From positions 3,956-67,955 of the forward strand of contig MHSA01000021.1 in the NCBI GenBank assembly GCA_001821135.1: DNA of 64,000 bases. The letters are read 5' to 3'. The first letter of the stretch is position 1. Each line of letters opens with the position of its first letter. Under the pieces are notes generated by a model, which was given only the letters and a program-made list of their open reading frames with translations, searched no databases and had not been told where the DNA came from. The position numbers and the translations under genes were made by a program. Source of the stretch: Candidatus Taylorbacteria bacterium RIFCSPLOWO2_01_FULL_48_100. GTDB taxonomy: Bacteria > Patescibacteriota > Minisyncoccia > Phycocordibacterales > UBA10002. Of the stretch, positions 1-64,000 are shown one piece after another.

Positions 1-419
1 AGTTCAAGTACTTCAGTAAAAGTTAATTTTCCGAGCCACTCAGAGTTGTATCGTAATACTGCGGAATTCTCCCCATTAAATTTTATAATCCGCGATGCCT
101 GTTCTTTGTATAATTTCGCGTTTGATAAAACTTCATCGCGCGTCAATTTCTTTCGCGTTGCGCTTTTACCAGTCGGGTCTCCAATCATCCCCGTAAAATC
201 CCCGATGAGTAGAATTATTTTATGCCCCAATTCCTGGAACTGCGCTAGTTTAAGAAGCGGAATGATATGACCTAGATGTAGCGTCGGGCCTGTTGGGTCA
301 ATACCGAGATAGAGAGAAAGCGGTTCGCTGGATTTAAGGTGTGCTTCCAAAAATTCGGCGTTCGGGTAAATCCGCTCAACACCGCGCGTTAATAATTCTT
401 TTATTGCTTCTTCTTTCAT
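1..419 (-). CDS. tyrS: Tyrosyl-tRNA synthetase, N-terminal 139 codons; the gene continues beyond the window's left edge
   Basis: My own translation of the minus strand from the ATG at 417-419 reads MKEEAIKELLTRGVERIYPNAEFLEAHLKSSEPLSLYLGIDPTGPTLHLGHIIPLLKLAQFQELGHKIILLIGDFTGMIGDPTGKSATRK... This has the class I HIGH motif (HLGH) and the typical TyrRS N-terminal block. The ORF track missed it because the frame has no stop inside the window. Confidence 0.8.
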   Translation of the reverse strand, partial: MKEEAIKELLTRGVERIYPNAEFLEAHLKSSEPLSLYLGIDPTGPTLHLGHIIPLLKLAQFQELGHKIILLIGDFTGMIGDPTGKSATRKKLTRDEVLSNAKLYKEQASRIIKFNGENSAVLRYNSEWLGKLTFTEVLE

Positions 420-488
420 ACCCCTATCTTATCATAAAAAACCTGTGCTAGTATGTTTCTGATGCACCACAAATAAATTGTTTGTAGT

Positions 489-1532
489 GTGTATTTAACT
501 ATGTTAATGAAAAAAATTGAATTCAGAGAAATAGGAAGTGGGGAAGAATTTGACCCAAATTCTATCTGCGACAATGTTCCGTTTACACAAGCAAGTTTCT
601 ATGGAGATTGGCAAAAAGAATTGGGGAGGGCTGTGAAAAGGTTCTTGGTTTATAGCGATGGTGAAATTGTGGCTTATTTTCAACTGATTAAATATCCGCT
701 TCTTTTCGGAAAAAGTTACCTTTATATACCCTATGGTCCGGTTGTAAGAAGTGTTGCGAGAGATTTCTTTGTTGCTTTAAAACAAAAATTAAAACGAATT
801 GCTAAAATAGAAAAAGCGATTTTTGTTAGATTGGATTTTACACCATCAATATCGAGTGATGTTCTTTCTAGACTCTTTACAGGAGCTCCGCTCTATACCT
901 ATCACTCGGCTTATTTTCAACCGCGTGTGGAATGGTTTCTGGGTTTAGAAAAAAATGAAAATGATTTGCTTATGGCGATGCATGAGAAAACTCGCTACTC
1001 AATACGATTAGCGAAAAGAAAGGGGATAATGGTAGAAATAATCACTGGGGATTTTGTAAGATATTTTGATATATTTTATGAATTAATGTCGGAGACAGCA
1101 AAAAGAAACGGCTTTAGTATTCATCAAAAAAACTACTATAAAAATATTTTCCAAAATCTTTACAAAACAAAATCGTACTTATCTGTTGCAAAGTACGGTC
1201 AAAAAGTTTTGGCGATTGACCTTGTTGTTGTTTTTGGAAAAATTGCAAATTATGTTTTCGGTGGGTCAAGCAGTGAAGAAAGAAATCGTGTGCCGACTTA
1301 CTTGGCGCAGTGGGAAGCGATTTGCCATGCTAAAAAACTTAACTGCGATTTTTATAACTTTGGCGGTATCTCCATTAACGACAAAATATACATCGGGTGG
1401 AAAGGTTTGACGATTTTTAAAAAGAAATTTGGCGGAAAAGAGATAACTCACTCTGATTTTTTTGATGTTATTGTAAATCAATTTTGGTACCGACTTTATA
1501 ATTTCAGAAAACAGTTACAAAAAATCTTTTAA
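489..1532 (+). CDS. FemAB-family peptidoglycan interpeptide-bridge aminoacyltransferase (FemX-like)
   Basis: A 347-aa ORF whose size and sequence pattern match the FemABX family (e.g. ...LYIPYGPV..., C-terminal FGG/W-rich region). It lies directly upstream of a class A PBP gene, which is a coherent cell-wall context. Family assignment is from recall only. Confidence 0.5.
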   Translation: MYLTMLMKKIEFREIGSGEEFDPNSICDNVPFTQASFYGDWQKELGRAVKRFLVYSDGEIVAYFQLIKYPLLFGKSYLYIPYGPVVRSVARDFFVALKQKLKRIAKIEKAIFVRLDFTPSISSDVLSRLFTGAPLYTYHSAYFQPRVEWFLGLEKNENDLLMAMHEKTRYSIRLAKRKGIMVEIITGDFVRYFDIFYELMSETAKRNGFSIHQKNYYKNIFQNLYKTKSYLSVAKYGQKVLAIDLVVVFGKIANYVFGGSSSEERNRVPTYLAQWEAICHAKKLNCDFYNFGGISINDKIYIGWKGLTIFKKKFGGKEITHSDFFDVIVNQFWYRLYNFRKQLQKIF

Positions 1533-1539
1533 CTTATTT

Positions 1540-4071
1540 ATGTTGTATAAAAAATACAAACAACGAAGGTGGTATGGCGATATATTAGCATTTTTATTGT
1601 CCATTGGATTTATTCTAACTGGAATTATTGCGCTTTGGATTTCCACATTTCGCATCCCCGACCTTGCGTCGCTTGGCGAGCGTAGAGTGAGCGAATCCAC
1701 CAAAATATACGACCGCACCGGCGAAGTGCTCCTTTACGACCTGCACCGAGGCGTAAAGAGGAGCATTGTTTCGTCTGATGAAATTTCGCAACACATTAAA
1801 AATGCGGCGATTGCGCTGGAGGATGCTGGATTTTACGAGCATAATGGCATTGAACCGAAAGCAATCGCGCGCGCAATACTTGCAAACCTAGGAAGCGGAA
1901 GCTACGGCCAAGGCGGTTCAACGATCACCCAACAGGTAGTGAAAAATTCTCTGCTCACAGGCGAAAAGAAAATTTCGCGGAAATTAAAGGAATGGGTGCT
2001 TGCGCTTAAACTGGAAAGAGTTCTAACTAAAAACGAAATACTTACGCTTTACCTGAATGAAGCGCCGTACGGCGGAAATATTTACGGGATTGAGGAAGCG
2101 AGCCGCGCATATTTTAATAAATCATCGCGCGACCTTACTATTGCGGAATCAGCTTACCTTGCGGCCCTTCCAAACGCGCCTACTTACTTCTCCCCTTACG
2201 GTACTAACCGTGCGCGGCTTGAAGAACGGAAGAACCTCGCGCTGACACGCATGCGCGAGGCGGAATATATTTCGGAAGAAGAGTTTGAAGCGGCAAAAAA
2301 AGAAGAAGTTGCATTTATTCCTATGGACCCATACGGAATCCGAGCGCCGCATTTTACGCTGATGGTCCGCGACGAACTTATAAAAAAATATGGGGAAGGC
2401 GTGGCAGAAAAGGGTATGCAGGTTATTACAACGCTGGACTGGCGGCTCCAAGAACTTGCAGAAAAAATTGTGAAAAAACACGCGCTGGAAAACGAAGAAA
2501 AGTTTAACGCGGAAAATGCCTCGCTAGTCGCCATTGACCCGAAAACGGGCGATGTGCTCGCGCTAGTTGGCTCACGCGACTATTTTGACCAGGAGATTGA
2601 CGGCAATTTTAATGTCGCCACTGGGCAGGGCCGACAACCCGGCTCGGCGTTTAAGCCGTTTGCGTACGCGGAGGCGTTCATAAATGGCTACACGCCCGAT
2701 ACTGCGGTCTTTGACCTTCCTACGCAATTTAGCGCACTCTGTGATGCTGACGGCAAGCCATTAAATGAAGGGGATGACCCCGAGAAGGTGTGCTACGCCC
2801 CGCAAAACTACGACGAGAAATTCCGAGGACCGATTACGATGCGTGAGGCACTCGCGCAGTCCATCAATGTGCCGTCAGTCAAAACACTCTATCTTGCTGG
2901 ACAGCAAAACACTTTTAACCTCGCGTCTCTTATGGGTATTTCAACGCTTACTAATGCCAACCAATATGGATTCACACTCGTGCTTGGGGGAGGAGAAGTT
3001 AAACTTCTTGATATTGTTGGCGCGTATGGAGTATTCGCCAATAATGGAGAGAAAAATGAGATTCATTCAATTAAACAAGTTTTTGACGCGGACGGAAAAA
3101 TTATAATGGAGCCGCGACCTAATACAGAGCGAGTGCTACCTGAATCTGTGGCATGGCAGATTTCAGATATTTTAAGTGATGATGAGGCGCGTTCTCCCAT
3201 ATTTGGACTAAATTCGTATCTCAAAGTTAATAATTTTTCTGTTGCGGCAAAAACAGGAACTACTAATGATTACAAAGACGCATGGACTGTTGGATATTCA
3301 CCAACACTCTCTGTGGGGGTGTGGGTTGGAAACAATGACGCACGCCCAATGGAAAAAAAGGCGGCTGGGTTTGTTGTAGTTGCTCCGTTGTGGAACGAGT
3401 TTATGCGCGAAGCGCTCCCGCTTATGCCGCGCGAAGTGTTTCCGCCTCCGCCTGAAGAAAACAAGGATGCGCTCCCGCCAGCACTAAATGGCGAATGGCG
3501 CGGAGGAAGAAAGTTTGTGATTGACCGTATGTCTGGAAAGCTCGCAACCGAGTACACACCTGCGGAAACGCGCGAGGAAAGGGTGGTGCGTGAGGTGCAT
3601 TCCATACTGTATTGGCTCAATAAAAATGAGCCGCGAAGCGGTATTAAGCCCGCGAACCCCGAAGCCGACCAGCAATTCGTGCTTTGGGAAACGCCTGTAC
3701 GCAAATGGGCGGAGGAACAAAAATTAACAGACGAAACGGACGCTGTGATTCCAACAAGTTATGATGATATTCATAAACCAGAGTTTGCTCCGACCATATC
3801 CATTTCGTCGCCTGTATCTGGCACCGTACTCGGCAAAAATGAGCGTTTATCAATCGCTATCTCCACCGCACCGAAAAGATATGGGCTTCTCAAAGCAGAA
3901 TTATATATCAACGGCGTGTTTACCGATTCAACATTCTCCTCTCCGTTTTCGTTCTCCTTCATTCCGAAAAATATAAACAGTATTACAGAAACAAACGAAC
4001 TAAAAGTTGTGGTGTATGATTCTGTTCTCAATAGAGGAGAAGCGAGTGTGAGTTTTAGTATTGCAGAATAA
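1540..4071 (+). CDS. Bifunctional class A penicillin-binding protein (GT51 transglycosylase + transpeptidase) with a C-terminal extension
   Basis: N-terminal TM segment. GT51 signature GGSTITQQVVKN. Transpeptidase motifs SAFKPF (SxxK) and KTGTT (KTG). 843 aa. Confidence 0.85.
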   Translation: MLYKKYKQRRWYGDILAFLLSIGFILTGIIALWISTFRIPDLASLGERRVSESTKIYDRTGEVLLYDLHRGVKRSIVSSDEISQHIKNAAIALEDAGFYEHNGIEPKAIARAILANLGSGSYGQGGSTITQQVVKNSLLTGEKKISRKLKEWVLALKLERVLTKNEILTLYLNEAPYGGNIYGIEEASRAYFNKSSRDLTIAESAYLAALPNAPTYFSPYGTNRARLEERKNLALTRMREAEYISEEEFEAAKKEEVAFIPMDPYGIRAPHFTLMVRDELIKKYGEGVAEKGMQVITTLDWRLQELAEKIVKKHALENEEKFNAENASLVAIDPKTGDVLALVGSRDYFDQEIDGNFNVATGQGRQPGSAFKPFAYAEAFINGYTPDTAVFDLPTQFSALCDADGKPLNEGDDPEKVCYAPQNYDEKFRGPITMREALAQSINVPSVKTLYLAGQQNTFNLASLMGISTLTNANQYGFTLVLGGGEVKLLDIVGAYGVFANNGEKNEIHSIKQVFDADGKIIMEPRPNTERVLPESVAWQISDILSDDEARSPIFGLNSYLKVNNFSVAAKTGTTNDYKDAWTVGYSPTLSVGVWVGNNDARPMEKKAAGFVVVAPLWNEFMREALPLMPREVFPPPPEENKDALPPALNGEWRGGRKFVIDRMSGKLATEYTPAETREERVVREVHSILYWLNKNEPRSGIKPANPEADQQFVLWETPVRKWAEEQKLTDETDAVIPTSYDDIHKPEFAPTISISSPVSGTVLGKNERLSIAISTAPKRYGLLKAELYINGVFTDSTFSSPFSFSFIPKNINSITETNELKVVVYDSVLNRGEASVSFSIAE

Positions 4072-4076
4072 AATAC

Positions 4077-5174
4077 CTACCGATTCATCGGCATTACTAT
4101 GTATCGGAAGCCGGAGGAGCCGGCACCGGTGATGAGGAGCGGCTTGCCTACACCGGAAAACATCAGTGACATACTGGATTCGGTAATCGCGCCGAGTACA
4201 TCTATGAGGTAGCGTGCGTTGAAGCTCATCTCAATCGCCTCCCCCGAGCGCGAGGACTTGAGTGTACTCACACCCTCACCTACTTCCGCATTCTTCACAG
4301 AAAGCGAAATCTCATCTCCGCTCGCTGGAACGGTAATGAGAATTTGGTTTGATTTTTCAGAAAGCCCCGACGCAAGTTGGAGCGCTTTTGCAAGGTCGTC
4401 TTTTAGAAGTGTTACTGTGGTGGTGAACTCTTTTGGAATAATTTGCTTGTAGTCGGGGAATGAGCCGTCTATAACACGAGATGTAAAGACCATTCCGTCG
4501 CTTTTCATAACAAATTGCCCAGATTCACTTGCGACTGTACATGATTCGTTTTCAATTTCGGAAACAATACGAAGAAGTTCGGCGGCGTTCTTAGCCGGCA
4601 AAAGCGTTGGGTGTATGGAAATGTTCTTTTGCGGAAAAACATGTTTTTCAGCAAGGCGGAATGAGTCGGTTGCGGCAAACACCACACTATTTCCTTCGGA
4701 AAAAATATAAATACTTGAGAGCTCTTGGCGGATAGACGACTGAGACGCACTATACAAAACCGATTTTAATCCTGATGCCAAAAGATAAGTTGGAATTGTG
4801 TTTTGACTTTCTTTTGGCTGTGAAAATTTCGGAAAGTCCTCGTGTGGAAATACTTTTAACACAGCACTTGCATTTCCTCCACTTACAGACAAACCACCTT
4901 GTGTTGAGTGAAACAAAACATTTTGAGCTGAAACGCCAGATAAAAATGTATTTAGAGCAATTCCAGAGACAGCAATCACACCTTCCTTTTCAATACGCGC
5001 AGGAACCGCCACTTCATATGCGACATCAATATTGGTTGCGCGTACTACAACAGATCCTTTTTTCGCTTCAATAAGTACGCACGCCAAAACAGGAAGTGAT
5101 GGGTTTTTACCGGTAACTCGGCTTGCGTTCCTAACTGCCTGTTCTAATTTTTCTTTGAAGCATTCTCCTTTCAT
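4077..5174 (-). CDS. dnaN: DNA polymerase III beta sliding clamp
   Basis: 365 aa, immediately downstream of dnaA on the same strand. The N-terminus (MKGECFKEKLEQAVRNASRVTGKNPSLPVLACVLIEAKKGSVVVRATN...) matches the DnaN fold pattern. Confidence 0.85.
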   Translation of the reverse strand: MKGECFKEKLEQAVRNASRVTGKNPSLPVLACVLIEAKKGSVVVRATNIDVAYEVAVPARIEKEGVIAVSGIALNTFLSGVSAQNVLFHSTQGGLSVSGGNASAVLKVFPHEDFPKFSQPKESQNTIPTYLLASGLKSVLYSASQSSIRQELSSIYIFSEGNSVVFAATDSFRLAEKHVFPQKNISIHPTLLPAKNAAELLRIVSEIENESCTVASESGQFVMKSDGMVFTSRVIDGSFPDYKQIIPKEFTTTVTLLKDDLAKALQLASGLSEKSNQILITVPASGDEISLSVKNAEVGEGVSTLKSSRSGEAIEMSFNARYLIDVLGAITESSMSLMFSGVGKPLLITGAGSSGFRYIVMPMNR

Positions 5175-5386
5175 ATATTTAATAGATTATGTATAAAGAA
5201 ATAAGAGTAAGAATAAATGATGTTGATCGTGTGGAAAAGATTGTTTTGTGTTTTGTTTACTTATATATTTTTGATTTTTTATTGTGTACAATATATGAAG
5301 AAGTTTATAATTGTTTGTGTGTAGTTTTAATTTTTTATTATATATTTTTGATTTTCCACACATAACAACTTACTTTTCCACACCAG
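5175..5386. promoter_or_regulatory. Candidate oriC: AT-rich dnaA-dnaN spacer carrying three DnaA-box-like 9-mers (TTTTCCACA)
   Basis: tgtggaaaa at 5230-5239 (reverse orientation), ttttccaca at 5353-5361 and 5375-5383. Each is one mismatch from the TTATCCACA consensus. The spacer is very AT-rich, and the position between dnaA and dnaN is classical for oriC. Confidence 0.5.
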
Positions 5387-6733
5387 CTACAACATAGCCC
5401 GCAACTGTTTAATTTCTTGTTCAAGTGTGCTGTTGTGTTTTAATTCATTTTTAATTTTTTCATATGAATGAATAACAGTTGTGTGGTCTCTTCCTCCTAA
5501 TTTTTGTCCTATTAATGGATATGATACAGCACAGTCCTCTCTAAGTAGAAACATTGCTATTTGGCGCGGCCGCACCACCTCCTTGCGACGCGTCTTTTCA
5601 TAAATACTCGCTTCCTCTATTTGATAAAAATGTGAAATTACCCGAAGAACATCTTTTACTGAAGTCGTTTTTTTAGGCTTCTCGTTCGCCTTAACAATTT
5701 GTTTTACTTCCACAAGAGTAAGTTCCCTGTTTTTTAGTTGAGAATTACACACAACAGAATTCAGAAGCCCTTCTATTTCACGGATATTCCCTTCAACAAT
5801 ACCTGCAAGATACTGTGCTGTTTCGTTGGAAATTGGAAATCCAGCAATTTTCGCCTTTGATTGTAAAATAGCAATACGGGACTCAAAGTCGGGTGCAGGC
5901 AAGTCCACCACCATACCTGACGCAAAGCGCGACTTCAAGCGGTCTTGAATGTCGGAAATGAAGTTGGGGTGCACGTCAGCGGAAAAGATAATCTGCTTGT
6001 TGTTTTCATATAGCGTGTTGAAGAGGTGGAATAATTCTTCTTGTGTTTTTGTTTTTCCGGAAATGAATTGTATGTCGTCCATAATAAACACATCATAGAC
6101 ACGGTATTTTTCCTTAAATTGGTTGATGCTGGTGTTCTGCATCGCGTTTGTAAACTCAATTTGGAATTTTTCCGATGTGATGTAGAAAATCTTCTTACGC
6201 GGCTCTGATTTATAAAAGTAATTTCCAACCGCTTGAATGAGGTGGGTTTTTCCGTGCCCGGTATTGCCATAGAAAAAAAGAGGGTTGTACGCCGACGGCT
6301 TTTTGATGATTGCCTGCGCCGCGGCGTGCGCGAGCTCATTAAAGGGGCCAACGACAAAGGATTCAAAGGTGTAGCGCGGATTGAGGTTATTCTCTTTGTT
6401 GATATAGTGCTCTTTAAGAGGAAGTTCTGCGTTATTTTGGTTTGTATTGAGCCACACCTGAGGTTGAGCCGCTATTTTTTTCTGTTCGTCTTTGGAAATT
6501 ACATATTCAATAGAGCGCGTGCCTTCCGAAAGCGCGCGCAAGGAATGAAGAATCATTTTATGATATTTGTCCGACAGCCAATCGCGCACGAACGCGTTTG
6601 GTACAGCAAGGTACGCAATCCCCTCTTCCATTCGTGAGAGGGCTGTGTCTTTAAACCATGTCTGAAAGTTTGCCTTTGATACCGTTCCGCCGATTTCAAC
6701 CAGCGCGCTGTCCCATAATTGTTTTGGATTCAT
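5387..6733 (-). CDS. dnaA: Chromosomal replication initiator DnaA
   Basis: 448 aa. AAA+ Walker A GNTGHGKTHL. C-terminal DnaA DNA-binding domain pattern. Divergent from rpmH-rnpA. Confidence 0.9.
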   Translation of the reverse strand: MNPKQLWDSALVEIGGTVSKANFQTWFKDTALSRMEEGIAYLAVPNAFVRDWLSDKYHKMILHSLRALSEGTRSIEYVISKDEQKKIAAQPQVWLNTNQNNAELPLKEHYINKENNLNPRYTFESFVVGPFNELAHAAAQAIIKKPSAYNPLFFYGNTGHGKTHLIQAVGNYFYKSEPRKKIFYITSEKFQIEFTNAMQNTSINQFKEKYRVYDVFIMDDIQFISGKTKTQEELFHLFNTLYENNKQIIFSADVHPNFISDIQDRLKSRFASGMVVDLPAPDFESRIAILQSKAKIAGFPISNETAQYLAGIVEGNIREIEGLLNSVVCNSQLKNRELTLVEVKQIVKANEKPKKTTSVKDVLRVISHFYQIEEASIYEKTRRKEVVRPRQIAMFLLREDCAVSYPLIGQKLGGRDHTTVIHSYEKIKNELKHNSTLEQEIKQLRAML

Positions 6734-6845
6734 ATTTTTTAGAAATGTCGTTACAGAAGTATAGCGCGGAAGGAATGCAAAGGAAGTTGCAGATATGTAT
6801 CTATTATGTTAATAATATGTGGACAGCAAGTGAACAACTAAAAAT

Positions 6846-6980
6846 ATGAGCTTTACATACAAACCAAAGAAGAAAAAACGCGCGCGTACGCACGGATTCC
6901 TAGTGCGTATGAGGAGTACGAGCGGGAGCCGCGTAGTTGCGCGCCGCCGGCAGAAGGGTCGCAAAAAACTTTCTGTGTAA
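6846..6980 (+). CDS. rpmH: 50S ribosomal protein L34
   Basis: A 44-aa ORF I translated myself: [44 protein letters not shown]. It matches the conserved bL34 pattern (…RARTHGF…RR+KGRK+L). It falls below the 60-aa cutoff of the ORF track. The stop overlaps the rnpA start (TAATG). Confidence 0.85.
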
Positions 6981-7303
6981 TGTTAAAAAAAGTAAATCGC
7001 ATAACTACCGAAGGGTTTAGAAAATTAAGTAGGTCAAACTGTATGTTGCATACGGACTTTTTCAGTGTGCGGCTACATCAGACCACACACAAACAGCCGA
7101 GATTTGCAGTTGTTGCGTCTAAAAAGATTGCGCCGACCGCGGTTATGCGCAATCTTCTTCGCCGCCGTCTCTATGAACTATTTGGTAAAAAAATCGGCAA
7201 TATATCTGGAGGCACCGCCGTGGTTGTTTTCGTAAAGAAAGAAGCGAACAAAGCATCTTTTCAAGAACTCAAAGGCGCTGTTGAGAATCTTGATGGTTTT
7301 TGA
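6980..7303 (+). CDS. rnpA: Ribonuclease P protein component
   Basis: 107 aa basic protein immediately after rpmH (canonical rpmH-rnpA-yidC order). Contains the FAVVASKKIAPTAVMRNLLRRRL block, matching the RnpA motif region. Confidence 0.75.
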   Translation: MLKKVNRITTEGFRKLSRSNCMLHTDFFSVRLHQTTHKQPRFAVVASKKIAPTAVMRNLLRRRLYELFGKKIGNISGGTAVVVFVKKEANKASFQELKGAVENLDGF

Positions 7304-7315
7304 TACGATTGAACA

Positions 7316-8059
7316 ATGCTAGAGTTTTTTAAGGTGGTGTTCTATCAGCCGCTCTACAACGGGCTTGTTTTTTTGATGGATGTAATTCCAGGCGCGGACG
7401 CAGGTATCGCAGTTATCGCACTCACCGTTATTGTTAAACTTGTACTCTTTCCCCTCTCCAAGCGCTCCATAGAAACGCAGTTTTCTATGCGCCGTTTCCA
7501 GCCGGAGCTTGATGAATTAAAAAAGAAATATGCAAGCGACCGCGAGGGGTACGCGCGCGCCACGATGGCGTTTTACAAAGAAAAGCGCATCAACCCATTT
7601 TCCAGTTTCTTTCTTTTACTTATACAACTCCCGGTCATTATTTCTTTGTATTATGTGTTCTTTCGCGGCGGACTTCCTGAAATAAACGAGGTGCTCCGAT
7701 ACGCGTTTATTCCAAGCCCAGAAGTTAGTATGGAATTTCTCGGACTGATTGATATTGCGGGCAAAAGCATCACACTCGCAGCGCTTGCTGGAATTACGCA
7801 GTTTTTCCAAGTTAAACTTGCTCTTCCCCCGCCCGCGCCTGGAACGCGCGACGGCTCGTTCCAAGGGGAGCTTATGCACGGTATGCATATGCAAATGAAA
7901 TATGTAATGCCGATTGTCGCGGCAGTTGTTGCGTACACGATTTCAGGCGCTGTCGCTCTGTACTGGACGACCTCTAACCTTTTTGCAATAGGACAAGAGA
8001 TTGTAGTGCGTAGGAGATTGGGTGCACAAAACAAGGAAATTCCAAATCAACATGCTTGA
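7316..8059 (+). CDS. yidC: Membrane protein insertase YidC (short form)
   Basis: 247 aa polytopic membrane protein following rnpA. Conserved YidC/Oxa1 core pattern (…YKEKRINPFSSFFLLLIQLPVIISLYYVF…). Confidence 0.75.
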   Translation: MLEFFKVVFYQPLYNGLVFLMDVIPGADAGIAVIALTVIVKLVLFPLSKRSIETQFSMRRFQPELDELKKKYASDREGYARATMAFYKEKRINPFSSFFLLLIQLPVIISLYYVFFRGGLPEINEVLRYAFIPSPEVSMEFLGLIDIAGKSITLAALAGITQFFQVKLALPPPAPGTRDGSFQGELMHGMHMQMKYVMPIVAAVVAYTISGAVALYWTTSNLFAIGQEIVVRRRLGAQNKEIPNQHA

Positions 8060-8513
8060 AAATAGTACAATTAAAAACCATCTTGAAGAAATATTGCGGC
8101 TTGTCGGGGTTGCTCACGAAGGAGTGGAACACATTGATGATGAAAGTGGAGTGCGGTTTTGCATAAAAACAAGCGAATCGCACGCGCTTATTGGGCAAGG
8201 CGGCGAAACGCTCGCGGCTTTGAACCATATAATAAAGCGCATCAGAGCGCGCGGTGGTAAAGAGGAAGAAAGAGAAGAAATGTTTTATGTTGATGTGAAC
8301 GGATATCAAGAGCAACTATTTTCCGACATTAAAGCGAAAGCAAAAGTACTTGCTGAGCGCGCGAAGTCGCTACAGGCGAATATAGAAATGGAGCCAATGA
8401 GTGCGTACGAGCGGCTATTCGTGCATAATTTTCTTTCCAAAGATGCAGGAGTAAAAACAGAATCAAAAGGAGAAGGAAGAAATAGGCGTGTTGTTATTAA
8501 GTGTGTTGTGTAA
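8052..8513 (+). CDS. jag: Jag/KhpB-type RNA-binding protein (KH + R3H domains)
   Basis: Follows yidC. KH-like GQGGETLAALNHIIKRI and R3H-like YERLFVHNFL motifs. The start is probably the internal Met (MLENST…), which overlaps the yidC stop. Confidence 0.7.
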   Translation: MLENSTIKNHLEEILRLVGVAHEGVEHIDDESGVRFCIKTSESHALIGQGGETLAALNHIIKRIRARGGKEEEREEMFYVDVNGYQEQLFSDIKAKAKVLAERAKSLQANIEMEPMSAYERLFVHNFLSKDAGVKTESKGEGRNRRVVIKCVV

Positions 8514-8522
8514 AGTTCTCTC

Positions 8523-8652
8523 CTCTCGCCCTTATCCTAAGGGGGAGTACCACGAGCGGAGCGAGGGGGAGGGGGTGGTTTTTCTGTGGGAACAGAAGCA
8601 CCCCTCCGTCTCCCTACGGGAGACACCTCCCCTTATGTTAAGGGCAGGAGGT
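8523..8652 (+). repeat. GC-rich structured intergenic repeat, family R1 copy 1 (CTCGCCCTTATCCTAAGGGGGAGTACC…GAGGGGGAGGGGGT…ACCCCTCCGTCTCCCTACGGGAGACACCTCCCCTTA…GGCAGGAGG)
   Basis: About 130 bp and near-identical to copies at 21289-21410 and 26250-26376, and to a reverse-orientation copy at 36355-36510. It contains several internal hairpins (CCCTTA/TAAGGG, GGGGGAGGGGG/CCCCTCC, TCTCCC/GGGAGA). It lies between the convergent 3' ends of jag and the 8658-9875 gene. Confidence 0.7.
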
Positions 8653-8657
8653 AGTAG

Positions 8658-9875
8658 TTATAGTGCGAGAATCCACAGCGTTAAATCATTTTTGTTTTGG
8701 AAAAGAAGATACTGGTCGTCCGGACTGATGTCTACATTAAATACATCAATTTCTGTTCGTGCGATTTCCGAAAGATTTACAGCGAGGTCGGCGCGGCCGT
8801 CTTCCGCGTCAATTTTCCACACAGAATCATTCGTCTGCGCAGTTCCTTGATACCAGTTGTTTGGGAAACCATTCGGAAGCGCGTCGGGAACGGCGCACAA
8901 TGCAACTGCGCGGTTTTTCTTGCCCCACACGCACTTGTCTGCGAGCGTGGCGAGCCCGAGCGGCACGGTCTCCCCCCTAGTACGATTAAAGAGAGATAGT
9001 GTTGCACTAGATTCATTGCTAGTTGAGGACAGCACAACTGTTCCGCCTCGGCTTGGAAGCGCGGTAAGCCCAACGCCGCTTTCTACAACATCAAGCGCGC
9101 CGTTCTGCGCGCCGACGGCAAACAGATGTCCTGCCATGCCCGCCGAGGCACGCGTTGTTAGAAATATGGAGTCGTTCACCGGCCACACAGCGGCAAGATC
9201 TTTGAGCGGTAAATCAATAATCGTATTTTTGCGCGAGCCGTCCGGCGCGGCGAGTACGCCGCTTGCACCTGTTGCATTTTCAGAAAGGTAAAAAATGGTG
9301 TTGCCGGTCGGCGAAAAGGCGAGTGTGCGAATGTTGCGCGGAAGGAACGAGGCGCGCAGAGCATCGCCCTCACTCGCCGCCGCGCCGACGGTTGCATAAA
9401 AACTTTCAATATATTCCGTTCCCGCCGACTTTTTGTTATAGCGCACAATAACCCCAGAGCCGTCAGGTTTCCAGAGTGCCGCGCCTATTTCTGGAATTGT
9501 TTGATTAGAGATGCGGCGCGCCGTTCCTTCTTCCGCTCCGATTTCAAACAAATGCCCCGTGCCGCGCTCAGCGTAGCGCACGAGCGTTTGCCCTCCGCGC
9601 GAGAAAATCACTGCGCCCGCAACCGGCGTTTCTGTGAGTTGGCGTAAGCGAGGCAACTCGCCATCGCCAACACCAAGGTCTCCCGCATCTTCACCGCCAG
9701 TTCCCAAATCACCAAATCCACCAACCTCACCTGCTTCAGGAAATGCTCCACCCGTTTCTCCTCCGCTAGGTGTTGTTGCGCGCATAAAGAACCACCAATA
9801 CGCAAACGCACCCACTGCTACGACAAGCAGAACCGCAACACTACCCCATATTATTTTTTTGGTCTTGTTGAACAT
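8658..9875 (-). CDS. Hypothetical membrane-anchored protein with Gly/Asp-rich linker and a possible beta-propeller/TolB-like C-terminal domain
   Basis: N-terminal TM, Gly-rich acidic linker, then repeated beta-strand-like blocks. I did not recognise a precise family. Confidence 0.35.
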   Translation of the reverse strand: MFNKTKKIIWGSVAVLLVVAVGAFAYWWFFMRATTPSGGETGGAFPEAGEVGGFGDLGTGGEDAGDLGVGDGELPRLRQLTETPVAGAVIFSRGGQTLVRYAERGTGHLFEIGAEEGTARRISNQTIPEIGAALWKPDGSGVIVRYNKKSAGTEYIESFYATVGAAASEGDALRASFLPRNIRTLAFSPTGNTIFYLSENATGASGVLAAPDGSRKNTIIDLPLKDLAAVWPVNDSIFLTTRASAGMAGHLFAVGAQNGALDVVESGVGLTALPSRGGTVVLSSTSNESSATLSLFNRTRGETVPLGLATLADKCVWGKKNRAVALCAVPDALPNGFPNNWYQGTAQTNDSVWKIDAEDGRADLAVNLSEIARTEIDVFNVDISPDDQYLLFQNKNDLTLWILAL

Positions 9876-9881
9876 AAAGGT

Positions 9882-10955
9882 TTATGGAGGACAATTACCG
9901 CTTTCAAGCCCCCTCCCTTTCACATAAAGCGTTTTAGAATTAGGACATCGGATATAAAATGCAGTTTCTGTTTCTATATTAGTCATACGCTGTCTTAAAT
10001 CAATAGCTCGGTCATTTAATCCAGCCGTTTCCAGTTTTTCCGCGTCCTTTTCTACCTTGGCGCGCGCCGCCAGTAGCATTTGTGATACCGCCGCATTATT
10101 TGCCCCTACATCTTTATTGGCGATATTATAATCAACGCGCGGCAATCCACCCTGCCATGTCCAGTTGGTTGGATTTAATCTATCAAGCAACCCCGTCGGA
10201 ACTAAACAAGTCCCTCCTCCTTTCAAACATTTGTTAATCTGCGCTCGCATATCGGTAGACAACCAATCAACCGCCCCCTCGTAACTTCTCACCACCGTTT
10301 CTTTCGTTTTGATTTCTTGGAGTTTTGGCCTTAATGTATCAAGTTCTTCTTCCAATGCTGATAAGTTTGCGATTTCCTCAGGAGTAAAGTCGCCTTCACG
10401 AAATTTTCTATCCAGTTCTTTAACTCTTACATCAACAGCATCCCCTGCTATTTTTAGATCTTTCGCCTTCGTTGAAATGTTTTGAGCCCTCTGCAACGCT
10501 TCATCAAGAAACTTTCCATATGTATCCTCCACGCTTTGTATCCTCGTCTTTGTTACCGGATTGAGTTTTCCAATCGCGAGACCGATATCTACCAGACGCG
10601 GGTTGATGGTGTAAAGGAGCACATACGACGCGAGCACGGTCGCGAGCCCCCACACGACATTCATAATAACTCCCTTACTTTCGCTCTTGCCGCTCACTGC
10701 CTCCGTCGTCATATACTGGAACCCGCCCCACACGAGCATCAGCACGGCGAGAACTCCTGCGGCCCCTATTCCGAGTTTGTAAATCCCTGTGAGATATGTA
10801 GGGAGTGAAGTAGTTGTCTTTCCCAAATCAGTGATGTTTGGAAGTGGCGCAAGCGGTACATAATCAGTTTGCGCGAGCAACAGCGCAGGAATTACTAGCG
10901 TGGCAAGTGCGCATATTTCCACAAACATCGTTATTTTATACTGTACTTTTTTCAT
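9882..10955 (-). CDS. Hypothetical protein with a VirB2/TrbC pilin-like N-terminal region (signal peptide + two hydrophobic helices) and a long coiled-coil C-terminal domain
   Basis: Signal peptide (…ALLLAQTDYVPLAPLP), then two TM-like helices (GIYKLGIGAAGVLAVLMLVWGGF / VVWGLATVLASYVLLYTINP), then about 220 aa of coiled-coil-like sequence. The pilin-like topology is my inference only. It is the last gene of the T4SS-like locus. Confidence 0.3.
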   Translation of the reverse strand: MKKVQYKITMFVEICALATLVIPALLLAQTDYVPLAPLPNITDLGKTTTSLPTYLTGIYKLGIGAAGVLAVLMLVWGGFQYMTTEAVSGKSESKGVIMNVVWGLATVLASYVLLYTINPRLVDIGLAIGKLNPVTKTRIQSVEDTYGKFLDEALQRAQNISTKAKDLKIAGDAVDVRVKELDRKFREGDFTPEEIANLSALEEELDTLRPKLQEIKTKETVVRSYEGAVDWLSTDMRAQINKCLKGGGTCLVPTGLLDRLNPTNWTWQGGLPRVDYNIANKDVGANNAAVSQMLLAARAKVEKDAEKLETAGLNDRAIDLRQRMTNIETETAFYIRCPNSKTLYVKGRGLESGNCPP

Positions 10956-10965
10956 GTTGCTTTCA

Positions 10966-11075
10966 TACTAATATACTAATGCATACCAATCTACCAATGA
11001 CTACCAATAAAATTCGTTTCTTATTCGTAGACATTCGTATCATTAGTATAATTCGCAGATTAGTATTTATTAGTA
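10966..11075. repeat. TACGAAT-nonamer palindromic element (family R2), full copy
   Basis: Left arm of tandem ~9-nt units (catactaatatactaatgcataccaatctaccaatgactaccaataaa), a short spacer, then an inverted right arm (…attcgtagacattcgtatcattagtataattcgcagattagtatttattagtatc). It lies directly upstream of the ATG of 9882-10955 (start at 10955). Confidence 0.75.
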
Positions 11076-12035
11076 TCAAAATGTAATCATTGTTCTCGCT
11101 TCTCCAAACTGAAACATCGCTTTTGGATTGGTTACCTCAACACTAATATCCGCGCTTCCCGCAGCGCCTTCTTTTCTAAACACAACGCTCTCATCATTTG
11201 GCGAGCCGACCTTTAGATTATTGAGCGTCCAGTTGTATTGTAGAAGTGGCGCGTCTGCTTTGTTGAAAAAGAATGGTTGTGCCGCAACGCGGATTTCCGG
11301 TGCCGTAAGCGTAGTGCCCCTCGCAAGCGCTTTATTCCACAATATGCCGTAGAGCGGATTGTCTTCGTACAAAATAACTTGCGGCGCAGTTGCTTCGGCG
11401 ACTATACGCGCTTCCGCCACCGCGCTTCCGTCAGGCGATTCCACTTCCACCGTTATTTCCGTCGGGCGAAACGGCACTTTTGCATAAAAGGTGAAAATAT
11501 CTCTTCCAACCCCCGACGAACCCTCCGGCACACGGTCGGCAATGCGCCAAGTGTATTTAAGCATTTTCGGGTTGGCGCGCGCGCTCGCGGCACCTGCAAA
11601 AAACGGAACCGCGGCAATCCGCGTCGCGCCGTGGTAAGAAAAGAGCGTCTTGCCTAGGTAAAAAGGCGGAGCGGTGCCGTCCGATTCTGCAACAAGAAGC
11701 ACCGACGCCGGCGAGAGGTTTATTGTTTTTTCTATCATCTCTTCTAATTCAGACATCCTCACCGTCAGCACTGTTTTAGAGCCGAGCTTGCCGGTGCGAA
11801 ACGACGCGCTCGTTTCCCCCTTCCCCTTCCGCACCGATACGCCATTGATTAGCCATTGTATTTCCACATCTGCCGCGCTCCCGCCGCTTAAAATGTGAAG
11901 CGACGCTTGCACGAGCGTATTCGGTCCCGGCTTTTCCGGCGAGAGGTTTATCAGTATCGCGTCAGCGGAAGGCGGCAGCGCGGCAAAAGCAGGTGTCGCA
12001 ACGAGGAATATGAAGATGTATAGTATTTTTTTCAT
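11076..12035 (-). CDS. Hypothetical secreted protein (signal peptide, beta-rich)
   Basis: Signal peptide MKKILYIFIFLVATPAFAALP. No recognised family. Stop/start overlap (ATGA) with the upstream small membrane-protein gene. Confidence 0.4.
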   Translation of the reverse strand: MKKILYIFIFLVATPAFAALPPSADAILINLSPEKPGPNTLVQASLHILSGGSAADVEIQWLINGVSVRKGKGETSASFRTGKLGSKTVLTVRMSELEEMIEKTINLSPASVLLVAESDGTAPPFYLGKTLFSYHGATRIAAVPFFAGAASARANPKMLKYTWRIADRVPEGSSGVGRDIFTFYAKVPFRPTEITVEVESPDGSAVAEARIVAEATAPQVILYEDNPLYGILWNKALARGTTLTAPEIRVAAQPFFFNKADAPLLQYNWTLNNLKVGSPNDESVVFRKEGAAGSADISVEVTNPKAMFQFGEARTMITF

Positions 12036-12376
12036 ACCTTTTTCGGCATTTTTATGCCGGTTTTATCTTCCAATTGTACCACAAGCACCGTGAGCGCGAC
12101 CCCAACCGTTATACAAGGCAATATATTGAGCACTGGAATCGCCTCAATAATCGCAGAGCCGAAAAACGAAGCCGCGCGCTTAGGGTTCACAAACCCTACT
12201 CCGCGGCTCAAAAACCAAAATCCAAATGTGAGGTACGCAATAATTGACACAAGCACGGCGAGCACTTGTCCCAATAAAGGGATAAGATTTAACCCAGCAT
12301 TTACGGCATCAAACAAAACAGCAACCGCAACCATAACAACGCCGGTTGTTTTATCAATTCTAATTTCTTGTTTCAT
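12032..12376 (-). CDS. Small three-TM membrane protein; start moved to MKQEIRID because the upstream Met lies inside the R2 repeat
   Basis: About 114 aa and hydrophobic. Part of the T4SS-like locus. Function unknown. Confidence 0.35.
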   Translation of the reverse strand: MKQEIRIDKTTGVVMVAVAVLFDAVNAGLNLIPLLGQVLAVLVSIIAYLTFGFWFLSRGVGFVNPKRAASFFGSAIIEAIPVLNILPCITVGVALTVLVVQLEDKTGIKMPKKV

Positions 12377-12383
12377 AGAAATT

Positions 12384-12490
12384 ATATATACCAATATACA
12401 AATGTATACCAATCTACAAATGGATACGAATAGGAACAGGAAATATTAGTAGTCATTCGTATAATTCGTATCATTGGTATATTGGTATTA
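12384..12490. repeat. R2 palindromic element, full copy; its right terminus (…ATTGGTATTA) supplies the TAA stop of the VirB4-like gene
   Basis: ataccaatatacaaatgtataccaatctacaaatggatacgaata…attcgtataattcgtatcattggtatattggtatta. The stop codon of 12488-14305 sits at 12488-12490, inside the repeat terminus. Confidence 0.75.
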
Positions 12491-14305
12491 CGCGCTTGCG
12501 CGCAATTCTTCTTTTGCGCGTTTAATCGCTAAGAGTTGCGACGGGTCGGAAGTGATAATCTGGTCTTCTGTGTAGGATGCAACAATTTTAATCGCGACAT
12601 GTTTCAGCCCGACGAAAAAGAGTCCCTCCCCCACATCCGATTCAAGCAAAAGATATTTTTCCTCATCGGTCAGGTTGAATACTTTTTGTATGCGGTCTAT
12701 CACTGCGGGTGATTGCTTCAGAAGCATTTGGATAGACGAGTTCGTTACAATCGGCAATCCATACGGAGAGGAAAGGAAATCGTCCACATCTTGCGTAATG
12801 GTCGCAACACCTAAAAAGTATTTGCGTCCGCGCTTGGCGACAGAAAGAAGAAATGAGGCGGTATCTTCCGAGCGCATCATCCACCACGCCTCATCCACGA
12901 CGAGGAGCCGTTTTTTGAGATTTCGGCGCACGGCGTTCCAGATGTGGTGTGTAACGATGTAAGTTGCGACCGATTTTAGTTCGTCTTCCATATCCCGAAG
13001 GGAAAATACGACAAGATTGCCGTTTATGGACACATTGGATGGGCGATTAATAAAGTTTGCCCAAGTGCCTTTTGTGTATTTGGTAAGCCGCACACGGATG
13101 CTCTCTGTCCCCTCCATTCCCGCAAGCACCATTTCAAAATCAGACAGAAGCGGCGGCTCGGTTTTCCCGAAGTCAGAATCAGGCGTAATGTCTTTAAGCG
13201 CGTAGGTCTCGGTAATCGCTCGGTCCACTAGTGCGTCTTCTTCCGGTGTAAGCCCGCCCAGCATTATGCGAAAAAGCCCGACGAGCGAGATAATGTGCGA
13301 GCGCAAAATGTCCGCAGGCGATTCATCCTCGCGCGGCAAAGGCAAGTCAAACGGGTTGATGTGGTGTTCGGAAGTGAGTGAGATGGAAAAGAACTTGCCG
13401 CCGACCGATTCCGCGAGAAACTCATACTCTTTTTCCGGGTCAATCACAATCACTTCCGTATCAAACATCAGTGTTCGTAAGATTTCCAATTTCATCATAT
13501 AGGACTTGCCGGCGCCCGACTTCGCAAAAACGACCGAGTTGTAGTTTTCCAGCGAGAAGCGGTCAAACAAAACAAGCGAAGAATTATGCCTATTTATGCC
13601 GTACAAGATTCCTTTGTCGGAAGTTAAGTCAAACGAAATGAATGGGAAAATTGAAGAAAGCGGTCCAGAATTAAGTTTAGAATGTACCAGAAGCTCGTCC
13701 GATGCTGTAGGCGCAACCGAACGAAACCCCTCCGCCTGCTGAAAGAGTGCCGGCTTCATATACACGAGTTTCGCTTCCATAATGGACTTCACTTCGCTCT
13801 CAATTTTTTCTAATTCTTCTTCTGTGTCTGCGTACAGCGTAATATATAATCCAACATCAAAAATCTTTTCTTGCGCCTGTTGCAGTTCATCGCGAAGCTT
13901 TTCCAAGTCCTGATACGCGGTCTCAAGCATCGGGTCGCGCACAAACCCTTTTTCTTCGCGCGTGTGGATTTGGCTCTGCACCTCCGCGACTTTTTTCTGG
14001 AACTGCTTCAGCACTTTTCCCGTTTCAACAGGATGTACGAAAATAGAGACATCAAACACTTTATCAAGATTTATAATCGGCGAAAACCAGCCGGCGGTTA
14101 GGAAGCGCGGATAGGAGATGACGAAATAGGTGCGAGCGATTTTCTCGCCCATATTGAGCGTCTTCGGCGTGATTTTGAGAGCCGCGGGCGCGAGCACATC
14201 GCGCAGTTCCAAAACCCCCGACTGGTAAATCTGTTCGGGCAGTATCGGCGTAATCTCGCTCTCGCCACTTTGTTTTTTCTTTTTGAATAGGTCTAGTATG
14301 TTCAT
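12488..14305 (-). CDS. VirB4/TraC/CagE-family type IV secretion ATPase
   Basis: 605 aa. Walker A FAKSGAGKSYMMK and Walker B LLVVDEAWWM (the DEAW motif characteristic of VirB4-like ATPases). Domain order is typical of VirB4/TrsE/PrgJ. Confidence 0.75.
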   Translation of the reverse strand: MNILDLFKKKKQSGESEITPILPEQIYQSGVLELRDVLAPAALKITPKTLNMGEKIARTYFVISYPRFLTAGWFSPIINLDKVFDVSIFVHPVETGKVLKQFQKKVAEVQSQIHTREEKGFVRDPMLETAYQDLEKLRDELQQAQEKIFDVGLYITLYADTEEELEKIESEVKSIMEAKLVYMKPALFQQAEGFRSVAPTASDELLVHSKLNSGPLSSIFPFISFDLTSDKGILYGINRHNSSLVLFDRFSLENYNSVVFAKSGAGKSYMMKLEILRTLMFDTEVIVIDPEKEYEFLAESVGGKFFSISLTSEHHINPFDLPLPREDESPADILRSHIISLVGLFRIMLGGLTPEEDALVDRAITETYALKDITPDSDFGKTEPPLLSDFEMVLAGMEGTESIRVRLTKYTKGTWANFINRPSNVSINGNLVVFSLRDMEDELKSVATYIVTHHIWNAVRRNLKKRLLVVDEAWWMMRSEDTASFLLSVAKRGRKYFLGVATITQDVDDFLSSPYGLPIVTNSSIQMLLKQSPAVIDRIQKVFNLTDEEKYLLLESDVGEGLFFVGLKHVAIKIVASYTEDQIITSDPSQLLAIKRAKEELRASA

Positions 14306-14309
14306 AAAA

Positions 14310-14421
14310 TATCTATACCAATATACTAATGATACGAATTATACGAATGACTACGAATAAAAATTCTTTGTTTACATTGGTAATCATTAGTAGATTGGTA
14401 TGCATTCGTATATTGGTATTA
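14310..14421. repeat. R2 palindromic element, full copy; its terminus supplies the TAA stop of the 14419-15045 gene
   Basis: taccaatatactaatgatacgaattatacgaatgactacgaataaa | aattctttgtttac | attggtaatcattagtagattggtatgcattcgtatattggtatta. It lies directly upstream of the VirB4-like start at 14305. Confidence 0.8.
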
Positions 14422-15045
14422 AGCAACTGCCGCGTGCTGTTCCTCGCCAGGGTTAAATAATTTATAAAACAATTCTATTTCCTCGTCTGTGCCGAGTCGC
14501 GCGGTGCGGAGACCGCACCTCGTCAGCCCCTGCTCTACGATAGAAATGCGTTGTTCAATCTGAGTTCTATTTTCGTTGAAGTCGCTCGTTGCCGCGGCGG
14601 GCGTTTGGTTTTTACGCCTGAGCCCTATCGGCAGCCCACCTTTGAGTTTCACTGGTGTAGGCGAATACGGCACGACTATGAAAAATGTTTTGGACATAAT
14701 AGCCGTGCTTTCCGTAAACGAGCGCACAAACTCTATATACTCGCGCGTCTGAATTTTTAGAAGTTCCGTCTGTTGCGCCTTCACGCGCGTTTCAAGAAGC
14801 GCGATGTAGGGTCTGACATCAAACCGCCGCGAGTGAATAACGATTTGTGCAGAAAAGTCCAGCGTGTTCAAGAAGTTTTGGAATTGCAAAAGAATCGCCT
14901 CTTGATTGTCTTCTGATTTCAGCGCGAAGTTGACGGAAGACACCATAAGAACAGCGCGCAGCCCACCATCGCGTAGGACGAGTATGCCGTCGCGAATTTC
15001 CGAAATCGGCACAAATTCCTGAGTTGGTTTTGTTTTTGGAGGCAT
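14419..15045 (-). CDS. Hypothetical soluble protein; its N-terminal region resembles the N-terminus of the adjacent VirB4-like protein
   Basis: 208 aa with no TM. The block PISEIRDGILVLRDGGLRAVLMVSSVNFALK parallels PEQIYQSGVLELRDVLAPAALKITPK in the VirB4-like ORF. It may be a VirB4 N-domain-like accessory protein. I cannot name a family. Confidence 0.4.
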   Translation of the reverse strand: MPPKTKPTQEFVPISEIRDGILVLRDGGLRAVLMVSSVNFALKSEDNQEAILLQFQNFLNTLDFSAQIVIHSRRFDVRPYIALLETRVKAQQTELLKIQTREYIEFVRSFTESTAIMSKTFFIVVPYSPTPVKLKGGLPIGLRRKNQTPAAATSDFNENRTQIEQRISIVEQGLTRCGLRTARLGTDEEIELFYKLFNPGEEQHAAVA

Positions 15046-15048
15046 AAA

Positions 15049-15100
15049 GTAAATATACGAATATACAAATTATACGAATGATACGAATGTCTACGAATAA
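15049..15100. repeat. R2 element, left arm only
   Basis: atatacgaatatacaaattatacgaatgatacgaatgtctacgaataaaa. It lies immediately upstream of the 14419-15045 start. The matching right arm is at 15493-15540, with the GxxExxY gene between the two arms. Confidence 0.7.
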
Positions 15101-15107
15101 AACTATA

Positions 15108-15524
15108 TCATAATTTTATCTGTCGTATTCGCTCAATCCGCACGATTCTTCGTGGTTTAAGTAGTTTTTCACGAAAATTCACCAACAAACCAAGCCGCAA
15201 CTCAGTTTGTTGTAAGTAATTTTGGATTTGCCTAAAATCCTCTCTTAATAATAGCCGTTTTGCTTTTAATTCCAAAACGACCTGATTCTCTATAAGAAAA
15301 TCAAGGATGTTACCTCCGGTTCCGATGGCTAATTCTCTTTTGTAGTTTATATTTTTTTCTTTAAGATATTTCTCTATTGCATCAGCGTACTGTTTTTCTC
15401 TTGCATACTCGCCGAGTTCATTATGTGCAGCAAAACATATGCCAGTGAGTATGTATGAAAGTTCCGGAAACAGTAGTACTGGCTTTTTGTTCCTATTAGT
15501 AGACATTAGTAGATTAGTATTCAT
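15108..15524 (-). CDS. GxxExxY-family protein (the four-helix-bundle family typical of 23S rRNA intervening sequences)
   Basis: The sequence …PELSYILTGICFAAHNELGEYAREKQYADAIEKYLKEKNINYKRELAIGTGGNILDFLIENQVVLELKAKRLL…FRQIQNYLQQTELRLGLLVNFREKLLKPRRIV matches the GxxExxY / TIGR04256-like pattern well. The annotated N-terminus (MNTNLLMSTN…) is a translated R2 repeat, so the true start is uncertain. Confidence 0.65.
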   Translation of the reverse strand: MNTNLLMSTNRNKKPVLLFPELSYILTGICFAAHNELGEYAREKQYADAIEKYLKEKNINYKRELAIGTGGNILDFLIENQVVLELKAKRLLLREDFRQIQNYLQQTELRLGLLVNFREKLLKPRRIVRIERIRQIKL

Positions 15525-15540
15525 TCGTATATTGGTATTA
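15493..15540. repeat. R2 element, right arm only
   Basis: ctattagtagacattagtagattagtattcattcgtatattggtatta. Together with 15049-15100 it forms one palindrome interrupted by the GxxExxY gene. Confidence 0.7.
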
Positions 15541-15945
15541 CTATTTTCTGGTGGTGGTATGCGAAATGTCCAGCGTCCATGTTAAGTCCTTCAACTTTCC
15601 TTCCGTCAATTTTGGAATAGTCGGCGGGTTCGTGTTTTGCGCAGGACTTTTCGCGGATGGCGCGCGCGGCACTTTACGCCATAAGTACAATTTTTCCGAC
15701 AAGTAATAGCGGATGGCGGATTCAAGCACAAAAACAAACGGCTTGTTGTTTATTTTCCAAAACGCGAGCGCGAGCGCGAGCGCGGCGACTGGCGCAATAA
15801 TGAGAATTGCGACGATAAACGGCAAGAAGCGGTAGAGAATAAAAGAAAGCCCCGCTCCGCCGACAAGGTAAATGAACTGCTTGACGGTGAGCGGTCCAAA
15901 CAGGCGGTCTTCTATGTCTATAAATTGCGGGGTTTGATAACGCAT
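15541..15945 (-). CDS. Small two-TM membrane protein, possibly VirB3/PrgI-like
   Basis: 134 aa. A hydrophobic hairpin (…LVGGAGLSFILYRFLPFIVAILIIAPVAALALALAFWKI) followed by a hydrophilic tail. It lies adjacent to the VirB4-like gene, as VirB3/PrgI genes usually do. Assignment rests on topology and context only. Confidence 0.3.
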   Translation of the reverse strand: MRYQTPQFIDIEDRLFGPLTVKQFIYLVGGAGLSFILYRFLPFIVAILIIAPVAALALALAFWKINNKPFVFVLESAIRYYLSEKLYLWRKVPRAPSAKSPAQNTNPPTIPKLTEGKLKDLTWTLDISHTTTRK

Positions 15946-15952
15946 ATGCGTT

Positions 15953-16062
15953 TTATACCAATATACTAATGTTACTAATGATACGAATGTCTACGAATAA
16001 AAAATCTCTGTTTCCATTTGTAGTCATTGGTAGATTGGTATGCATTCGTATATTGGTATTAT
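15953..16062. repeat. R2 palindromic element, full copy; supplies the TAA stop of the 16059-17138 ORF
   Basis: ataccaatatactaatgttactaatgatacgaatgtctacgaataaaa | aatctctgtttcc | atttgtagtcattggtagattggtatgcattcgtatattggtatta. Confidence 0.8.
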
Positions 16063-17138
16063 TCTATTGGCTCACGATAAGGGTCTTTTGGATAATTACT
16101 CTGTGTTGATGTTGATTGTGGCGAATAATTTGGCGCGGCAATCGGCAAGTTTTTCGGCGGTTCGGTGGTTGGTGCAAATCGGTACTTACCTTCTGTTTTT
16201 TGTTCCTGTTCTTTCCCCGTCTTATTTGTAGCCATTTGTAGATTAGTATTCATTCGTATATTGGTATTCATATTTCTCAAAATCTCCCGCACTGGCCGCA
16301 AAATCTCCATATTCACCACTTGTCCAACCGCCATCGCGCGGTCGCGCGGTAGGCGCAAGCGGCGCGTGAGGTTGTCTACAAAATTCACCGGCTGTGTTAG
16401 CCCCAACATAACAAGCCCCGCCTCGCTCACCAATTCTCCCGTTTCTTCCACATTTAACCCGAACTTTTTCGCCACTCCTTCAAGACGAGATAAAAACCCA
16501 ACGCTCTCCAGCGACTGCTTCACTTCAATCGGCGTTTTGCGGAACGCGTCGTTTATTCGGTTGTCGTCGTACGCAGTGCCACGTTTGATATCGGAGAGAA
16601 GAGTTTGTAGCGTATAGCGTGTAGCGTGTAACGTAGATTCGGGGGGAGTGGGTAATTCTTTGCGGATGAGAACGGGGCGAGGAGGGGCTGGGGGTAAGTT
16701 GGTAAGTTTGGAAGTTTGTAAGTTGGGTGGCGTAGTAGTTGGTTTTGTTTCTGTTTTATTCGTAGACATTCGTAGATTAGTATTCATTCGTATATTGGTA
16801 TTAATATTGGTATTAAAAATCTCTTTTTCAACTTCCCCCGCAATCGCCCGCGCCTGCTCGGGCGGCAATAATAATTCACTCGCGAATTCGTTTTCTGCTT
16901 GTTTTGTGTCAATGATCTGTAGAAGTATTGCGCCTACTATGTAATTAAACTTTACTCGCTGTTCTTTTGATAGATTATGTTTTTCTGCAACACGAACAGT
17001 CGCCGCTGTTGCTTCTGGCGAAGTAATATAATCCTGCGTATCTTGCGGTAATTTTTTTAACGCCCTTATTTTTTCTTCGTTTGTAAATTTCATATTTTTA
17101 TTATACCCAGAGCGTTGCATTGACTGGATTTGAAACAT
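16059..17138 (-). CDS. Uninterrupted 359-codon frame that runs in-frame through two R2 half-elements; either one protein with repeat-encoded NTNIRMNTNL(R/Q)M segments or 2-3 small genes separated by repeats
   Basis: The translation contains NTNINTNIRMNTNLRMSTNK and NMNTNIRMNTNLQMATNK exactly where R2 half-copies lie (16757-16815 and 16233-16270). The first 13 codons overlap the VirB6-like gene, so the real start is probably MKFTNEEK… near 17093. Confidence 0.3.
   Translation of the reverse strand: MFQIQSMQRSGYNKNMKFTNEEKIRALKKLPQDTQDYITSPEATAATVRVAEKHNLSKEQRVKFNYIVGAILLQIIDTKQAENEFASELLLPPEQARAIAGEVEKEIFNTNINTNIRMNTNLRMSTNKTETKPTTTPPNLQTSKLTNLPPAPPRPVLIRKELPTPPESTLHATRYTLQTLLSDIKRGTAYDDNRINDAFRKTPIEVKQSLESVGFLSRLEGVAKKFGLNVEETGELVSEAGLVMLGLTQPVNFVDNLTRRLRLPRDRAMAVGQVVNMEILRPVREILRNMNTNIRMNTNLQMATNKTGKEQEQKTEGKYRFAPTTEPPKNLPIAAPNYSPQSTSTQSNYPKDPYREPIE
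16233..16270. repeat. R2 element, right-arm half copy embedded in a coding frame
   Basis: catttgtagattagtattcattcgtatattggtattca. Confidence 0.6.
16757..16815. repeat. R2 element, right-arm half copy embedded in a coding frame
   Basis: ttattcgtagacattcgtagattagtattcattcgtatattggtattaatattggtatta. Confidence 0.6.
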
Positions 17139-19023
17139 AAGCCAACTGAGCAGCTTGCTCGGGATATGCCACAGCCCCAGTTATTTCGTTCAATATCGCT
17201 GTTATTTCATTCGGCATAAGATTTCCATTTTCCATAAGATCGCGAAGATGTTGCGGTCGCATCCTTCTAATTATATCTGGATTGACGCGTGCTTCATGAG
17301 AAAGTTCTCGCGCTTGGTTTGGACGAAGTATTGCAACGCGCCTATCCATTTCTGCGTGTGTTATTGGTGGTGCACCTGCCACTGGTGGTGTCGCAATCGC
17401 TTCAATTTCAGTAAGGCGTTGTTCGTTTTGTGTGTCTCGTTCCACATTTCTCCGCGCCTCACGAACTTTGTCTTGTTCTTCCGGTGTCAGACGGTTGTAA
17501 AGACCTGTTATCTGTTCTGGTGAAAGAGTACCGGTTCTTTCTAACGCCACCCTATCTCTTGCCGAAAGTTTCTCATACGCTTTCCTGCGTTGGCCTTCTG
17601 GAAGGTTTGCGAGGTATTGCGCCTGCATGGCTGGGTTATTGCGGAACCCTTTCATTGTTTTTTCTACTTCTTCATCGCCCACTGTGCCGAAAGTACCCTT
17701 CTCCTGCATTTCTTTGTAACTTTTCCCACCGATTTTCATTGACTGCAAGCGGTCGGCGGTGCGAAGAGCCATGCGTGCAAGCGGGTTGGTAGACGCTTTT
17801 AGCGCATCGCTGTTTGTCGCAGCGCGCGCAAACCCTCCAATCGTGCGCGCCGCGACGCCCCCCGCAAGTCCGGTAACCGCTCCCTGCCCCCATTTGCGGA
17901 GACCTTGCCCCCAGCCCATTACCATAGAGCCGCCGTATGCTCCCATATTTTTTGCGATAAGGAGTGTCGCGGCAATGGCGACAATGAGAATCAAATAGTT
18001 TATAACAATCCCGATATTCCCCGACGATTCGGATGTCATCAGCGCGGCAAATGACGCTTCGTTGTTTTGGATTTTCAAGAGTTCCGCCATACCGCCGCTC
18101 TGAATCGCATTGGCGACCGCGTAGTTAAGCGCCATATATACTGGGGCGAAAAATGTATAAGAAAAAAGCGCGTGCCACCATTTATCCGTATGTGATTTCA
18201 TTCCGGGAAAAACCCACGCCACAAACGCGAGCGGCGCGAGAATCATCACAAACATCAGCACCACAGCGCGGACGATAAACAGCACTGCGGCGGCGAAGAA
18301 GATGAACGCAGTAACAAGGAAGAATACCGAGCCGAGAATAGTCGCAAGCCCCACTTTCATAAAATTGTCGGCAAACCCGCCCGCCGCCGCCATAGCATCT
18401 GTCGTTGTTTGCCCGCCTCTCGCATCCATCACGCTCTGGAGTCGCAAGCCCTCCATATATATATCGGAGAGTCCCGCTTTTTCAGTTGTTTCTACGCCGT
18501 TGACGATGAGGTTAGGCCGCATTGCGTCGTAGAAGTGAAGCGTCGCAATGTTGCCTGCGTCAATAATCGCTTTGGTGATAAAGAGCGAGAAGTTTATCAG
18601 AAGCGCCATTATGATTACATTCAGAAGCAGTTTCTTTATTTCCCCTCCACCAAGCCCGAGAATAGTCCGTATGCCTATCCAAAGTAAAATAAAAATGAAG
18701 CACAGGTTTGCAATGTCGCGAAATACCGTCCAGCCGACAGACACAATCGGCACTTTCTCTATCAATTCGCCAACTCTGCCGATGCTGAGTTCCACTGAGG
18801 CATTCAGTATTGCGCCGGATATGTTCAACACTTTGGAAACAATCGTAAGAACGATGTTGCCTAAGTCGGCGAAGACGCTCGTAATCACATCATGCCAGCC
18901 CATCGCGCCGATAATTTTACCCGCGACATACCCAACGGCACCTTCCTGCGCAAACGCAACTCCCGCGCCGATCGGCGCCAGTATCATTCCAGCAAGCACT
19001 ATGATGATAAGCAGTTTTTTCAT
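17101..19023 (-). CDS. VirB6/TrbL-like polytopic membrane protein with a long hydrophilic C-terminal domain
   Basis: 640 aa. Signal peptide, at least six TM helices in the first ~400 aa, and a Gly-rich segment (GWGQGLRKWGQGAVTGLAGG). The C-terminus is charged and alpha-helical. It sits in the same operon as the VirB4-like gene. Family call is by topology and context. Confidence 0.4.
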   Translation of the reverse strand: MKKLLIIIVLAGMILAPIGAGVAFAQEGAVGYVAGKIIGAMGWHDVITSVFADLGNIVLTIVSKVLNISGAILNASVELSIGRVGELIEKVPIVSVGWTVFRDIANLCFIFILLWIGIRTILGLGGGEIKKLLLNVIIMALLINFSLFITKAIIDAGNIATLHFYDAMRPNLIVNGVETTEKAGLSDIYMEGLRLQSVMDARGGQTTTDAMAAAGGFADNFMKVGLATILGSVFFLVTAFIFFAAAVLFIVRAVVLMFVMILAPLAFVAWVFPGMKSHTDKWWHALFSYTFFAPVYMALNYAVANAIQSGGMAELLKIQNNEASFAALMTSESSGNIGIVINYLILIVAIAATLLIAKNMGAYGGSMVMGWGQGLRKWGQGAVTGLAGGVAARTIGGFARAATNSDALKASTNPLARMALRTADRLQSMKIGGKSYKEMQEKGTFGTVGDEEVEKTMKGFRNNPAMQAQYLANLPEGQRRKAYEKLSARDRVALERTGTLSPEQITGLYNRLTPEEQDKVREARRNVERDTQNEQRLTEIEAIATPPVAGAPPITHAEMDRRVAILRPNQARELSHEARVNPDIIRRMRPQHLRDLMENGNLMPNEITAILNEITGAVAYPEQAAQLAYVSNPVNATLWV

Positions 19024-19029
19024 AAGTGA

Positions 19030-21195
19030 TTATGGGACTTGGATGTTGATGGTACTTACTGCACCAGAAATCTGAATTCCTGCAGTATCTGTAATTTCGG
19101 TTATAAGTCCGTAAGTTTCTCCTCTTGTTGCACTCGTAGGCGTAAATTCATATCCAACCGCAATCCGTTCTCCCGCCACTACATTAAATGTTTTTGTGGT
19201 CTTATAAAATCTCGGTTCATTGTTTACGAATTCTTCTTCAAGTTTTATTTCACCAGTCGTTTCATTTTTTACTCGCACAAGAATCTTTGAGAATTCTTGA
19301 CTAGGCGCAAAGTCCTTAAATACCCCGTTTTCCTTTTTCGTTATCATAACGCCAATCCGCGCATTGCTAAGCGGCTCGTTTATTGTGAATGCAGCGGCAT
19401 CCGTTTTTACTTCCACATTTACGCTCGCCGTGAGCGTCGGTGTAGTGTTTCCTCCTGTTCCTGTTGTTGCAGATGTTATCGGCGGCGGCTCTGCCGTAAC
19501 GCCCGACTGCGGTACCATACTCGCTGCATTGCCTTGTGTAGCTTTGCCGAATACTTCAACTTCTGCAATAGCAAGGGGGTGTACATCGCCAATATCAACT
19601 ATCCGTACATATCTACCCCTTTTAATGTTTGTGGTTTTAATGGAAAGTGTGTCGCCTGTAAAGTCCGAAGCGTTGTACTCTTTAGCGAATAGCACGGTTA
19701 ACGGGTCCGCGCCGAGGATTTCCACCTTGAATTTTCCTTGATTTAGCGTGTTTACATAAGTGCCCCAAGTTCCAACCGTCTTCCAGTCGCCTGTAAGACG
19801 ATAAATGACAATCTCGTTTATTTCATCAACTACCCATCCTTGTATTTTACTTGTTGCGTCAGTTTCAAGATCAACTCTCCAATAATTACCGCTTGTGCAA
19901 GCGAATGAGCCATAATAGATACTCCCTACTGCTTTTTGATTATTAACTGCCGCTTGTGCAAATGGGTCCTGCACTGTTATTGCTCCGAGCCTATCGCAAT
20001 TATCGAGTTGCGCCGCTTCTTTTCCTAACGCAATGTTCCCCGTTTTTATTTCAGAAAGAGATGTTACTCCGCCAGCTCCCGCGCTTCCTACTCGCTTGTT
20101 TATTTCCTGCCTCGTCGGGTCTATAGCGTTTGTCCCTGCCGTGTTGAGTAGCGCATCGTCTCCTTGATTTCCTTGTCGCTGTATTCGATCTTGTACTGTC
20201 ACAAAACTCTCTCCTGTTACAGTTACGCTCGCCTTGCTCGCGCCGCGGAGACCGCCTCTCGCTGACGAGAACACCTGTCGTAGCCCGTAATTCACGAGCG
20301 CTTGAAATACTTCGTTGATTTCGTCCGCCACCTCAAACTTGCGAAGTTCCGAACCAAACACATTATTTAGTTGGCCGTTTATAAGAGAGCCCGGAGTTTC
20401 CACTTTGTATTTAAGGCACACTTTCGCGCTGCCCTCCCCCGTTCCTTCGTTTGGACCCTCCGACCAATCAGTACATTTTTTATATGACAAAAATCCTCTT
20501 CCTTCAGAAAGCTCCCGCAGTTTTTCATTGGTTTTCCGCATAAGTTCCGTATTAAGCGCGTCGGATGCGAGAATGTACGCGCCGAATTGGTTGTTGCGCG
20601 GGTCTGAAGTAAGCGCGTGGAAGGTGTTCCACCCGCCGTTTGCGATAAACCCGCCACCCGTGAACGCACCATACGCATTCTTTTGAATATCAGTCAGGCG
20701 GCAGCCGATGTATTGCTTGCGCGATGAGCCGGTAGAAAGCCATAAGTTGAGCCGCAGGCGCAAGTCAAACGGACTGCAGAGGAGTTGCCCGATGCCCCCC
20801 AATTGCGTTTCAATAAAGTTTCCCGCAGTTATGTCCGCTATATTGGTGAAGAATCCTGCGGGGTCGGTTACGAACGCCGGGCCCCCCTCAAAATCGCTGT
20901 TTATCCAATCCACAATAGAGCCGGTAATTTCGTTAATAAGCGCTTCTTTGAGAAAAGTTACCAATCCGTCCAGAATACACTCTTTGGTGGTTTGCGAAGA
21001 TTGTTGGAGATTCCCATAGGATACTTGCAAAGCGACAGCGGCGTCGTAACTTGGCACAAAAAGTCCGAGAGGTGTCGGCGGCGGAGCAAATGGTATACAA
21101 CTAACAACCGCGTGAACGCGCTTGGTTGGTACAAAAAGCGCGGGAACTGCGATAGCGGTAGCAAGAAAGAAAATTGTAATTTTTTTCCAACGCAT
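19030..21195 (-). CDS. Large secreted protein (721 aa) heading the T4SS-like locus; function unknown
   Basis: Signal peptide MRWKKITIFFLATAIAVPALFVP. Cys-containing, with a C-terminal beta-rich / Ig-like region and a Thr/Pro-rich segment. Confidence 0.4.
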   Translation of the reverse strand: MRWKKITIFFLATAIAVPALFVPTKRVHAVVSCIPFAPPPTPLGLFVPSYDAAVALQVSYGNLQQSSQTTKECILDGLVTFLKEALINEITGSIVDWINSDFEGGPAFVTDPAGFFTNIADITAGNFIETQLGGIGQLLCSPFDLRLRLNLWLSTGSSRKQYIGCRLTDIQKNAYGAFTGGGFIANGGWNTFHALTSDPRNNQFGAYILASDALNTELMRKTNEKLRELSEGRGFLSYKKCTDWSEGPNEGTGEGSAKVCLKYKVETPGSLINGQLNNVFGSELRKFEVADEINEVFQALVNYGLRQVFSSARGGLRGASKASVTVTGESFVTVQDRIQRQGNQGDDALLNTAGTNAIDPTRQEINKRVGSAGAGGVTSLSEIKTGNIALGKEAAQLDNCDRLGAITVQDPFAQAAVNNQKAVGSIYYGSFACTSGNYWRVDLETDATSKIQGWVVDEINEIVIYRLTGDWKTVGTWGTYVNTLNQGKFKVEILGADPLTVLFAKEYNASDFTGDTLSIKTTNIKRGRYVRIVDIGDVHPLAIAEVEVFGKATQGNAASMVPQSGVTAEPPPITSATTGTGGNTTPTLTASVNVEVKTDAAAFTINEPLSNARIGVMITKKENGVFKDFAPSQEFSKILVRVKNETTGEIKLEEEFVNNEPRFYKTTKTFNVVAGERIAVGYEFTPTSATRGETYGLITEITDTAGIQISGAVSTINIQVP

Positions 21196-21288
21196 AATTC
21201 GCCTTGCGCTTTCGCGCGGCGTCTTCCGTGCCTATATTATATGTGGTTGGACAGTCAGATGGAAGTGGAAAACATTATTGCAAACCCA

Positions 21289-21410
21289 TCTCGCCCTTAT
21301 CATAAGGGGGAGTACCCGAGCGAAGCGAGGGGGAGGGGGTCTAACACAGAAACAAACAACCCCTCCGCCTCGCGGACTCGGCACCTCCACTTAGGAAAAG
21401 GGCAGGAGGT
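21289..21410 (+). repeat. R1 GC-rich structured repeat, copy 2
   Basis: tctcgcccttatcataagggggagtacccgagcgaagcgagggggagggggt…cccctccgcctcgcggactcggcacctccacttaggaaaagggcaggagg. Located between the 21416-22402 gene's 3' end and the 19030-21195 gene's start. Confidence 0.7.
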
Positions 21411-21415
21411 AAAAT

Positions 21416-22402
21416 CTAAATTCCAGATGTCGCTCTCCATAACGCATAGCCGTTTTCGTTTTCATTGTATGAGATGCCACGCGTTTCTAGAAAATTACGT
21501 AGCGCCGTAAGCGATTCTCCGAGGCGCGGCGCAGCATCCAAGTAGCGCGCAATCGCCGACACTGTTTTGATGGGGTCGTCTAATGCAACACTCATACCGC
21601 GAATACTCCCCCCTATTTCCATTGCTGTATTTGCAAAACGCAAATGCACGGCGAGCGCGCTTTGTGGAACTGATATTTTCATAGCCGCTTTTCCGAGATT
21701 GTTGTACGCAAGCGAAATCGGCGTTAGGTTCGCAAGGTCAAGCCGCGCGGTCTCTTGGTTCGGGTCTTGTATTGCACGCTCAAAAACCGCGAGTTCGTTC
21801 TCGCGCGACGGCCACGGCTTTTTGAGCACAGCGCCGAGCGTGTTTCCGTACGCGCGAAGCGCGCTTTCATTTTCTTCATTGAATATTTCTACATCTTTCT
21901 CCGTAAATAGTTGCGGGGCTTCCTCCGGAACGCTTGCCGACACGGTGTCTATAATTTTCGCAATTTCATTTTGCGAAAGCGGCAACCCTTCTTGCCTAGA
22001 TGATAGGTATGTAGCAAACAGTTCGCGCGCGAACCGTTCCGTATCGGGAATGTCTTTTTTCGCTTGCGGATTCACCTTTACGGCGATAGTTGCGGAATCA
22101 AGCAAGGCGTCTGCGCCGGCAATTAGCGGATTTCTCCCGCTTTTTATTTCCTCCGCGTCCCCCATTCCATCTACATCTGTATCCGGATTCAGCGGGTCAG
22201 TACGCCATAGTTCCTCCTCCCAGTCCTTCAAGCCGTCTTTATCGGAGTCGGCAATCAAAGCGGCGGAGCCGAGCGCGTCTGCCGGCGTTTTTGCTTGCGC
22301 AGATATTTCCTCTCCTTGGTTTTTATACTCGCCATATACAATAAAGCCGCCGAGTCCAGCAAGGACAGAAAGCGAAAAAACAAGAAAAGAGTGTTTGCGC
22401 AT
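21416..22402 (-). CDS. Secreted protein with thrombospondin-type-3-like Ca-binding Asp repeats
   Basis: Signal peptide. Repeats of the form DSDKDGLKDWEE, DPLNPDTDVDGMGDAEE. Confidence 0.4.
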   Translation of the reverse strand: MRKHSFLVFSLSVLAGLGGFIVYGEYKNQGEEISAQAKTPADALGSAALIADSDKDGLKDWEEELWRTDPLNPDTDVDGMGDAEEIKSGRNPLIAGADALLDSATIAVKVNPQAKKDIPDTERFARELFATYLSSRQEGLPLSQNEIAKIIDTVSASVPEEAPQLFTEKDVEIFNEENESALRAYGNTLGAVLKKPWPSRENELAVFERAIQDPNQETARLDLANLTPISLAYNNLGKAAMKISVPQSALAVHLRFANTAMEIGGSIRGMSVALDDPIKTVSAIARYLDAAPRLGESLTALRNFLETRGISYNENENGYALWRATSGI

Positions 22403-22443
22403 AGTGATTACATTAAGTATATACCTCGTGCTACAATTTTGGT

Positions 22444-23391
22444 ATGAAGCGTGTGTTTTCTTTTTATTTTTTTACAATACTCGGTTTGTTTTTTGTTTTT
22501 TCTGCTATACACGCAGAAGGATGGAAGTTTCCGCGCGAGATGCGACTAGGCGCTCGCGGTCCGGATGTTTTTGCGCTTCAGAGGACTCTCAACGAAAATA
22601 TGCAGACGCGCGTTTCGGAAAGAGACGCGGGTTCGCCAGGCAATGAGACGAATTATTTTGGACCGGCGACCGCAAGGGCAATTGTGGTATTTCAGCGACA
22701 AAATGCAATTACGGGAGAAACGGGGCGCGTTGGTCCGGCGACACTGGTGATGTTGAATAAAAAATTAGCGCAGAATATCAATCCCGTTAGAAGTAAGGAA
22801 CCTGTGGTTCCTGCCGATTTGCCTACGGCAAATCGGACTTCTAACGGGACACATCCCAACTCTCGCAACCTAGACCAATTTCTGGATATTGTTGAACAAG
22901 TAGGTGTAACACAAGGCCGTTCTGCGGGGGATTTACAAAAACTTTCGGAAGAAATGCGCTCCTTTGCGCTTTCTACCACCACTGATTTTTTTACTGAGTT
23001 CGCACAAAAAGCGCGCGGCAATTCAATCTCCATTTCTTTAGAATCGCCGTTCAAAAGCCGTATCGGCTCTTTGTTGGAAAAATTCGCTGGCGTGTTCGCT
23101 TTGCGGGCTGACGCGCAAGCACCGTCTTTCGGCGGAATGGTTGTTTATGTATTCCCATGTACTTGCAGCGGTAATTGGCTTGTGGGTATGGTTCCGTTAT
23201 CTATTCCGACTATTTCTTTAATCACTCACTATCAAGGCACTCAAGCTTTTGCTTGGTTTAATGCGCCATTCACATTGTTTATGAAAGGTAATTATATCCC
23301 GCAAGGCGCGCCGTGTTTGTTTACGGTACCGTTTGCGTGCATCCCACTTCCCTCGCAAGCGCAGACCACTCCTATACTTGGCTCATCATAA
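22444..23391 (+). CDS. Secreted protein with an N-terminal peptidoglycan-binding (PG_binding_1-like) domain and a Cys-containing C-terminal domain
   Basis: Signal peptide. PGBD-like block LGARGPDVFALQRTLNE…YFGPATARAIVVFQRQNAITGETGRVGPATLVML. Confidence 0.5.
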   Translation: MKRVFSFYFFTILGLFFVFSAIHAEGWKFPREMRLGARGPDVFALQRTLNENMQTRVSERDAGSPGNETNYFGPATARAIVVFQRQNAITGETGRVGPATLVMLNKKLAQNINPVRSKEPVVPADLPTANRTSNGTHPNSRNLDQFLDIVEQVGVTQGRSAGDLQKLSEEMRSFALSTTTDFFTEFAQKARGNSISISLESPFKSRIGSLLEKFAGVFALRADAQAPSFGGMVVYVFPCTCSGNWLVGMVPLSIPTISLITHYQGTQAFAWFNAPFTLFMKGNYIPQGAPCLFTVPFACIPLPSQAQTTPILGSS

Positions 23392-23450
23392 GTAGATAAA
23401 CATACGAATATACGAATGATACGAATCTGCGAATGGCTACGAATAATACA
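23391..23450. repeat. R2 element, left-arm half copy (overlaps the last codons of rsmA)
   Basis: agataaacatacgaatatacgaatgatacgaatctgcgaatggctacgaataatac. Confidence 0.6.
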
Positions 23451-24219
23451 AAGACAAACACCCCCATTGTGCAAGTGAAACATCCTCTGCGCGCGCGTTT
23501 TTTTCTACGCCGCATTTTTCTAGCATATCGGGAGTTATGCCTAAATTTGACGCGAGCAATTTGCGCGGATGCGCAAATCCTTTCTTGAGAACCGCAAAGA
23601 ATCTTTCTTCCGCAAAGTCAGCAAAAAACTTCTTTGATATACCCGATATTTTAAGAATCGCCGAATCCACCTTTGGCGTGGGCGAAAACGAGCCCGCTTT
23701 TACTGTGCCGATATATTTTGGTGTTCCGTAGCATTTTACGCTTATGGAAAGAATGGATTCTTTGTTTACCCCGCGTAGCCTTGGCGAAATGGGACCGGCA
23801 ACAATCCGTTTCGCAACCTCTTTTTGTAAAAGGAGAATCATCATGCTCGGTTGCATTTCGCTTTGCAGAAATTTTCGGAGAAATTGTCCGGTAATATAAT
23901 AAGGGATATTGGCGACTATTTTATAAGGAAACGGCTCGATTTTTTCAAGATCTAAAATATCGCAATGAATAAGTTCTAACTTTCCAGACGCAATTTCCTT
24001 CGCAAATCTTTTTTGCAAGACAGGAATCAGGTGCGAGTCCTTTTCTACCGCAACGACACGCCCGGCGCGTTCAAGAAGGAGCGCGGTCAAAACACCTTCA
24101 CCTGGTCCAACTTCCAGCACGGTGTCGGTCGGAACAAGCTCTGCCGCCGCGACTATTTTTTCTAACGCGCCGCGGTTTCGTAAGAAATGCTGGCCCAATG
24201 ATTTTTTACTACGAATCAT
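23437..24219 (-). CDS. rsmA: 16S rRNA (adenine1518/1519-N6)-dimethyltransferase
   Basis: Starts MIRSKKSLGQHFLRNRGALEKIV…VLEVGPGEGVLT, the canonical KsgA N-terminus and SAM-binding motif. The track's upstream extension (MLTIFIRIYLYISMHSYIGI) is a translated R2 repeat, so the start was moved to 24219. Confidence 0.85.
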   Translation of the reverse strand: MIRSKKSLGQHFLRNRGALEKIVAAAELVPTDTVLEVGPGEGVLTALLLERAGRVVAVEKDSHLIPVLQKRFAKEIASGKLELIHCDILDLEKIEPFPYKIVANIPYYITGQFLRKFLQSEMQPSMMILLLQKEVAKRIVAGPISPRLRGVNKESILSISVKCYGTPKYIGTVKAGSFSPTPKVDSAILKISGISKKFFADFAEERFFAVLKKGFAHPRKLLASNLGITPDMLEKCGVEKNARAEDVSLAQWGCLSLYYS

Positions 24220-24325
24220 AATACCAATATACGAATGCATACTAATATACAAATAGATACGAATAAAGATAGTGAGCATTCGTAGTCATTCGTATACATT
24301 CGTACCATTTGTAGATTGGTATATA
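24220..24325. repeat. R2 palindromic element, full copy; directly upstream of the rsmA start and encoding the last ~14 aa and stop of uvrD
   Basis: aataccaatatacgaatgcatactaatatacaaatagatacgaataaagatagtgagcattcgtagtcattcgtatacattcgtaccatttgtagattggtatatatc. The uvrD C-terminus …DIYQSTNGTNVYE* is read from the right arm. Confidence 0.75.
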
Positions 24326-26196
24326 TCTGCTTCCAGCAGATTTTCAGGAATATCAAAAATAAACTCGGAAGGCAAATTTACTTGCCGCGAACCGAACACA
24401 CTCCGCGCGCCCGCGTACGACAAGAATAATTTTTTGCGTGCGCGCGTGAGCGCCACATAGAAGAGTCGCCGCTCCTCCTCGGATTCCTCTTCTGTAATTT
24501 TGTCCGCATACAACCGAGCGTGAGGGAAAAGCCCGTCTTCAAGACCTGTAATGAACACAGTATCAAACTCAAGCCCTTTTGCCGCGTGTACCGTCATAAG
24601 CCGCACGGCATTTTTTTCTTCTTTCAACTCGTCTTGGTCGCTTTGGAGTGCCGCGTCTGCAAGGAATTGTTCCAATGCTTCGCGCCGTTCAATTCCGTTG
24701 TAACGAGTTGAAAAAGAAATAAGTTCGCGGATGTTTAGAAGCCGTTCTTCGTCTTCCCCGTCGCCATCTTTCAGTGCTTTTTCAAGCCCGCTTTCGGTTA
24801 AGACAAACTTGAGCGCGATGGATAGCGGCTCGGTTTCCAGTTTTTTCTTTATACGCGCGAGTAGCGCGCGGAATGCGGCGATTTTCGTGCGCGTTCCTAG
24901 GGTTATTCCACTTTCTTGTTTCGCGAGTATTTTGAGAAGCGTTACTTTACCGATACCGCGCGTTGGGACATTGATAATGCGTGCAAAGTCAGCGGTATCC
25001 GATTCGCTTAACGCCGCGCGGACATACGAAATAATGTCCTTCACCTCTTTTCGTTCAAAAAACCGCACGCCAATAACCTGATACGGAATATCAGCACCCA
25101 TAAATGCTTCTTCAAGTGCGCGGCTTTGGAAATTGGCGCGGAACAGCACAGCAATTTCTTTCGGTTCTGCCCCACCAGCAATCAATTCGCGCGATTTCTC
25201 TGCGACAAATTGCGCTTCGTGCGCCTCGTCAAACCCAGCAAACAGGTCAATTTTCTCTCCCCCTGAATTTTTCGTAAAGAGCGTTTTTTCCCGCCGATGC
25301 TTGTTCTTTTCAATCACGCGATTTGCGGCATCAAGAATCGTTTGCGTGGAGCGGTAATTTTCTTGGAGCGTTACCACTTTTGCATTCGGCCAGTCCTTTT
25401 CAAACCCCATAATATTTTTCATGCTCGCCCCGCGCCATTGGTAAATATTCTGGTCCACATCCCCCACAACTGCGATGTTTCTGTGCGCCTCCGCGAGCAG
25501 GCGCGCAATGTCGTACTGTACTCGGTTGGTGTCTTGATATTCGTCTATGTGTAGATATTTCCACTGTGTCTGATACGCCTCGCGCACGCCAGTTTCTTTT
25601 TTTAAAAGCAAAGCGGTCTTGAGGAGTAGGTCGTCAAAGTCCAGCGCTTTTTCTTCTGTAAGTATTTTTTCGTACGCGTCCCACACGCGCGACACGACAC
25701 GGGGGAAAAAATCGCTTGCGCGCTCCGCAAACTCATCTGCTGTAACACCCTCTCCTTTTTGTCGGCTGATGGCGCCAAGGATTTTCGGCGGTTCAAAATT
25801 CTTCGGGTCAAAACCAGCGATTTTAGTCGCTTGTTTTATCGCGCGTATGGAATCGCCTCGGTCAAAAATGGTAAAGCGTGGCGAAAGCCCCGCGCGTGTC
25901 GCATTGTCGCGCAAAATACGAACACCAAGAGAGTGAAATGTTGAAATAAACGGCAATTCCGTAACATCTGAAAGCAAGTTGCTAACTCTGTTTCGCATCT
26001 CTTGCGCCGCTTTATTTGTGAATGTAATCGCAAGAATAGATGACGGCTCAACACCGGTTTTTATTAAATGCAAAATGCGGTGCGCAATCACGCGCGTCTT
26101 CCCAGCACCCGCACCAGCGATAATCAAAAGTGGTCCGTCGCGGTGTTCCACCGCCTCACGCTGGCGCGGGTTCAATTCATCAAGATAAGACATCAA
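24286..26196 (-). CDS. UvrD/PcrA/Rep-family ATP-dependent DNA helicase
   Basis: 636 aa. N-terminal LNPRQREAVEHRDGPLLIIAGAGAGKTRV (helicase motif I) plus downstream SF1 helicase motifs. Confidence 0.85.
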   Translation of the reverse strand: MMSYLDELNPRQREAVEHRDGPLLIIAGAGAGKTRVIAHRILHLIKTGVEPSSILAITFTNKAAQEMRNRVSNLLSDVTELPFISTFHSLGVRILRDNATRAGLSPRFTIFDRGDSIRAIKQATKIAGFDPKNFEPPKILGAISRQKGEGVTADEFAERASDFFPRVVSRVWDAYEKILTEEKALDFDDLLLKTALLLKKETGVREAYQTQWKYLHIDEYQDTNRVQYDIARLLAEAHRNIAVVGDVDQNIYQWRGASMKNIMGFEKDWPNAKVVTLQENYRSTQTILDAANRVIEKNKHRREKTLFTKNSGGEKIDLFAGFDEAHEAQFVAEKSRELIAGGAEPKEIAVLFRANFQSRALEEAFMGADIPYQVIGVRFFERKEVKDIISYVRAALSESDTADFARIINVPTRGIGKVTLLKILAKQESGITLGTRTKIAAFRALLARIKKKLETEPLSIALKFVLTESGLEKALKDGDGEDEERLLNIRELISFSTRYNGIERREALEQFLADAALQSDQDELKEEKNAVRLMTVHAAKGLEFDTVFITGLEDGLFPHARLYADKITEEESEEERRLFYVALTRARKKLFLSYAGARSVFGSRQVNLPSEFIFDIPENLLEADIYQSTNGTNVYE

Positions 26197-26215
26197 GAAA
26201 ATATAGCACAGATAA

Positions 26216-26243
26216 AGAAAAATCCCCCAGCGGGGATTTTTCT
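26216..26243. terminator. Bidirectional intrinsic-terminator-like hairpin (aaaaatcccccagcggggatttttct)
   Basis: A perfect 6-bp GC stem with an A-run on one side and a T-run on the other. Nearly identical in form to the hairpin at 49229-49250. Confidence 0.4.
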
Positions 26244-26249
26244 GTGTTT

Positions 26250-26376
26250 CCTCTCGCCCTTATCCTAAGGGGGAGTACCCGAGCGAAGCGAGGGGGAGGG
26301 GGTCGTTCCCGCAAAACCAAATCCACCCCTCCGTCTCCCTACGGGAGACACCTCCCCTTAAGTTAATGGCAGGAGG
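26250..26376 (+). repeat. R1 GC-rich structured repeat, copy 3
   Basis: cctctcgcccttatcctaagggggagtacccgagcgaagcgagggggagggggtcgttcccgcaaaaccaaatccacccctccgtctccctacgggagacacctccccttaagttaatggcaggagg. Confidence 0.7.
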
Positions 26377-26384
26377 AAAAAATA

Positions 26385-28370
26385 CTACCTCCCACCAAAA
26401 AACGCCTTCACAAACCCCCACACATCTGATTCTGGAATGCCTGCGCCGGCAAGTTGTTGAGAAATACCGATGAATGCTCCGGCTTTATACACAATTTCTT
26501 TGGAAACAGATGATGAACAGTTGTCTGTTTCGGTTCCAATACAGAGGCGGAAGTAGTATGAGCCGACGCCAGCAGTCCATGTGTGGGAGACGGTCTGTGT
26601 TCCGCCTGCGGCAAGATTAGCAATCGGGCCGACATTTGCGCTGAAGTCATACCAATTTGCGTTGTTAGATGAGTATTGGAATCGCGCTGGAACTGAGGAA
26701 GTGAGCGCGCCTCCACTGTTTGATACAGTTGAGGTAAGTGTCAGTTGTCCCGCGTAAAGCTTCCCTTCTGTCGCATCTTCTCCTGATATGCTAGGCGTGC
26801 TTGCGTTTAGTTTTGGTGAAGCGGTAGTTGTTGTCGGTGTTGTTGTGGCGGTTGTTGTGGCGGTTGTTGTGGCGGTTGTTGTGGCGGTTTTTGTTGGAGC
26901 TGTTGTTGTTGGTTGCGTAACATTCACCGTTACTGTGTCGGATGCCGTTGCGCTACCGCCATCTTGTTTACAGGTAACTGCATATGTTTTAGAAACAGTC
27001 GCAGTAGTGCGAATCGCCCCAGTCGCTTCCCCAGTTACATCTCCATTACACTGTTCAATCTTTCCAGTGGTTGTATATGAAAGCGCAATCGCTGTTCCAG
27101 CCGCTACTGTTATTGGGCCGTCGCTTGGAATGCTGTTGTTTGTGTATGCTTTGAGGTCTACGGTAATGGGGCTTGCTGGGGCGGTGATGGTGAAGTAGGA
27201 GTCGCTTTCGTCGAAAGCGGCATAAGTGTTTTTCTGCATATTGGAGCAATAGAGGTCAGAATTTGATTGCGGACAAAGTCCGATTTGTAATTTGTAATTG
27301 CCAGTTCTTTGTGCTTCCGGTATTCTCCACTGATAATTTGTTATCCCGGGCGAGAATATCTCCTGACCTAGACCGACAGAAAAATATCCGTCTGGGCCGA
27401 GTAAATTAAGTACAAATTTGTATCCTGCTGATGCCCCTCTCCAAGAAATTGTCTGTGTGGAACCTGTCTGCCAACTCTCTCCCCCATTCGGACTCAACAC
27501 AGTAATACTCGGCTGCGCGGAGGTGGCGGGGGCAGATGAATATATCGTGAATCTACCACCACTGATAGGAAGCGACCCACTTACAGAAGCGGATGTCCTA
27601 ATGGCAACAACTCTAACTGAAAATTCCTTACCATCATATTGACTTATATTAGGGGCCATAACTACACCAAAAGTGAAAACTTGTCCTTCATCAGGGATAA
27701 AACCGGAATAAAGCGCCACCGCTTGATTATTGGTATTGAACGGAATAGGGACAATTGGACCAGATGGTATTGGTGCCACTGTGGTGGAGTAGTTGGAATT
27801 TTCTGGGAAGATAACTACACCAGCAAATGCGTTACGAGGTGCTGTACCAGTTAACTCTAGAACAAAACCTTCAATTTTTTGTAATGGCTTACCACTACTT
27901 TTCAAGGTGATATGGGTTGTCCTAACTGCTGTTCCACTCGCAATGTTTTCCATAGTAGAATTCATTGCTGGAGAAACCTGAATCTCTGTTTGTGTCACCG
28001 GAATCGGCGCGGTAACCGTTGCCTGTCCCGACACATTTACCACCACACTATCATCATCGCGCTCGCCTTCTTTGTTGATGCACGCGACTTTAATAACTGC
28101 GGAACGGCTAATGCGCCCGGCGACTGTGCCCGACAATTTAATATCATTTTTAGACCAATTGCCTCGGCATCGGCTTGCGCCTTCTGATATCCAACTCACG
28201 ACAATGCGACTTCCTTTCTCTACAGTAACAGGCCCATCCTGCCCGTTCACTTTCATATCTACCGACACCGTCTCAAATATATTCTCAAACCCGACATCCT
28301 GCGCCTTTGCGACTGCAACAAACGCAAACACTGCAATACCGACTGCGCCGACATAAAGGAGTTTCCTCAT
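26385..28370 (-). CDS. Large secreted/cell-surface protein with a Thr/Ala-rich linker encoded by a 12-bp tandem repeat
   Basis: Signal peptide MRKLLYVGAVGIAVFAFVAVAKA. Internal TTTAPTKTATTTATTTATTTATTTPTTTT linker encoded by (GTTGTTGTGGCG)x4 at about 26839-26886. The N-terminal ~90-aa domain is paralogous to the C-terminus of the fragmented gene at 31654-32973. Confidence 0.5.
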   Translation of the reverse strand: MRKLLYVGAVGIAVFAFVAVAKAQDVGFENIFETVSVDMKVNGQDGPVTVEKGSRIVVSWISEGASRCRGNWSKNDIKLSGTVAGRISRSAVIKVACINKEGERDDDSVVVNVSGQATVTAPIPVTQTEIQVSPAMNSTMENIASGTAVRTTHITLKSSGKPLQKIEGFVLELTGTAPRNAFAGVVIFPENSNYSTTVAPIPSGPIVPIPFNTNNQAVALYSGFIPDEGQVFTFGVVMAPNISQYDGKEFSVRVVAIRTSASVSGSLPISGGRFTIYSSAPATSAQPSITVLSPNGGESWQTGSTQTISWRGASAGYKFVLNLLGPDGYFSVGLGQEIFSPGITNYQWRIPEAQRTGNYKLQIGLCPQSNSDLYCSNMQKNTYAAFDESDSYFTITAPASPITVDLKAYTNNSIPSDGPITVAAGTAIALSYTTTGKIEQCNGDVTGEATGAIRTTATVSKTYAVTCKQDGGSATASDTVTVNVTQPTTTAPTKTATTTATTTATTTATTTPTTTTASPKLNASTPSISGEDATEGKLYAGQLTLTSTVSNSGGALTSSVPARFQYSSNNANWYDFSANVGPIANLAAGGTQTVSHTWTAGVGSYYFRLCIGTETDNCSSSVSKEIVYKAGAFIGISQQLAGAGIPESDVWGFVKAFFGGR

Positions 28371-28490
28371 CTCGTTAGAGACAGGTCGCGGTCGCCCGCT
28401 TCCCCATCCCGTATGGTTTAATTAACTTTGTAATAAAAATTGAACTAATACGAAAATATAAACCCTCCGCGACCGCTGTCTCTAACGGGA
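28371..28490. repeat. TIR-bounded start-codon-abutting cassette (family R4), copy A: CTCGTTAGAGACAGGTCGCGGTCGC…[AT-rich]…GCGACCGCTGTCTCTAACGGGAT
   Basis: 11-12-bp terminal inverted repeats, subterminal GCGGTCGC/GCGACCGC repeats and an AT-rich core. The inner terminus abuts the ATG (28368-28370) of the surface-protein gene. Confidence 0.65.
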
Positions 28491-28550
28491 TTCATACACC
28501 ACAAGAGTATATCACTGGGGGCGTGCTTATAGACACTGTGGATAAGTGCG

Positions 28551-29237
28551 TTATTTCAGCCCGAGCAGATTTTTTGCAATTCGCGGCACTTCAGCGCGAA
28601 AATAGCTTTTTATATCCTCCCATGTCATGTCAAAAAAGAGCGTGGGCATAAGGTCGTTTTCCGCATCATCAAAATAAGTCATGCTTTTTATGATGTGGTG
28701 ATAGTTATGCGCCACCGTAGGATACTGACGCGGCAACTTTTCAACGACTGATTCAAGCGGCGCGACATTGTTTGCATACCAGTACAAATCCACAAAATCG
28801 CGCTTGCGTCCGCGCTGGCTCATTGCGATAATTTTCATTACGGCGATGTCGTCTTTATCAAGAACGGCAACCGCCCCATATTTCAATGGTGGCACCACAG
28901 GGACAAAAAATGGATATGCGATAAAACTAATTTTTGCTTTACAAAGCGTCCCGTACACCGTTCCTTCTTTTACGATTTTGCCCTGCCAGATGCGATTGTC
29001 TGGAAAATGCCGTGTTATTTCGGCTGGAGCGAAGGTTTTCTCTTGCGTAAAGAAATCAAGGTCAACCGATTGCCGATGCCCAACTTGGAGCGCGAGCGCG
29101 GTTCCGCCAGCAAGATACCATTTTTCTTCTTCAAGCCAGGATTCTTTGCGCGCATACTCAAGAGCTTTTTGCGTTGACCGCGGAAGCGCTTCAAGTTTTG
29201 GCGTCCATTCGTTCATGTTGATAGCATTAAATTCCAA
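28551..29237 (-). CDS. Predicted nucleotidyltransferase (Pol-beta-superfamily minimal NTase motif; AbiEii-like toxin candidate)
   Basis: YLAGGTALALQVGHRQSVDLDFF fits the hG[GS]…DhD NTase signature. It is paralogous to 31035-31652. Its start overlaps the small upstream ORF. Confidence 0.4.
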   Translation of the reverse strand: MEFNAINMNEWTPKLEALPRSTQKALEYARKESWLEEEKWYLAGGTALALQVGHRQSVDLDFFTQEKTFAPAEITRHFPDNRIWQGKIVKEGTVYGTLCKAKISFIAYPFFVPVVPPLKYGAVAVLDKDDIAVMKIIAMSQRGRKRDFVDLYWYANNVAPLESVVEKLPRQYPTVAHNYHHIIKSMTYFDDAENDLMPTLFFDMTWEDIKSYFRAEVPRIAKNLLGLK

Positions 29238-29452
29238 AACGAGCGGGTGGCGGGGAAAAGTCCGCGCGAACGATCGACTACATCGCGTATAAGCGCGTGG
29301 TTATAACGATTCCACATCCAGCGCACTTCGTTGTCATCGCCAAAATCCAAAATCCGCTCAATGATATAGCGCGCGTTTTTTTCAATGTCAATCGTCTTCG
29401 GGTCCACATCCCAAAACAGCGATTGGCGAAATGTGATTTGTTCATTTTTCAT
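29213..29452 (-). CDS. Small 79-aa protein paired with the NTase (candidate antitoxin/partner)
   Basis: Overlaps the NTase start by 25 nt. Paralogous to the 30755-31045 product (shared pattern …W..D…D.DK….II…….G…E.RW….Y…IR…). Confidence 0.3.
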   Translation of the reverse strand: MKNEQITFRQSLFWDVDPKTIDIEKNARYIIERILDFGDDNEVRWMWNRYNHALIRDVVDRSRGLFPATRSFWNLMLST

Positions 29453-29651
29453 ACCCCCTATTATACCATATTTCCTGTGGACAACTCGGTTATAGGCGGT
29501 TGCTTTTTTATGATGTGTGGGATAGTATGAATATGTCGGTTACAGCAGATTTCCCGAGACACCGTTATTTCAAGCCGTTTTCCGAACTACCGCGCGATTA
29601 GCAATTAAACTTTGGCTTATATTACTTACCTTTCAGGCGACAAAGCGTATT

Positions 29652-30680
29652 TTGCGTTCTAACCTTTCTGTAAAGGTTCTTTTTGTTGCCACTGTCTTTT
29701 TTGTTTTTGTAAGTTTACCGCTGGCTGTTGTGCACGCCAGCGTTTTTTCTTTTTTAGAAGAACTAATGTCTCCAAAAGTAAACGCACAAGATTCGCGGGA
29801 AACAGCGAACGGCAATTCGCAGACCATTGAACTGTTGCGCTCCGCGCTAAACTCCGACCCGAACCCGGCGAAGGGCGGCGGAGATATTTCAATTGTCGGA
29901 GGTGCCGCACTTCTTCCCGAGTCAGGTCCGTCTGGAACGATTGCAGATATTTCAGTAGGAAATGTGCATGGCTCTATTAGCGTTTATACCGTGCGTTCGG
30001 GCGATACGCTCTCGCAAATTGCAAAAATGTTCGGCGTGTCAGTGAATACGGTTGTGTGGGCAAACAATATCAAAAACGGCGTTATCCGCCCCGGCGATTC
30101 TCTCGTCATTCTCCCTATTTCCGGAGTACAGCATATCGTAAAGAAAGGCGATACGGTTGCAAGTATTGCAAAAAAGTATAGCGCGGACGCGCGAGAAGTC
30201 GCTCTCTTTAACAATCTTTCCGAAAACGCAAAGCTTGCCGTTGGCGATGAAGTGACTATCCCCGACGGCGAAATGGCGTTCCCCGCATCGTTTGCGCCCG
30301 CGCCGCGCGTGCGCGGCGCGGGCGGCCCAACATACGAAGGGTATTACCTGCGCCCGATTCTCGGCGGGCGGAAGACACAAGGGCTTCACGGCTACAACGG
30401 AGTAGACCTTGCGAGTTACTACGGCGCGCCGGTGTTTGCGTCAGCAGAAGGCGAAGTGATTGTCGCGCGCTACGACGGTTGGAACGGCGGGTACGGCAAG
30501 TATATTGTTATCTCGCATCCGAACGGCACGCAGACGCTATACTCCCACCTTTCGCAAGTCATTACCTATGTCGGCAGGCAGGTTCCGCGCGGCGAGCTCA
30601 TCGGCAACATCGGTTCTACCGGCAACTCCACCGGCCCTCACCTCCACTTTGAAATCCGCGGCGCGCGAAATCCGTTTTAA
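29652..30680 (+). CDS. Secreted LysM-domain M23-family metallopeptidase
   Basis: Signal peptide. Two LysM motifs (YTVRSGDTLSQIAKMFGVSVNTVVWANN; HIVKKGDTVASIAKKYSADAREVALFNN). C-terminal M23 signature …GVDLAS…HLHFEIR. Confidence 0.8.
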   Translation: MRSNLSVKVLFVATVFFVFVSLPLAVVHASVFSFLEELMSPKVNAQDSRETANGNSQTIELLRSALNSDPNPAKGGGDISIVGGAALLPESGPSGTIADISVGNVHGSISVYTVRSGDTLSQIAKMFGVSVNTVVWANNIKNGVIRPGDSLVILPISGVQHIVKKGDTVASIAKKYSADAREVALFNNLSENAKLAVGDEVTIPDGEMAFPASFAPAPRVRGAGGPTYEGYYLRPILGGRKTQGLHGYNGVDLASYYGAPVFASAEGEVIVARYDGWNGGYGKYIVISHPNGTQTLYSHLSQVITYVGRQVPRGELIGNIGSTGNSTGPHLHFEIRGARNPF

Positions 30681-30754
30681 GGAAGTTGGCGTTACGCATT
30701 ATGATTGAGTGAATAAAAAGATTCCGAGAATAGAATATGCTATAATATTTACAT

Positions 30755-31045
30755 ATGAAAGAGAACAGGGGCGTTTTTATACAAAACAAATTACCCAATT
30801 CATTTCGTCCGCTTTTGTGGTCCTTAAAATGGGAGGATGTGGATGTTGACAAAGATAAAAGTGATATTATTCTCGCCGCTGTTAATGAGGGAACTCTTGA
30901 ACAATGGCGCTGGATTATTAGAATGTATGGGCGGGAAGCAATACGGGAAACGCTTGCGAATCGTCTTGCTACAGAATTTCATCCAGAATCCGGTAACTTA
31001 GCAAAAGTTGTCTTTGACTTGCCGAAATTATCATATGCACGATGA
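30755..31045 (+). CDS. Small 96-aa protein paired with the second NTase (paralog of 29213-29452)
   Basis: Same conserved pattern as the other small partner. Directly precedes and overlaps the second NTase ORF. Confidence 0.3.
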   Translation: MKENRGVFIQNKLPNSFRPLLWSLKWEDVDVDKDKSDIILAAVNEGTLEQWRWIIRMYGREAIRETLANRLATEFHPESGNLAKVVFDLPKLSYAR

Positions 31046-31652
31046 GGTTTTAACAAAGTCCGCGGCGGCGCTTCTTCCGTCAATTGTTCGTTTTAGTGAT
31101 TTCTACCTTGCCGGCGGTACGGCGCTCGCCTTACAGATTGGACACAGGCGTTCGGTTGATTTTGACTTGTTTTCAGAAAAAACGCTTCCCGCAGAATTGC
31201 TCCCGCGTGTAAAGCGCGTATGCGCCCCACTGTCAGTTGTTGTTACATATAGTTCTACGGAACAACTCAATGTTCTTATCGGCGGCGTTAAGACGACCTT
31301 TTTGTTTTTTCCTTACCCGGTTATTAATCCGCCAGTCGCGTATCGCGGTATTTCAATCGCGAGCATACGCGAAATTGCCGCAATGAAAGCATTTGCGGTC
31401 GGCAAGCGGCTCTCGTTCAAGGATTATGTTGATTGGTATTTTATGTTGAAAGAAAAATATGTAACGCTTCCAGATGTTATAGCTCTCGCTCAAAAGAAAT
31501 TCGGCGGCGATTTCAATGACCGGCTGTTTCTCGGGCAACTCGTGTCGCTTGCCGATGTTCCTATTCAGTCAATAGATTTCTTGCGCGCCGCGGTTGATAA
31601 AAAAGAAATCACGGAGTTTCTTGAGTATTCTGTAAAGACATTCGCACTCTAA
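31035..31652 (+). CDS. Predicted nucleotidyltransferase, paralog of 28551-29237
   Basis: YLAGGTALALQIGHRRSVDFDLF. The start was moved to MHDEV… because the track's upstream Met overlaps the partner gene. Confidence 0.4.
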   Translation: MHDEVLTKSAAALLPSIVRFSDFYLAGGTALALQIGHRRSVDFDLFSEKTLPAELLPRVKRVCAPLSVVVTYSSTEQLNVLIGGVKTTFLFFPYPVINPPVAYRGISIASIREIAAMKAFAVGKRLSFKDYVDWYFMLKEKYVTLPDVIALAQKKFGGDFNDRLFLGQLVSLADVPIQSIDFLRAAVDKKEITEFLEYSVKTFAL

Positions 31653-31653
31653 C

Positions 31654-32973
31654 GGGATGAAACAAAAACTATCGTTTGCGGTTTCTTTTTTATTGTTAAT
31701 TTCTCCTCTTTTTACTTTCGCGCAAGATGGGCAAAGGAAGCCCAATGCGCGCAAAGAATAGCAGACGCAACTATACTTCAACAAAAAATCTCCGATATAT
31801 CTTCTAGTATTGGTGTGATTGACCGCCTGCTTGATTCTTTGCAAATCACCAAAAAATACACCGATTCGCTCACTAAACTTGATGGCGCATTGTTTATGCT
31901 CGTTCCTTTTGGCGGAGAACAATCACAAAACTATGAACACGCAAATCGCACCGCCATCAAGTGTGTACAAAACCGTGGGGGACCAGTGCCTATTGGTACA
32001 AGTACATACGCAAAAGGTGTTTTGTACACGGAAATAACCGCACCGCAACGGCAACTGGTAACAAAACTCAAAACAGATGCTTCAGCAATTACTACTTATG
32101 TCAGCGAAGAGTTGGAAAAGTCAGAAAATGGGCAGTTGGGAATTGGCGCGACAGTATCTGTTGTAAGAAAAGTGGTTGCGCTTAAATCTGCCGGTGAGAA
32201 AGATTTACTGCCGATTAATCTTGAAGCACTTGCAAAAAATCACTCTTCGCTCAAACCGTAGGAGGGTTTGTCCATCAGTTTTTCAGCAGACGGCAATACT
32301 TTTAATATTCCGAGCGCATTGCGTACCGCACTCGCGCCTGTATTATGGCTCATGGGCATCTCGCTCGGTTCGGAGCCGCTGTCCGGAGGCATTCTTTCTT
32401 TTGACAGCGAAACATTCGGCGTTTTCGTTCCAGAAACAGTTATGCTCAATGAATTTCGTTCTACTATCACTGCGAAGATAAAGGATTTTCAAAATAAAAA
32501 ACAAAAGTATCAACAGATACAAAACACACTGCGGACACAACTTGCCGGTTTGGAAAAGAGCTCTTATCAGTGCGACGCTTCTGTGCTGACGGCGCAGGCG
32601 GAGATTGAAACTATCATCTCAAATGATGGCGATGCGCCTTACCAGGACGCACCGACTTATGCTGGTAATAATGAGCCGCCTGTATCTAACATAAGCGATA
32701 TCGCAAACGAATCCATTTTTGACACCGTATCCGTGAACCTCAAAGTGAACGGTCAAGACGGAACCGTAACCGTTTCGCCAGGTAGCCGTATTGTCCCGAG
32801 TAGGTGCAACCAGATGCAAGGCAAATTGGTCGCGCAATGACCTTAAACTCTCAGGCACGGTTGCCGGTCGCGTCAGTCGTTCCGTAACCGTTAAAGTCGC
32901 TTGCATAGACGCAGACGGAAACCGCGCGGATGATGAAGTGCGGGTGAATGTTGTAAGTGAAGAAATATCATAA
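31654..32973 (+). pseudogene. Fragmented secreted-protein gene (signal-peptide ORF + at least three pieces in different frames); its C-terminal domain is paralogous to the N-terminus of 26385-28370
   Basis: A signal peptide MKQKLSFAVSFLLLISPLFTFAQDG runs into a stop at about 31757. ORFs at 31815-32261, 32268-32840 and 32791-32973 follow in shifted frames. The last two together read …FDTVSVNLKVNGQDGTVTVSPGSRIV…RCKANWSRNDLKLSGTVAGRVSRSVTVKVACIDADGNRADDEVRVNV, matching …FETVSVDMKVNGQDGPVTVEKGSRIV…RCRGNWSKNDIKLSGTVAGRISRSAVIKVACINKEGERDDDSVVVNV. Confidence 0.4.
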
Positions 32974-32977
32974 ACAT

Positions 32978-33523
32978 CTAGATATTAAATCCTATTTTCC
33001 GTATCGGCTTTGTAGGAGGCGCAAGCAGTTGCTTGATTGCTTCAAACACCACCTTGAACTGCTGGTCGTATTTGCTTTCCAGTTTTTCTATTTTCTCCCG
33101 CAGTTCTTTGTTGGTCGCAATGAGTTCTCGCAATTTTGTAAAAGTTCTAATGATTTGTATGTTCACTTGAATGGCGCGTCTGCTATTGAGGACGCTTGAA
33201 AGCATCGCCACACCTTGTTCGGTAAAAGCATGATAACGATAGCGTTGTCCGCCATGACTTGAGGTTCCAATTTGTAACCTCAAGTTCAAGTCCGATTTGG
33301 ATGTCACAATTTGTGACTTCCAAATTTCCATTTCGCGAGCATTCAACTGAAACATAAAGTCAGCCGGAAATCTCTCTATGTTTCTTTTTACCGTTTTATT
33401 CAGATTCTTTGTCTCTGCTCCGTAAAGTTCCGCCAAGTCCTTATCCAACATAACTTTCTTTCCTCGCAACAGGAATATCTTGCCTTCAATTCTGCTATCT
33501 GGAATTATTGCTAGTGTTCGCAT
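32978..33523 (-). CDS. ORF6N-domain protein (phage antirepressor/KilA-N-like DNA-binding domain)
   Basis: N-terminal block …IFLLRGKKVMLDKDLAELYGAETKNLNKTVKRNIERFPADFMFQL… matches the ORF6N pattern. C-terminal coiled coil. Confidence 0.55.
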   Translation of the reverse strand: MRTLAIIPDSRIEGKIFLLRGKKVMLDKDLAELYGAETKNLNKTVKRNIERFPADFMFQLNAREMEIWKSQIVTSKSDLNLRLQIGTSSHGGQRYRYHAFTEQGVAMLSSVLNSRRAIQVNIQIIRTFTKLRELIATNKELREKIEKLESKYDQQFKVVFEAIKQLLAPPTKPIRKIGFNI

Positions 33524-33535
33524 GTTTTGTATTAT

Positions 33536-35113
33536 TTACTGATTGATTATTTGTTTTGGACGGTACGAAAGCGCTTCCAAAATATCGTCCTCCGTTACTT
33601 CATCGCGCTCGGCGAGGTCGGCGATTGTGCGTGCGAGTTTCATCACGCGGTGGTATGAGCGCGCAGAGAGGTCCAACCGTCGCGCGTTTGCGTTCAGCAT
33701 TCCTTTTGTTTTTTCATCAAGCGGGATTATTCTTGCAATATGTTTGGCGGGCGTGTCCGCGTTGGTCTTTGCTTTCAGTTTCGCCTTCTTAAATCGTTCT
33801 TCTTGTCGCTTCCGCGCCGCAATAACGCGCTCCCGCACTTCTTTTGACTCCGAACCATCACGCGCTTCGTCCGAAAGCTTTCCGTACTCAACGGCAGACA
33901 CTTCAATCGCGAGGTCAATGCGGTCAATCACTGGCCCAGAAATCTTCCTGCGGTAGCGCTCCGCGGCGTTAGCTCCGCAAACGCACGATTTTCCTTTTAC
34001 ACCCTTGTTTCCGCACGGGCACGGGTTCATTGCCGCAATCAAGATAAAATGCGCCGGAAAATGTGCAGAGCCCCGTGCGCGCGAAACCGAAATCATCCGC
34101 TCCTCAAGCGGCTCGCGGAGCGTGTCTATCACGCGCCGGTCAAATTCCGGAAACTCATCTAGAAACAAAACGCCTCGGTGCGCGAGCGTTGCTTCACCCG
34201 GCTTTGGAATCGCGCCTCCGCCAGTGATGGAGACATATGAAGATGTGTGGTGTGGGCTGCGCACGGGTGGGTGCGACACAATCGTATCGCGAAGCTTCCC
34301 CGCGACGGAATGTATGCCCGTCACTTCCAGCATTTCTTGAAACGAAAGCGGCGGGAGGAGCCCCGCAAACGCTTTCGCAAGCATTGTCTTACCTGTGCCG
34401 GGCGGGCCCCATAGCAGAATGTTGTGTCCGCCCGCCGCCGCAATTTCCAGCCCGCGCTTCGCGGTTTCCTGTCCTTTGATATCCGACAAATCAATTTGCG
34501 CTTCGGGTGGTTCGTCGGGAATCGCGGTCTCGTGGACTTGCTTCAGCGCGCGTTTTTTTACAAATGGTGTCTCATCTCCGTCTCCCGCAAGGTCTTTGGG
34601 TATAAGGTGTGCGATAACGGCAGTTAAAGTCGGTGCTGCGTACACTTGTATCCCCCGAATAAGCGCGGCTTCGCGCGCATTCCCTTGGGGTACAAATACT
34701 TCTTCAAAATCGCGCTTGCGCGCTTCTTCTACAAGAGGAAGTACACCCGCGACTGGTCTTAGCTCTCCGTCAAGCGAGAGTTCTCCTAGAAAGAGTTTCT
34801 TTTCAGGCGCAAAGCGAATTGCACCTACCGCTTTGAGGTACGCGAGTGCAACGGGCAAGTCAAACGCAGGTCCTTCTTTCTTGAGGTCTGCAGGTGCGAG
34901 CGAAATCGTTACTTTTTGGTTTTTCTGCTTTGGCGACTTGAAGCCGCTATTCTTTATCGCTGCAGAAACGCGGTCGCGAGATTCTTCAACCGCTTTGTCT
35001 GGAAGCCCTACGACGGAAAACGAATGGAGCCCGCCAGCAATGTCCGCTTCAACAGATATGAGATGGGGAGTGAGCAGATGCGTTTCGGCACTCCATACTT
35101 TGGCGAAACTCAT
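33536..35113 (-). CDS. comM: Mg-chelatase-like AAA+ protein YifB/ComM
   Basis: 525 aa. N-terminal Lon-like domain, Walker A LLWGPPGTGKT, C-terminal Mg-chelatase subunit ChlI pattern. Confidence 0.85.
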   Translation of the reverse strand: MSFAKVWSAETHLLTPHLISVEADIAGGLHSFSVVGLPDKAVEESRDRVSAAIKNSGFKSPKQKNQKVTISLAPADLKKEGPAFDLPVALAYLKAVGAIRFAPEKKLFLGELSLDGELRPVAGVLPLVEEARKRDFEEVFVPQGNAREAALIRGIQVYAAPTLTAVIAHLIPKDLAGDGDETPFVKKRALKQVHETAIPDEPPEAQIDLSDIKGQETAKRGLEIAAAGGHNILLWGPPGTGKTMLAKAFAGLLPPLSFQEMLEVTGIHSVAGKLRDTIVSHPPVRSPHHTSSYVSITGGGAIPKPGEATLAHRGVLFLDEFPEFDRRVIDTLREPLEERMISVSRARGSAHFPAHFILIAAMNPCPCGNKGVKGKSCVCGANAAERYRRKISGPVIDRIDLAIEVSAVEYGKLSDEARDGSESKEVRERVIAARKRQEERFKKAKLKAKTNADTPAKHIARIIPLDEKTKGMLNANARRLDLSARSYHRVMKLARTIADLAERDEVTEDDILEALSYRPKQIINQ

Positions 35114-35217
35114 AATACTAATATACGAATTATACTAATGATACGAATGACTACTAATGCTTCGTAATCTTTATTCGTATCCATTGGTAGATTGGTATTC
35201 ATTTGTATATTGGTATT
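35114..35217. repeat. R2 palindromic element, full copy; upstream of the comM start, and supplies the TAA stop of the dksA-like gene
   Basis: aatactaatatacgaattatactaatgatacgaatgactactaatgcttcgtaatctttattcgtatccattggtagattggtattcatttgtatattggtattta. Confidence 0.75.
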
Positions 35218-35582
35218 TATGCATTCATATGCTTCTTACAGGTCGTTGCCGCTGGGTTCGCCTCTAGGCGTTCGTTCTCTATAATCTCTTTCCCCTTTTC
35301 GCAGAGCCCATAGGTGCCGTTTTTAATCCGTTCAAGAGCCGCCTGTACTTCGTTGTAGCGAATTTCCAATTGTTTAAGAATTGCTGTATTACCCTCAAAT
35401 GCTTCTAAACTGTCGGCGAGTTCTGTTTCGTCTGCGGTGAGCGTATCCATTTTTTCCGGAGTCGCTTGCCAGTCGCTCGGATTGTCGGGGTTTTTGCGCC
35501 CAACGCCTTTTAATTCCGCTTCAACAATCGCAAGTTCCGATTTTAATTTTTCCTCAAAATGTTTTACTGTTTTTTTGTCCAT
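35217..35582 (-). CDS. DksA/TraR-family zinc-finger-like protein
   Basis: 121 aa with coiled-coil N-terminus and a C-terminal …GTYGLCEKGKEI… region. Resembles DksA/TraR, though the Cys4 motif is degenerate. Confidence 0.45.
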   Translation of the reverse strand: MDKKTVKHFEEKLKSELAIVEAELKGVGRKNPDNPSDWQATPEKMDTLTADETELADSLEAFEGNTAILKQLEIRYNEVQAALERIKNGTYGLCEKGKEIIENERLEANPAATTCKKHMNA

Positions 35583-35626
35583 AGTCGTGTAAGAGTATTA
35601 TAACAAGAAATAATATGTCAAGCACC

Positions 35627-36340
35627 TTACTGGGGCGCTGCAACTAACTTGTCCATTATTTTCTCAAATGAATCCTCGTCGTTTGTTATTATTATTGTCT
35701 TTTTATCTGCAAATCCGTAAAGTAACAATGGTTTATCGTCTGTGCCGATAAGTTCGCGAATATCGCGGTTTCTAATGGTACGGTCTGTAAAATTCACCCC
35801 TCCTATTGCCTCGCCAAACAAGGGCCCAATATCGCCAAGTATTGTTTTTTCCCACTTTAACATTCCCGCAAGCGCGGTTTGGTAGTAATTTGTTTTAAAA
35901 ACAAGGAACGCGCGGTTGGTTGGAAGCCCGCGAAGCCCAAGCGCAAATTGCGGCTCCAGCGCACGAACAAAACCACCTTCCGTGCTCGCATTTAAAAGCG
36001 ACAAAAATTCTTGCGCCGTGAGCGCGCGTTCCATCGCTTCTCCTTCAGCGCTTCGCGCGGCTTTTGTTGGCGTAATGAGTGTGAAAGACGAAAGCGCGAG
36101 CGCGGCTTCGCGCTCTCGCGCAAAAGCAGTTATAAAGGTATCCCGTACAAGACGGGACGAGTCAAGCGTTTTTTCTCTATCTGCAAGAATTATTTTTGTC
36201 ATTCCGGAAATGGTCGGTGTATTTTCGGCGGCAGGCAAATTAGAAAAATACCAATATCCGATTCCAATCGCTCCAGCAAGAAACAAAAACACAACGCTCC
36301 ACAACACAAGCGAACGCGCGCTTTTACGCATCAGTTCCAT
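35627..36340 (-). CDS. Single-pass membrane protein, hypothetical; start set at MELMRK because the upstream in-frame extension runs through an R1 repeat
   Basis: TM LVLWSVVFLFLAGAIGIGYWYF followed by a ~200-aa soluble domain. The track ORF extends to 36685 through the R1 copy, which I judge unlikely to be coding. Confidence 0.4.
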   Translation of the reverse strand: MELMRKSARSLVLWSVVFLFLAGAIGIGYWYFSNLPAAENTPTISGMTKIILADREKTLDSSRLVRDTFITAFAREREAALALSSFTLITPTKAARSAEGEAMERALTAQEFLSLLNASTEGGFVRALEPQFALGLRGLPTNRAFLVFKTNYYQTALAGMLKWEKTILGDIGPLFGEAIGGVNFTDRTIRNRDIRELIGTDDKPLLLYGFADKKTIIITNDEDSFEKIMDKLVAAPQ

Positions 36341-36354
36341 TTGCGGTAAAGGAA

Positions 36355-36510
36355 TTGAGATTTTTACATCCCCTCCTGCCTGAGGAGGGGTGCCGAGTCC
36401 GCGAGGCGGGGTGGTGGGAGGGTTTTGCAGAGAAACCACCCCCTCCCCCCTCGCTTCGCCCGCCTGCGCAGGCAGGCTCGTGGTACTCCCCCTTAAAAAA
36501 GGGCGAGAGG
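36355..36510 (-). repeat. R1 GC-rich structured repeat, copy 4 (reverse orientation)
   Basis: The reverse complement reads cctcttacctctcgcccttttttaagggggagtaccacgagcctgcctgcgcaggcgggcgaagcgagggggagggggtggtttctctgcaaaaccctcccaccaccccgcctcgcggactcggcacccctcctcaggcaggagggg. Confidence 0.65.
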
Positions 36511-36789
36511 TAAGAGGTTGCTCTGTATTATTAATCCTCCTCTCCTGCTCCGCCAACGCAAATTTCGCCGCAGTTCCACCTTCCTGCTTCATAAACTCTC
36601 CCACATCGCGCTCGTAGGTGCGTATCCGCGGCACGCCCGACTGAATGACTTCAGTCGTTCGGGCGGGCGTTTCTTTTGTTTCCATGATAATAGTATATCA
36701 AAAAACTTCTTCTTTGGTCTGTATACTTTACAAAAAATATACTCTATGATACTCTGTTTCTCAGATTCTGAGATAAAAGAAAGGTAGAT

Positions 36790-37107
36790 ATGCCAAATAT
36801 AGAGATTCACGGTTTCGTTGAAAAAACGAAACAAGTAAAAGATGCTGTGTGGGCTGGTTTTCTTCATAATGAACGGCTCAAAGAATTTGCTGAAGAGGTG
36901 GTAGTCACCACATTTCCTTCCGTGACTGACGATATGCGCGGAAGGCGGTCTCCGTTTATCCGCGTATTTTTTGCGACAAAAGCAGAAAAGAAAAACTGTA
37001 AGGATGTTCTTTCTCGCATTCCTGATATCTATGCTGGAATTTGTTTTGATGTTGAGTTCGTGCGATCGGAGGATTTTTGCAGTTTTCCACCGAAAAAGAA
37101 GAAATAA
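36790..37107 (+). CDS. Hypothetical 105-aa protein
   Basis: Clean ORF followed by an intrinsic terminator. No recognised family. Confidence 0.35.
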   Translation: MPNIEIHGFVEKTKQVKDAVWAGFLHNERLKEFAEEVVVTTFPSVTDDMRGRRSPFIRVFFATKAEKKNCKDVLSRIPDIYAGICFDVEFVRSEDFCSFPPKKKK

Positions 37108-37117
37108 ACACCATCAA

Positions 37118-37147
37118 ACCGTCGGACTTCTCCGGCGGTTTTTTTAT
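37118..37147 (+). terminator. Rho-independent terminator (aaaccgtcggacttctccggcggttttttta)
   Basis: GC-rich hairpin followed by a T-run immediately after the 36790-37107 ORF. Confidence 0.55.
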
Positions 37148-37258
37148 GCGCAAAACCTGTTTATGTCTCTACAAGTATTTTGCAAAATACTTGTATGAAT
37201 GATTCAGTGCGCCACAAGACACCCGATGTCTAAATTGCAGACATCGGGTGTCAAACAG

Positions 37259-37360
37259 TTACTTGCTCTTTTTTGCAAGAATACCGAGGAGAATAAAGAC
37301 GATTACCACAAGCGCACCAAGAATATAGATGTTAGTCATAGCGTTTGTTACATCATTCAT
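37259..37360 (-). CDS. Possible 33-aa hydrophobic peptide (MNDVTNAMTNIYILGALVVIVFILLGILAKKSK) followed by a 13-bp stem-loop
   Basis: My own translation. It is below the ORF-track cutoff. A perfect 13-bp inverted repeat (gacacccgatgtc…gacatcgggtgtc, 37218-37251) lies just downstream of it on the minus strand. Confidence 0.2.
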   Translation of the reverse strand: MNDVTNAMTNIYILGALVVIVFILLGILAKKSK

Positions 37361-37594
37361 AATATCACGATTTAGCTAATAATAAACTTGAAAACCATGT
37401 ACCAAAAGAAAGCAATAATCCCAACGCAATTAAATAAATGTTCGCATGTCCATTTGCAATTGGCTCAATAAACAATCCTGCAAACAAAACTTGTGCTATA
37501 TCGCGACTAATTGCCGACAAAGTTTCTGTTTTCAACAGTGTAGCGGTCATATAACGAAAGTATTCTAGCATACTAATCCATGCAATTAAACAAC

Positions 37595-39487
37595 CTACTT
37601 CCTCCCCCACCTGTTTTCGGACTCTTGTATGAGACGACCGATAACTGCCGCCGCTTTTTCGGCGGTGCCATTTTTACCGGTGATGAAGACGCGCCCATCG
37701 TCTTCAATATCAATCGCGCTTACCCCAGTCCTTTCTTTTATTTCATTAATCGTCTTGCCCCCGCTTCCGATAATCATTCCAATCTGCTCTTTTTTCACCT
37801 GTATAATCAAAATCTTCGGCGCAACGGGCGAAATATCTGCACGCGGCGCGGCGATTTCTTTTTCCATTACATCTAGAATCTTTTCCCGCGCCGCGCGCGC
37901 TTTTTCAAACGCTTCTGCAAGTATTGCAATCGGCACACCTTCTACTTTCACATCCATCTGCACCGCAGTTACGCCCGCGCGCGTGCCCGCAACTTTAAAA
38001 TCCATATCGCCGTGATGGTCTTCGGGGCCTTGAATGTCAGTGAGTATTTTATAATTTTTGTGGTCGCGCATCATCAACCCTGATGCAATTCCAGCAACGG
38101 GCGCAGAAATCGGCACTCCGCCGTCCAAGAGCGCGAGCGTTGCGCCGCACACGCTTCCCATTGAAGTAGAGCCGTTTGATGAAAACGCTTCAGATACGAG
38201 CCGTATCGTGTACGGAAACTTTTCTTGCGGAGGAATAACAGGCAAAAGCGCTTTTTCCGCCAAGGTCCCGTGGCCTATCATCCGGCGATTTTTACCTCCG
38301 AGCTTTCCCGTTTCTCCGTTAGAAAAAGGCGGAAAATTGTAATGATGTATGAAATGTTTTTTCTCTCCGTGATTTTCTATTCCATCAACCGTTTGCGAGT
38401 CCTTTGGTCCGCCCAGCGTCAAGACCGATAAAATATGCGTCCCGCCCCGGTAAAATGTCCCGGAGCCGTGCAGAATTTTAGAAAACCCGCCCGCTTGCGC
38501 GAAGAGAGGCCGCAGTTCGTCCATCCCCCTACCATCCGCGCGTTTTTCGTTTTCTATTGCTTCTGTGTGGAGAAGGTTGTTCACAGCATCCTCAAAATGC
38601 GCGCCCGCAAACGCGCCCGCATTTTTAATTTCCGCACATTTAGTTTTTACAAGATCAAGCCACTCGTTTTTTAAGTTGTTGATTGTTTCGTGTCCAGATT
38701 TTCCTGAAAACACCACTCCGTACATTTTCGGCGCGGTTTCTTTATTGAAAAGTTCTGCAATTTCTTTCGGCGATTCCGGAAACACAATCTTTTGTTTTTC
38801 TTTTCCAATTTCTTTTATTATTTTCTCCTGCCACGCCTGCAACTTCTTCATTTCTTTATTCGCTTCCTCAAGCGCGGCAATAATTGTTTTTTCAACAACT
38901 TCTCTGCCGCCGACCTCAATCATATTAATGCAATCATCTTTGCCGCACACAACAAGGTCAAGAAAGGCATGTTTCCTCGCGGAATAGATAGGATTTACCT
39001 CATAGGTCTTATCCTCACTTATTCCGATGCGCACTGCGGACACCGGTCCGTTCCACGGTATAGAAGAGGCGCTGAGCGCGAGCGAGGCGCCGATAACTCC
39101 CAAAATGTCAGGGTCGTTCTCTCCTAGCGCGAGAATTGTCGCTACTACTTGTATTTCGTTCCGAATGCGCTGGTCAAAGAGCGGGCGAATCGTACGGTCA
39201 ATAAGCCGTCCAGAAATAACCGCTTCATCAGCCGGCTTCCCTTCCCGTCGTACAAAACTGCTTCCGAGAATCTCCCCAACCGCATAAAACCGCTCCTCGT
39301 AATCAACGGTGAGCGGTAGATAATCCGTCCCTTTTTCTTCTTTTGAGATGACCGCAGTTACGAGCACTGCGGTGTCGCCACAGCGAATGAGTACCGACCC
39401 ACTCGCATTTTCCGCAAGGTCGCTAAACTCCGCGATAAGCATTTTCCCACCGACTTCAATAGAGTACTCCTTCTTCTGCATGCTCAC
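37595..39487 (-). CDS. pnp: Polyribonucleotide nucleotidyltransferase (PNPase), apparently lacking the C-terminal S1 domain
   Basis: 630 aa. Two RNase PH-like domains and a KH domain (…IGMIIGSGGKTINEIKERTGV…). The protein ends about 30 aa after the KH domain, so no S1 domain is encoded. Confidence 0.85.
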   Translation of the reverse strand: MSMQKKEYSIEVGGKMLIAEFSDLAENASGSVLIRCGDTAVLVTAVISKEEKGTDYLPLTVDYEERFYAVGEILGSSFVRREGKPADEAVISGRLIDRTIRPLFDQRIRNEIQVVATILALGENDPDILGVIGASLALSASSIPWNGPVSAVRIGISEDKTYEVNPIYSARKHAFLDLVVCGKDDCINMIEVGGREVVEKTIIAALEEANKEMKKLQAWQEKIIKEIGKEKQKIVFPESPKEIAELFNKETAPKMYGVVFSGKSGHETINNLKNEWLDLVKTKCAEIKNAGAFAGAHFEDAVNNLLHTEAIENEKRADGRGMDELRPLFAQAGGFSKILHGSGTFYRGGTHILSVLTLGGPKDSQTVDGIENHGEKKHFIHHYNFPPFSNGETGKLGGKNRRMIGHGTLAEKALLPVIPPQEKFPYTIRLVSEAFSSNGSTSMGSVCGATLALLDGGVPISAPVAGIASGLMMRDHKNYKILTDIQGPEDHHGDMDFKVAGTRAGVTAVQMDVKVEGVPIAILAEAFEKARAAREKILDVMEKEIAAPRADISPVAPKILIIQVKKEQIGMIIGSGGKTINEIKERTGVSAIDIEDDGRVFITGKNGTAEKAAAVIGRLIQESENRWGRK

Positions 39488-39501
39488 AGTGTAGCACCGT
39501 T

Positions 39502-40020
39502 TTATCTTTTCCCATACCCCATCAAGTATTTGCGCGGAGTGTCATCAAGGTCGGTAAACTCGTCCGCCGCCTCAATAAGTTTCGCAGAGGTTGATTTTCC
39601 AAACGCAACAATTTCCACCTGGCACCCCTCGTTTATTTTTAAGTATTCTACAAGCGGAATGAAGTCGCCGTCGCCGGAGAGAATAATCACGGCATCCACC
39701 TTCGGCGCAAGTTTCACTGCATCTATCGCAAGCCCGACATCCCAGTCCGCTTTTTTCGCGCCGCTTCCGAATATCTGCAAGGGCTTCGTCTTTGCCTCAA
39801 TGCCGACTTTTGCAAGTGCCTCAAAAAAACTTTTTTCTTCCCCGCTTTCGGTCGTAATCACATACGCAACCGCGCGTATAAGCGAGCGCCCCGCGAGCGC
39901 GTCCTTCACTACCTGCCCGAAGTTCACATTCGCGCGGTAGAGATTTTTCGCGCAATGGTATAAGTTTTGGGTATCAATAAATACCGCCACGCGCTGATTT
40001 TTGTGTTTTATAATACTCAC
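39502..40020 (-). CDS. NYN/LabA-like (PIN-like) domain protein
   Basis: …RVAVFIDTQNLYHCAKNLY…AVAYV…DWDVGLAIDAVKLA…DAVIILSGDGDFIPLV… matches the LabA/NYN pattern. Located between rpsO and pnp. Confidence 0.6.
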   Translation of the reverse strand: MSIIKHKNQRVAVFIDTQNLYHCAKNLYRANVNFGQVVKDALAGRSLIRAVAYVITTESGEEKSFFEALAKVGIEAKTKPLQIFGSGAKKADWDVGLAIDAVKLAPKVDAVIILSGDGDFIPLVEYLKINEGCQVEIVAFGKSTSAKLIEAADEFTDLDDTPRKYLMGYGKR

Positions 40021-40283
40021 TTTTTAAGTTCCAATTTGCGAACAATTCCATTATACCTCTTCGGATGCCTTTTTTGTAAATAGCGCAAGTGCGCTTGCCT
40101 GTCGGCAACCATACCAAGTAGTCCCCTGCGCGAGTGAGTATCTTTCTTATGTGTCTTGAGATGTCTCGTCAACTCTTCAATTCGGCGCGACAAAATTCCG
40201 ACCTGCACTTCCGCAGACCCTGTATCCTTCTCATGCATTCCGACTTCCTTGATAATACTTTGCTTTTTTCGCCTGGTTATCAT
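40017..40283 (-). CDS. rpsO: 30S ribosomal protein S15
   Basis: …KDTGSAEVQVGILSRRIEELTRHLKTHKKDTHSRRGLLGMVADRQAHLRYLQKRHPKRY… matches the uS15 signature. The start was moved to MITRRKK. Canonical rpsO-pnp arrangement. Confidence 0.8.
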   Translation of the reverse strand: MITRRKKQSIIKEVGMHEKDTGSAEVQVGILSRRIEELTRHLKTHKKDTHSRRGLLGMVADRQAHLRYLQKRHPKRYNGIVRKLELKK

Positions 40284-40392
40284 AGTAAATAGGAGTATAG
40301 CATAAGAATCTTTATTTTGCAACTGCCTGTGAATGTGGATATTAAAATTTCGTAAAGACCTCTTCCCTACAGCGCGATTCTGTGTTCTATTC

Positions 40393-40590
40393 TAAAGGAC
40401 ATTTCATAAAGGACATTTGCGAATGTCCTTTATGAATAATCAAATGTCCATTAGAAATGTCCTTTACGAATGTCCTTTATAACCACTTGAATGTCCTTTA
40501 GAAGTGTTTCCTTGTGCATTTTTAGGTGGTTTATCCACAGTTCGTGTCCTTTACACAAATGTCCTTTATAAATTAGAATGTCCTTTAGAC
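40393..40590. repeat. Iteron-like array of ~10 AATGTCCTTTA / TAAAGGACATT motifs (family R3) upstream of rpsO; includes one perfect DnaA-box 9-mer TTATCCACA at 40530-40538
   Basis: aaaggacatttcataaaggacatttgcgaatgtcctttatgaataatcaaatgtccattagaaatgtcctttacgaatgtcctttataaccacttgaatgtcctttag…gtgtcctttacacaaatgtcctttataaattagaatgtcctttag. Confidence 0.7.
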
Positions 40591-40900
40591 ACTTTTTAGT
40601 TCTTTGAAACCTTTTTCCAACACCAGCGCAGAACTTTTTGTTTTTATTGGTCTATCCTTCCGCGCTGATGTTACACGGGAAACATTTCCGGCTTTGCTAC
40701 CCAGAAAATATATTCTCACTAAAACTTCTTGGAATAGTATTTTTCTAGGCACTTCTGATTTTTGTTTCCCCATCTCCTTTACCCACCACATTTGTGTGGC
40801 GTATGGGTTCACCGCCTAGTCGCGGAGTGGTCGAAACACCCACTCAAAATGACTGGGCGGTTTTTATTGCCCCCACACTTGTTTCACATGTAACATGTGG

Positions 40901-42511
40901 CTATTTAACCCAGTATTTTCCACGGATTTCCTTGATTACCGTTTCTTCTATCTCAACTTTCCTTTCTTTGCCTTTTTTACCGAGGTTTTCAATTTCCTTA
41001 TCAGGGAGCGCTGCGAGTTCGGTAACCCTTTTTTCCAAGTATTCTTTCTTGTTTCTTAACGGATCTTCAAGCACCTCCTCAAGTAACGCATGTAAAATGA
41101 AACCAATTTTTGGGCTTGGTTGTAGTTTTGTAATTTCTATAATCTCTCCTCCTTTTATTTTCAACATTCCTACCGATATTGGGTCGTGCATCACCTCCTC
41201 TATGAGCGAATGGTATTTGCGAAGGCGATAAGGGCTTTCTTTTGGCCTGCCGGTTCCTATACGGTCGCATGTGCGCACATTCATTAAGTCCCAGATATTT
41301 TCCTTACCTACATTCATAAGAAGCCTCCGAACTGCTGATTGTGTTATAACCTCAGTATCGGAAAAAAACATATGCCAGCGCACTAATTTAGCAACTTTAT
41401 CAGTTAGTTTCACGGGAAACTTTAGCCGCTCAAGTATTTTTACCGCCGTTCTAGTTCCCACAACATCGTGTCCGTAAAAGGTCCAATCGTTCTTTTCTTC
41501 CGACCACCTGCGTGTCTCTGGCTTTGAGATGTCGTGTAACAATGCGGCAAGCCGCACTTCTATTGGAAATTCTTTTTTAGCGGAGTGTGCAACCGTTCTT
41601 AATAGGTGCTCTCCGACACCAAAAGAGTGCGCTTTGTTTTGTTTCACATGAAACGATTGCTCTAATTCAGGTATAAAATGCTGTAAAAGCCCTAGTTTGC
41701 TACACATAGTAATACCCTCCATCGGCCGCTCTGACATTACAATCTTTGTGAATTCATCGCGAATCCTTTCCGGTGCTATCTTCTTAAGGAGTTCGTTATT
41801 TTTGAATATTGCTTCAGATGTTTCATTTTCAATCATAAAACCAAGTTCTGATGCTATGCGTACGGCTCGTAAGAGGCGTAGTCCGTCTTCTGAGAAGCGT
41901 TCTATGGGGTTACCAACGGTTTTTACCACGCCTTTTTTGATATCTGACTGTCCTTTATATGGGTCAGTGATGTGTCCTTTATAAGTTTTATAATGTCCTT
42001 TAGAATTATAAAGGACATTTGTTTTGTTATAAACGACATTTGTATTTTCCAAATGTCCTTTATCATGTCCGTTAGAAATGTCCGTTAGAATGTCCTTTAT
42101 AACCTTGACTGTCGGTTCAATTTCTAGCGCAATAGCGTTTATGGTGAAGTCGCGGCGCTTAAGGTCGTCCTCAAGATTTTTACTGAAAGACACCGAGTCG
42201 GGTCGTCTGCTATCTGAATATACCCCTTCAAGCCGATATGGAGTTACTTCAACCACTTTAAGCGTAGGATCTTCTGAATTTGTAACAACACCAACCGTAC
42301 CGTACTCGTTTTCGTAAAAGCTTTCCTTGAAGATTCTTTGTATTTTTTCCGGCGTTGCGTTGGTGGTAATGTCCCAGTCGGACGGTTTCCTGCCTATAAG
42401 TAAATCTCGGACGCACCCACCAACCAAATGCGCTTCAAACCCCGCTTTCTCAAGGGTTTCTGAAACATCTGCAACTTGATTCGGAATCTCAAAAGTATTG
42501 TTTTTAATCAT
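40901..42511 (-). CDS. cca: CCA-adding tRNA nucleotidyltransferase with C-terminal HD domain; carries an in-frame insertion encoded by an R3 repeat array
   Basis: N-terminal …GGCVRDLLIGRKPSDWDITT… (polbeta NTase head) and …RDFTINAIA… motifs. A ~45-aa insert (…ISNGHDKGHLENTNVVYNKTNVLYNSKGHYKTYKGHITDPYKGQ…) maps exactly onto the AATGTCCTTTA array at 41947-42100. Confidence 0.75.
   Translation of the reverse strand: MIKNNTFEIPNQVADVSETLEKAGFEAHLVGGCVRDLLIGRKPSDWDITTNATPEKIQRIFKESFYENEYGTVGVVTNSEDPTLKVVEVTPYRLEGVYSDSRRPDSVSFSKNLEDDLKRRDFTINAIALEIEPTVKVIKDILTDISNGHDKGHLENTNVVYNKTNVLYNSKGHYKTYKGHITDPYKGQSDIKKGVVKTVGNPIERFSEDGLRLLRAVRIASELGFMIENETSEAIFKNNELLKKIAPERIRDEFTKIVMSERPMEGITMCSKLGLLQHFIPELEQSFHVKQNKAHSFGVGEHLLRTVAHSAKKEFPIEVRLAALLHDISKPETRRWSEEKNDWTFYGHDVVGTRTAVKILERLKFPVKLTDKVAKLVRWHMFFSDTEVITQSAVRRLLMNVGKENIWDLMNVRTCDRIGTGRPKESPYRLRKYHSLIEEVMHDPISVGMLKIKGGEIIEITKLQPSPKIGFILHALLEEVLEDPLRNKKEYLEKRVTELAALPDKEIENLGKKGKERKVEIEETVIKEIRGKYWVK
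41947..42100. repeat. R3 AATGTCCTTTA-motif array (~9 units) lying inside the cca coding sequence, in frame
   Basis: tgtcctttatatgggtcagtgatgtgtcctttataagttttataatgtcctttagaattataaaggacatttgttttgttataaacgacatttgtattttccaaatgtcctttatcatgtccgttagaaatgtccgttagaatgtcctttat. Confidence 0.7.
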
Positions 42512-42525
42512 GTAAGAAATTAAAA

Positions 42526-42596
42526 TGCGGGTACGGAGAATCGAACTCCGATCTCGTCCTTGGCAAGGACGCGTTCTGCCACTAAACCATACCCGC
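42526..42596 (-). tRNA. tRNA-Gly (anticodon GCC)
   Basis: The minus-strand sequence GCGGGTATGGTTTAGTGGCAGAACGCGTCCTTGCCAAGGACGAGATCGGAGTTCGATTCTCCGTACCCGCA folds as a cloverleaf, with anticodon loop CTTGCCAAG. Coordinates are approximate, within 2 nt. Confidence 0.75.
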
Positions 42597-42650
42597 GTTC
42601 ACGAAATAATAGCAGAAATATATACGGTGCGCTATGATTGAGTGTGCTGT

Positions 42651-42722
42651 GCGCCCGTGGTGAAATGGATATCACAACGGTCTTCGGAACCGTTGTTCCG
42701 GGTTCGAATCCTGGCGGGCGCG
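42651..42722 (+). tRNA. tRNA-Arg (anticodon TCG)
   Basis: GCGCCCGTGGTGAAATGGATATCACAACGGTCTTCGGAACCGTTGTTCCGGGTTCGAATCCTGGCGGGCGCG. Anticodon stem ACGGT/ACCGT with loop CTTCGGA. Confidence 0.7.
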
Positions 42723-42769
42723 TCCTATAGAATAGATGAAAATGTGGATAAGTCGGTGGATATGTGTAT

Positions 42770-42895
42770 AACGGACATTTGGTTTTATGTCAGTGTCCGA
42801 GAGGAAATGTTGAGAAATACGGATATTTTGTAAAAGACACTTCTTTTCTTAATAAAGGACATTTATGCCGAGAGGAAAAACAGGACATTTGCGAG
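42770..42895. repeat. R3 motif cluster (3 units) spanning the yraN start
   Basis: acggacattt…aataaaggacatttATGccgagaggaaaaacaggacatttgcg. Confidence 0.5.
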
Positions 42896-43281
42896 TGGGA
42901 AAGGTGGGGGAGGAGGTTGCGGCGAAATATCTGACGCAAAACGGCTTTGAGATAAAAGAGCGAAATTATTCTAAAAAATGGGGGGAATTGGATATTGTCG
43001 CGCTTAAGGACAAAAAACTGCATTTTGTGGAAGTGAAAACGGTTTCATGGGACAGTAGTGGGGAAGAGGCGGGTAGGCGAGTTAGTGAATATCGTCCGGA
43101 AGACAATATGCATCCGCAAAAGCTTAAACGGCTAGCGCGCGTTACGGAGTCGTATTTAGCAAGCAAACAGCGCGCGCAGGGTATGCCGTGGCAATTTGAT
43201 GTCGCCGCCGTGTTTTTAGATATTGAGGAAAGGCGGGCGAAAGTGAAAATGCTGTGGGACCTCATTCTGCCCGCCCGATAA
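42865..43281 (+). CDS. yraN: YraN-family (UPF0102) predicted endonuclease
   Basis: 138 aa. …GEEVAAKYLTQNGFEIKERNYSKKWGELDIVALKDKKLHFVEVKT… matches the YraN/UPF0102 pattern. Confidence 0.65.
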   Translation: MPRGKTGHLRVGKVGEEVAAKYLTQNGFEIKERNYSKKWGELDIVALKDKKLHFVEVKTVSWDSSGEEAGRRVSEYRPEDNMHPQKLKRLARVTESYLASKQRAQGMPWQFDVAAVFLDIEERRAKVKMLWDLILPAR

Positions 43282-43302
43282 ATCGTGCTATGATGCGCGA
43301 AA

Positions 43303-43373
43303 CGGGGCGTAGTATAGTGGCAGTATATACGCTTTGGGAGCGTACGGTCCGGGTTCGATTCCCGGCGCCCCGA
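43303..43373 (+). tRNA. tRNA-Pro (anticodon TGG)
   Basis: CGGGGCGTAGTATAGTGGCAGTATATACGCTTTGGGAGCGTACGGTCCGGGTTCGATTCCCGGCGCCCCGA. Anticodon stem TACGC/GCGTA with loop TTTGGGA. Ends approximate. Confidence 0.7.
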
Positions 43374-43417
43374 ATTAAAAAAGACACGCGCTGTGGAGCG
43401 TGTGTCGTGTTAGTTCT

Positions 43418-44014
43418 CTAGAATTGCAGGAGCAGTTGTCGCCGTGGACGCCACTTGAAGAATATCTCGCGTCCATGTCCTTCTAGTTCCCGATAGCCGT
43501 ATTTGTGAAAAAGTTGTCTTTCAATAGTGCATTCAAAGAGGTATCGGTTGTATTGCGCTTTGATGCCCGGCCACTTCTCGGATGGTACAGGGTCGCGGCG
43601 CTCTACACCTAAGCATTCCGACAAATGGTAGAGTGTTGGGTCGCAGAAGTTGAGTTCTTCCGCAAGGCAACGCATAGCACCCTCGCGCGGTGCCTCATCA
43701 CGCTTTAAGGTCTCCGCAATTCCGTTGAAGTTCCTGCGACGCAATACTGTACCGTTAGAAGATGTCTGTCTGTCCTCATACAATTCAAGCCACTCTCTCT
43801 TGAATTTATGGATAACAATTACGATTGCGGCGTGTACTTCAACAACAAGGTCGTTGTTTTCGCCGTCGCGTAGGAAGAACTTATCCTCAGTTGCATAGCG
43901 CACGAAATCCTCAAGTGACCGATGTTTTCCCGTGCCCCATTTCTGGAGCGGGACGCTGTGTCGTTTTAAAATCTCCAGTATTTCTCGGTTTTCAAGAATT
44001 ATTGGGGTTTTCAT
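43418..44014 (-). CDS. Hypothetical 198-aa protein
   Basis: Clean ORF with no TM. I tested a NUDIX-box fit (…GIAETLKRDEAPREGAMRCLAEELNF) and found it imperfect. Left unassigned. Confidence 0.35.
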   Translation of the reverse strand: MKTPIILENREILEILKRHSVPLQKWGTGKHRSLEDFVRYATEDKFFLRDGENNDLVVEVHAAIVIVIHKFKREWLELYEDRQTSSNGTVLRRRNFNGIAETLKRDEAPREGAMRCLAEELNFCDPTLYHLSECLGVERRDPVPSEKWPGIKAQYNRYLFECTIERQLFHKYGYRELEGHGREIFFKWRPRRQLLLQF

Positions 44015-44123
44015 TTTCCCCTCCTTTCTGTTTTGTCTATCCTATTTATAACTCATTTCTCAATTTTTCGCAAAAATGCTCTGCCTTTTAAAAGTAGTTT
44101 ATAACTACGATCGTATCTATAAA

Positions 44124-44921
44124 CTACTTGTGCAGTTCCGCATCCAGCCGCTTCGCCTCCGCCCACGCAAGTTCATAAATCTTTTTCATCGCATCGGCAA
44201 TCTCCGCGCTTTCAATAATCACACCGAGTTTTTCTTTCCAAGAGGCAATCATCACCTTGTTGTCGTAGATGTTAATTTCAGGAGAAAAATAATATTTATC
44301 GGGCGACACAAACGCAATCTCGCGTTTTTCTTCCACATCATGCGCTCCGCGCTCAATGCCGATGGGCGTTTTCGGAACAATCGCGCGAATCGCGATTCCT
44401 TTTCCAGCCCGCCGTTTATAGTAAGCAGGGAAGTAGTTAGGGAGTCCCTTGTGCATATCGTCTACATTCGCGTATGCGCGTATCGGTTCAGTGGACGAGA
44501 GCGTGTCTTCATAGACATTCTTCAACCCATCCGCGCCTTCATAAAACTTGATGCGCGGGCGGTTTTGCGTCGTCGCTATCGCACGAAGTTCAGGGAGAAG
44601 CGTTTCTGCTTTGCTTATCCGCTCCTCTGCTGTTCCAACTTCTTTTTTCAAATACACAACCACCGCTTCCGGCGGCTCCGCCGCATATTCTGATTTCGGC
44701 TCTTTGCCTGAGATATTGACCAACCCCTTGTTCACCAAAGAATCCAAAATATCGTAGCCAGTTGTGCGGTTGAGTCCTGCCTTGCGCGCAATCTGCGCGA
44801 CCGTCCCGCGACCCATTTCAAGGAGCGCGATATATACACCCGCTTCTTTTTCTCCAAGACCAAGTCCTTGCAAAGTGAGCGATAGTTGTTCGTTCTTCAT
44901 AACGCCATCATACACCCCCAC
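44124..44921 (-). CDS. TrmB-family transcriptional regulator (N-terminal wHTH)
   Basis: N-terminus …LTLQGLGLGEKEAGVYIALLEMGRGTVAQIARKAGLNRTTGYDILDSLVNKGLV… is a TrmB-type winged HTH. C-terminal effector-like domain. Confidence 0.55.
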   Translation of the reverse strand: MGVYDGVMKNEQLSLTLQGLGLGEKEAGVYIALLEMGRGTVAQIARKAGLNRTTGYDILDSLVNKGLVNISGKEPKSEYAAEPPEAVVVYLKKEVGTAEERISKAETLLPELRAIATTQNRPRIKFYEGADGLKNVYEDTLSSTEPIRAYANVDDMHKGLPNYFPAYYKRRAGKGIAIRAIVPKTPIGIERGAHDVEEKREIAFVSPDKYYFSPEINIYDNKVMIASWKEKLGVIIESAEIADAMKKIYELAWAEAKRLDAELHK

Positions 44922-45707
44922 TATTCTGTGTCAATTTCTTTCCACAGAAATATGTTGATAGCACAGAATATATCGGTATATATGCATTTCTCTCTTATTC
45001 CAATGACGAAAAGCATTGACAATATCTATCCACTATGCTATACTTAACGCAGGAAAGATACGGTAAGTTCTTTGAGATGCTTGCGAGAAGTCATAAGCAA
45101 AACATCTTCAACGGATGAATAGTGTGCAGGTGAAAGCCCGCTTACTACTCATCTGTTGAGTGAGGCATGTGCCATTCTGAATCGGCTTGAAAACCCGAAC
45201 AGGATTGAGAAGCGCAGATCCGCATTTCTCTTCACAAAATGGATGACACAACTTATGACTACTACTACCCAAAATACTTTTTCCACTCCAATAATAATCC
45301 GCATTCACTGCCACGCCTCGGTTGTTTCTTACGACCACAGCTGGAACCGTGACTGCGGAATGGACGAACGGCGTGAGCGATGGGAGACGGGCTTTGTGCA
45401 AAACGGTCGGATGGTGAATATCGTGGAATTTGACACTGACGACCCAGACTGGAACAAAGGAGCGGCTGAAACGGTCGCTATGCGCAGGGCACTCGCTCTG
45501 GAACAATCGGGAAAACTTGTTGATCTGGAGTTCACCCGAAGCAAGTGGTAGATATGCAAGTTTCGGAGAGTTTACACTACAAAACTCTCCTCTGTACCGA
45601 GATGTGTGTCTCGGCTGATGATTCCGAAAGGATGAAACAGGTGTTCTTTGAAAACCTGCTTGCGAACCAAACAATCACAACAAACCGAAACGAAAGGAAA
45701 AGAAAGA

Positions 45708-46424
45708 ATGAACTCACAAATGGCTAAAATATATTCTGCACTACGGTATATGCTCACGCCGCAAGAGGGTGGGAATGTGCTAACCAGTTCCGCTGAAGAT
45801 CTTATTAAAGATCTCAAACCGGGACCGGAAATCATATCTTACCAAGGCAATCTACAGGCTGCCTCCACTGCTGTTCTGGAAACTGAATGTGTATCGCAGG
45901 AACTCATCGATCTGGTACTTGAAAAGTATTTTGATGCGATAGGTGGATACACTTCCGAATCACCCGTCATTTGCGGTACGAAATATTCCGAGGCGGATAG
46001 GCATCGTATGTTGGTGTATGGAATGTCTCGTCACGGAGTTGTAGAGCGGTTGTGGCTGTGCCGTCAGTTTGAATGGATCAAGAAATTCAGCAAATGGGTC
46101 TATGACGAAGATGAAAGACACGGGCGTCATACCGATGGGAGTGCAAATCTTGCGTACCTTTTTGCGAAATACGCAGACTGGGATCAAAGACCACAGGACT
46201 TCCATGTAACGAGGTTTGTCAAATCAAATCTCAACAAGAAGAACTGCCACTGCGAGTACCACTGGCCGGAAATTAAGAGGATCGAACATGGCGTGTTTAA
46301 ATCCAAGACATGCTTCAAGCAGTGGGCAAATGAGAATGGTCTTAATATCACCCCTGTTAATCCTCACAACCCCGCGGCCTGTCTCTGGGACTTGCCAAAA
46401 AATCTGGTACCAAAACGGCAGTAG
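45708..46424 (+). CDS. Hypothetical 238-aa Cys/Trp-rich protein (start uncertain; the track ORF begins at 45648)
   Basis: No recognised family. Followed by the hairpin ccccgcacagaaatgcgcgggg+ttttgtt at 46463-46494. The surrounding ~1.5 kb (45.1-46.4 kb) has ambiguous coding on both strands. Confidence 0.3.
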   Translation: MNSQMAKIYSALRYMLTPQEGGNVLTSSAEDLIKDLKPGPEIISYQGNLQAASTAVLETECVSQELIDLVLEKYFDAIGGYTSESPVICGTKYSEADRHRMLVYGMSRHGVVERLWLCRQFEWIKKFSKWVYDEDERHGRHTDGSANLAYLFAKYADWDQRPQDFHVTRFVKSNLNKKNCHCEYHWPEIKRIEHGVFKSKTCFKQWANENGLNITPVNPHNPAACLWDLPKNLVPKRQ

Positions 46425-46509
46425 GTCTGCCAAAGGAAAAGGAGTTTATTGTAAAAACTCCCAACCCCGCACAGAAATGCGCGGGGTTTTGTTATGGTAC
46501 AATTTTCGC

Positions 46510-46893
46510 ATGCAGAAAGATTTTGACGGGTGGAATGGTGAGAAAAAACGGGCGCATGAAGAATCTCCACGTTTATATACCGTGCGTGAAATCTGGTGGT
46601 GTCGCTTTGGCGTGAACATCGGAACGGAACAAGATGGAAGCGGAAAACTCTTTTTACGCCCAGCAATTATTGTTCGTGGTTTTGGTTCGGAAACATGCGT
46701 GGTTGTGCCGCTTACCACATCAACCAAAAAACACACTCTCCGTATTCCAATAGGAAGGGTTCAAGGAAAAGAAGCGACTGCACTTTTGTCGCAAATCCGC
46801 GTTATTGATACGCGGCGTTTGATTGAAAAAATCGGGTTTCTTGAGAGAGGTGTTTTTACAAACATAAGAAAAGCCGTCAGAAAGCTGTTCTAA
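46510..46893 (+). CDS. MazF/PemK-family toxin-like protein (solo; no obvious antitoxin)
   Basis: …REIWWCRFGVNIGTEQDGSGKLFLRPAIIVRGFGSETCVVVPLTTSTKKHTLRIPIG…ATALLSQIRVIDTRRLIEKIG matches the PemK/MazF fold pattern (xIW…G.E..G..RPalIV…vvPlTs…). The start was moved to MQKDFDG, after the upstream terminator-like hairpin. Confidence 0.55.
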   Translation: MQKDFDGWNGEKKRAHEESPRLYTVREIWWCRFGVNIGTEQDGSGKLFLRPAIIVRGFGSETCVVVPLTTSTKKHTLRIPIGRVQGKEATALLSQIRVIDTRRLIEKIGFLERGVFTNIRKAVRKLF

Positions 46894-46974
46894 CGGCTTT
46901 TCGCGATTTTCTCCCCCTTACGGGGGTAAGGCCGAAGCCACTTGTATCGCACATACTAGCAAAATCATTATTTC

Positions 46975-47604
46975 TTGTCAATAACACTTATGAACACCCA
47001 TATTGCGCTCAAACAATTGGAAGAGTTAAAAAAGATCGGCGGCAAGCCGATGCGGCTTGCCGCCGAAGAATGGGATGCGGAATGGAAAACGCTCATTGCG
47101 ATAATACTTTCCGCGCGCACGCGCGATGAGACGACGATTGAAGTGTGTAAAAAGCTGTTTGCAAGATACGAAACGGCTGACGCGCTCACTCGCGCTCGCG
47201 CAGAAGAGGTCTCCGACATCATTCGCACAGTTAATTTTTACAAAAACAAAACGAGAAACATTATTGCGTGCGCTCGCACGCTCTCGGACGAATATGCCGG
47301 CGCGCCGCCACACGATATGGCGCAGTTGGTGGCGCTCCCTGGTGTTGGGCGCAAGACGGCGAATGTGTTTCTTGCAGAATACGGCGCGCCGGCAATCGGT
47401 GTTGATACGCATGTGTCCTACATTTCGCAAAAGCTCGGCTGGACGCCGCACAAAGACCCAGCGAAAATTGAAAAGGATTTAGAACATCTCTTCCCGCAAA
47501 AACATTGGCGTGTTCTTAATCAAACACTTGTTCGCTTTGGCAAGTCGCACACGAGCCGCAAAGAAAAAGACGCTATTTTGGAAGAAATACGGAATATCTT
47601 ATGA
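46975..47604 (+). CDS. nth: Endonuclease III-like HhH-GPD DNA glycosylase
   Basis: HhH-GPD motif LVALPGVGRKTANVFL. Catalytic-region GVDTHV. No obvious 4Fe-4S Cys cluster at the C-terminus. Confidence 0.65.
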   Translation: MSITLMNTHIALKQLEELKKIGGKPMRLAAEEWDAEWKTLIAIILSARTRDETTIEVCKKLFARYETADALTRARAEEVSDIIRTVNFYKNKTRNIIACARTLSDEYAGAPPHDMAQLVALPGVGRKTANVFLAEYGAPAIGVDTHVSYISQKLGWTPHKDPAKIEKDLEHLFPQKHWRVLNQTLVRFGKSHTSRKEKDAILEEIRNIL

Positions 47605-47891
47605 CAAAAAGGTTTGTAAGAACAAAAGAAGATTTTATTTGCGAAAATTGTGGTGCGGAAGTAAATGGCAACGGCTACACAAATCATTGCTCCGAGTGCT
47701 TGTGGAGCAAGCATGTGGATGTTCACCCTGGCGACCGCGCGGAGCCGTGCGGCGGGCTTATGAAGCCCGTTTCGCTTGCAAAAAAACGAGAAAAGTTTTC
47801 AATTACGCACCAGTGTCTTCGGTGTGGCGCGGAGCGCCGCAATGTCGCTTCAGAAGGGGATAAAATAGAAGTGCTGTTGTCGGCTTTTTAA
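47601..47891 (+). CDS. Small zinc-ribbon protein (CxxC…CxxC…CxxC; RNHCP-like)
   Basis: …FICENCGAEVNGNGYTNHCSECLWSKHVD…CGGLMKP…HQCLRCGAER. Overlaps the nth stop (ATGA). Confidence 0.35.
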   Translation: MTKRFVRTKEDFICENCGAEVNGNGYTNHCSECLWSKHVDVHPGDRAEPCGGLMKPVSLAKKREKFSITHQCLRCGAERRNVASEGDKIEVLLSAF

Positions 47892-49048
47892 TTTCCGCTT
47901 GTTTTGTAAATAACATCTGTCAGTTTTTTGCGGAGCAAGGGAGCAATCTGAATATTGAATTGTTCTGATAGGGAAGCGAGAGCGGCGTTTTTAAGTTCAT
48001 ACAAAGAAAAGCCCGCTTCTTCCGCAAATGCGCGCGCAATATAGTCGGTTGTCAGCGCGCGCACATCGCGCGTGTCCGTGTTGCCCTCTACAATCGCCGT
48101 GGTGATAAGCCCAACAAGCTCACCCGCGCCATCAACAACCGCGCCGCCGCTCGCGCCTTTTTGTGCGAGTAGGTTTCCTCCGAGCCCAATAATGTCAAGT
48201 GTGTCTTCGCCGAGCGTGTAGCGCGACTGTATGGTTGCAAACGACGACACACTGTACAACTCGCGCTGGACTGCAATGCCGCCGAGGAATCCTGCTGGGT
48301 AGCCCGCGGCGAGGAATGCGTCTCTGGTTTCAACTTCTAGTAATTTTTCTCGTAGTGGAATAAATGGAAATGAAGAGGGAAGTTGCGCGTTTGGGTTTGT
48401 GGTTTCTGTTACAAGTAGAAGCGCGTAGTCATTTTCTCCCCGTTCTTTTGGATTTTCTTCAAACAGGTTTTTTGCATTATCGGTAATCCAGCGCGGTGAA
48501 ATATAAAATACTTCCGCGCGATAGCGGTTCACTGCTGGGTTGCCAACACGAATGGTGCAATCAAGTAAATCGGACTTCTCGTCTCCAGAGGTTAACAAAA
48601 GATATTGTGCCACATGCGCGTTAGTAAGAATAATCCCGCGCGGGTCTATAAAAACACCGCTACCGGACAGCGGTTGAAATACATCCCCGTTTTTTGAGAC
48701 GCAAAGAACATTGGTGAGCGCGCCGCGCATTTTTTCGTTGATAGTATTCCAGTCAGGTTCAACTACGCTCGTCGTAGGAGGTATAGAGGGAAGTGGTATG
48801 GGTGTAGTAGCGACAGAAACAGGAATTTCTTTCTGTTTTGGTATTGGTGGCGCGGCAACTGGCGTTGTTGTTGGCGTTTCCACCATGTCTTCTGTGGCTG
48901 TACTGATGTTCTTGAGAACATCAGAATATACAGGAGTGGGCGAAGTGTTCAGCACATCTTGCTGTTGAAAGTTTTTAACCACGAGCGTCGTCGCGCCTCC
49001 AACTAGCGCGAGCAACAGAAACATCAGCAATTTTCCGAACAGAGTCAT
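47888..49048 (-). CDS. Membrane-anchored trypsin-like (S1) serine protease with Pro/Thr-rich linker
   Basis: N-terminal TM. Catalytic triad context GIILTNAHVAQ (His), NDYALLLV (Asp), GASGGAVVD (Ser in GxSGG). Confidence 0.6.
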   Translation of the reverse strand: MTLFGKLLMFLLLALVGGATTLVVKNFQQQDVLNTSPTPVYSDVLKNISTATEDMVETPTTTPVAAPPIPKQKEIPVSVATTPIPLPSIPPTTSVVEPDWNTINEKMRGALTNVLCVSKNGDVFQPLSGSGVFIDPRGIILTNAHVAQYLLLTSGDEKSDLLDCTIRVGNPAVNRYRAEVFYISPRWITDNAKNLFEENPKERGENDYALLLVTETTNPNAQLPSSFPFIPLREKLLEVETRDAFLAAGYPAGFLGGIAVQRELYSVSSFATIQSRYTLGEDTLDIIGLGGNLLAQKGASGGAVVDGAGELVGLITTAIVEGNTDTRDVRALTTDYIARAFAEEAGFSLYELKNAALASLSEQFNIQIAPLLRKKLTDVIYKTSGN

Positions 49049-49091
49049 TGAGGTTTCATTCTAGCAGAAATTTTGGTACGATTCCGTTGTC

Positions 49092-49162
49092 GCGGGCGTT
49101 GTATAATGGCAATACGCGACCCTTCCAAGGTTGAGACGCGAGTTCGATTCTCGCCGCCCGCA
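49092..49162 (+). tRNA. tRNA-Gly (anticodon TCC)
   Basis: GCGGGCGTTGTATAATGGCAATACGCGACCCTTCCAAGGTTGAGACGCGAGTTCGATTCTCGCCGCCCGCA. Anticodon stem CGACC/GGTTG with loop CTTCCAA. Confidence 0.7.
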
Positions 49163-49228
49163 AATTACAAATTCAGTTTTCCATCCGCCTGAGGCGGACG
49201 ATTCTCCCATCCCGCAAATAAGGAAAAA

Positions 49229-49250
49229 TCCCCCGCTGGGGGATTTTTCC
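49229..49250. terminator. Bidirectional intrinsic terminator (aaaaatcccccgctgggggattttt)
   Basis: Perfect GC stem flanked by an A-run and a T-run, between the tRNA-Gly gene and the 3' end of the HU gene. Confidence 0.5.
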
Positions 49251-49277
49251 GGTTCCGCAAAAACAACATTCCGAGCG

Positions 49278-49550
49278 TTATTTCACAGCTTCCTTGAGCG
49301 CTTTCGCCGCGCGGAATTTCGGGACTTTCATTGCGGCTACTTGCACAGTTGCGCCTGTGCGCGGATTGCGCGCTTGGCGCGCCTCGCGCTGTTTAACCGA
49401 GAAAATACCGAGACCCGCGATAGAAACCTCCTCGCTATTCTTGAGCGAACCCACAATCGCGTCAACCACTTTGTCCACGACCGCCTCCGCCTGCACTTTG
49501 GTAGTGCCGAGCACTTCGTGTACTGCATCTGCAATGCCTTGTTTATTCAT
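49278..49550 (-). CDS. HU/IHF-family nucleoid-associated DNA-binding protein
   Basis: MNKQGIADAVHEVLGTTKVQAEAVVDKVVDAIVGSLKNSEEVSIAGLGIFSVKQREARQARNPRTGATVQVAAMKVPKFRAAKALKEAV is a classical HU sequence. The start was moved to MNKQG. Confidence 0.8.
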   Translation of the reverse strand: MNKQGIADAVHEVLGTTKVQAEAVVDKVVDAIVGSLKNSEEVSIAGLGIFSVKQREARQARNPRTGATVQVAAMKVPKFRAAKALKEAVK

Positions 49551-49557
49551 AGGTGAA

Positions 49558-49605
49558 CATACCAATATACGAATGATACGAATCTACAAATAGATACGAA
49601 TGATT
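49558..49605. repeat. R2 element, left-arm copy immediately upstream of the HU start
   Basis: acaccaatatacgaatgatacgaatctacaaatagatacgaatgattt. Confidence 0.6.
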
Positions 49606-49699
49606 TCGTAATTCAGTAGGAAAATAAATAATAATAAAGTATTAAAACGACTCACCTATTATCCCCCATTGGCGTTAGAATGCAAGGGTTTTTTGGGAA

Positions 49700-49762
49700 A
49701 TTAATATACGAATATACGAACAATACGAATCAACGAATGGCTACGAATAAGGATAAATAGGG
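49700..49762. repeat. R2 element, left-arm-type copy
   Basis: aattaatatacgaatatacgaacaatacgaatcaacgaatggctacgaataaggataaatag. Confidence 0.6.
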
Positions 49763-49791
49763 CTTAACAGAGCCATATTTTGCGATTTTGC

Positions 49792-49820
49792 TTGACTTCT
49801 ACAATCAGGTATGCTATACT
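49792..49820 (+). promoter_or_regulatory. Sigma70-like promoter: TTGACT-17 bp-TATACT
   Basis: cttgacttctacaatcaggtatgctatact. Perfect spacing and near-consensus hexamers. It points toward the structured leader and the small ORF at 49991. Confidence 0.4.
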
Positions 49821-49990
49821 AGATAGTAGCAAAATAAGGTTCTTTGATAGGGCTTCTTCACAGCGTTGAGGGCGGGGAGTTATTATTTTTTACTAAAACA
49901 ACCCTACCCTCGCCGCTGTGAGGAAGTAAACCCGCCTCCTCGGCGGGTCGCCGAAGAGGCGACAACAAAAACAAAAAGAAAGGCAAAAAA

Positions 49991-50122
49991 ATGAACGCCG
50001 CGCACAAGAAGTCCAAATTGGTCAAACGGATTGCCCGACTCGCCAAAAAGTACGGGCAAGGCCACAAATTTGTGGCCGAGGCGCAACAACGCCTCACGGT
50101 GCTGGAAGCCATCGCACAATAG
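49991..50122 (+). CDS. Possible 43-aa basic protein (MNAAHKKSKLVKRIARLAKKYGQGHKFVAEAQQRLTVLEAIAQ)
   Basis: My own translation. The ATG follows aaaggcaaaaaa. It is preceded by a ~160-nt GC-rich leader with several stem-loops, and followed by the terminator at 50147-50175. Confidence 0.25.
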   Translation: MNAAHKKSKLVKRIARLAKKYGQGHKFVAEAQQRLTVLEAIAQ

Positions 50123-50146
50123 CGGTGTGACTTTTCCAGCACCAAA

Positions 50147-50175
50147 CGCACGGATTAAAAGTCCGTGCGTTTTTA
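50147..50175 (+). terminator. Rho-independent terminator (cgcacggattaaaagtccgtgcgttttt)
   Basis: 9-bp stem plus T-run. It abuts the stop codon of the convergent rny gene. Confidence 0.5.
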
Positions 50176-51705
50176 TTATCTTGCATACTCCACCACCCGA
50201 TTCTCCCGAATTACCGTTACTTTAATTTCGCCAGGATATTTTAGTTCGTCTTCAATCTTTTTTGCTGTGTTTTTGGCGATATTTTTCGCTTCCAAGTCGG
50301 ACACCTCGGCTGATTTTACGAAAATGCGAATTTCGCGACCCGCTTGGAGCGCGTACGCCTTCTCAATACCGGGGGAGGAAGTCGCAATCCGTTCAAGGTC
50401 TTCTAATCGCTTCAAGTAATTTTCTACCGTGTCGCGCCGCGCGCCGGGCCGCGAGCCCGAAATGGCGTCCGCGACCTGCACAATCACCGACTCCGGCGTT
50501 TCAAACGGATACTCGCCGTGGTGTGCTTGCATCGCCTTCACCACTGCCTCGTCTACGCCGAACTTTTGCAAAATGCGCCGCCCGATTTCCACATGCGTGC
50601 CCTGCACCTCGTGGTCCATCGCCTTGCCGATGTCGTGAAGTAGCGCTCCCGCCTTCGCCACGGCGATATTCACACCAAGTTCCGCAGCAATCATACCCGC
50701 GATATGCGCCATCTCAATGGAGTGGTGTAGCACATTCTGGCCGTAGCTTGTGCGGAAGTGCAGACGCCCCAAAATTGCAATAACCTGCGGTGGGAGATTG
50801 ATAACCCCACACTCAAACGCCGCCTGCGTGCCCTTGTCTTTGATTATTTTGTTTATTTCTTGCTCCGCCTTTTCCACCATCTGTTCAATTTTTGCGGGCT
50901 GAATCCTGCCGTCAAGTATCAGATTCTCCAGCGCGACGCGCGCGATTTGCCTGCGAATCGGATTAAAAGACGAAATGGTAATTGCGCCAGGCGTATCGTC
51001 AACAATAACCTCCACGCCAGTCGCGCGCTCAAACGCCTTGATATTCCTGCCCTCCTTGCCGATAATTTTGCCTTTCGCGTCGTCGGAGGGGATGGATACG
51101 GAAGTAGTGAGCGAGTCCGCAGCGATATTGGTGCCTAATCGCTGTATGGCGGAAGTAATAATTTCCTGCGCTCGTCGCTCCAGCTTTTCCTCGCCGCCCT
51201 GCTCAAGCTTTTGCATCCTCATCAGAATATCCTCCTCGTTCTTTTTTTCCACTGCCGCGATGAGTTCTTTCTTCGCGTCTTCTTCCGAGAGGCGCGCCGC
51301 GCGTTCAAGTGCCGCGCGCTTTTCCATTTCCAGCGCGTCCGCGCGCTCCTTAATTTTCTTAATTTCAATAATCCGCGACTTCAGTTCTTCCGTTTCTTTG
51401 TCCAAATCCGACTGCCGTTTGTCCAATGTGTCCTCCCGCTTCACGAGCCGCTCCTCGCTTTTCTTGACCGAATCTTCTTTGACCCTCGCTTCATTGCGCG
51501 CTTCTTTGAGAATGCGCGCCGCTTCCTCTTCCGCCCTGAGCGTCAGTTTTTTTGATTCCTCCTGCCCTTTCAATTCAATTTCCTTCAACTTCAGCTCCAT
51601 AGAGCCCTTCTTGCCGAGGGAAATTAGAAAACGCAGGTACGCGCCTAGCCCGACCCCGAGAAGCCCCGAAGCCGCGGCGAGCGCAAGCACTAGTTTTAGA
51701 GACAT
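50176..51705 (-). CDS. rny: Ribonuclease Y
   Basis: 509 aa. N-terminal TM, long coiled coil, KH domain (…IGKEGRNIKAFERATGVEVIVDD…) and HD domain (…LLHDIGKA…). This is the canonical RNase Y architecture. Confidence 0.85.
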   Translation of the reverse strand: MSLKLVLALAAASGLLGVGLGAYLRFLISLGKKGSMELKLKEIELKGQEESKKLTLRAEEEAARILKEARNEARVKEDSVKKSEERLVKREDTLDKRQSDLDKETEELKSRIIEIKKIKERADALEMEKRAALERAARLSEEDAKKELIAAVEKKNEEDILMRMQKLEQGGEEKLERRAQEIITSAIQRLGTNIAADSLTTSVSIPSDDAKGKIIGKEGRNIKAFERATGVEVIVDDTPGAITISSFNPIRRQIARVALENLILDGRIQPAKIEQMVEKAEQEINKIIKDKGTQAAFECGVINLPPQVIAILGRLHFRTSYGQNVLHHSIEMAHIAGMIAAELGVNIAVAKAGALLHDIGKAMDHEVQGTHVEIGRRILQKFGVDEAVVKAMQAHHGEYPFETPESVIVQVADAISGSRPGARRDTVENYLKRLEDLERIATSSPGIEKAYALQAGREIRIFVKSAEVSDLEAKNIAKNTAKKIEDELKYPGEIKVTVIRENRVVEYAR

Positions 51706-51939
51706 TGTTGGTGTCCGGTAGAGTTCGCGGGAAAAAGAGCCGCCATTAGCAATGGGCGATTTAATTCACCAAGTATTGTTTTTCTGAATCCGACAACATT
51801 TTAGTAAGAATCTAAGCGCGCATAAGGGGACATTCCATAACCCGTTTCACCCCAAGACATAATTCAATTTAATAAGTTGATACGCCAATTTTTTAATTGA
51901 CCCTATCACTCTACTACAACTCACCCTTTTTTGCAAAAG

Positions 51940-52515
51940 TTATAGAATCTTATCAATCACCCCGTACTTTTTTGCTTCCTCGGTAGACATATAGTAGTCG
52001 CGCTCAACATCTTTTTCTATTTGTGCGACCGGTTGGCCTGTGTTTTCAGCAAGAATCTTGTTGAGTTTTTCACGAATTTTGATAATTTGTTTTGCGGTAA
52101 TTTCAATGTCCGTTGCTTGTCCCTGCGCGCCTCCGAGCGGCTGGTGAATCATAATTTCCGCGTTCGGGAGCGCGAAGCGCTTACCTTTTGCGCCAGAGGA
52201 AAGGATAATCGCCGCGCCGCTCGCCGCAAGCCCAACACACACAGTGGAAACATCGTTTTTTACATGATTCATCGTGTCCACAATCGCGAGCGTTGCGGTA
52301 ACAGAGCCGCCCGGCGAGTTCACATAGAGTGAAATGTCTTTTTTCGGGTCTTCGGATTGCAAGAAGAGGAGCTGGGCAATCACAATGTTTGCCGTGTAAT
52401 CCTCAATCGGCCCGCCGAGGAATATAATGTTTTCTTTCAGAAGACGCGAATAAATATCGTACGCGCGCTCGCCGTTTGTCGTCTTTTCTATGACGGTTGG
52501 AATTAAGATGGACAT
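51940..52515 (-). CDS. clpP: ATP-dependent Clp protease proteolytic subunit
   Basis: …[59 protein letters not shown]… has the ClpP catalytic Ser context (GxSxG…). Confidence 0.9.
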
Positions 52516-52573
52516 ATGTTTCTTGATTTACGAATAAGATAGGGGAGAGTATAGCAGAAATCTTTTTTTGTAT

Positions 52574-52813
52574 CTACTTACTTGTCCATACTCGCCACAT
52601 CTTTTTGTTTATTTTTGACTGGCGAATCATTATTTCCAATGTTCTAGGAGGGAAACTCTTTTGTCCGTGGAAATTTATATTTACAACCGCGCCTGTTAGT
52701 TCATTTACCCAATATTCATGCGAACCCTCGGTTTGCTTGTAAAAAACAAACCCGCGTTCAGACAAAAATCTTGTTACATCGCGATAGGTCCAATTAAAAA
52801 CTCCTCGCGGCAT
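52574..52813 (-). CDS. hicA: HicA-like mRNA interferase toxin
   Basis: …VTRFLSERGFVFYKQTEGSHEYWVN… matches the HicA/YcfA pattern (GSHe). The start was moved to MPRGVF. The upstream track extension is hydrophobic junk. Confidence 0.5.
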   Translation of the reverse strand: MPRGVFNWTYRDVTRFLSERGFVFYKQTEGSHEYWVNELTGAVVNINFHGQKSFPPRTLEIMIRQSKINKKMWRVWTSK

Positions 52814-53087
52814 AGGGAGTAATAAGGAAATGATAAGGTGAACGAACTCGCTTCCTCCCACTCGTTGCAATAACGGCTTGGCGATATTTATCCCAGTATT
52901 CCTTTGGAGCATGTCGATTCAGCAAATCATCATTCATATTAAGTTTTCGCACTACTTTCAAATACCCTTCCGCCGCTTCAACGATACTTTCCATCAATGT
53001 GGCTGGGTCATTTCCCTCCTCGATAATATCTAGCGTCAAACAAACCCCTACATAGGTTTTGCCGTCTTTGTACACCAAAAACTCCAT
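52794..53087 (-). CDS. hicB: HicB-like antitoxin
   Basis: MEFLVYKDGKTYVGVCLTLDIIEEGNDPATLMESIVEAAEGYLKVV fits the HicB N-terminal fold pattern. It overlaps the hicA start by 20 nt. Confidence 0.45.
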   Translation of the reverse strand: MEFLVYKDGKTYVGVCLTLDIIEEGNDPATLMESIVEAAEGYLKVVRKLNMNDDLLNRHAPKEYWDKYRQAVIATSGRKRVRSPYHFLITPYAARSF

Positions 53088-53215
53088 CGTTCCTTTTTCT
53101 TTTGTGTTTTTTGAACGCATCGTCATACGAGTAGAGTATAGCAAGTTGTTTGTTTATCAGCAATGCTAAACCCGCCAGTGGTTGGCGGGTTTGATTTCAA
53201 TCTTTTGTTGTATGC

Positions 53216-53494
53216 TTATTCCTGATTTAGCGCGTTCAGGTCTTCGTCCAAGTTGAGAGCGTCACCAGCGTTCAAGTCCGCTTCTATGTCGGAGAGTTCA
53301 TCCGATGCGCCCGCCGCGGCGTTCACTGCCGCCGACTCGTCAAAGTTGAGTTCGCCTTCCTCCTGCTGTAGTTTGCCGCCCCAGAAGTACAAAGCGCCGA
53401 GTACGAGAATCAAGATTACGATGATTGAGCCGATGAGCGCGCCAACGCCGCCCTTTTTCGGTTCTCCCATCGGCATTCCGTTTTGTGGTTCCAT
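53216..53494 (-). CDS. Small membrane-anchored acidic protein, hypothetical
   Basis: One TM (ALIGSIIVILILVLGALYFW) followed by an acidic D/E-rich tail. Confidence 0.35.
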   Translation of the reverse strand: MEPQNGMPMGEPKKGGVGALIGSIIVILILVLGALYFWGGKLQQEEGELNFDESAAVNAAAGASDELSDIEADLNAGDALNLDEDLNALNQE

Positions 53495-53523
53495 TTTCTT
53501 AAAAAATTAATTAATAATTAAAA

Positions 53524-54156
53524 TTATTTTGGCTTTACTGCGTTCCGTCCTGGCTTCAGGGAATTGACTGCGTCAACAAGCGCGGCGTGCGCGGACTTTA
53601 TTTTAGCTTCCGCGTTGCGCGCGGCTGTGGTTACTTGGGCGATTGACTCTTTGGTTGCGGTTTCCGCCGCTGTTTGCGCTTTCGCCTTCACTTCTTCAAT
53701 CGCCGTTTTTGCATCAGCAATTTTCACTTTTGCCGTTGCGACAAGCGATGTAGATAAATCGGTGTTGGTGCCTTGTGTTGCGAGTTTTGCAATACGCGAC
53801 TCAGTGCGCACGAGAAGTGCATCAATTGTTTTTGCTCGCGCTTCCAATTTACGAACAACATTCTGAAGTTGTGTCTTTTTGAGCGCGCTTATTTTTTCTT
53901 TTACTGCTTTCCGTTCCGTTTTAACTTCGTCTTTCTTTCCCGCAACACGCTCTTTGAGAGTTTGCACCTTTGCGCGGATTCCCGTTGTAGGTTTTGCTGT
54001 GGTCGGTGCGGCTTGCGTTTCTACCGGTGCGGCGGTTGTTTGAGCCGAATCTGTTGTTGCCTGTGCCGCATCTTGCGCGAACGCGAGACCCGCAACGAAG
54101 AGAAGCCCCGCGACTGCCGCCGCCTGAAACGGCAAGATTGTTTTTACATTTTGCAT
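53524..54156 (-). CDS. Secreted Ala/Thr/Lys-rich coiled-coil protein, hypothetical
   Basis: Signal peptide followed by a low-complexity helical region. Confidence 0.4.
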   Translation of the reverse strand: MQNVKTILPFQAAAVAGLLFVAGLAFAQDAAQATTDSAQTTAAPVETQAAPTTAKPTTGIRAKVQTLKERVAGKKDEVKTERKAVKEKISALKKTQLQNVVRKLEARAKTIDALLVRTESRIAKLATQGTNTDLSTSLVATAKVKIADAKTAIEEVKAKAQTAAETATKESIAQVTTAARNAEAKIKSAHAALVDAVNSLKPGRNAVKPK

Positions 54157-54540
54157 ATTTTAATAATTTATTAACGACTAATTTTTAACAAATGTATTAT
54201 ACACACACACGCCTTTCCTGCGCAACCCTTGCGCCAAGCCGCTTTCTGTTTCATGGCGATAAGAAACGAGACCTACCACGCGTCTTTGTTAACGCACGGA
54301 CATCTACCATCAACATCTTGTCTTTTGTTGCATATAACGCATTTTGTTTTTGCCCATTCAATCGGCATATAGAGAGTAATTATTTCCGATTTCTTAAAAC
54401 ATGCTACACTCTTTTTGCGGACTGTTTTTAATGTTTCACCCATTGTTTGTTTGTGGTGTGCGATGTGCATGTTGTTAGTATATCAAAGAACACCGCACAA
54501 AACATAAATGACCACCCACAGATTGATTTTTGAGTACATA

Positions 54541-54577
54541 AAACGGCTCAGCGCGCGCTGAGCCGTTTTTGTTTATT
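54541..54577. terminator. Bidirectional intrinsic terminator (aaaacggctcagcgcgcgctgagccgtttttg)
   Basis: 12-bp GC-rich stem flanked by an A-run and a T-run, about 100 nt downstream of the hppA 3' end. Confidence 0.55.
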
Positions 54578-54676
54578 GTCTAATTCGCGCGAATTAGCAC
54601 ATATACATTGGTATAATAAAAGCCCGCGCTGGAGGGCTTTATGCGTGTTCGGACACGGGAGCTGTGCGAGCGATTT

Positions 54677-56674
54677 TTAAATCAAAAATGGTATCAAAAG
54701 CAGCGCGACAATATTTAGTATTTTAATCATTGGGTTAATGGCGGGACCTGCCGTATCTTTGTACGGGTCGCCGACGGTGTCGCCCGTAACCGCGGCTTTG
54801 TGCGCGTCGCTACCCTTGCCGCCATAATTTCCTTTTTCAATATATTTCTTTGCATTGTCCCACGCGCCGCCACCCGAGGTCATTGATATTGCGACGAAGA
54901 GTCCGGTGATGATTGAGCCGACAAGAAGTCCACCGAGTGCGGCTGGTCCCAGAGTGAAACCAACAATAATCGGCGCGGCGACGGGGATGAGCGCGGGGAG
55001 AATCATTTGTTTAATTGCGGCGGCGGTTACTATATCCACACATTTTGCATATTCTGGTTTGCCTGTGCCTTGCATAATTCCAGCAATCTCGCGGAACTGT
55101 CGCCGCACCTCTTCCACCACCTTGCCAGCGGTCTTGCCGACCGCCTCCATCGCAAGCGCGGCGAAGTAGTATGGTAGAAGCCCGCCTATGAATAGACCAA
55201 CAAGTACATTTGGGTCGCCGAGCGCGAACACAACTTCTGCGCCGAGTGAGCGCAAATCCTCCGCGTACGAAGCAAACAATACAAGCGCGGCGAGCCCCGC
55301 CGAGCCGATGGCGTAGCCCTTGGTAACGGCTTTCGTAGTATTACCGACAGCGTCAAGCGCGTCTGTAACTTCACGCACGCTTTCTGGAAGGTTCGCCATT
55401 TCCGCGATGCCTCCAGCATTGTCGGTAATCGGCCCGTACGCATCTATTGCAATAATAATTCCGGCGAGCGATAACATCGCCATTGCCGCAACGGCGATGC
55501 CGTAAAGCCCCGCAAAGTAGTACGCGCCGAGAAGCCCTGCGACAATCACAAGGAGCGGGAGCGCGGTCGCCTTCATAGAAATCGCAAGCCCTTGGATGAT
55601 GTTGGTGCCGTGTCCAGAAAGAGATGCGCGCGCGATGGACTGCACCGGCTTATGTGCTGTACCTGTGTAATATTCGGTAATCACGACTAGTGCGACAGTA
55701 ACGATGAGTCCGATTAGCGCGGAGAAGAAAAGATTAAGCGATGAATAGACGCTGTTCGCGCCCATAATGTAAGAAGTGATTGGGTAGAATACGATGGCGG
55801 ACAAAATGCCGCTGACCGCAAGTCCTTTATACAACGCGCCCATAATGTTTTTGCTTTGCGCGCCAATTCTCATAAACCAAGAACCAATGACGGACGCGAT
55901 AAGCGCGGCTCCGCCGATGGCGAGCGGGTAGAGAATTGCCGCAGAGCTTCCGGGAAAGATTAGCGAGCCGAGGAGAATTGCGGCAACTGAAGTAACCGCA
56001 TATGTCTCAAACAAGTCCGCGGCCATTCCGGCACAGTCGCCCACATTGTCGCCCACATTGTCGGCAATCACCGCAGGGTTGCGCGGGTCGTCTTCTGGAA
56101 TACCCGCTTCCACTTTGCCGACAAGGTCGGCACCGACATCTGCGGCTTTCGTAAATATGCCGCCGCCAAGCCGCGCGAAAACGGAAATGAGCGATGCGCC
56201 GAAGCCGAGCCCGATAAGTGCTTTAATGTCGCCAGTTGCCGCGTAAAAACCGGCGACACCAAGTAGCGCGAGCGCGGCGACGAGAATACCCGTTACCGAG
56301 CCGCCTTTCGCGGCGAGCGCGAGCGCGGGCGCGAGGCCGCCGCGCGCCGCTTCCGCAGTGCGCGCGTTCGCGCGTACCGATACGAACATACCGACATAGC
56401 CGGCGAGCGCTGAGAGGAACGCGCCTACTAGAAATCCTAGCGCGGTTGTCCAGTTAATCGCAAAACCGATAATTACAAAAAGAATTGTGGCGATACCGGC
56501 AATCGTTTTGTATTGGCGGTTGAGGTACGCATTCGCGCCTTCCTTAACCGCGTTGGAAATTTCCTGCATCCGCGCGTTTCCGGGGCTTGCCTTAAGAATG
56601 CGCGTGGTCAAAAACACTGCGTAGATAATGGCGGCAACTGACGAACTGATGGCGAATAAAATGATTGGGTTCAT
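54677..56674 (-). CDS. hppA: Membrane-bound proton-translocating inorganic pyrophosphatase
   Basis: About 665 aa polytopic protein with H+-PPase motifs (…[16 protein letters not shown]…, …DNVGD…). The start was moved to MNPIILF because the track's first 14 codons are a translated R4 repeat. Confidence 0.9.
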
Positions 56675-56793
56675 CCCGTTAGAAGCAGGTCGCGGTCGCG
56701 GTACCGTTTGCTGCATAATGTTATAACGACCTTACTTTGTTAAATAATTAAACATCTCTACCATTAGTAAGCGACCGCGGCTTCTAACGGGAT
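56675..56793. repeat. R4 TIR-bounded cassette, copy B, abutting the hppA ATG (CCCGTTAGAAGCAGGTCGCGGTCGCGGTAC…GCGACCGCGGCTTCTAACGGGAT)
   Basis: Terminal inverted repeats cccgttagaagc / gcttctaacggg. AT-rich core taatgttataacgaccttactttgttaaataattaaacatctctaccattagtaa. Confidence 0.7.
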
Positions 56794-56825
56794 AAATAAT
56801 ATCGGGATTGTAGCAGAAAAGACAG

Positions 56826-56855
56826 GACGCGCAATGCGTCCCGTTTTTTGTTTTT
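56826..56855. terminator. Intrinsic-terminator-like hairpin just downstream of nusA (ggacgcgcaatgcgtccc + T-run)
   Basis: 7-bp GC stem followed by ttttttgttttttt on the + strand, with an A-run on the opposite side. Confidence 0.45.
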
Positions 56856-58046
56856 TTATTCTGTTTTTGTTTCTGTGGGGACAGGTTCAGCTTTTTCTGT
56901 TTCTGCCGTGGCGGGTGGCGGCTCTGCGGGTTTGTTTAATGATGCAATATCAATTTTCGCGTTCGTGAGGCGGGCGGCGAGGCGCACATTCTGCCCGCCG
57001 CGGCCGATGGCGAGCGACTGCTGGTCGTCGGCGACAATTGCTTTCACATGCCGCGCGGCTTCGTCCAGCACTTCCACAGAAAGAACTTTTGCTGGAGAAA
57101 GCGCTTCGGTTACAAACTTTTTCAGATTTTCGAACCACTGAATGATGTCTATTTTCTCGCCACCGAGTTCCGACATCACAGTTGAGACGCGCACGCCTCG
57201 GCCGCCGACGAGCGACCCAACCGGGTCTATATGCGGGTCGTTGCTCGCGACGGCAATTTTAGCGCGCGAGCCGGGCTCGCGCGCGATGGCTTTAATTTCC
57301 ACCGCGCCTGACGCGACTTCGGGTGTTTCCTGTTTAAACAGTGCTTCAATGAACTTCGGCGCGGCGCGCGAGAGCCGCAGGTGCACGCCGCGCGGCGTGT
57401 CTTCTACGCGCATAAGGTACGCGCGCACGCGCTCGCCCTGTCGGTACCGCTCGCCCGGAATCTGCTCCTCGTATGGGAGAATACCGGTTGCGCGGCCAAT
57501 ATCTATGAAAATCGCGCCGCGCTCAATTCGTTGGACAGTACCCGATACAATCTCGCCCGCGCGCGTGCCGTATTCGCTGAGCACCGACACCTTCTCCGCT
57601 TCGCGGATTTTCTGAATCACGACTTGTTTGGCGGTTTGCGCGGCAATCCTACCGAAGTCGCTCTTGGTTTCCAGTGGGAAAATTATTTCATCTTCCAACT
57701 GCGCGCCTTTCTTAATTTTGCGGGCGTCTTCTATGAAAATATGGTGTTCGGAGTTGTAAAAAATTCGATCGTCGTCTGCAGCGCGTTCAATTTCCTCGCC
57801 ATCTTCGTTTTCAGAGCGCACAATCACCTTCGTATCATCCACAACTTCCTTAACTTGGAAGAATTCCACTGCGCCGCTTACTGCGCTAAACTTCGCGCGC
57901 ACAATTTGGCCTTTCTTGCCGTACTCTTTGCGGTACGCCGTCGCGAGCGCGGATTCAATCGCTTCAATTACTTTCTCGCGCGGTACTCCGCGCGTTTCTT
58001 CAAGTTCTGTAAGTACCGCGTTGATAGTTTTTAAATCAAAAAGCAT
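56856..58046 (-). CDS. nusA: Transcription termination/antitermination factor NusA
   Basis: 396 aa. N-terminal NusA domain, S1 domain and two KH domains (…GGRGVRVSTVMSELGGEKIDII…). Confidence 0.9.
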   Translation of the reverse strand: MLFDLKTINAVLTELEETRGVPREKVIEAIESALATAYRKEYGKKGQIVRAKFSAVSGAVEFFQVKEVVDDTKVIVRSENEDGEEIERAADDDRIFYNSEHHIFIEDARKIKKGAQLEDEIIFPLETKSDFGRIAAQTAKQVVIQKIREAEKVSVLSEYGTRAGEIVSGTVQRIERGAIFIDIGRATGILPYEEQIPGERYRQGERVRAYLMRVEDTPRGVHLRLSRAAPKFIEALFKQETPEVASGAVEIKAIAREPGSRAKIAVASNDPHIDPVGSLVGGRGVRVSTVMSELGGEKIDIIQWFENLKKFVTEALSPAKVLSVEVLDEAARHVKAIVADDQQSLAIGRGGQNVRLAARLTNAKIDIASLNKPAEPPPATAETEKAEPVPTETKTE

Positions 58047-58049
58047 AAA

Positions 58050-58207
58050 GTATATATACTAATCTACTAATGATACGAATTATACGAATGTCTACGAATA
58101 ATATACTAATCTGCGAATGGTACGAATATACGAATGACTACGAATAAAAAATGAATCTTATTGGTAGTCATTTGGAGATTTGGTATGTATTCGTAATATT
58201 GGTATAA
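58050..58207. repeat. R2 palindromic element, extended full copy directly upstream of the nusA start
   Basis: tatatatactaatctactaatgatacgaattatacgaatgtctacgaataatatactaatctgcgaatggtacgaatatacgaatgactacgaataaaaaatgaatcttattggtagtcatttggagatttggtatgtattcgtaatattggtata. Confidence 0.75.
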
Positions 58208-58305
58208 AAATAGCCCGCCTTCGTGGGGCGAACTTCCACCTTAATATACACTATATATAGTATACGCGCAAGCAACAGTTATCAACATTAAGGGTGTATA
58301 CCCTG

Positions 58306-58941
58306 CTAACCCAAGTGCGCGTGATCATTCCATACCCAGAGCCACCATGGCGAAGTATTGTTTTTCTCGTCAAACCCCAGAACGGTCACGCCGGTATTTT
58401 CTGTATGAAATTTCTGAATAAATTGCTCGCATTCTTGCGCGGTCAGTTTTTCACCAAAAACAGCGTATGCGACAATTATCCTCAAAAAGAAACCGTGAGT
58501 AATAACAAGCATGTTTCTCTCTGATTTTTGTTGTAAATATCTTAACGCTTGACTAGCGCGCGTCTTTAAATCATCAAAATTTTCTTCATCGGAGAATCGG
58601 AATCCCGAAACTGTGAAATTCTCCCGAATTGTTTTTTCCGCATCCAGTGCTTTCGGGTCATTTTTCAAGACCCCAATCTGCTCCTTTGGCCTACGACGCT
58701 CTATAAAAAGATCCGAATATTCAGCCGATTTTTTCAATCGCGCCAAAATTATTTTCGCTGTTTCTACTGCGCGCTTCATAGTACTTGAAATAATAGAATC
58801 AATGGAAAGTTTCTCGCAGCGCTCCGCAATAATTTCAGATTGCATCAGTCCTTTTGGCGTCAATGAAGAGTTTTGTCCTTGACGAACAGGACCTGTATTA
58901 CCCTCACTTTCCCCATGTCTAACGAAATAAATCTTTTTCAT
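58306..58941 (-). CDS. Histidine phosphatase superfamily protein (phosphoglycerate-mutase-like)
   Basis: N-terminal RHGESEGN catalytic motif, about 210 aa. Confidence 0.7.
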   Translation of the reverse strand: MKKIYFVRHGESEGNTGPVRQGQNSSLTPKGLMQSEIIAERCEKLSIDSIISSTMKRAVETAKIILARLKKSAEYSDLFIERRRPKEQIGVLKNDPKALDAEKTIRENFTVSGFRFSDEENFDDLKTRASQALRYLQQKSERNMLVITHGFFLRIIVAYAVFGEKLTAQECEQFIQKFHTENTGVTVLGFDEKNNTSPWWLWVWNDHAHLG

Positions 58942-59249
58942 ATTTACATCATATCAAAAACCATCTTTATTCAAAATCTATAAATGTTGACAGATAATCT
59001 ATGTTGGTGTTGTATGGATATGGAAATATCAAACCTCTCCCTACCCCCCAATACGAAGGGTAAGGAAAATGAATTGATGCACAGTTTTTTGACAATAACT
59101 GCACGAGAAGACCAAGAAGAGCGTTAAAAACAGTGCTTTTCTTAATCCTCTCGTGTGAGAGGATTCCTTTAAAAATGAAGTGGCGCTTAACAAGTAGCCC
59201 TTCGTATTTAAAGGTGGGGAGAACAAAAAAACAAATCGAGAGGAAAAAA

Positions 59250-60393
59250 ATGAAAGATCCAATACTTCTGCAATTAACAAGTGAACAATACTCAATTCTT
59301 CACGAAGGATTAAAGTCGGTTGTCCATTACCGCAAATCAGGTTTAAGCGTCAATCATATCATTGGGTGTCCACTGGATTGCGCGTACTGCATTCGTCATC
59401 AAAATAATAATTTTGATATGAAACAGCCGCATCAATTGATGTCTGATGAAGAGGTGGTGAATATGTTGGTACAGCACCGCTATTTCATACCGCACAAGAC
59501 ACCGCTCCAAATCTTCAACAAAGCCACCGACCCATTTTTAGGCGCAGTCCGTCCGCATACTCATTGCATGTTGTCTTTACTAGACAATAGAGGTTTGATG
59601 AACCACATCCTTGTCATTACACGGTATGTGGTTACCGAGGAAGACATGCGAAAACTTAATCAACTTCAACACTTGCGCGTTACTCTCCTTATTACCTTTA
59701 ACGGTCTAAAAGACAGTCGGATTGAGCCGTTGTCAAAAAAGATAACGCTTAAATCAATTGAAGTTGCTTGTCGCCAAAAAGGTCGCACTAAAGTTATACT
59801 ATAATTGGCGTCCGATTGTTCCTGGTTGGAATGATGACGAAGAAACTGTGTGTGGCGTTCTTGAAGCGGCGCGTGGTTGTGATGCGGTCGCATTCACCGG
59901 ATTATTTCACCGCAAAGAACAGCACGAATTCTTTGCAAATATCGGTATCGCGCCACCTTACAGTGAGATACACCGCAGAAAGATACTGCCGCAGGACTTG
60001 GAAAACAACATCTTGAGAATGTATAAAGAGTGCGGACTTACCGTGCCGCTCTTTAGAAAGACATCATGCGCCGTTGCTTTCGCGCACCACGAATCTGATT
60101 ACAACGGTCATTACGGAGTTCCCGATATTTGTGACATCTGTCCGACTGATCAAGTTGCGCGTTGCGCGCAGTCGCACAAAAAACCTTCGGAAGAAGAATT
60201 CGCCGAGCTCCTTCAACGCTACGGCTATGATACTGTGTTTAAGGTTGGCGATGGGCATGTAGAGACAGTTGGTTTGAGTGAAGAACAAAGGTATCACCTG
60301 CAACACACGCTTGGATTTCAGATTTGGGATGTAAAATACCCGCATTTGAAGAACCAACACGGTCGAGCACCCGTCGGCTATACAAAACCATAA
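59250..60393 (+). pseudogene. Radical SAM protein (CxxxCxxC; SplB-like) apparently split by a +/-1 frameshift near 59795
   Basis: ORF 59250-59804 contains GCPLDCAYC (CX3CX2C). ORF 59758-60393 continues in another frame (…KVIL|YYNWRPIVPGW…), contains further Cys motifs (…DICDICPT…), and overlaps the first by 47 nt. Together they are about 380 aa. This is either a frameshifted pseudogene or a sequencing error. Confidence 0.4.
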
Positions 60394-60397
60394 AAGT

Positions 60398-61006
60398 ATG
60401 AGAATACTAACAAGTGAATACACAAAAAAATGGACCGAGTTCGAATATGCCGTTTTGGACCTTGAAGGAACCGGCGCACAGCACAGAGAAAATGAGGGTA
60501 TTGTAGACATTGCCGGAGTTTTGGTTAAAGGCGGAGCAGTAACACATGAAAGTTTTAACCATTTGCTTAATCCGGAAATTTCTATACCATCTTTCATTTC
60601 TAGGATTCACGGAATCACCGACAAAGATGTGCAGAATAAACCGAAACTAGCCGAAGTAAAAAGTGGTATTCTCACATTCTGTGAAGGTCGGATACTTGTT
60701 TCCCATAACGCTCCAGTTGAGCGCAGGGTGTTGCGGTTTCGGTTGCCTGAATACGAACCGCCGATCATCTTTGACACACTGAAAATGTCTCGCACGGCGT
60801 ATCAGGAAGAAAAGAAACACAGTTTAGATGAAATGATCAAACGGCTAAATCTTGAGTCAGTTCTTTCTAGCGCCACGGATTCCAAAAGGCATTCTGCGTT
60901 CTATGATGCGTTGGCTACTGCGCACGCATTTGTAGTGTTGGCGAATCGTTTGGTTGGAAAAGAAGGGGTGTTGCAAGACCTCTTAAAATACAACATACGC
61001 GATTGA
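60398..61006 (+). CDS. DnaQ-like 3'-5' exonuclease (DEDDh family)
   Basis: Exo motif I AVLDLEGTG (DxE). Exo III-like HSAFYDALATAH. Confidence 0.65.
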   Translation: MRILTSEYTKKWTEFEYAVLDLEGTGAQHRENEGIVDIAGVLVKGGAVTHESFNHLLNPEISIPSFISRIHGITDKDVQNKPKLAEVKSGILTFCEGRILVSHNAPVERRVLRFRLPEYEPPIIFDTLKMSRTAYQEEKKHSLDEMIKRLNLESVLSSATDSKRHSAFYDALATAHAFVVLANRLVGKEGVLQDLLKYNIRD

Positions 61007-61150
61007 ATCTTCAACAATACTTACACACAACACCCGAACGGTTCGTTCCACTCGGGTGTTTTTTGTTGTTTGTTGTGCGGTAGTTATCAACAGAGAGCGC
61101 GAACGGCACAGGCGCACATTCCGTATATAATATAGAATGCAGTATGGAGT

Positions 61151-61276
61151 CCCGTTAGAAGCCGCTTCGCTACGGAAACGCTTTATCCAATCATATTATG
61201 TATAAAGCATTATCAACTAATTTATACAGCATAAACGCTTATATAAAAATGCGAAGCGTTTCCTGCTTCTAACGGG
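61151..61276. repeat. R4 TIR-bounded cassette, copy C, abutting the ATG at 61277
   Basis: cccgttagaagccgcttcgctacggaaacgctttatcc…[AT-rich: tataaagcattatcaactaatttatacagcataaacgcttatataaaa]…atgcgaagcgtttcctgcttctaacggg. Confidence 0.7.
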
Positions 61277-61549
61277 ATGGAGCGCGGAACAACAAAAACA
61301 GCGACTGCGGGTGCGGCGGTTTTAGTCGCCGTTGCGCTTGGTGCGTGGCTCGTTTTTGCTTCGCGGGAGAGCGCCGGCTCGCCAGCGCAAAACGGTAACC
61401 GCGCGGAGATTTTGCGGCTCACGGAGCGAGGGCGGCTTTCCGACGGCGAAAAGAAGCGCGTTTTTGAGCTCTTGTCGGGAGAGCAATTTCGCGAGTACGA
61501 GTTTAGCGCGCGCGAGCGCGCGCTGATTCTGAAGGCAATAGGCGGGTAA
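61277..61549 (+). CDS. Small N-terminally anchored protein (90 aa), member of a three-paralog set
   Basis: TM AAVLVAVALGAWLVFA followed by the helical …LSDGEKKRVFELLSGEQFREYEFSARERALILKAIGG. Confidence 0.4.
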   Translation: MERGTTKTATAGAAVLVAVALGAWLVFASRESAGSPAQNGNRAEILRLTERGRLSDGEKKRVFELLSGEQFREYEFSARERALILKAIGG

Positions 61550-61561
61550 TGGAATATGGAT

Positions 61562-61677
61562 CCCGTTAGAAGCCGCGGTCGCTTCTAGTGGTAAGAAAAT
61601 TATCAAAAATATAATAGGTCGTTAAAATAAATTGTTGCAGTGTAGCGGTTCCGCGACCGCGACCTGCTTCTAACGGG
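61562..61677. repeat. R4 TIR-bounded cassette, copy D, abutting the ATG at 61678
   Basis: cccgttagaagccgcggtcgcttctagtgg…[AT-rich]…gcggttccgcgaccgcgacctgcttctaacggg. Confidence 0.7.
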
Positions 61678-62049
61678 ATGGAGCCAAATCAAAATCAGAC
61701 AACGGTACAAGGAGGCGGTGCGAAGAAAACCATAAGCGCGATTATCGTGCTTGCGATTATTGCAGTTGGAGGGTGGTATTTGTATAACAGCGGAGCGTTT
61801 AAGCGCGGTGTTGAAAATGCGCCGGAAATAACCCGCGAACAGTTAGTGGGGGAAGCGCCGCTATCCGCGTCGCTTGAAAGTGCAATAGAGAAGCATAAAG
61901 GCGAGATTCTTGAGCGCATTGGGACGGGCGTGCCGCTTTCGGAAGATGAACGCGAAGCGTTGGGAAAGACAATGTTGATGGAAGCGCATCTCTACAACTT
62001 CACGGATGCGGAGACCAACGCTATTTTTGAGGCGTTGAAGGTGCAGTAA
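61678..62049 (+). CDS. Small N-terminally anchored protein (123 aa), paralog
   Basis: TM ISAIIVLAIIAVGGWYLY. C-terminal …VPLSEDEREALGKTMLMEAHLYNFTDAETNAIFEALK. Confidence 0.4.
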   Translation: MEPNQNQTTVQGGGAKKTISAIIVLAIIAVGGWYLYNSGAFKRGVENAPEITREQLVGEAPLSASLESAIEKHKGEILERIGTGVPLSEDEREALGKTMLMEAHLYNFTDAETNAIFEALKVQ

Positions 62050-62052
62050 TGT

Positions 62053-62496
62053 ATGAAGCCGACCACAAGCAGAAAAACAATCATTATTGAAATCGTTGCA
62101 CTTGTTGTGCTCGCTTTGTTTTTATTTGTGTCGGTACAGCGCGGCTCGCCGCCAAATGGCGAAGCGGATATAGCAGCTCCGCAGTTTACTGCTCCTATGT
62201 ATGCAGACAATGAATCGCCAAACGCGCTCATTCGCCCACTATACCTTGATGTTTTAGTTGGGGGACTTGCCGGTTTGACAGCAGAGAAAAAACAAAACAT
62301 CGCTGATTTCAAGCAAAAAATACTTACGCGCATCGCTTCTCGCGAGCCGCTGAGCGAATCGGAAAAGAGCGTGCTTCAGATAAGTATTTCAACTGCGGAA
62401 AAACCGCCTATGGGGGCGATTGTCGTTGCCGACCAGACCGTATTTAATTTTACTTCCGAAGAATTAGCGCGGATTGAATCAGCGATTAAAAAATGA
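62053..62496 (+). CDS. Small N-terminally anchored protein (147 aa), paralog
   Basis: TM IIIEIVALVVLALFLFVSV. C-terminal …PLSESEKSVLQISISTAEKPPMGAIVVADQTVFNFTSEELARIESAIKK. Confidence 0.4.
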   Translation: MKPTTSRKTIIIEIVALVVLALFLFVSVQRGSPPNGEADIAAPQFTAPMYADNESPNALIRPLYLDVLVGGLAGLTAEKKQNIADFKQKILTRIASREPLSESEKSVLQISISTAEKPPMGAIVVADQTVFNFTSEELARIESAIKK

Positions 62497-64000
62497 AAAA
62501 TTATTTTATTGCAAAAAACTTTTCGGTCTTCATCGGCGTCATAGCCGCTGCGCTGTTTTTTGCAGTTGCGCCTCGTGCATTCGCGCTCTCATATTCTCCT
62601 TCAACAATATACCCTGGCACGCCCTATACTCTTTATGAGTCGGTATCAAACAGTAACGGCTCTACGATTTCGGTAACAAAAGATTGTTTCTACTGGAAAA
62701 ACGGCGTGTATGGCGGCTCATGGAGCCATGAAGTGCTCAGCGTTCCTTCATCGGGCGCGACCGCAACCTGCTCAAGTACGGGCGACACTGCGGGGAGCGC
62801 GATGTCCTTTCAGATGAACATTTGGCGGCCCAATTACAACGGCAGTGTTTCGTGGGGTACCACTGGGTTTACCGTTCAATCCCCTCCTGTTGCATCTGTC
62901 TCTATAAGCGGCCCATCTCCGGTTTCGTATGGCGGAGGAAGTTATCTTACCGTTACCCCCACAAACGCTTACGGCTGTTCTGTGTCTGGTCCAGGATATT
63001 GGGCATACAATAATGTTTGGTGGACTGGAAGTTTGTATTCTGATACATCCTTCACCGCTTCATGTACGGCAAGTTATGGCGCGACAGGAAGCCCCACCGC
63101 GAGTTTTACCGTGCGCGTTACTCCGCCGCCGCCTTCTACCTACAATCTTTCAACATCTATAGCGAGCGGTTCTGGTAGTATTTCTTGTAACGGCAGTTCG
63201 TGCGCGTCTTCTTACTCCGCCAACACCTCACTTACACTCACCGCGTCTCCTTCATCTGGTTACACATTCGGCGGCTGGGGCGGCGCGTGTTCTGGAACTG
63301 GCTCTTGCTCGCTCACCATGAACACGAATAAAACCGTGAGCGCGAGTTTTGTGCAGCAGCCGTTTAACTATTCGTTAAGCGCGTCTGCAAACATTTCAGT
63401 AACCGCAGGCAGTAGCGGTTCAAACATTATCACACGCACGCTCACCTCCGGCATTACGCAATCGGTTGCTCTTTCAGCCTCCATATCACCAAGTACAGGT
63501 AGCATTACTCTCTTTTTCGCGAATAACCCCGCGAACCCGAGCTACGGTAGCGCGCTAACAGTAAGCACTGCGCGCGGGACGCCGCCAGGATCCTATACCA
63601 TTACTGTGACGGGCTCGCCGCTCGGCAAGACAACTTCTTTTAGTTTGGCGGTGTCGCCTCCAGCAATGCCGAATCTTACCGCGAGCCAGTATTGGATAGC
63701 CGGCACCAAAATGAACGGCCAGCAGAACTTTGAGGCAGGCACGACACTTACAGATGTGGTGCGCGTGACCAACACTGGCGGCGCGGATGCAAATAGTTTG
63801 TTTGTGTATTTACAGCGCGGTACGAATACGGCGAATATGGCGGATATTTCGGGTGCAACAGCGACTTACGAAACACTGTTGCATACCACTCCGCAAAACG
63901 CCATAAATATACCAGTTAGCGCGGAATTTCCCACCGGCACATGGCTGGTGCGTGCGTGCGTGAGGCACAACGATACGCCATTTGATGCGAACGGTAATTT
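62493..64000 (+). CDS. Large secreted Ser/Thr/Gly-rich surface protein with a Listeria-Bacteroides-repeat-like segment; truncated by the window's right edge
   Basis: My own translation: MKNYFIAKNFSVFIGVIAAALFFAVAPRAFALSYSPSTIYPGTPYTLYESVSNSNG… with …SSGYTFGGWGGACSGTGSCSLTMNTNKTVSASF (GYxFxGW repeat). The frame has no stop inside the window. The start overlaps the preceding stop (ATGA). Confidence 0.5.
   Translation, partial: MKNYFIAKNFSVFIGVIAAALFFAVAPRAFALSYSPSTIYPGTPYTLYESVSNSNGSTISVTKDCFYWKNGVYGGSWSHEVLSVPSSGATATCSSTGDTAGSAMSFQMNIWRPNYNGSVSWGTTGFTVQSPPVASVSISGPSPVSYGGGSYLTVTPTNAYGCSVSGPGYWAYNNVWWTGSLYSDTSFTASCTASYGATGSPTASFTVRVTPPPPSTYNLSTSIASGSGSISCNGSSCASSYSANTSLTLTASPSSGYTFGGWGGACSGTGSCSLTMNTNKTVSASFVQQPFNYSLSASANISVTAGSSGSNIITRTLTSGITQSVALSASISPSTGSITLFFANNPANPSYGSALTVSTARGTPPGSYTITVTGSPLGKTTSFSLAVSPPAMPNLTASQYWIAGTKMNGQQNFEAGTTLTDVVRVTNTGGADANSLFVYLQRGTNTANMADISGATATYETLLHTTPQNAINIPVSAEFPTGTWLVRACVRHNDTPFDANGN

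Follow-up and report, generated by a model that had tools for sequence, protein, structure and literature searches.

Short GC-rich hairpin units make up the REP elements of Enterobacteria and Pseudomonas. These occur as singlets, as inverted doublets (BIMEs, REPINs) able to fold back over their whole length, and as mosaic clusters in which two types of unit alternate. They are extragenic, often lie between convergent genes or just past stop codons, lack target-site duplications and flank a single-copy nuclease gene, the RAYT. Some REPs are reported to stall ribosomes near stop codons. MITEs such as Correia/CREE, ERIC, RUP, Nezha and QMITE are elements of 100-200 bp with terminal inverted repeats and long hairpins, found at intergenic and 3'-UTR positions with presence/absence polymorphism and truncated derivatives. 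The Rickettsia palindromic elements (RPEs) of small-genome bacteria are palindromic repeats of ~100-150 bp that occur stop-free and in frame in unrelated genes as well as in intergenic DNA (PMC10969869).

Here we describe R1, a repeat in a 64-kb stretch of DNA (the window) from a Candidatus Taylorbacteria (CPR) genome. R1 shares the features listed above for REPs, being a short, imperfect, extragenic palindrome found both singly and as inverted doublets, and those listed for MITEs, having terminal inverted repeats, a small size and no coding gene of its own. We conclude that R1 is probably a selfish DNA palindrome, non-autonomous and akin to REP/BIME-REPIN elements or MITEs. As its most likely mover we infer, from the genes beside its units, a DUF559 nuclease acting in trans.

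Four copies in the window

An earlier note on this DNA had reported four GC-rich repeats, and both the sequence itself and a profile search return all four. They lie at 8523-8652 (c1, + strand), 21289-21410 (c2, +), 26250-26376 (c3, +) and ~36372-36510 (c4, - strand); the last had been placed at 36355-36510, and its right end is in fact truncated. A profile built from the four copies and run on the 64 kb gives exactly four matches, at 8521-8653 (+), 21287-21411 (+), 26248-26378 (+) and 36363-36512 (-), with E-values of 1e-31 to 1e-38. The 23-nt R1 core, allowing up to three mismatches, is found three times in the window and never in 100 shuffles. A regex for the unit structure, which gives 0-1 matches in shuffles, recovers from the window the A arms of c1-c3 and one false positive, and reveals no cryptic extra units. 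The four copies are thus confirmed as real, far beyond chance. Their GC content of 0.60-0.64 against 0.468 for the window bears out the reported contrast with the surroundings. The description of the copies as near-identical is true of the left arm in c1, c2 and c3 (89-93% identity) but not of whole copies (58-85%), and the right arms are of two types, one shared by c1 and c3 and the other by c2 and c4.

Architecture of the unit

R1 is not built of three stems around a variable centre, as had been proposed, but of five hairpin modules that together form an imperfect palindrome (H1-H2-central-H2'-H1'). Two ~55-nt units in inverted arrangement make up each copy, and a unit runs H1, short linker (2-4 nt), H2 and G-rich tail (GGGAGGGGGT), with H1 following the pattern CTC(G/C)CCC..loop..GGGGGAG. 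In unit A the linker is TAC and H2 is near-invariant (CCGAGCGAAGCGAGG), forming a hairpin that has a GAA triloop and tandem G.A mismatches, whereas unit B has the linker GTG and an H2 whose sequence is free provided that pairing is kept. In a full R1, a variable spacer separates unit A from an inverted unit B, while units elsewhere are also single, tandem or paired in the opposite sense. The ends form ~25-nt imperfect terminal inverted repeats, (TTWC)CTCYYGCCCTT.., and the whole measures 120-140 bp.

In c1, unit A (8523-8578, +) begins 9 nt beyond the stop codon of jag (8511-8513) and comprises H1 (8525-8547, +; CTCGCCCTTATCCTAAGGGGGAG), the linker TACC(A), H2 (~8550-8566, +; CCACGAGCGGAGCGAGG) and the tail (8567-8578, +). 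The variable central spacer (8579-8599, +) carries its own small hairpin, TTCTGT..ACAGAA, and is followed by the inverted unit B (8600-8652, -) with its C-rich tail' ACCCCTCC, H2' (8608-8624, -; GTCTCCCTACGGGAGAC) and H1' (8627-8651, -), ending 6 nt from the stop codon (8658-8660) of a convergent 405-aa gene. The c2 copy joins a unit A (21289-21342, +) made of H1, TACC, CCGAGCGAAGCGAGG and GGGAGGGGGT to an inverted unit B (21358-21410, -) with an H2' of the tandem G.A type (GCCTCGCGGACTCGGC), which ends 5-6 nt from the stop codon (21416-21418) of a 328-aa gene. In c3, unit A (26250-26305, +) precedes an inverted unit B (26324-26376, -) with H2' GTCTCCCTACGGGAGAC, 8 nt from the stop codon (26385-26387) of a 661-aa gene. 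In c4, the H2 of unit A (36436-36510, -) is interrupted at 36459-36476 (-) by an inserted hairpin of 18 nt, or 6 codons (CCTGCCTGCGCAGGCGGG), and the inverted unit B (36372-36413, -) has a truncated H1'.

GGAGG sits 5-13 nt before an ATG in some copies. We considered whether the tails and the right ends mimic Shine-Dalgarno or anti-Shine-Dalgarno sequences and did not adopt this idea, the GGAGG-ATG pattern being inconsistent.

Hairpin covariation and strand symmetry

Predicted R1 folds are highly stable, with z-scores of -4 to -7. Pairs could not be counted in a MAFFT alignment of the full copies, where H1 was too far out of register, and covariation was therefore measured on a loop-masked alignment of the H2 of B units, with 17 distinct sequences, in which H2 was delimited solely by its flanking anchors. 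Standard pairs make up 79.8% of this H2 against 56.8+-3.1% in shuffled alignments (0/500), compensatory changes occur at 6/7 pairs, and slid controls are only 29-47% paired. H1 also covaries across lineages, with CCCTTA/TAAGGG in some and CCCCCC/GGGGGG in others. The stems thus show the compensatory changes for which the earlier note had suggested looking.

Such covariation would also fit an RNA function, namely that R1 is primarily a structured 3'-UTR RNA acting as a terminator, a barrier to 3' exonucleases or a ribosome staller near stop codons. The stable folds, the start of arms 5-9 nt past stop codons at c1, c2 and c3, and the presence of PNPase and RNase Y genes in the window are all in keeping with this reading. 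The two complementary strands, however, fold equally well (-62.7 to -70.1 versus -62.8 to -65.2 kcal/mol), and the commonest H2 loop is a C-GNA-G triloop. Triloops of this type are a hallmark of stable DNA minihairpins. Rfam covariance models yield no family for R1: at the gathering score and at permissive thresholds the matches are confined to tRNAs and spurious miRNA hairpins, the latter being the best of those below threshold. Some copies lie within coding regions. Further points against it come from transcript orientation, which differs among copies and among orthologous sites, and from close relatives in which the same genes lack R1. We consider a primary RNA role unlikely. The original suggestion of a structured RNA or REP-like element is accordingly retained in its second half, given the covarying stems and the occurrence in other genomes, and set aside as to RNA being its primary nature, given, among other points, that both strands fold equally well.

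A terminator or stabiliser as the primary nature of R1, proposed for the copies at gene ends, fares no better. R1 has no U-tract, and no T-run follows it on either strand. A terminator scan finds a site beside c3, not within it: a canonical bidirectional terminator-like hairpin at 26216-26243 adjoins c3 outside R1, and R1 is therefore not the terminator there. The varying orientation and the empty sites of close relatives likewise weigh against this role.

Occupied and empty sites in relatives

The c1 site is empty in relatives whose Jag is 85% identical, where the two convergent stop codons abut (CTATAA) and R1 is absent across 20 kb of synteny. At the c2 site, GWA2_47_12 (86% identical) is likewise empty, one further relative (L075) has a single variant unit and another (L076) a degenerate version, as compared with the full doublet of the window. 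The c3 site of another relative (L066) does contain R1, but the element is flipped there and its H2 differs; the canonical terminator adjoins it in both genomes. Repeats can be misassembled in metagenome assemblies; the c2 region, however, is reproduced in at least 24 contigs, and the 24 contigs with this arrangement revealed no strain-level polymorphism at c2. In its behaviour R1 is unstable or mobile DNA, and neither a strand-specific RNA nor a terminator.

No target-site duplication is visible when occupied and empty versions of the c1 and c2 sites are compared, and no defined target sequence emerged for R1 insertion. These results bear on a classical MITE, an internally deleted DDE-transposase IS moved in trans via its terminal inverted repeats. 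The imperfect ~25-nt repeats, the 120-140 bp size, the insertion polymorphism between relatives and the existence of truncated REP-like derivatives, as in QMITE2 (PMC10969869), would suit such an origin, which we nevertheless regard as quite improbable: neither resolved site has a target-site duplication, an IS with matching ends is found in none of ~80 loci, no shared transposase turned up among neighbouring genes, and single units and direct tandems, which a mechanism based on terminal inverted repeats does not predict, are common. No DDE IS that could be the parent of R1 was found in the loci examined.

Copies inside coding genes

The earlier note had placed c4 between a small ORF fragment and a membrane-protein gene and attributed its reading frame to fusion by the ORF caller. 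It lies instead within one genuine gene (35627-36685, -) for a 352-aa membrane-anchored protein, as a stop-free in-frame insert that encodes approximately residues 57-107 of the linker (..TSRPFLRGSTTSLPAQAGEARGEGVVSLQNPPTTPPRGLGTPPQAGG..). The fusion claim is wrong because 15 orthologues cover 94-100% of the 352 aa, on both sides of the insert. A half unit is similarly found in frame within the Mur_ligase_C domain of a complete MurD-like ligase gene (L003). For annotation, R1 thereby accounts for odd stretches of peptide rich in G, R, P and S, and for extended N termini, in predicted proteins.

The frame SRPFLRGST.. is common to c4, four orthologues and the MurD insert, as might be expected if R1 were not a DNA or RNA element at all but a protein-coding module that recurs as a peptide cassette. 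We find this scarcely credible. Other orthologues of the c4 gene translate other frames or other R1 arms, GC-rich DNA is stop-poor in any case, and the idea is rejected because frames shift between modules with the varying length of the H1 loop; it is effectively refuted by the intergenic copies c1-c3, which lie in either orientation.

Distribution beyond the window

A search of other genomes, which the earlier note had proposed, finds the element well beyond this lineage. The R1 unit core is present in 60 metagenome loci of 43-71% GC, as singles, tandems and doublets, including loci of Actinobacteria RBG_16_68_21 and Acidimicrobiia. The A unit is near-identical between Ca. Taylorbacteria and Actinobacteria MAGs, at least one of the latter coming, like Ca. 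Taylorbacteria, from the RIFLE-series sediment and groundwater datasets. Since the search pattern fixed 24 of the core bases, the cross-phylum identity of the core is partly an ascertainment effect. The unit could serve as a sequence marker, common to CPR and Actinobacteria, for tracing DNA exchange. A scan of viral contigs for the unit gives no match, blastn gives one marginal match among plasmids and none among phages, and literature searches on the core strings and on CPR or Saccharibacteria repeats returned nothing relevant.

DUF559 nuclease genes adjoin the units

All-against-all clustering of neighbouring ORFs had nothing but redundant contigs among its top clusters and missed a recurrent neighbour later found with Pfam, a gene for a Vsr-like DUF559 nuclease, which adjoins units at three loci (L029, L038 and L030). 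The encoded protein is a clear family member (Pfam E 2.8e-31; PDB 3hrl, E 2e-14). L030 and L035 share a contig. The DnaJ encoded at L035 is identical to one of the proteins in the window's own Ca. Taylorbacteria MAG (locus tags A3C08), and the units flanking the DUF559 gene of L030 match the c1 arms at 28/28 and 29/30 positions. Units made of H1 and tail also adjoin the DUF559 ORF in 9/9 annotated records examined, from Pseudomonadota, Deinococcota and Cyanobacteriota, with the clearest cases bracketed on both sides; the association thus spans four bacterial phyla in all. In a 50-kb control stretch there are two such units in total, both bracketing the DUF559 gene. The window itself has neither a transposase nor a DUF559 gene, and ORF-sized segments flanked by units encode YbjN, MFS, nucleoside hydrolase and DUF559 proteins, with no transposase among them.

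The arrangement of units varies, with tails outward in Deinococcus and mixed in L029 and L030. Inverted units bracket the DUF559 genes of four loci (L030, L078, L081 and L085) in an orientation unlike that of R1, and these bracketed genes could represent an autonomous form of R1. The DUF559 clade already includes a selfish homing nuclease (PMC3424549), and PDB 3r3p is a group I intron homing endonuclease within the DUF559/YcjD/Vsr-like clade. No paper tying DUF559 to flanking hairpin repeats came up in a literature search.

The same neighbourhoods speak to whether R1 is a true REP/REPIN moved by a RAYT, an IS200/IS605-like HUH Y1 transposase. The organisation of singlets, inverted doublets and clusters is that of REPs and BIMEs, target-site duplications are absent, the hairpin flanks are conserved, and the complementary strand has a GTAC tetranucleotide at the foot of H1. 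This tetranucleotide, however, is neither GTAG nor CGTC, Y1_Tnp has no match among the scanned ORFs of the window and unit-neighbour loci, no RAYT gene was found beside the unit clusters, and the gene that recurs there encodes DUF559. A RAYT-driven origin is therefore very unlikely.

In this reading of R1 as a non-autonomous selfish repeat, it is gained, lost, flipped and reshuffled at the DNA level. It is tolerated at places of low harm: a few nucleotides from stop codons, between convergent genes, in 3' UTRs ahead of the true terminator, and in protein linkers, where the insert is in frame and has no stops. Any influence on the stability of mRNA, or on translation at stop codons, would be a secondary matter. 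Mobilisation would depend on hairpins or cruciforms and may be provided in trans by the DUF559 Vsr-like PD-(D/E)XK endonuclease, whose gene is flanked by units in the same population genome and at the loci examined from other phyla, much as RAYT genes are by REPs. A nuclease alone leaves copy-and-paste to non-homologous sites unexplained.

More tentatively, the R1 unit may be the cis partner of the DUF559 endonuclease in a widespread nuclease-plus-hairpin-repeat system, seen across the four phyla, REP-RAYT-like but built on a PD-(D/E)XK enzyme. Once the hairpins are extruded, this enzyme may recognise their conserved mismatches, which are G.G in H1 and, in H2, tandem G.A. If true, the shared A unit would be a sign that DNA passed recently between an ultra-small bacterium and its free-living neighbours or hosts. 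DUF559/YcjD, found in E. coli, Neisseria, Deinococcus, cyanobacteria and CPR, is a large orphan family with a solved structure (3hrl) and no function assigned to it, and would gain a concrete candidate substrate.

Comparison with known systems

RPEs share with R1 the in-frame insertion of a palindrome into functional genes, here the c4 host gene and the MurD-like gene of L003; the comparison is one of description, and the host of R1 is a CPR bacterium. R1 differs from RPEs in being GC-rich and modular, in lying mostly between genes and in having an associated nuclease gene identified. CPR genomes, though tiny, would thus contain an active repeat that, like the RPEs, remodels the ends of genes and the linkers of proteins. 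From MITEs, R1 is set apart by the absence of a visible target-site duplication and, in the loci examined, of a parent IS, and by its frequent single arms and direct tandems.

The likeness to REPs is accompanied by five differences. The R1 unit consists of two hairpins and a G-rich tail (~55 nt), it has linkers TAC(C) or GTG, with GTAC on the complementary strand, in place of a GTAG/CGTC tag, and in-frame coding copies also occur. Its core is common to several phyla, whereas REPs are lineage-specific, and the associated gene encodes a Vsr-like PD-(D/E)XK DUF559 nuclease rather than a HUH Y1 transposase. This combination suggests that the REP-RAYT relationship has a second counterpart with a different mechanism.

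Architecture and covariation of R1

R1, a GC-rich repeat, is present at the four places where the earlier note had claimed it, with forward-strand copies at 8523-8652 (c1), 21289-21410 (c2) and 26250-26376 (c3) and a reverse-strand copy (c4) whose true extent is about 36372-36510 rather than 36355-36510. A profile HMM built from the four copies finds only these sites in the window (E-values 1e-31 to 1e-38), and every one of them gives a self-match on the opposite strand as well, so R1 is palindromic. Its core occurs three times in the window with at most three mismatches, against no occurrence in 100 shuffles, and the reported contrast in composition holds (60-64% GC in the copies, 46.8% in the window). 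The description of the copies as near-identical holds for the left arms of c1, c2 and c3 (89-93%) but not for whole copies (58-85%), whose right arms are of two types.

R1 is an inverted doublet with a modular architecture, its building unit of about 55 nt consisting of a hairpin H1 (CTCGCCCTTA-loop-TAAGGGGGAG, in which a G.G mismatch is conserved), a short linker, a second hairpin H2 and a G-rich tail, GGGAGGGGGT. In the left arm (unit A) the linker is TAC(C) and H2 is CCGAGCGAAGCGAGG, a GC-GAA-GC mini-hairpin lengthened via tandem G.A mismatches. In the inverted right arm (unit B) the linker is GTG and the sequence of H2 varies, and the G-rich tail of A pairs across the variable spacer with the C-rich tail' of B. 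For c1-c3, the RNA folds predicted for the forward strand have energies of -62.7 to -70.1 kcal/mol (z -4 to -7), and those for the complementary strand are equally stable (-62.8 to -65.2 kcal/mol); the fold of c4 reaches -81.5 kcal/mol.

The hairpins covary. B-type H2 segments were delimited solely by the flanking anchors GGAGGT..GGAGGGG, giving 19 distinct sequences and, after loop masking, 17 distinct rows. The outer seven pairs are standard in 79.8% of cells, compared with 56.8±3.1% when shuffled (0/500) and 29-47% in slid controls; cells changed on both sides number 29, compared with 11.6±2.4 (0/500), and compensatory changes occur in six of the seven pairs. Unpaired cells are mostly tandem G.A/A.G. 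H1 covaries across lineages, from TTA/TAA in CPR to CCC/GGG in high-GC hosts. The objection anticipated by the earlier note, stems without covariation, thus falls away. Covariation does not tell RNA from DNA function, and no strand bias is demonstrable in B-type H2, where G.T and A.C cells (4 vs 1) are too few. The commonest H2 loops are C-GNA-G triloops, reportedly typical of unusually stable DNA mini-hairpins such as the d(GCGAAGC) of Hirao and colleagues. These loops hint at a DNA-level hairpin without proving one, and R1 hairpins may act as single-stranded or cruciform DNA.

R1 as terminator or mobile repeat

The earlier note offered two readings, a structured RNA with a terminator or stabiliser role and a REP-like element. 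Against a terminator role, no T-run follows the window copies on either strand, and c3 sits between the stop codon of a 661-aa gene (26385) and a separate, canonical bidirectional terminator hairpin at 26216-26243. In a related MAG (L066) the element at the orthologous site likewise precedes a terminator of its own; there it is opposite in orientation to c3 and carries TCCGACTTTAGTCGGA as H2. Orientation also varies among the window copies: c1 has the sense orientation relative to jag, c2 and c3 the antisense orientation relative to the genes beside them. R1 has no match in Rfam.

The REP-like reading is supported by the hairpin covariation, by presence in other genomes, and by gain, loss and inversion of R1 at the DNA level. 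In loci L068-L072, whose Jag is 85% identical, R1 is absent from the c1 site and from 20 kb of synteny, and the stop codons of jag and a convergent 405-aa gene abut (..TCACTATAATTTC..). In the window these genes are separated by 144 nt, R1 making up about 130 of them, and both proteins differ at their C-termini. The c2 site is empty in Parcubacteria GWA2_47_12 (86% identical), and holds a single variant unit in L075 (88%), a degenerate version in L076 (69%) and the full doublet in the window, an arrangement fixed at strain level (at least 24 contigs). Comparison of filled and empty sites shows no visible target-site duplication at c1 or c2. We conclude that R1 is a real feature of the REP/BIME-MITE-RPE kind, and neither a terminator nor a small-RNA gene; copies that are transcribed may affect mRNA ends.

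Close to c2, the leader upstream of a 721-aa TrbL-like gene is conserved (window 21196-21265, reverse strand; L074 9600-9690; L075 2890-2970; L076 11100-11180), with the order TATAAT(A/G)TAGGCACGGAAGACG, hairpin, GCGAATTATG (start codon). The hairpin sequence is wholly different among the four relatives and its pairing is always kept, and this leader may be a small cis-regulatory structure.

R1 within coding sequence

R1 also occurs in frame within coding sequence. The ORF containing c4 (35627-36685), which had been ascribed to a fusion by the ORF caller, is instead one gene, since 15 orthologues (53-83% identical) cover 94-100% of it. Their shared features are the motif PRIRTYERDVEEFMK..AEQERRI at the N-terminus, a linker that varies, a transmembrane helix and the domain at the C-terminus. 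c4 codes for about 50 linker residues with no stop codon, and its private hairpin insertion is 18 nt, a multiple of three. Four orthologues (P0003, P0006, P0007 and P0013) share the c4-frame peptide SRPF[LI]RGSTPSE[AT]RGEGV, and others translate different arms or frames of R1, so that the linker is largely repeat-built. A complete MurD-like ligase encoded at locus L003 has a half unit, consisting of unit A alone, in frame within its Mur_ligase_C domain.

At several loci (L066 10260-10345, equal to L076 3842-3899; L005 ~500; L012 ~5700; L058 ~8010) a unit end places a strong Shine-Dalgarno-like GGAGG/GAGGGGG 5-13 nt before the next start codon, and a C-rich segment lying upstream in L066, CCACCCCCTC, could sequester this stretch. 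Some R1-type copies may thus be co-opted for translation initiation or control.

Distribution of the units

The window carries dnaN-dnaA, rnpA-yidC-jag, a type-IV-secretion-like cluster, uvrD, PNPase and RNase Y, and the 328-aa protein beside c2 is 100% identical to a protein of a Ca. Taylorbacteria MAG (RIFCSPHIGHO2_02_FULL, locus tags A3C08; Parcubacteria, CPR). Low-GC loci L005, L035, L036, L048 and L058 encode proteins identical to those of this MAG and therefore share a population genome with the window; together with the contig-mates L030 and L057 they bring at least six R1-type sites beyond the four of the window.

The search of other genomes proposed in the earlier note, which like all the data here rests on metagenome assemblies, yielded matches to a lineage-specific R1 pattern in three other CPR MAGs (one genome-collection scan), whose "Saccharibacteria" titles are probably loose labels. 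A shorter core pattern matched 60 metagenome loci of 43-71% GC and no viral contigs. R1 units are spread across phyla: the high-GC loci carry genes for aconitase, CheA and cytochrome c, and two are from Actinobacteria RBG_16_68_21 and Acidimicrobiia, the apparent sequence identity of units between phyla being partly an ascertainment effect. Conservation goes past the bases that the pattern demanded: H1 and the G-rich tail are kept too, and many loci also have a B unit in inverted orientation. Units are arranged as singles, direct tandems (51-138-nt spacing) or A-B' doublets.

Other repeats and genes in the window

A second repeat family, far more abundant than R1, forms intergenic arrays in which an 8-9-nt unit, (A/C)TAC(G/C/T)AAT(G/T), occurs 4-6 times, at 10953-11070, 12376-12491, 14303-14426, 15043-15100, 15479-15545, 15943-16066, 16208-16274, 16742-16808, 23393-23447, 24209-24329, 35103-35223, 49550-49751 and 58044-58180. 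The arrays are usually inverted pairs about a 10-20-nt centre, many lie among type-IV-secretion-like genes, and they may be arrays of operators or iterons. Similar short heptamers in tandem (CGAATTG x4, CGAAGTA x3) adjoin R1-type units in the high-GC loci L056 and L034.

Direct and inverted clusters of AATGTCCTTTA / TAAAGGACATT (40408-40586 and 41973-42117) flank the CCA-adding enzyme gene beside a tRNA cluster (42526-43373). Within the 661-aa gene (26385-28370, reverse strand), the 12-nt GTTGTTGTGGCG is repeated in tandem about six times at 26815-26910, a coding microsatellite that keeps the frame of this dockerin-like surface protein. A LysM-M23 peptidase gene lies between two ORFs for nucleotidyltransferase toxins of the AbiEii type (type IV toxin-antitoxin / abortive infection), at 28551-29237 (reverse strand) and 31008-31652 (forward strand); the second ORF matches no more of the domain than its N-terminal part and may be a fragment.

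Association with DUF559 genes

R1-type units are physically associated with genes of the orphan nuclease family DUF559 (PF04480), which tblastn does not detect in the window. One such gene is embedded among units in L029 (Pfam), and others adjoin units in L038 and L030 (tblastn). L030 lies with L035 on one 116-kb contig of the A3C08 Taylorbacteria population, and its DUF559 gene (164-514; Pfam E 2.8e-31; PDB 3hrl E 2e-14) has R1-type units on both sides, two of which match c1 (B arm 28/28, A arm 29/30). We further note that all nine DUF559 genes taken from annotated records (Azospirillum, Sphingomonas, Sinorhizobium, E. coli ycjD, Neisseria gonorrhoeae, three Deinococcus species and Synechocystis) have a C-rich tail' and H1 just 5' of the ORF, an H1-type unit just 3', or both. 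In Deinococcus psychrotolerans, an inverted repeat of about 45 nt brackets the ORF exactly, with paaD/paaZ on either side, and these are the only two such units in the surrounding 50 kb. The arrangement of units around DUF559 differs between loci.

The D. psychrotolerans cassette of about 440 bp (L085/L086 24358-24794, equal to plasmid NZ_CP034185.1 298357-298793; also L078 and L081) sits in a phenylacetate operon and is compact, its DUF559 ORF being enclosed by perfect inverted repeats (C-rich tail + H1 ... H1 + G-rich tail); it has the look of a selfish gene inserted as a discrete piece. E. coli ycjD (L083) has a C-rich tail + H1 unit, TCACCCTCACCCCAACCCTCTCCCTGAAAGGGCGAGGGGG, on its 3' side. 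A 211-nt query (ycjD 3' end and unit) gives one match per genome in 3327 of 5426 complete E. coli genomes, so this appears to be a single-copy, immobile version.

A group I intron homing endonuclease is already a member of the clade "VSR, DUF559, DUF2726" (PMC3424549), and in the literature searched we found no paper connecting DUF559 with repeats. The association is an unexpected and testable lead. DUF559 may act on the units, and their spread to non-homologous sites needs more than a nuclease to explain it. The in-frame coding copies of R1 are the phenomenon described for Rickettsia palindromic elements (RPEs; PMC10969869), and the putative action of DUF559 on the units could be likened to that of RAYT on REPs.

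Follow-up and report, generated by a model that had tools for sequence, protein, structure and literature searches.

A type IV secretion system operon beside dnaA in Candidatus Taylorbacteria, very probably serving epibiotic host interaction

The window analysed here (the whole stretch of DNA, 64 kb) carries a T4SS operon on the minus strand at 8658–21195, an uninterrupted run of co-oriented ORFs, all of them intact (Table 1). Such a run had been recognized in a preliminary description of the same DNA, which placed eleven genes in 9882–21195; ten ORFs were counted within that range, and the eleventh, syntenic in 64 of 80 relatives, sits just outside it, at a distance of 6 nt. Counts out of 80 refer throughout to the best 80 of at least 579 VirB4 relatives found in species genomes; these 80 share 73–80% identity with the VirB4 protein, and the close relatives are all Paceibacteria. 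The operon codes for five T4SS components, namely VirB4, TrsD, PrgI/VirB3, a putative, divergent VirB6/TrbL and a VirB2-like pilin, and also for secreted or anchored surface proteins with a lectin domain, Ig repeats or a probable beta-propeller. The host genome belongs to Candidatus Taylorbacteria, class Paceibacteria. Positions 2488–24305 (21,818 bp) are 100% identical to GCA_001822615.1 (Ca. Taylorbacteria RIFCSPHIGHO2_02_FULL_47_18), an assembly entered in Table S1 of PMC12102498 as Paceibacteria with VirB4 present and with no clade statement. At 667 kb, the genome is a reduced one. The placement within Patescibacteria agrees with the reduced, likely episymbiotic genome anticipated from the sequence.

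Table 1. Genes and repeats of the T4SS operon and its surroundings (positions in the window)
Feature	Position	Strand	Basis or remark
dnaN	4077-5174		
dnaA	5387-6733		
rnpA	6980-7303		
Last operon gene, membrane-anchored protein, 405 aa	8658-9875	-	one N-terminal TM segment
VirB2-like T4SS pilin domain with C-terminal extension	9882-10955	-	PF18895, topology
R2 palindromic element, intercistronic	10953-11069		
Secreted protein, three tandem Ig/FnIII-like beta-sandwich domains (predicted), 319 aa	11076-12035	-	AF2, Foldseek
Small membrane protein, 114 aa	12032-12376	-	hydrophobicity scan; start from public call
R2 palindromic element, intercistronic	12376-12491		
VirB4-family ATPase, 605 aa	12488-14305	-	NCBIfam, Pfam, PDB matches
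R2 palindromic element, intercistronic	14303-14422		
TrsD/TraD-type soluble protein, 208 aa	14419-15045	-	VirB4 N-domain similarity
R2 palindromic element, split	15043-15102 + 15494-15541		
GxxExxY / PD-(D/E)XK_3 protein, 138 aa	15108-15524	-	PF13366 8.9e-20, TIGR04256 2.6e-18
PrgI/VirB3-family small membrane protein, 134 aa	15541-15945	-	PF12666
R2 palindromic element, intercistronic	15943-16062		
Soluble protein (DPYRE tail), 344 aa	16059-17093	-	public gene call ATG
VirB6/TrbL-like polytopic membrane protein, 640 aa	17101-19023	-	topology, homologues
First operon gene, secreted protein, 721 aa	19030-21195	-	signal peptide
Second dispersed repeat, ~125 nt, brackets operon	21289-21411		other copy 8524-8653
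Upstream gene, 328 aa	21416-22402	-	N-terminal anchor, TSP3-type repeats; PF18884 7.3e-4
Nearest hydrolase candidate, PG_binding_1 protein	22444-23391	+	
ksgA	23437-24279		
Nearest hydrolase candidate, M23/LysM peptidase	29652-30680	+	

The VirB4/TraC-type ATPase proposed earlier, with Walker A and DEAW motifs, stands. The protein matches the NCBIfam model conju_CD1110 (NF045971) above its cut-off (348.7 bits against 325, E 6.5e-104), as well as Pfam P-loop_TraG (3.4e-24) and the VirB4 C-terminal domain of PDB 4AG5 (E 5.3e-40). Walker A (AKSGAGKS, aa 261–268, nt 13502–13525) and Walker B (DEAW, aa 471–474, nt 12884–12895) are intact. The neighbouring 208-aa soluble protein, whose N-terminus had been said to parallel that of VirB4, does match VirB4 N-terminal profile positions and TrsD/TraD models: NF045975 (2.3e-10), NF045971 (7.5e-6, profile positions 2–101) and NF041427 TrsD (2.7e-4), all far under the curated cut-offs. 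PF26593 TraC-like is on record for it, and it shares 27% identity with VirB4 aa 28–123 (E 0.01). Judged by these similarities, TrsD is a separately encoded paralogue of the N-terminal domain of VirB4. Its identity across species is about 58%, and it is a separate gene adjoining virB4 in 77 of the 80 relatives, usually 1–16 nt away, which rules out that TrsD and VirB4 are one gene split by insertion of an R2 repeat.

The 134-aa membrane protein in the VirB3/PrgI position scores 38.4 bits against PF12666 PrgI (cut-off 27), with TcpE at 1.4e-4, and was found in 75 of the 80 relatives. The VirB6/TrbL-like protein has a signal peptide, about five TM segments and a hydrophilic C-terminal tail of ~250 aa, a topology that fits the earlier reading. 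Its own match to TrbL PF04610 (17 bits, E 0.0054) is under the cut-off of 25.9, and its assignment as a divergent VirB6/TrbL-like protein rests on orthologues and homologues: weak TrbL matches occur in 5 of 35 orthologues, PF04610 or PF19590 in about 25 of 92 homologues, and the homologues P0102, P0105 and P0084 score above the TrbL cut-off. Aligned with R388 TrwI/VirB6 (hhalign), the orthologue profile gave E 0.004 over aa 221–312 at a probability of only 8%, and the VirB6 profile, searched against PDB sequences, returned no match, just coiled-coil noise from the tail. No unrelated transporter family was matched; such a match had been named as able to remove the T4SS interpretation. The VirB2-pilin-like topology noted before (a signal peptide and two TM segments) was likewise found. 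The putative pilin domain (aa ~30–120) is followed by a variable, charged C-terminal extension of ~240 aa, and conservation is confined to the N-terminal third of the protein. The match to T4SS_pilin PF18895 (22.6 bits, E 1.1e-4) is under the cut-off of 26.6; the VirB2-like assignment rests on orthologues, 41 of 46 of which match this family (best E 4.7e-10).

The 721-aa protein comprises a conserved helical N-domain (aa ~50–320; motifs WINSGFxGxPAFVTDP ... ADEINEI), an F-type-lectin/CBM32-like domain (aa ~380–555), from which we infer an adhesin role, and a C-terminal beta-sandwich (aa ~590–720). No Pfam or PDB match was obtained for the N-domain, and its profile showed no similarity to R388 TrwJ (VirB5) (E 0.12, 14 columns). 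A short DUF4141 match is seen in two homologues, in one of them above the cut-off (31.8 vs 30); DUF4141 proteins adjoin traJ in Bacteroides conjugative transposons. The DPYRE-tail protein, 359 aa long if the first in-frame start (17138) is used, has a helical domain of ~100 aa, duplicated here, then a Pro-rich linker and a C-terminal DPYRE(P) motif that is invariant in an alignment with 18 orthologues. It has no TM segment and no Pfam or PDB match, an ORF with such a tail occupies this place in 62 of 80 loci, and the reading frame takes in two R2 half-copies (NTNIRMNTNLRMS from aa 113 and NTNIRMNTNLQMA from aa 291). The motif occurs once per locus, ruling it out as a signal common to several proteins. 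An AF2 model of the 319-aa Ig-repeat protein, present in 76 of the 80 relatives, is all-beta (pLDDT 82.5) and matches tandem FnIII/Ig arrays in Foldseek (E 6.5e-8). We considered this protein as the missing VirB8/TcpC and rejected it, given that the model consists of three Ig/FnIII sandwiches and not an NTF2 fold. The 114-aa protein, with three to four hydrophobic segments, is the product of an accessory gene found in 28 of the 80 relatives and has no Pfam or NCBIfam family match. The 405-aa protein is probably a TolB-like beta-propeller, as suggested by a weak match of its orthologue profile to TolB chains (E 0.0054) and by PD40 repeats, seen in 3 of 40 orthologues. The GxxExxY gene is an insertion unrelated to the T4SS; one arm of an R2 palindrome lies on each side of it, and just 1 of 80 related loci has it in this place. 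The 328-aa gene has the same position in 38 of the 80 relatives, and its membership of the operon is uncertain because a boundary repeat separates the two.

In the operon, we detected neither a VirB8-like protein of NTF2 fold (PrgL/TraM/TcpC) nor a VirB1-type cell-wall hydrolase. The profiles of the 405-aa and 328-aa proteins had no VirB8-like PDB match, and the nearest hydrolase candidates are the two plus-strand genes listed in Table 1.

Two families of dispersed repeats run through the region. The R2 core motif occurs 27 times in the window vs 0.02 expected, and R2 elements occupy 5 of the 10 gene junctions of the operon, fewer than the preliminary description supposed in stating that every gene is separated by one. 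As RNA, each of the four intact copies is predicted to form one long imperfect hairpin of ~105 nt (dG −32 to −36 kcal/mol, z −5 to −6), for which Rfam holds no family. A scan for promoter and terminator consensus sequences stayed near background and was uninformative. The ~125-nt direct repeats bracketing the operon have a third copy near 26280 and are thus considered a dispersed element; that copy, together with the cross-species synteny, rules them out as att sites of an integrated element.

The locus is chromosomal, close to dnaA, dnaN, rnpA and ksgA. A synteny comparison with Patescibacteria loci, recommended at the outset, recovered the same order (uvrD-ksgA-...-VirB6-PrgI-TrsD-VirB4-...-pilin / jag-yidC-rnpA / dnaA-dnaN) in dozens of other Paceibacteria species, and divergence of the locus follows lineage across relatives. 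None of the 46 window ORFs scanned matched T4CP families or, across the 64 kb, relaxase families, and only housekeeping Pfam matches are on record for five further ORFs; the reported absence of a VirD4-type coupling ATPase and a relaxase from the window is therefore upheld in the 51 ORFs checked. The rest of the genome may encode a coupling protein; VirD4-like genes are present in most Patescibacteria and are usually distant from virB4 (PMC12102498).

This distance would also suit a quite different reading, in which the operon is the mating-pair-formation module of an integrated conjugative element and transfers DNA, its relaxase, oriT and coupling protein lying outside the window. The VirB4 is indeed closest to those of Firmicutes conjugative transposons (the CD1110 family). 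However, the conservation of one chromosomal site between ksgA/uvrD and jag-yidC-rnpA-dnaA, with divergence by lineage, is at odds with such an element, as are the unremarkable GC content, the third copy of the bracketing repeats, the absence of an integrase, att-type flank, relaxase or T4CP from the 64-kb window and the rarity of relaxases, which just 103 out of 3,035 genomes of Patescibacteria possess (PMC12102498). We regard conjugative transfer as very improbable here. It appears to us next to impossible that the operon is what is left of an ancient conjugation system in decay, without a function today. In favour, VirB8, VirB1, T4CP and relaxase are all missing, and repeats have spread between genes and even into coding regions, but the ORFs and Walker motifs are intact, VirB4 and TrsD keep the cross-species identities given above, and the cluster has been retained in so small a genome, while a homologous system is essential in Saccharimonadia (PMC10633639).

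The operon is, with high probability, an origin-proximal, vertically inherited T4SS of the Patescibacteria clade that serves epibiotic host interaction and no conjugative DNA transfer. The T4SSs of this clade derive from the MPF-FATA conjugation machinery of monoderms. Quinonero-Coronel et al. (2025, Microb Genom; PMC12102498) described the same T4SS across Patescibacteria, with the same composition, absence of relaxase and proximity to dnaA; nearly all ultra-small Patescibacteria carry a chromosomal T4SS cluster beside the replication origin. In the saccharimonad Southlakia epibionticum, epibiotic growth requires both the T4SS and its pilins (Wang et al. 2023, Cell; PMC10633639; PMC12857230), and tubular structures have been reported at a parasite-host interface (bioRxiv 10.64898/2026.06.21.733656). 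The preliminary interpretation as a secretion, piliation or cell-contact apparatus, not a conjugative one, coincides with this published view (Wang 2023; Quinonero-Coronel 2025). Given that the cluster and the genome are already known from papers of 2023–2025 and stand in a published survey, the locus is no new kind of system. Its description as possibly poorly characterized holds for function and fails for composition, distribution and essentiality, which are in the literature.

In such a machine, VirB4, aided by its N-domain paralogue TrsD, would dock at the membrane via PrgI/VirB3 and drive a VirB6-based translocon. The pilin would polymerize to form a pilus or tube, its long C-terminal extension lying exposed at the surface, and the lectin, Ig and propeller proteins may cross the envelope or attach to the surface of the host. 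The interaction with the host bacterium would consist in protein export or in uptake of host macromolecules.

A T4SS-related import system is known in Helicobacter (ComB), and the archaeal Ced system offers a second analogue for a machine that would supply a cell unable to make nucleotides with DNA or RNA from the host. The VirB4 C-terminal region has a weak match to the DNA import protein CedB (E 2.1e-9). These organisms lack nucleotide synthesis (PMC12857230), and a cultivated relative, with possible T4SS pili at its interface with the host, has been linked to feeding on host RNA (bioRxiv 10.64898/2026.06.21.733656). By analogy, nucleic-acid import might be the task of the operon, but we consider this unlikely. 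The CedB match reflects only the shared ATPase fold, and none of the operon's products was identified as binding nucleic acid. In S. epibionticum, competence needs ComEC and T4P, and deletion of comEC is viable while the T4SS is essential (PMC12857230); therefore, DNA uptake via ComEC is not the essential role.

The 721-aa, DPYRE-tail and Ig-repeat proteins, all conserved in Paceibacteria, might be unrecognized core parts of the T4SS and form, with the extended pilin, an import conduit for host macromolecules. The 721-aa protein would then be a VirB5-like tip adhesin choosing the host glycan, the DPYRE-tail protein would dock on the ATPase as adaptor or substrate, the Ig-repeat protein would be a piece of an envelope-spanning structure, and the three, together with the extension-decorated pilin, would import host macromolecules. 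We hold this proposal to be decidedly unlikely.

Few machines have been shown to be essential to the epibiotic life of so large a part of bacterial diversity; the Patescibacteria T4SS is one of them. The window provides a clean and complete example from Paceibacteria, in which the only pilin is extended, and its conserved, unannotated partners (lectin-bearing, DPYRE-tail, Ig-repeat and TolB-like) are candidate adhesins, adaptors or envelope-spanning parts.

Compared with the Gram-negative MPF-T systems (Agrobacterium VirB, R388 Trw), the operon shares a VirB2-type pilin, VirB3 and VirB4, and putatively VirB6, but lacks VirB7, VirB9, VirB10 and VirB11. The gene immediately upstream of virB6 here codes for a secreted protein, and trwJ (virB5) lies a short way upstream of trwI (virB6) in R388, although the 721-aa protein has no sequence similarity to TrwJ/VirB5 and the VirB6-TrwI likeness is marginal. 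With the Gram-positive MPF-FATA systems it has in common a VirB4 above the CD1110 cut-off, a PrgI-type protein and the absence of outer-membrane core proteins, and its placing of a TrsD-type protein ahead of VirB4 is seen in the pGO1 subclass too. It differs from them in lacking a relaxase, T4CP, VirB1-type hydrolase and VirB8-like protein (PrgL/TraM/TcpC) in the operon, in possessing a VirB2-like pilin, which Gram-positive systems lack, and in being core chromosomal rather than part of a mobile element. The closest resemblance is to the Patescibacteria-clade T4SS (PMC12102498; SEML1_0006-0019, PMC10633639), with VirB4, TrsD, PrgI/VirB3, a putative VirB6 and a VirB2-like pilin encoded on the chromosome beside dnaA, dnaN, rnpA and ksgA, and with no relaxase or nearby T4CP. 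The operon differs in having no peptidase or lysozyme gene after virB4 and in containing inserted, lineage-specific R2 hairpins and a GxxExxY gene. Its one pilin gene, with an extension of 240 aa, stands in place of the arrays of 2–11 short pilins carried by the T4SSs of Saccharimonadia and Microgenomatia.

The T4SS operon is an unbroken series of minus-strand ORFs running from 21195 to 8658 (Table). The range 9882-21195, in which the preliminary description had counted eleven genes, holds ten ORFs, and the eleventh begins 6 nt past the start of that range. Housekeeping genes flank the operon, with dnaN, dnaA, rnpA, yidC and jag on one side and ksgA and a UvrD-type helicase on the other, and its GC content is about that of the remainder of the window. 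Positions 2488-24305 are 100% identical over 21,818 bp to contig MHRR01000004.1 of the 667-kb assembly GCA_001822615.1. At least 579 VirB4 relatives were found in species-representative genomes; the 80 best are 73-80% identical, and their lineage-named records are Paceibacteria/Parcubacteria MAGs, many others bearing only generic or automatic labels. The loci of these 80 (L001-L080) show the recurrent order uvrD-ksgA-(328 aa)-721 aa-VirB6-(DPYRE protein)-PrgI-TrsD-VirB4, followed by (small TM protein)-Ig protein-pilin-propeller / jag-yidC-rnpA / dnaA-dnaN. Rather than a mobile element, the T4SS locus is part of the core genome and is inherited vertically.

Table. Features of the T4SS operon and its surroundings (window coordinates)
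Feature	Coordinates	Strand	Source
721-aa secreted protein, first gene of operon	19030-21195	-	ORF listing
VirB6-like protein, 640 aa	17101-19023	-	ORF listing
DPYRE protein, 359 aa (344 aa from ATG of public gene calls)	16059-17138	-	
DPYRE(P) motif, coding	16059-16085		
PrgI/VirB3, 134 aa	15541-15945	-	ORF listing
GxxExxY/PD-(D/E)XK_3 protein, 138 aa	15108-15524	-	ORF listing
TrsD, 208 aa	14419-15045	-	ORF listing
VirB4, 605 aa	12488-14305	-	ORF listing
Small TM protein, 126 aa (114 aa in public calls)	12032-12412	-	
Ig protein, 319 aa	11076-12035	-	ORF listing
Pilin, 357 aa	9882-10955	-	ORF listing
Putative propeller protein, 405 aa	8658-9875	-	ORF listing
R2, intact intergenic copies	10953-11069, 12376-12491, 14303-14422, 15943-16062		
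R2, split copy (arms flanking GxxExxY gene)	15043-15102, 15494-15541		
R2 half-copies within DPYRE-protein ORF	16223-16270, 16757-16804		
G-rich repeat copies	8524-8653, 21289-21411, around 26280-26303		
dnaN	4077-5174		
dnaA	5387-6733		
ksgA	23437-24279		
Nearest cell-wall enzyme, PG_binding_1 protein	22444-23391	+	
Nearest cell-wall enzyme, M23/LysM peptidase	29652-30680	+	
661-aa signal-peptide protein	26385-28370		
AbiEii-type nucleotidyltransferase toxin genes	28551-29237, 31008-31652		
ORF6N/Rha-like regulator	32978-33523		
RNA-turnover gene cluster	37595-39487, 39502-40020, 40901-42511, 50176-51705		

VirB4 scored 348.7 bits (E 6.5e-104) on NCBIfam NF045971 (VirB4-like CD1110), exceeding the curated cut-off of 325 bits, and matched P-loop_TraG and AAA_10 in Pfam as well as the crystal structure of the Thermoanaerobacter VirB4 C-terminal domain (4AG5, E 5.3e-40); its Walker A (AKSGAGKS, aa 261-268) and DEAW (aa 471-474) motifs are intact. 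From sequence we infer that TrsD is a separately encoded paralogue of the VirB4 N-domain, because it hits the TrsD/TraD family and, in three VirB4 models, positions at the N-terminal end of the profile (all scores being far under the curated cut-offs), shows 27% identity in alignment with VirB4 aa 28-123 and has a match to PF26593 (Pfam TraC-like) on record. A recent split of one gene into TrsD and VirB4 is ruled out, the two being separate neighbouring genes in 77 of the 80 best related loci, with a gap of typically 1-16 nt. PrgI/VirB3 scored over its Pfam cut-off. The pilin reached 22.6 bits on T4SS_pilin, below the cut-off of 26.6, and 41 of 46 orthologues matched this family (best E 4.7e-10); its topology fits VirB2, and conservation is confined to the N-terminal third, with a variable, charged tail of 240 aa. 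The preliminary description had proposed these four components, and each is borne out.

Behind its signal peptide, the VirB6-like protein has about five TM segments and then a hydrophilic tail. By itself it gave a sub-threshold TrbL match (E 0.0054); three rescanned homologues passed the TrbL cut-off, and PF04610 or PF19590 is present in about a quarter of 92 database homologues. A profile of its orthologues aligned over the same core with R388 TrwI/VirB6 at E 0.004, with an hhalign probability of only 8%. The T4SS reading, against which a match to an unrelated transporter family would count, stands, as no such match was found.

Among the accessory proteins, the DPYRE protein is soluble and Pro-rich and ends in an invariant DPYRE(P) motif, which may be a docking peptide. 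In 62 of the 80 Paceibacteria loci a protein of this type is encoded in the virB6-prgI interval, and the motif occurs once per locus, at about 8.1-8.9 kb in full-length loci. The DPYRE protein of this operon contains two copies of a helical domain of ~100 aa, present once in orthologues, and no Pfam or PDB relative was found for it. The same holds for the conserved, mainly helical N-domain of the 721-aa protein, which follows a signal peptide; the C-terminal end is a confident beta-sandwich. This orphan domain (aa 45-325) carries conserved cysteines and the motifs WINSGFxGxPAFVTDP, LCSPF, GGW..W, PQNNxYGA, GxGFLSxKKC, TPGSxI..QL and ADEINEI, and in homologues the C-terminal module to which it is joined varies (discoidin, Ig-like). 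In two of the homologues DUF4141 matches a short stretch directly after the signal peptide; in Bacteroides conjugative transposons, DUF4141 proteins adjoin traJ. The 405-aa protein is membrane-anchored with a weak TolB/PD40 likeness. The 319-aa protein, considered as the missing VirB8-like component, was ruled out because it is composed of three Ig/FnIII-like domains.

R2 is a palindrome of ~110 nt. Its core motif, ATTCGTATATTGGTAT, was counted 27 times across the window, where 0.02 occurrences would be expected. It had been described as separating every gene of the operon, which proved too broad: only five junctions are occupied, copies are missing at 9875/9882, 12032/12035, 17093/17101 and 19023/19030, and at the 16-nt 15524/15541 junction nothing of R2 is present beyond the last part of the split copy's right arm. 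Folded as RNA, the four intact copies between genes each give a single long, imperfect hairpin of ~105 nt (dG -32 to -36 kcal/mol, z about -5 to -6); they belong to no Rfam family. In relatives, R2 is mostly missing from the TrsD/VirB4 junction. The half-copies in the DPYRE-protein ORF are translated in frame, reading NTNIRMNTNLRMS and NTNIRMNTNLQMA with starts at aa 113 and 291, each after one copy of the helical domain. The GxxExxY protein is unrelated to the T4SS. Its gene lies in the loop between the R2 arms (15043-15541), the right arm encoding its first residues (MNTNLLMSTN), an arrangement reminiscent of the ORFs that some 23S rRNA intervening sequences contain. R2 and this cargo look like a mobile insertion, since the gene occupies this operon position in only 1 of the 80 related loci.

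A second, G-rich repeat of ~125 nt (containing …CGAGCGRAGCGAGGGGGAGGGGGT…) lies at transcription-unit boundaries; two copies bracket the operon exactly and a third lies downstream of the uvrD-like gene. Elsewhere in the window are two AbiEii-type toxin genes (type IV toxin-antitoxin/abortive infection family) and an ORF6N/Rha-like regulator. The 661-aa protein drew no match in Pfam, and tblastn against the 80 related loci gave none either; it may be a surface protein specific to the lineage. The cluster encoding PNPase, an NYN-domain nuclease, a CCA/poly(A) polymerase-type enzyme and RNase Y is noteworthy because a 2026 preprint (bioRxiv 10.64898/2026.06.21.733656) proposes RNA-based parasitism in the phylum.

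Across 51 window ORFs (46 scanned with Pfam, five with hits on record), no VirD4/TcpA-type coupling protein, relaxase, integrase, VirB8, VirB1 or VirB11 was detected, in agreement with the preliminary description as to coupling protein and relaxase. What the analysis establishes is the gene content, how conserved it is, and that no conjugation-specific genes lie within the 64 kb. By analogy with known T4SSs, PrgI/VirB3 would tether VirB4 together with TrsD, and VirB4 would energise a VirB6 translocon; the pilin would form a pilus or tube with its extension surface-exposed, and the 721-aa lectin-domain, Ig and propeller proteins might touch or cross the envelope and host surface. The machine could support epibiotic interaction through protein export or uptake of host material.

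The operon is real and was interpreted correctly, but among the Patescibacteria T4SSs it is unexceptional and has been catalogued before; what interest remains is modest and attaches to the conserved partners that lack annotation and to the insertions (repeat and GxxExxY). The view of a non-conjugative secretion, pilus or contact machine has been published. In a survey of 3,035 Patescibacteria genomes (Quinonero-Coronel et al. 2025, PMC12102498), whose genome table includes GCA_001822615.1 with VirB4 marked present, the VirB4s form a monophyletic clade nested in MPF-FATA, with TrsD as the most frequent partner and PrgI/VirB3, VirB6 and VirB2-like pilins near virB4; relaxases are almost absent, T4CP genes are seldom close by, and in Paceibacteria the locus is close to dnaA, dnaN, rnpA and ksgA. 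A possible pilus conduit is discussed in a 2025 review (PMC12857230) and in the 2026 preprint. In Southlakia epibionticum, a homologous cluster without coupling and relaxase proteins is, with its pilins, essential for epibiotic growth (Wang et al. 2023, PMC10633639).

Follow-up and report, generated by a model that had tools for sequence, protein, structure and literature searches.

Palindromic elements recur at gene junctions of a 64,000-nt contig segment from Candidatus Taylorbacteria bacterium RIFCSPLOWO2_01_FULL_48_100 (the window, meaning the whole stretch analyzed). With a probability of about 0.6, they are MITE-like, non-coding miniatures of a small selfish nuclease cassette that is widespread in the candidate phyla radiation (CPR; Patescibacteria). 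The full unit is ~440–510 bp long and comprises a heptamer array, a 125–140-aa PD-(D/E)XK gene starting within that array, and a second, inverted array. We found no Rfam family and no paper matching the element, and the cassette and its miniatures apparently form an undescribed mobile family. The cassette also gives the large GxxExxY family of unknown function its first functional context.

An nhmmer profile built from the arms and run over the whole 64 kb recovered 22 significant arms (E-values 7e-15 to 8e-6) and nothing else. They comprise seven palindromes and five lone arms, besides an additional arm and a pair bracketing a gene (Table 1). All 13 coordinate blocks listed in the preliminary description contain the element, and that list proved complete, the profile adding no further arms. 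The paired stretches 15049–15100 and 15493–15540, however, are not half copies but the two ends of a single 486-bp gene-bearing element. One arm consists of five TAC-N-AAT heptamers, at times TGC-N-AAT, spaced by 8, 9–10, 8–9, and 10 nt, so the earlier estimate of units of about 9 nt was right, as were the palindromic build from short tandem units and the position at gene boundaries. Arms of the gene-5′ type (A arms) have the spacing 8-10-8-10 and those of the gene-3′ type (B arms) 8-9-9-10. The sequence TACNAATNTACNAAT occurs 29 times versus 0.00 in dinucleotide-preserving shuffles, and TACSAAT 87 times versus 16.3 ± 4.2; none of 20 shuffles contained an arm with at least three units.

Table 1. 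Heptamer-array features of the window (positions count from its first nucleotide)
Feature	Position	Strand	Context and remarks
Palindromic miniature	10964–11077		Arm E-values 7e-12 and 3e-12; A arm 10964–11010, inverted arm 11021–11067, extra outer heptamer 11069–11075; between TGA stop of 319-aa gene and pilin-like gene
Palindromic miniature	12387–12489		Between VirB4-like gene (TAA 12488–12490) and 114-aa gene (ATG 12376)
Palindromic miniature	14314–14420		Between TraC-like gene (stop 14419–14421) and VirB4-like gene (ATG 14305)
B-type arm, gene-3′ side of full cassette	15054–15099	+	Five heptamers, 8-9-9-10
PD-(D/E)XK nuclease gene, 138 aa	15108–15524	-	Pfam PDDEXK_3; NCBIfam TIGR04256 'GxxExxY protein'
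A-type arm, gene-5′ side of full cassette	15493–15539	-	8-10-8-10; holds nuclease start codon
Palindromic miniature	15954–16060		Between 359-aa gene (stop 16059–16061) and PrgI gene (ATG 15945)
Lone A-type arm	16222–16268	-	In frame in 359-aa ORF, peptide NMNTNIRMNTNLQMATNK
Lone A-type arm (16757–16802) with extra outer heptamer	16757–16812	-	In frame in 359-aa ORF, NTNINTNIRMNTNLRMSTNK
Lone arm	23401–23446	+	3′ end of rsmA, overlapping its stop codon
Palindromic miniature	24220–24323		Between uvrD and rsmA; rsmA ATG 2 nt past end
Palindromic miniature	35114–35216		Between dksA-like gene (stop 35217–35219) and comM (ATG 35113)
Lone arm, partner decayed	49558–49603	+	9 nt upstream of HU gene ATG (49550)
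Lone arm, partly degenerate	49705–49750	+	Same intergenic region as 49558–49603; E-value 3e-10
One-and-a-half copy	58055–58206		Tandem arms 58055–58101 and 58102–58147, inverted, more degenerate arm 58158–58206 (palindrome 58102–58206 plus extra arm); between histidine-phosphatase gene and nusA (ATG 58046)

Full copies all lie between co-directional genes; the stop codon of the upstream gene is located at the element or within it, and the ATG of the downstream gene follows after 0–10 nt. This last gap had been put at 0–5 nt, but is mostly 8–10 nt, with 0–2 nt only at comM. Relative to host transcription, the palindromes are oriented three each way. The element had been credited with supplying the stop codons of at least five adjoining genes. 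Of these, the VirB4-like, TraC-like, and 359-aa gene stops abut the outermost heptamer, the dksA-like stop lies one base past it, and the uvrD stop (24286) falls within the element, which therefore encodes the last 13 UvrD residues. The NTNIRMNTNL(R/Q)M peptides reported in the 16059–17138 ORF were confirmed, and both arms encoding them are conserved in a relative, L127. Pfam supports the VirB4/TraG-like, PrgI, RsmA, UvrD, ComM, DksA-type zinc finger, and NusA assignments; its support for the type IV secretion system (T4SS) pilin is weak, and HU is a reading of the translation.

The window's full cassette occupies positions 15054–15539, and its A arm encodes the first ~10 codons of the nuclease (MNTNLLMSTN). 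Homologues begin with arm-encoded peptides as well, for example MNTNLRMTTNK and MGTNIPIDTN, and the cassette gene invariably fills the interval from one A arm to one B arm. The enzyme is predicted to be intact: residues D75, E85, and K87 do not vary among 26 sequences that are 57–77% identical to the window protein, and the structural model is a confident PD-(D/E)XK fold with Cas4, Dna2, and BpuSI as the closest structures. The framed protein, encoded in very small genomes, evolves under strong purifying selection. We know of no stand-alone PD-(D/E)XK hydrolase of ~125 aa that carries out transposition. A gene for a four-helix bundle was found framed likewise by other inverted repeats; this is a non-enzymatic cargo, and a framed protein therefore need not be the mobilizing enzyme.

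The heptamer-framed unit is associated with the nuclease gene well beyond the window. On metagenome contigs, 55 of 72 distinct homologous genes have at least three heptamers on both sides (controls, 0/296) and 70 of 72 have them on at least one side (controls, 4/296 positions). Two loci found by DNA pattern alone (L066 and L065) also proved to contain an arm-bracketed PDDEXK_3 gene. Arm type is co-inherited with protein clade: cassettes with the variant unit TACGAAA form a contiguous group in the protein dendrogram, with protein identities of 65% within this variant, 63% among TACGAAT-type cassettes, and 57% across the two types. Outside the CPR, GxxExxY genes of Bacteroidota, Gemmatimonadota, and Sphingomonas are accompanied by inverted arrays of 9-bp period built from other units, namely CRCAGAGGA in Bacteroides finegoldii and Gemmatirosa (whose proteins are 48–50% identical), CACAGAG in Bernardetia, and CGCGAAG in Sphingomonas. 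The cassette is co-directional with both neighboring ORFs in 43 of the 56 loci having both neighbors. In other genomes it occupies three different slots of T4SS operons and mostly other operons (e.g., ABC transporter); the TraC|VirB4 slot, which holds a palindrome in the window, holds a full cassette in three loci (L170, L195, and L200). Isolate records place it between radA and a FAD-dependent protein gene and between fabD and fabG, and the radA site is empty in Parabacteroides. Few miniatures lie near other cassettes (6 in 410 kb), and their expansion is thus a feature of the window's genome.

The miniatures derive from the cassette. They share its A arm and B arm, each with its own spacing, and their loops (GGAAACAGAGATTTTTT and AGGAACAGGAAAT) correspond to the inner ends of the cassette, AGGAACAAAAAG... 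and ...TAGTTTT. There are two loop types, each common to copies at unrelated loci. Because this left/right asymmetry and the interior remnants are kept, we regard the miniatures as internal-deletion derivatives.

Miniatures have also been gained or lost between relatives. L127 (~85% nucleotide identity) lacks the palindromes at 14314–14420 and 12387–12489, the junctions there reading TAA AAAATAT ATG (7 nt) and overlapping ATGA, respectively; in a more distant relative (L228) the uvrD|rsmA site is empty, with a 1-nt gap. The copy at 15954–16060 is present in L127 and 81% identical to its orthologue, less than its ungapped identity of 90.7% to the copy at 14314–14420, the closest paralogous pair. 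The 10964–11077 copy is 95% identical to its L127 orthologue, between flanking genes at 82–88%. No recent transposition was seen in exact-sequence look-ups of the cassette proteins (each in a single context), in strains of the window's population (all with the same copies), or in paralogue identities (at most 90.7%), and we found no near-identical pair of filled and empty alleles. According to the preliminary description, one finding that would speak against a punctuation role is identity with an IS or MITE that is already known and has target-site duplications; the element resembles MITEs but is undescribed, and a target-site duplication was not established for it. Stop-codon-like T[AG]A...T[AG]N flanks occur in five of eight window copies, while element flanks across the CPR showed no pattern beyond chance.

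The RNA folding that had been proposed as a check gave stable predicted hairpins (-24 to -38 kcal/mol, z-scores -5.4 to -7), but the stem shows no compensatory change. The N positions of paired units are identical in 8 of 52 cases versus 14 expected, the predicted hairpins have a 1×1 mismatch at every N, and the RNAalifold covariation term is -0.08. Structural covariation is therefore absent from the palindromes, and what is conserved is sequence recognition, not the hairpin. RNase III processing of the transcribed hairpins is possible as a side effect.

On the MITE-like reading, the heptamer arrays would be iterated binding sites of the cassette's own nuclease, which may assemble on the two arms and cleave, thereby moving or copying the element, whether by cut-and-repair or by homing-like copying, possibly via a folded single strand. 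Deletion of almost the whole gene would leave a miniature with both arms, their asymmetry, and ~10 nt plus 5 nt of the interior as its loop, and such miniatures would then have multiplied, as miniatures, in the window's genome. Copies probably survive almost only in spacers of a few nucleotides between co-directional genes, where the gene could use host transcription and the folded element would hold the upstream stop near the downstream start. The apparent operon punctuation would then arise because insertions are tolerated there, not from a designed function. The earlier suggestion of cassette boundaries comes close to the mark, since a genuine gene cassette has the same arms at its two ends.

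A host-beneficial role at the RNA level is unlikely. The hairpins would be processing or stability sites that set or uncouple the expression of neighboring cistrons, cut by RNase III or by PDDEXK_3 acting as a sequence-specific endoribonuclease, the nuclease being domesticated as RAYT is for REP. The stop-element-ATG arrangement of all full copies, the strongly negative z-scores, and the lack of visible recent movement would suit such a role; purifying selection on the protein in tiny genomes and a palindrome that outconserves its flanking coding DNA fit a host-beneficial or domesticated role and count against a selfish reading. Against the host role, in a close relative the same operon lacks two of the sites, the cassette mostly lacks miniatures in other genomes, and the stem lacks compensatory change. 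Moreover, which strand folds better depends on how the element is oriented, three copies each way, and not on host transcription, and the elements contain no terminator-like signal and only weak promoter-like matches in the arms. Somewhat less probable again is a free-standing homing cassette for which the palindrome is the landing pad, miniatures being empty targets and not deletion products: the nuclease would cut the palindrome in or near its loop, and repair from a gene-bearing copy via arm homology would insert the gene. PD-(D/E)XK homing endonucleases exist, such as I-Ssp6803I, and conserved genes typically flank free-standing homing genes; the invariable A-gene-B order and the TraC|VirB4 slot, filled or gene-less depending on the genome, are also what homing would give. 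The loops, however, hold remnants of the cassette's 3′ end as well as of its coding 5′ end, an indication that miniatures are deleted forms of a full copy. Homing also leaves the spread of palindromes to new sites unexplained, arms of ~45 bp are short for recombinational repair, and the matched filled and empty alleles were not found.

Iterated operators or nucleoid-organizing sites, bound independently of the nuclease by a global regulator of the host or by a chromosome-structuring protein, are very improbable. Tandem short units near the helical repeat, in inverted arrangement, do resemble iterons and ParR/omega-type arrays, and lone arms lie upstream of the HU gene. The arrays nevertheless accompany the nuclease gene in dozens of genomes, the unit changing with the protein clade, lie inside operons and even ORFs instead of promoter regions, and are missing from the same junctions in relatives. 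The data thus do not favor a purpose-built system of punctuation or operators: the arms are the ends of an element that has its own nuclease gene in most metagenomic loci and occupies many unrelated operons in other genomes, and copies come and go between relatives, in both orientations, without compensatory stem change and without an Rfam match. We give hardly any credence to integron-type gene cassettes with the palindromes as attC sites. Imperfect palindromes do bound short, promoter-less genes co-directional with their neighbors, but Pfam searches of ~50 larger window ORFs revealed no tyrosine recombinase, other recombinase, or transposase, and the cassettes are single and scattered in housekeeping operons, not stacked at an attI. 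The element ends, (A)TACCAAT...ATTGGTA(T), lack the GTTRRRY core, and both arms are tandem heptamer arrays, unlike attC sites. These absences contradict the attC-like boundary proposed earlier.

Several known systems invite comparison. MITEs that have an autonomous parent (e.g., Correia/NEMIS of Neisseria, ERIC, RUP, and Nezha) resemble the present family: their copies are short, non-coding, numerous within a genome, and bounded by inverted ends; they lie in intergenic spacers, are co-transcribed with their neighbors, and arise by internal deletion from a longer gene-bearing element whose ends they share. Transcripts of Correia elements are also cleaved by RNase III, the kind of processing evoked in the preliminary description. 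Here, by contrast, the parent encodes a ~130-aa PD-(D/E)XK nuclease in place of a DDE enzyme or another known transposase, each end is an array of five degenerate heptamers instead of a unique terminal inverted repeat, no target-site duplication was detected, and there is no sequence similarity to the named families and no Rfam match. The REP/BIME elements and their RAYT (REPtrons) share small palindromes in operon spacers, a small nuclease-type gene between two inverted repeat copies, covariation of protein and repeat between lineages, and slow, domestication-like movement. RAYT, however, is an HUH/Y1 protein of the IS200/IS605 type and not a PD-(D/E)XK nuclease, REP is a single 20–40-nt hairpin with a conserved 5′ GTAG, as opposed to GTAG-less 45-nt heptamer arrays, and the present cassette occurs in several copies and many different operons.

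Long inverted ends of tandem sub-repeats, as here, are typical of foldback transposons (Drosophila FB) and of the subterminal arrays of Ac/Ds and En/Spm; many foldback copies are pure foldbacks without a coding loop, and in a minority the loop contains a gene. The sub-repeats of Ac and En/Spm are multiple transposase binding sites. These elements differ in being eukaryotic, much larger, and served by other enzymes, and to our knowledge such an architecture has not been cataloged for bacterial insertion sequences. Free-standing homing genes (phage seg/mob and the PD-(D/E)XK enzyme I-Ssp6803I) are likewise small nuclease genes inserted between conserved genes of the same direction; a given junction may have one in some relatives and lack it in others, and there is no target duplication, but they have neither an inverted repeat frame nor a gene-less repeated derivative. 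Rickettsia palindromic elements differ in sequence, in having no associated gene, and in that the copies described here are mostly intergenic, but they too can lie inside coding genes and be translated in frame, as happens with the two arms in the 359-aa ORF and the tail of UvrD.

Every coordinate block listed in the preliminary description of this DNA holds an element. The heptamer pair TACNAATNTACNAAT occurs 29 times in the window and not once in 100 dinucleotide-preserving shuffles, and TACSAAT is found 87 times against 16.3 ± 4.2 expected from shuffles. A profile built from the arms (arrays of five TAC-N-AAT heptamers) identified 22 significant arms in the 64 kb with nhmmer, at E values of 7e-15 to 8e-6, and since it yielded no further matches, the earlier census can be considered complete. 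Read from the outside inwards, an arm comprises the heptamers (A)TACCAAT, TACGAAT, TACTAAT, TACGAAT, and TACGAAT, joined by a, g(ca), (c/ga), and g(ac), with heptamer spacings of 8, 9–10, 8–9, and 10 nt; the element ends read (A)TACCAATATACGAATG. Two inverted arms of ~45 nt apiece make up each palindrome, and the palindromes are non-coding, 100–115 bp long, and present in multiple copies (seven, plus lone arms, in 64 kb), in accord with the size, copy number, and terminal inverted repeats of miniature inverted-repeat transposable elements (MITEs). Isolated TACSAAT sites outside the elements number ~13 against ~16 expected, and restriction-like avoidance of the heptamer was discarded on the basis of this near-expected count.

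Coordinates of the repeat elements and the cassette gene in the window, and setting of GxxExxY genes outside the candidate phyla radiation (CPR)
Feature	Position	Strand	Details
Palindrome	10964-11077		nhmmer arms
Palindrome	12387-12489		nhmmer arms
Palindrome	14314-14420		nhmmer arms
Palindrome	15954-16060		nhmmer arms
Palindrome	24220-24323		nhmmer arms
Palindrome	35114-35216		nhmmer arms
Palindrome	58102-58206		nhmmer arms
Extra tandem arm	58055-58101		nhmmer
Lone arm	16222-16268		nhmmer
Lone arm	16757-16802		nhmmer
Lone arm	23401-23446		nhmmer
Lone arm	49558-49603		nhmmer
Lone arm	49705-49750		nhmmer
Arm pair, 396 bp apart	15054-15099 + 15493-15539		nhmmer
Nuclease ORF, 138 aa	15108-15524	minus	Pfam PDDEXK_3 (E 9e-20) and NCBIfam TIGR04256 'GxxExxY protein'
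Bacteroides finegoldii			between radA and FAD-dependent protein gene; inverted arrays CACAGAGGA / CGCAGAGGA
Gemmatirosa			two complete palindromes flank gene; CGCAGAGGA
Bernardetia			between ade and mannose-1-phosphate guanylyltransferase gene; inverted arrays CACAGAG
Sphingomonas			between fabD and fabG; inverted arrays CGCGAAG
Treponema			between hypothetical-protein gene and Fic-family gene; one 11-bp inverted repeat
Fusobacteria bacterium ZRK30			between ATP-binding-protein gene and metal-dependent hydrolase gene; 25-bp direct repeat

The gene calls made earlier from the sequence are borne out by Pfam matches for the VirB4/TraG-like, PrgI, RsmA, UvrD, ComM, DksA-type zinc finger, and NusA proteins and, weakly, for the T4SS pilin, while HU was read from its translation; the in-frame NTNIRMNTNL(R/Q)M peptides are likewise real. 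Two details required correction. The gap between an element and the downstream ATG is usually 8–10 nt rather than 0–5 nt, and the two "half copies" at ~15.1–15.5 kb are both ends of one larger element, a cassette (15054-15539) in which a nuclease gene lies between an A arm on its 5' side and a B arm on its 3' side.

The cassette gene product scores 71.6 bits against the Pfam profile (cut-off 22) and 66.5 bits against TIGR04256 (cut-off 35), and thus belongs to GxxExxY (PDDEXK_3), a very large family to which no function has been assigned and which a 2012 survey of PD-(D/E)XK enzymes listed as "unknown" (PMC3424549). Across an alignment of 26 homologues (57–77% identity to the window protein), residues D75, E85, and K87 never vary and form the PD...ExK signature, and the predicted fold is PD-(D/E)XK; the fold search was informative here, a PDB sequence search giving no significant match. 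PADLOC defence models did not match the window nuclease, which was accordingly dropped as a component of a known defence system, and no relatives were found in the viral contigs searched. The arm itself encodes the start codon and first ~10 codons of the gene (MNTNLLMSTN), the "g" after heptamers 2 and 4 creating two inward-reading in-frame ATGs. Of 734 homologues at E values up to 1e-5, those with a named source are mostly from CPR bacteria (Patescibacteria), and nearly all homologues sampled have arm-encoded N-termini, for example MNTNLRMTTNK, MGTNIPIDTN, and MNTNDTNNTNK. A large share of PDDEXK_3 homologues are on contigs shorter than 2 kb, a pattern that breakage of short-read assemblies at the repeated arms would produce.

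Exact-protein look-ups assign the window to MHRR01000004.1 (GCA_001822615.1), and a nuclease 100% identical to that of the window carries the source name Candidatus Taylorbacteria (Rifle aquifer). Arms and gene occur together well beyond the window. A pattern scan with ATACNAATATACNAATG, using one genome per species, returned matches that on inspection proved to be window-type palindromes, so that chance matching was dismissed. Among the matches listed, such palindromes are present in at least dozens of Patescibacteria/CPR metagenome-assembled genomes (MAGs), including Parcubacteria, Saccharibacteria, Doudnabacteria, and Jorgensenbacteria, and a few MAGs with other labels also have them. Among the loci found by DNA alone, L066 has arms bracketing a PDDEXK_3 gene, and L065, a Chryseobacterium MAG with TACGAAT arms, has a frameshifted gene of this kind between its arms. 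For the association test, 80 metagenome loci found via the protein provided 72 distinct genes with complete flanks. Correctly oriented sets of three or more heptamers flank 55 of the 72 genes on both sides, compared with 0/296 control positions from these loci; a set on one side or both is present for 70/72 genes and 4/296 controls. Heptamer spacing is mostly 8-10-8/9-10 in the upstream arm and 8-9-9-10 in the downstream one, making the cassette an asymmetric unit. Arm type and protein clade are inherited together: one subfamily has TACGAAA units on both arms, and its proteins group together (65% identity within this subfamily and 63% within the TACGAAT type, versus 57% between them). Only ~20 of the 80 loci have a T4SS operon context, in which three different intergenic slots are occupied; elsewhere the cassette gene separates, for instance, the permease gene of an ABC transporter from its ATPase gene. 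It is co-directional with both neighbors in 43/56 cases. Miniatures, that is, palindromes lacking the gene, are rare near other cassettes (6 in 410 kb, compared with 7 in 64 kb in the window).

Judging from their sequences, the palindromes are derivatives of the cassette. When oriented by arm type, all window palindromes consist of one A and one B arm, as does the cassette, and their loops (GTAAACAAAGAATTTTT, GGAAACAGAGATTTTTT, and AGGAACAGGAAAT) correspond to the inner ends of the cassette joined to one another, these ends being AGGAACAAAAAG... inside the A arm (coding for ...RNKK) and ...TAGTTTT before the B arm. The copies at 14316 and 15956, which are unrelated loci, have one loop type in common, and those at 24222 and 35116, likewise unrelated, have another, indicating that deletion came first and copying after. 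Gap-free alignment of palindromes 14314-14421 and 15954-16061 gives 90.7% identity, more than the 81% between the latter and its own orthologue. Three palindromes are oriented with host transcription and three against it.

Comparison with relatives shows that individual copies come and go. The T4SS operon of Parcubacteria GW2011_GWA2_47_12 (LCNP01000002.1; L127, identical in sequence to L136) has 82–91% nucleotide identity to the window and also contains the cassette, orthologues of palindromes 10964-11077 and 15954-16060, and both in-ORF arms. Its TraC|VirB4 junction reads TAA-AAAATAT-ATG and its VirB4|next-gene junction is an overlapping ATGA, each being occupied by a palindrome in the window; filled and empty junctions were read by eye because MAFFT misplaced the gaps. 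In a more distant relative (L228), uvrD and rsmA are 1 nt apart and uvrD has a different tail, the element in the window encoding the last 13 UvrD residues (ADIYQSTNGTNVYE*, 24286-24330). With two copies absent from the first relative and one site empty in the second, the elements show the insertion polymorphism of MITEs. Two further element-encoded segments, the NTNIRMNTNL(R/Q)M peptides, are internal to a 359-aa T4SS-associated protein (16059-17138) and are kept in a relative. No polymorphism was seen at strain level, identical elements being present on all contigs of the sampled population; a contig encoding a "96% RsmA" was ruled out as an empty site since it contains the element. Exact-protein look-ups placed each cassette protein in one context only, giving no sign of recent transposition. 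Window flanks have the form T[AG]A...T[AG]N in 5/8 copies, resembling a duplicated stop codon. The inverted repeat reaches 3–9 nt further outward in other CPR subfamilies, and once it is extended, 35 palindromes from across the CPR (29 from outside the window) have no flank repeat beyond chance; the two empty sites of L127 are too diverged from the window to judge target duplication. Between 9000 and 19500, the TraC-like and VirB4 proteins are 96–97% identical to those of L127, whereas for RsmA the closest homologue beyond the 90%-identity cluster of the window reaches only 71%; it is therefore possible that the T4SS-like locus was exchanged horizontally or that rsmA of the relative is simply unsampled.

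The best-supported reading is that the palindromes form a MITE-like family descended from a nuclease cassette, the ends of which are iterated recognition sites. A longer element with matching asymmetric arms exists at 15054-15539 and in 55/72 loci; in MITEs the longer relative encodes the transposase, and the PD-(D/E)XK product here is a putative one. The main rival is a domesticated role at the RNA level, with the palindromes acting as processing or stability hairpins, perhaps cut by the PDDEXK_3 nuclease. When folded, each palindrome gives a long imperfect stem (−24 to −38 kcal/mol; z-scores, −5.4 to −7), but the stem shows no covariation (RNAalifold term of −0.08 on oriented copies, whose repeats slip out of register and for which nearly all predicted pairs are invariant). 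The N positions of paired heptamers are identical, and therefore complementary in the hairpin, in 8/52 cases versus 14 expected, leaving a 1 × 1 mismatch at every N. A heptamer conserved without compensatory pairing points to sequence-specific recognition by a protein rather than selection for a helix. Strong conservation of the nuclease would suit an RNA-level role, as would the 95% identity of palindrome 10964-11077 to its orthologue in L127 (9974-10083) compared with 82–88% for flanking coding DNA; the orientation data argue against it, as does the fact that a close relative can dispense with some sites. In 11/16 typed palindromes, among them all six window copies of assigned type, the strand antisense to the cassette gene orientation is the better-folding one; the margin reaches 15 kcal/mol in the window and does not depend on the direction of host transcription. 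A terminator scan found none within the elements. Rfam at its gathering threshold recognized only four tRNAs in the window and, at E values up to 1, nothing in 10800-17000; Rfam miRNA matches in Gemmatirosa were rejected as generic hairpins below threshold. Operator sites, also proposed earlier, fit the data poorly, and sigma-70-like promoter matches in the elements are weak.

By architecture, the nearest analogues are REP/RAYT systems, bacterial MITEs such as Correia, and eukaryotic foldback elements. REP/RAYT proper was rejected: its associated gene is an HUH/Y1 transposase (Y1_Tnp), whereas Pfam gives only PDDEXK_3 here and the predicted fold is PD-(D/E)XK, and its 20–40-nt palindromes carry a 5' GTAG, in contrast to the (A)TACCAATATACGAATG ends of the present elements, which have no GTAG head. 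The attC-like cassette boundaries of the preliminary description fit poorly and fail the defining tests as well, since attC sites have the arrangement R''-L''...L'-R' with a GTTRRRY core, as opposed to heptamer-array ends with no boundary GTTRRRY, and integrons combine IntI and attI with stacked cassettes, as opposed to single, dispersed ones; no recombinase or transposase was detected among the ~50 larger window ORFs scanned. CRISPR or TIGR guide arrays, with variable guide-length spacers between repeats, are excluded because the heptamers are only 1–3 nt apart. The cassette does share with free-standing homing endonuclease genes a nuclease placed between conserved genes and present or absent at one junction: the window, L127, and L131 (another CPR genome) have a nuclease gene at PrgI|TraC, and L170 has none; likewise, B. 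finegoldii has one between radA and the gene for an FAD-dependent protein, where Parabacteroides distasonis (L221) has an empty 13-nt spacer. At 3146-3556, the T4SS operon of L131 also carries a gene for a four-helix-bundle protein (TIGR02436 / Pfam 23S_rRNA_IVP; "23S rRNA intervening sequence protein" family), a relative of the DGR protein Avd. Inverted repeats of CTTTTAG type frame this gene, CTTTTAGGTGTTAGCTTTTAGTT lying upstream and AACTAAAAGCTAGCAACTAAAAGC downstream. The result is another cassette of like design around a small gene, here with non-enzymatic cargo, and it indicates that a framed protein need not be the mobilizing enzyme.

In isolate records from a plasmid collection, GxxExxY genes of non-CPR bacteria are also wedged into operons, mostly between inverted tandem arrays of other units with a ~9-bp period. 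The loci with such arrays are L217 521-998, L218, L230 360-825, and L232 190-282 and 778-867. The array unit of B. finegoldii and Gemmatirosa is CRCAGAGGA, and their proteins are 48–50% identical and nearer each other than the CPR type; Gemmatirosa also has gene-less palindromes of its own units. We did not find the element described in the full-text literature searched, which was mostly open access, and a prior description is possible; apart from its listing in the 2012 survey, the GxxExxY family was likewise absent from the papers found. Tentatively, at a probability of about 0.35, GxxExxY proteins may be the nucleases of a phylum-spanning, unrecognized class of foldback-type mobile cassettes. 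Each lineage would recognize its own 9-bp-period array (TACGAAT/TACGAAA in CPR, CRCAGAGGA in Bacteroidota and Gemmatimonadota, and CGCGAAG in Sphingomonas), and a stand-alone PD-(D/E)XK enzyme would suffice to move or home, with no target duplication and possibly via a folded single strand. Such cassettes would colonize operon spacers of a few nucleotides and spawn palindromic miniatures.

For the window family, our inference is that binding of the nuclease to the heptamers leads to movement or copying of the element, and that tolerance of insertions accounts for the gene-boundary positions. Native gene-boundary spacers are a few nucleotides long and lack Shine-Dalgarno sequences; the regular "punctuation" would arise because insertions survive almost only in these short operon spacers, where the cassette gene could use host transcription and foldback may keep the upstream stop and downstream start close. 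A conspicuous non-coding signal of a streamlined CPR genome would thereby be explained, and GxxExxY proteins would, as their framing repeats suggest, have a concrete role in recognizing short tandem repeats around their own gene. Should the nuclease mobilize the element, it would represent a new enzymatic route to bacterial DNA mobility and a source of small, programmable, repeat-specific nucleases. Remodeling of gene ends, as in the UvrD tail and the in-frame peptides of the T4SS protein, and the assembly breaks that the elements may cause in metagenomes both matter for the annotation of CPR genomes.

Immediately to the left of the T4SS locus are dnaN (4077-5174), dnaA (5387-6733), and yidC (7316-8059), and cumulative GC skew turns at ~8–10 kb. 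Between 10 and 58 kb, minus-strand genes, which point towards dnaA, are in the majority, and every repeat copy is on that side. The window also contains toxin-antitoxin-type genes (two AbiEii-like, PemK/MazF-like, and HicA-like) at 28551-29237, 31008-31652, 46216-46893, and 52574-52912, an NYN-domain gene at 39502-40020, and tRNA genes at 42.5–43.4 kb and 49.1 kb, four in all.
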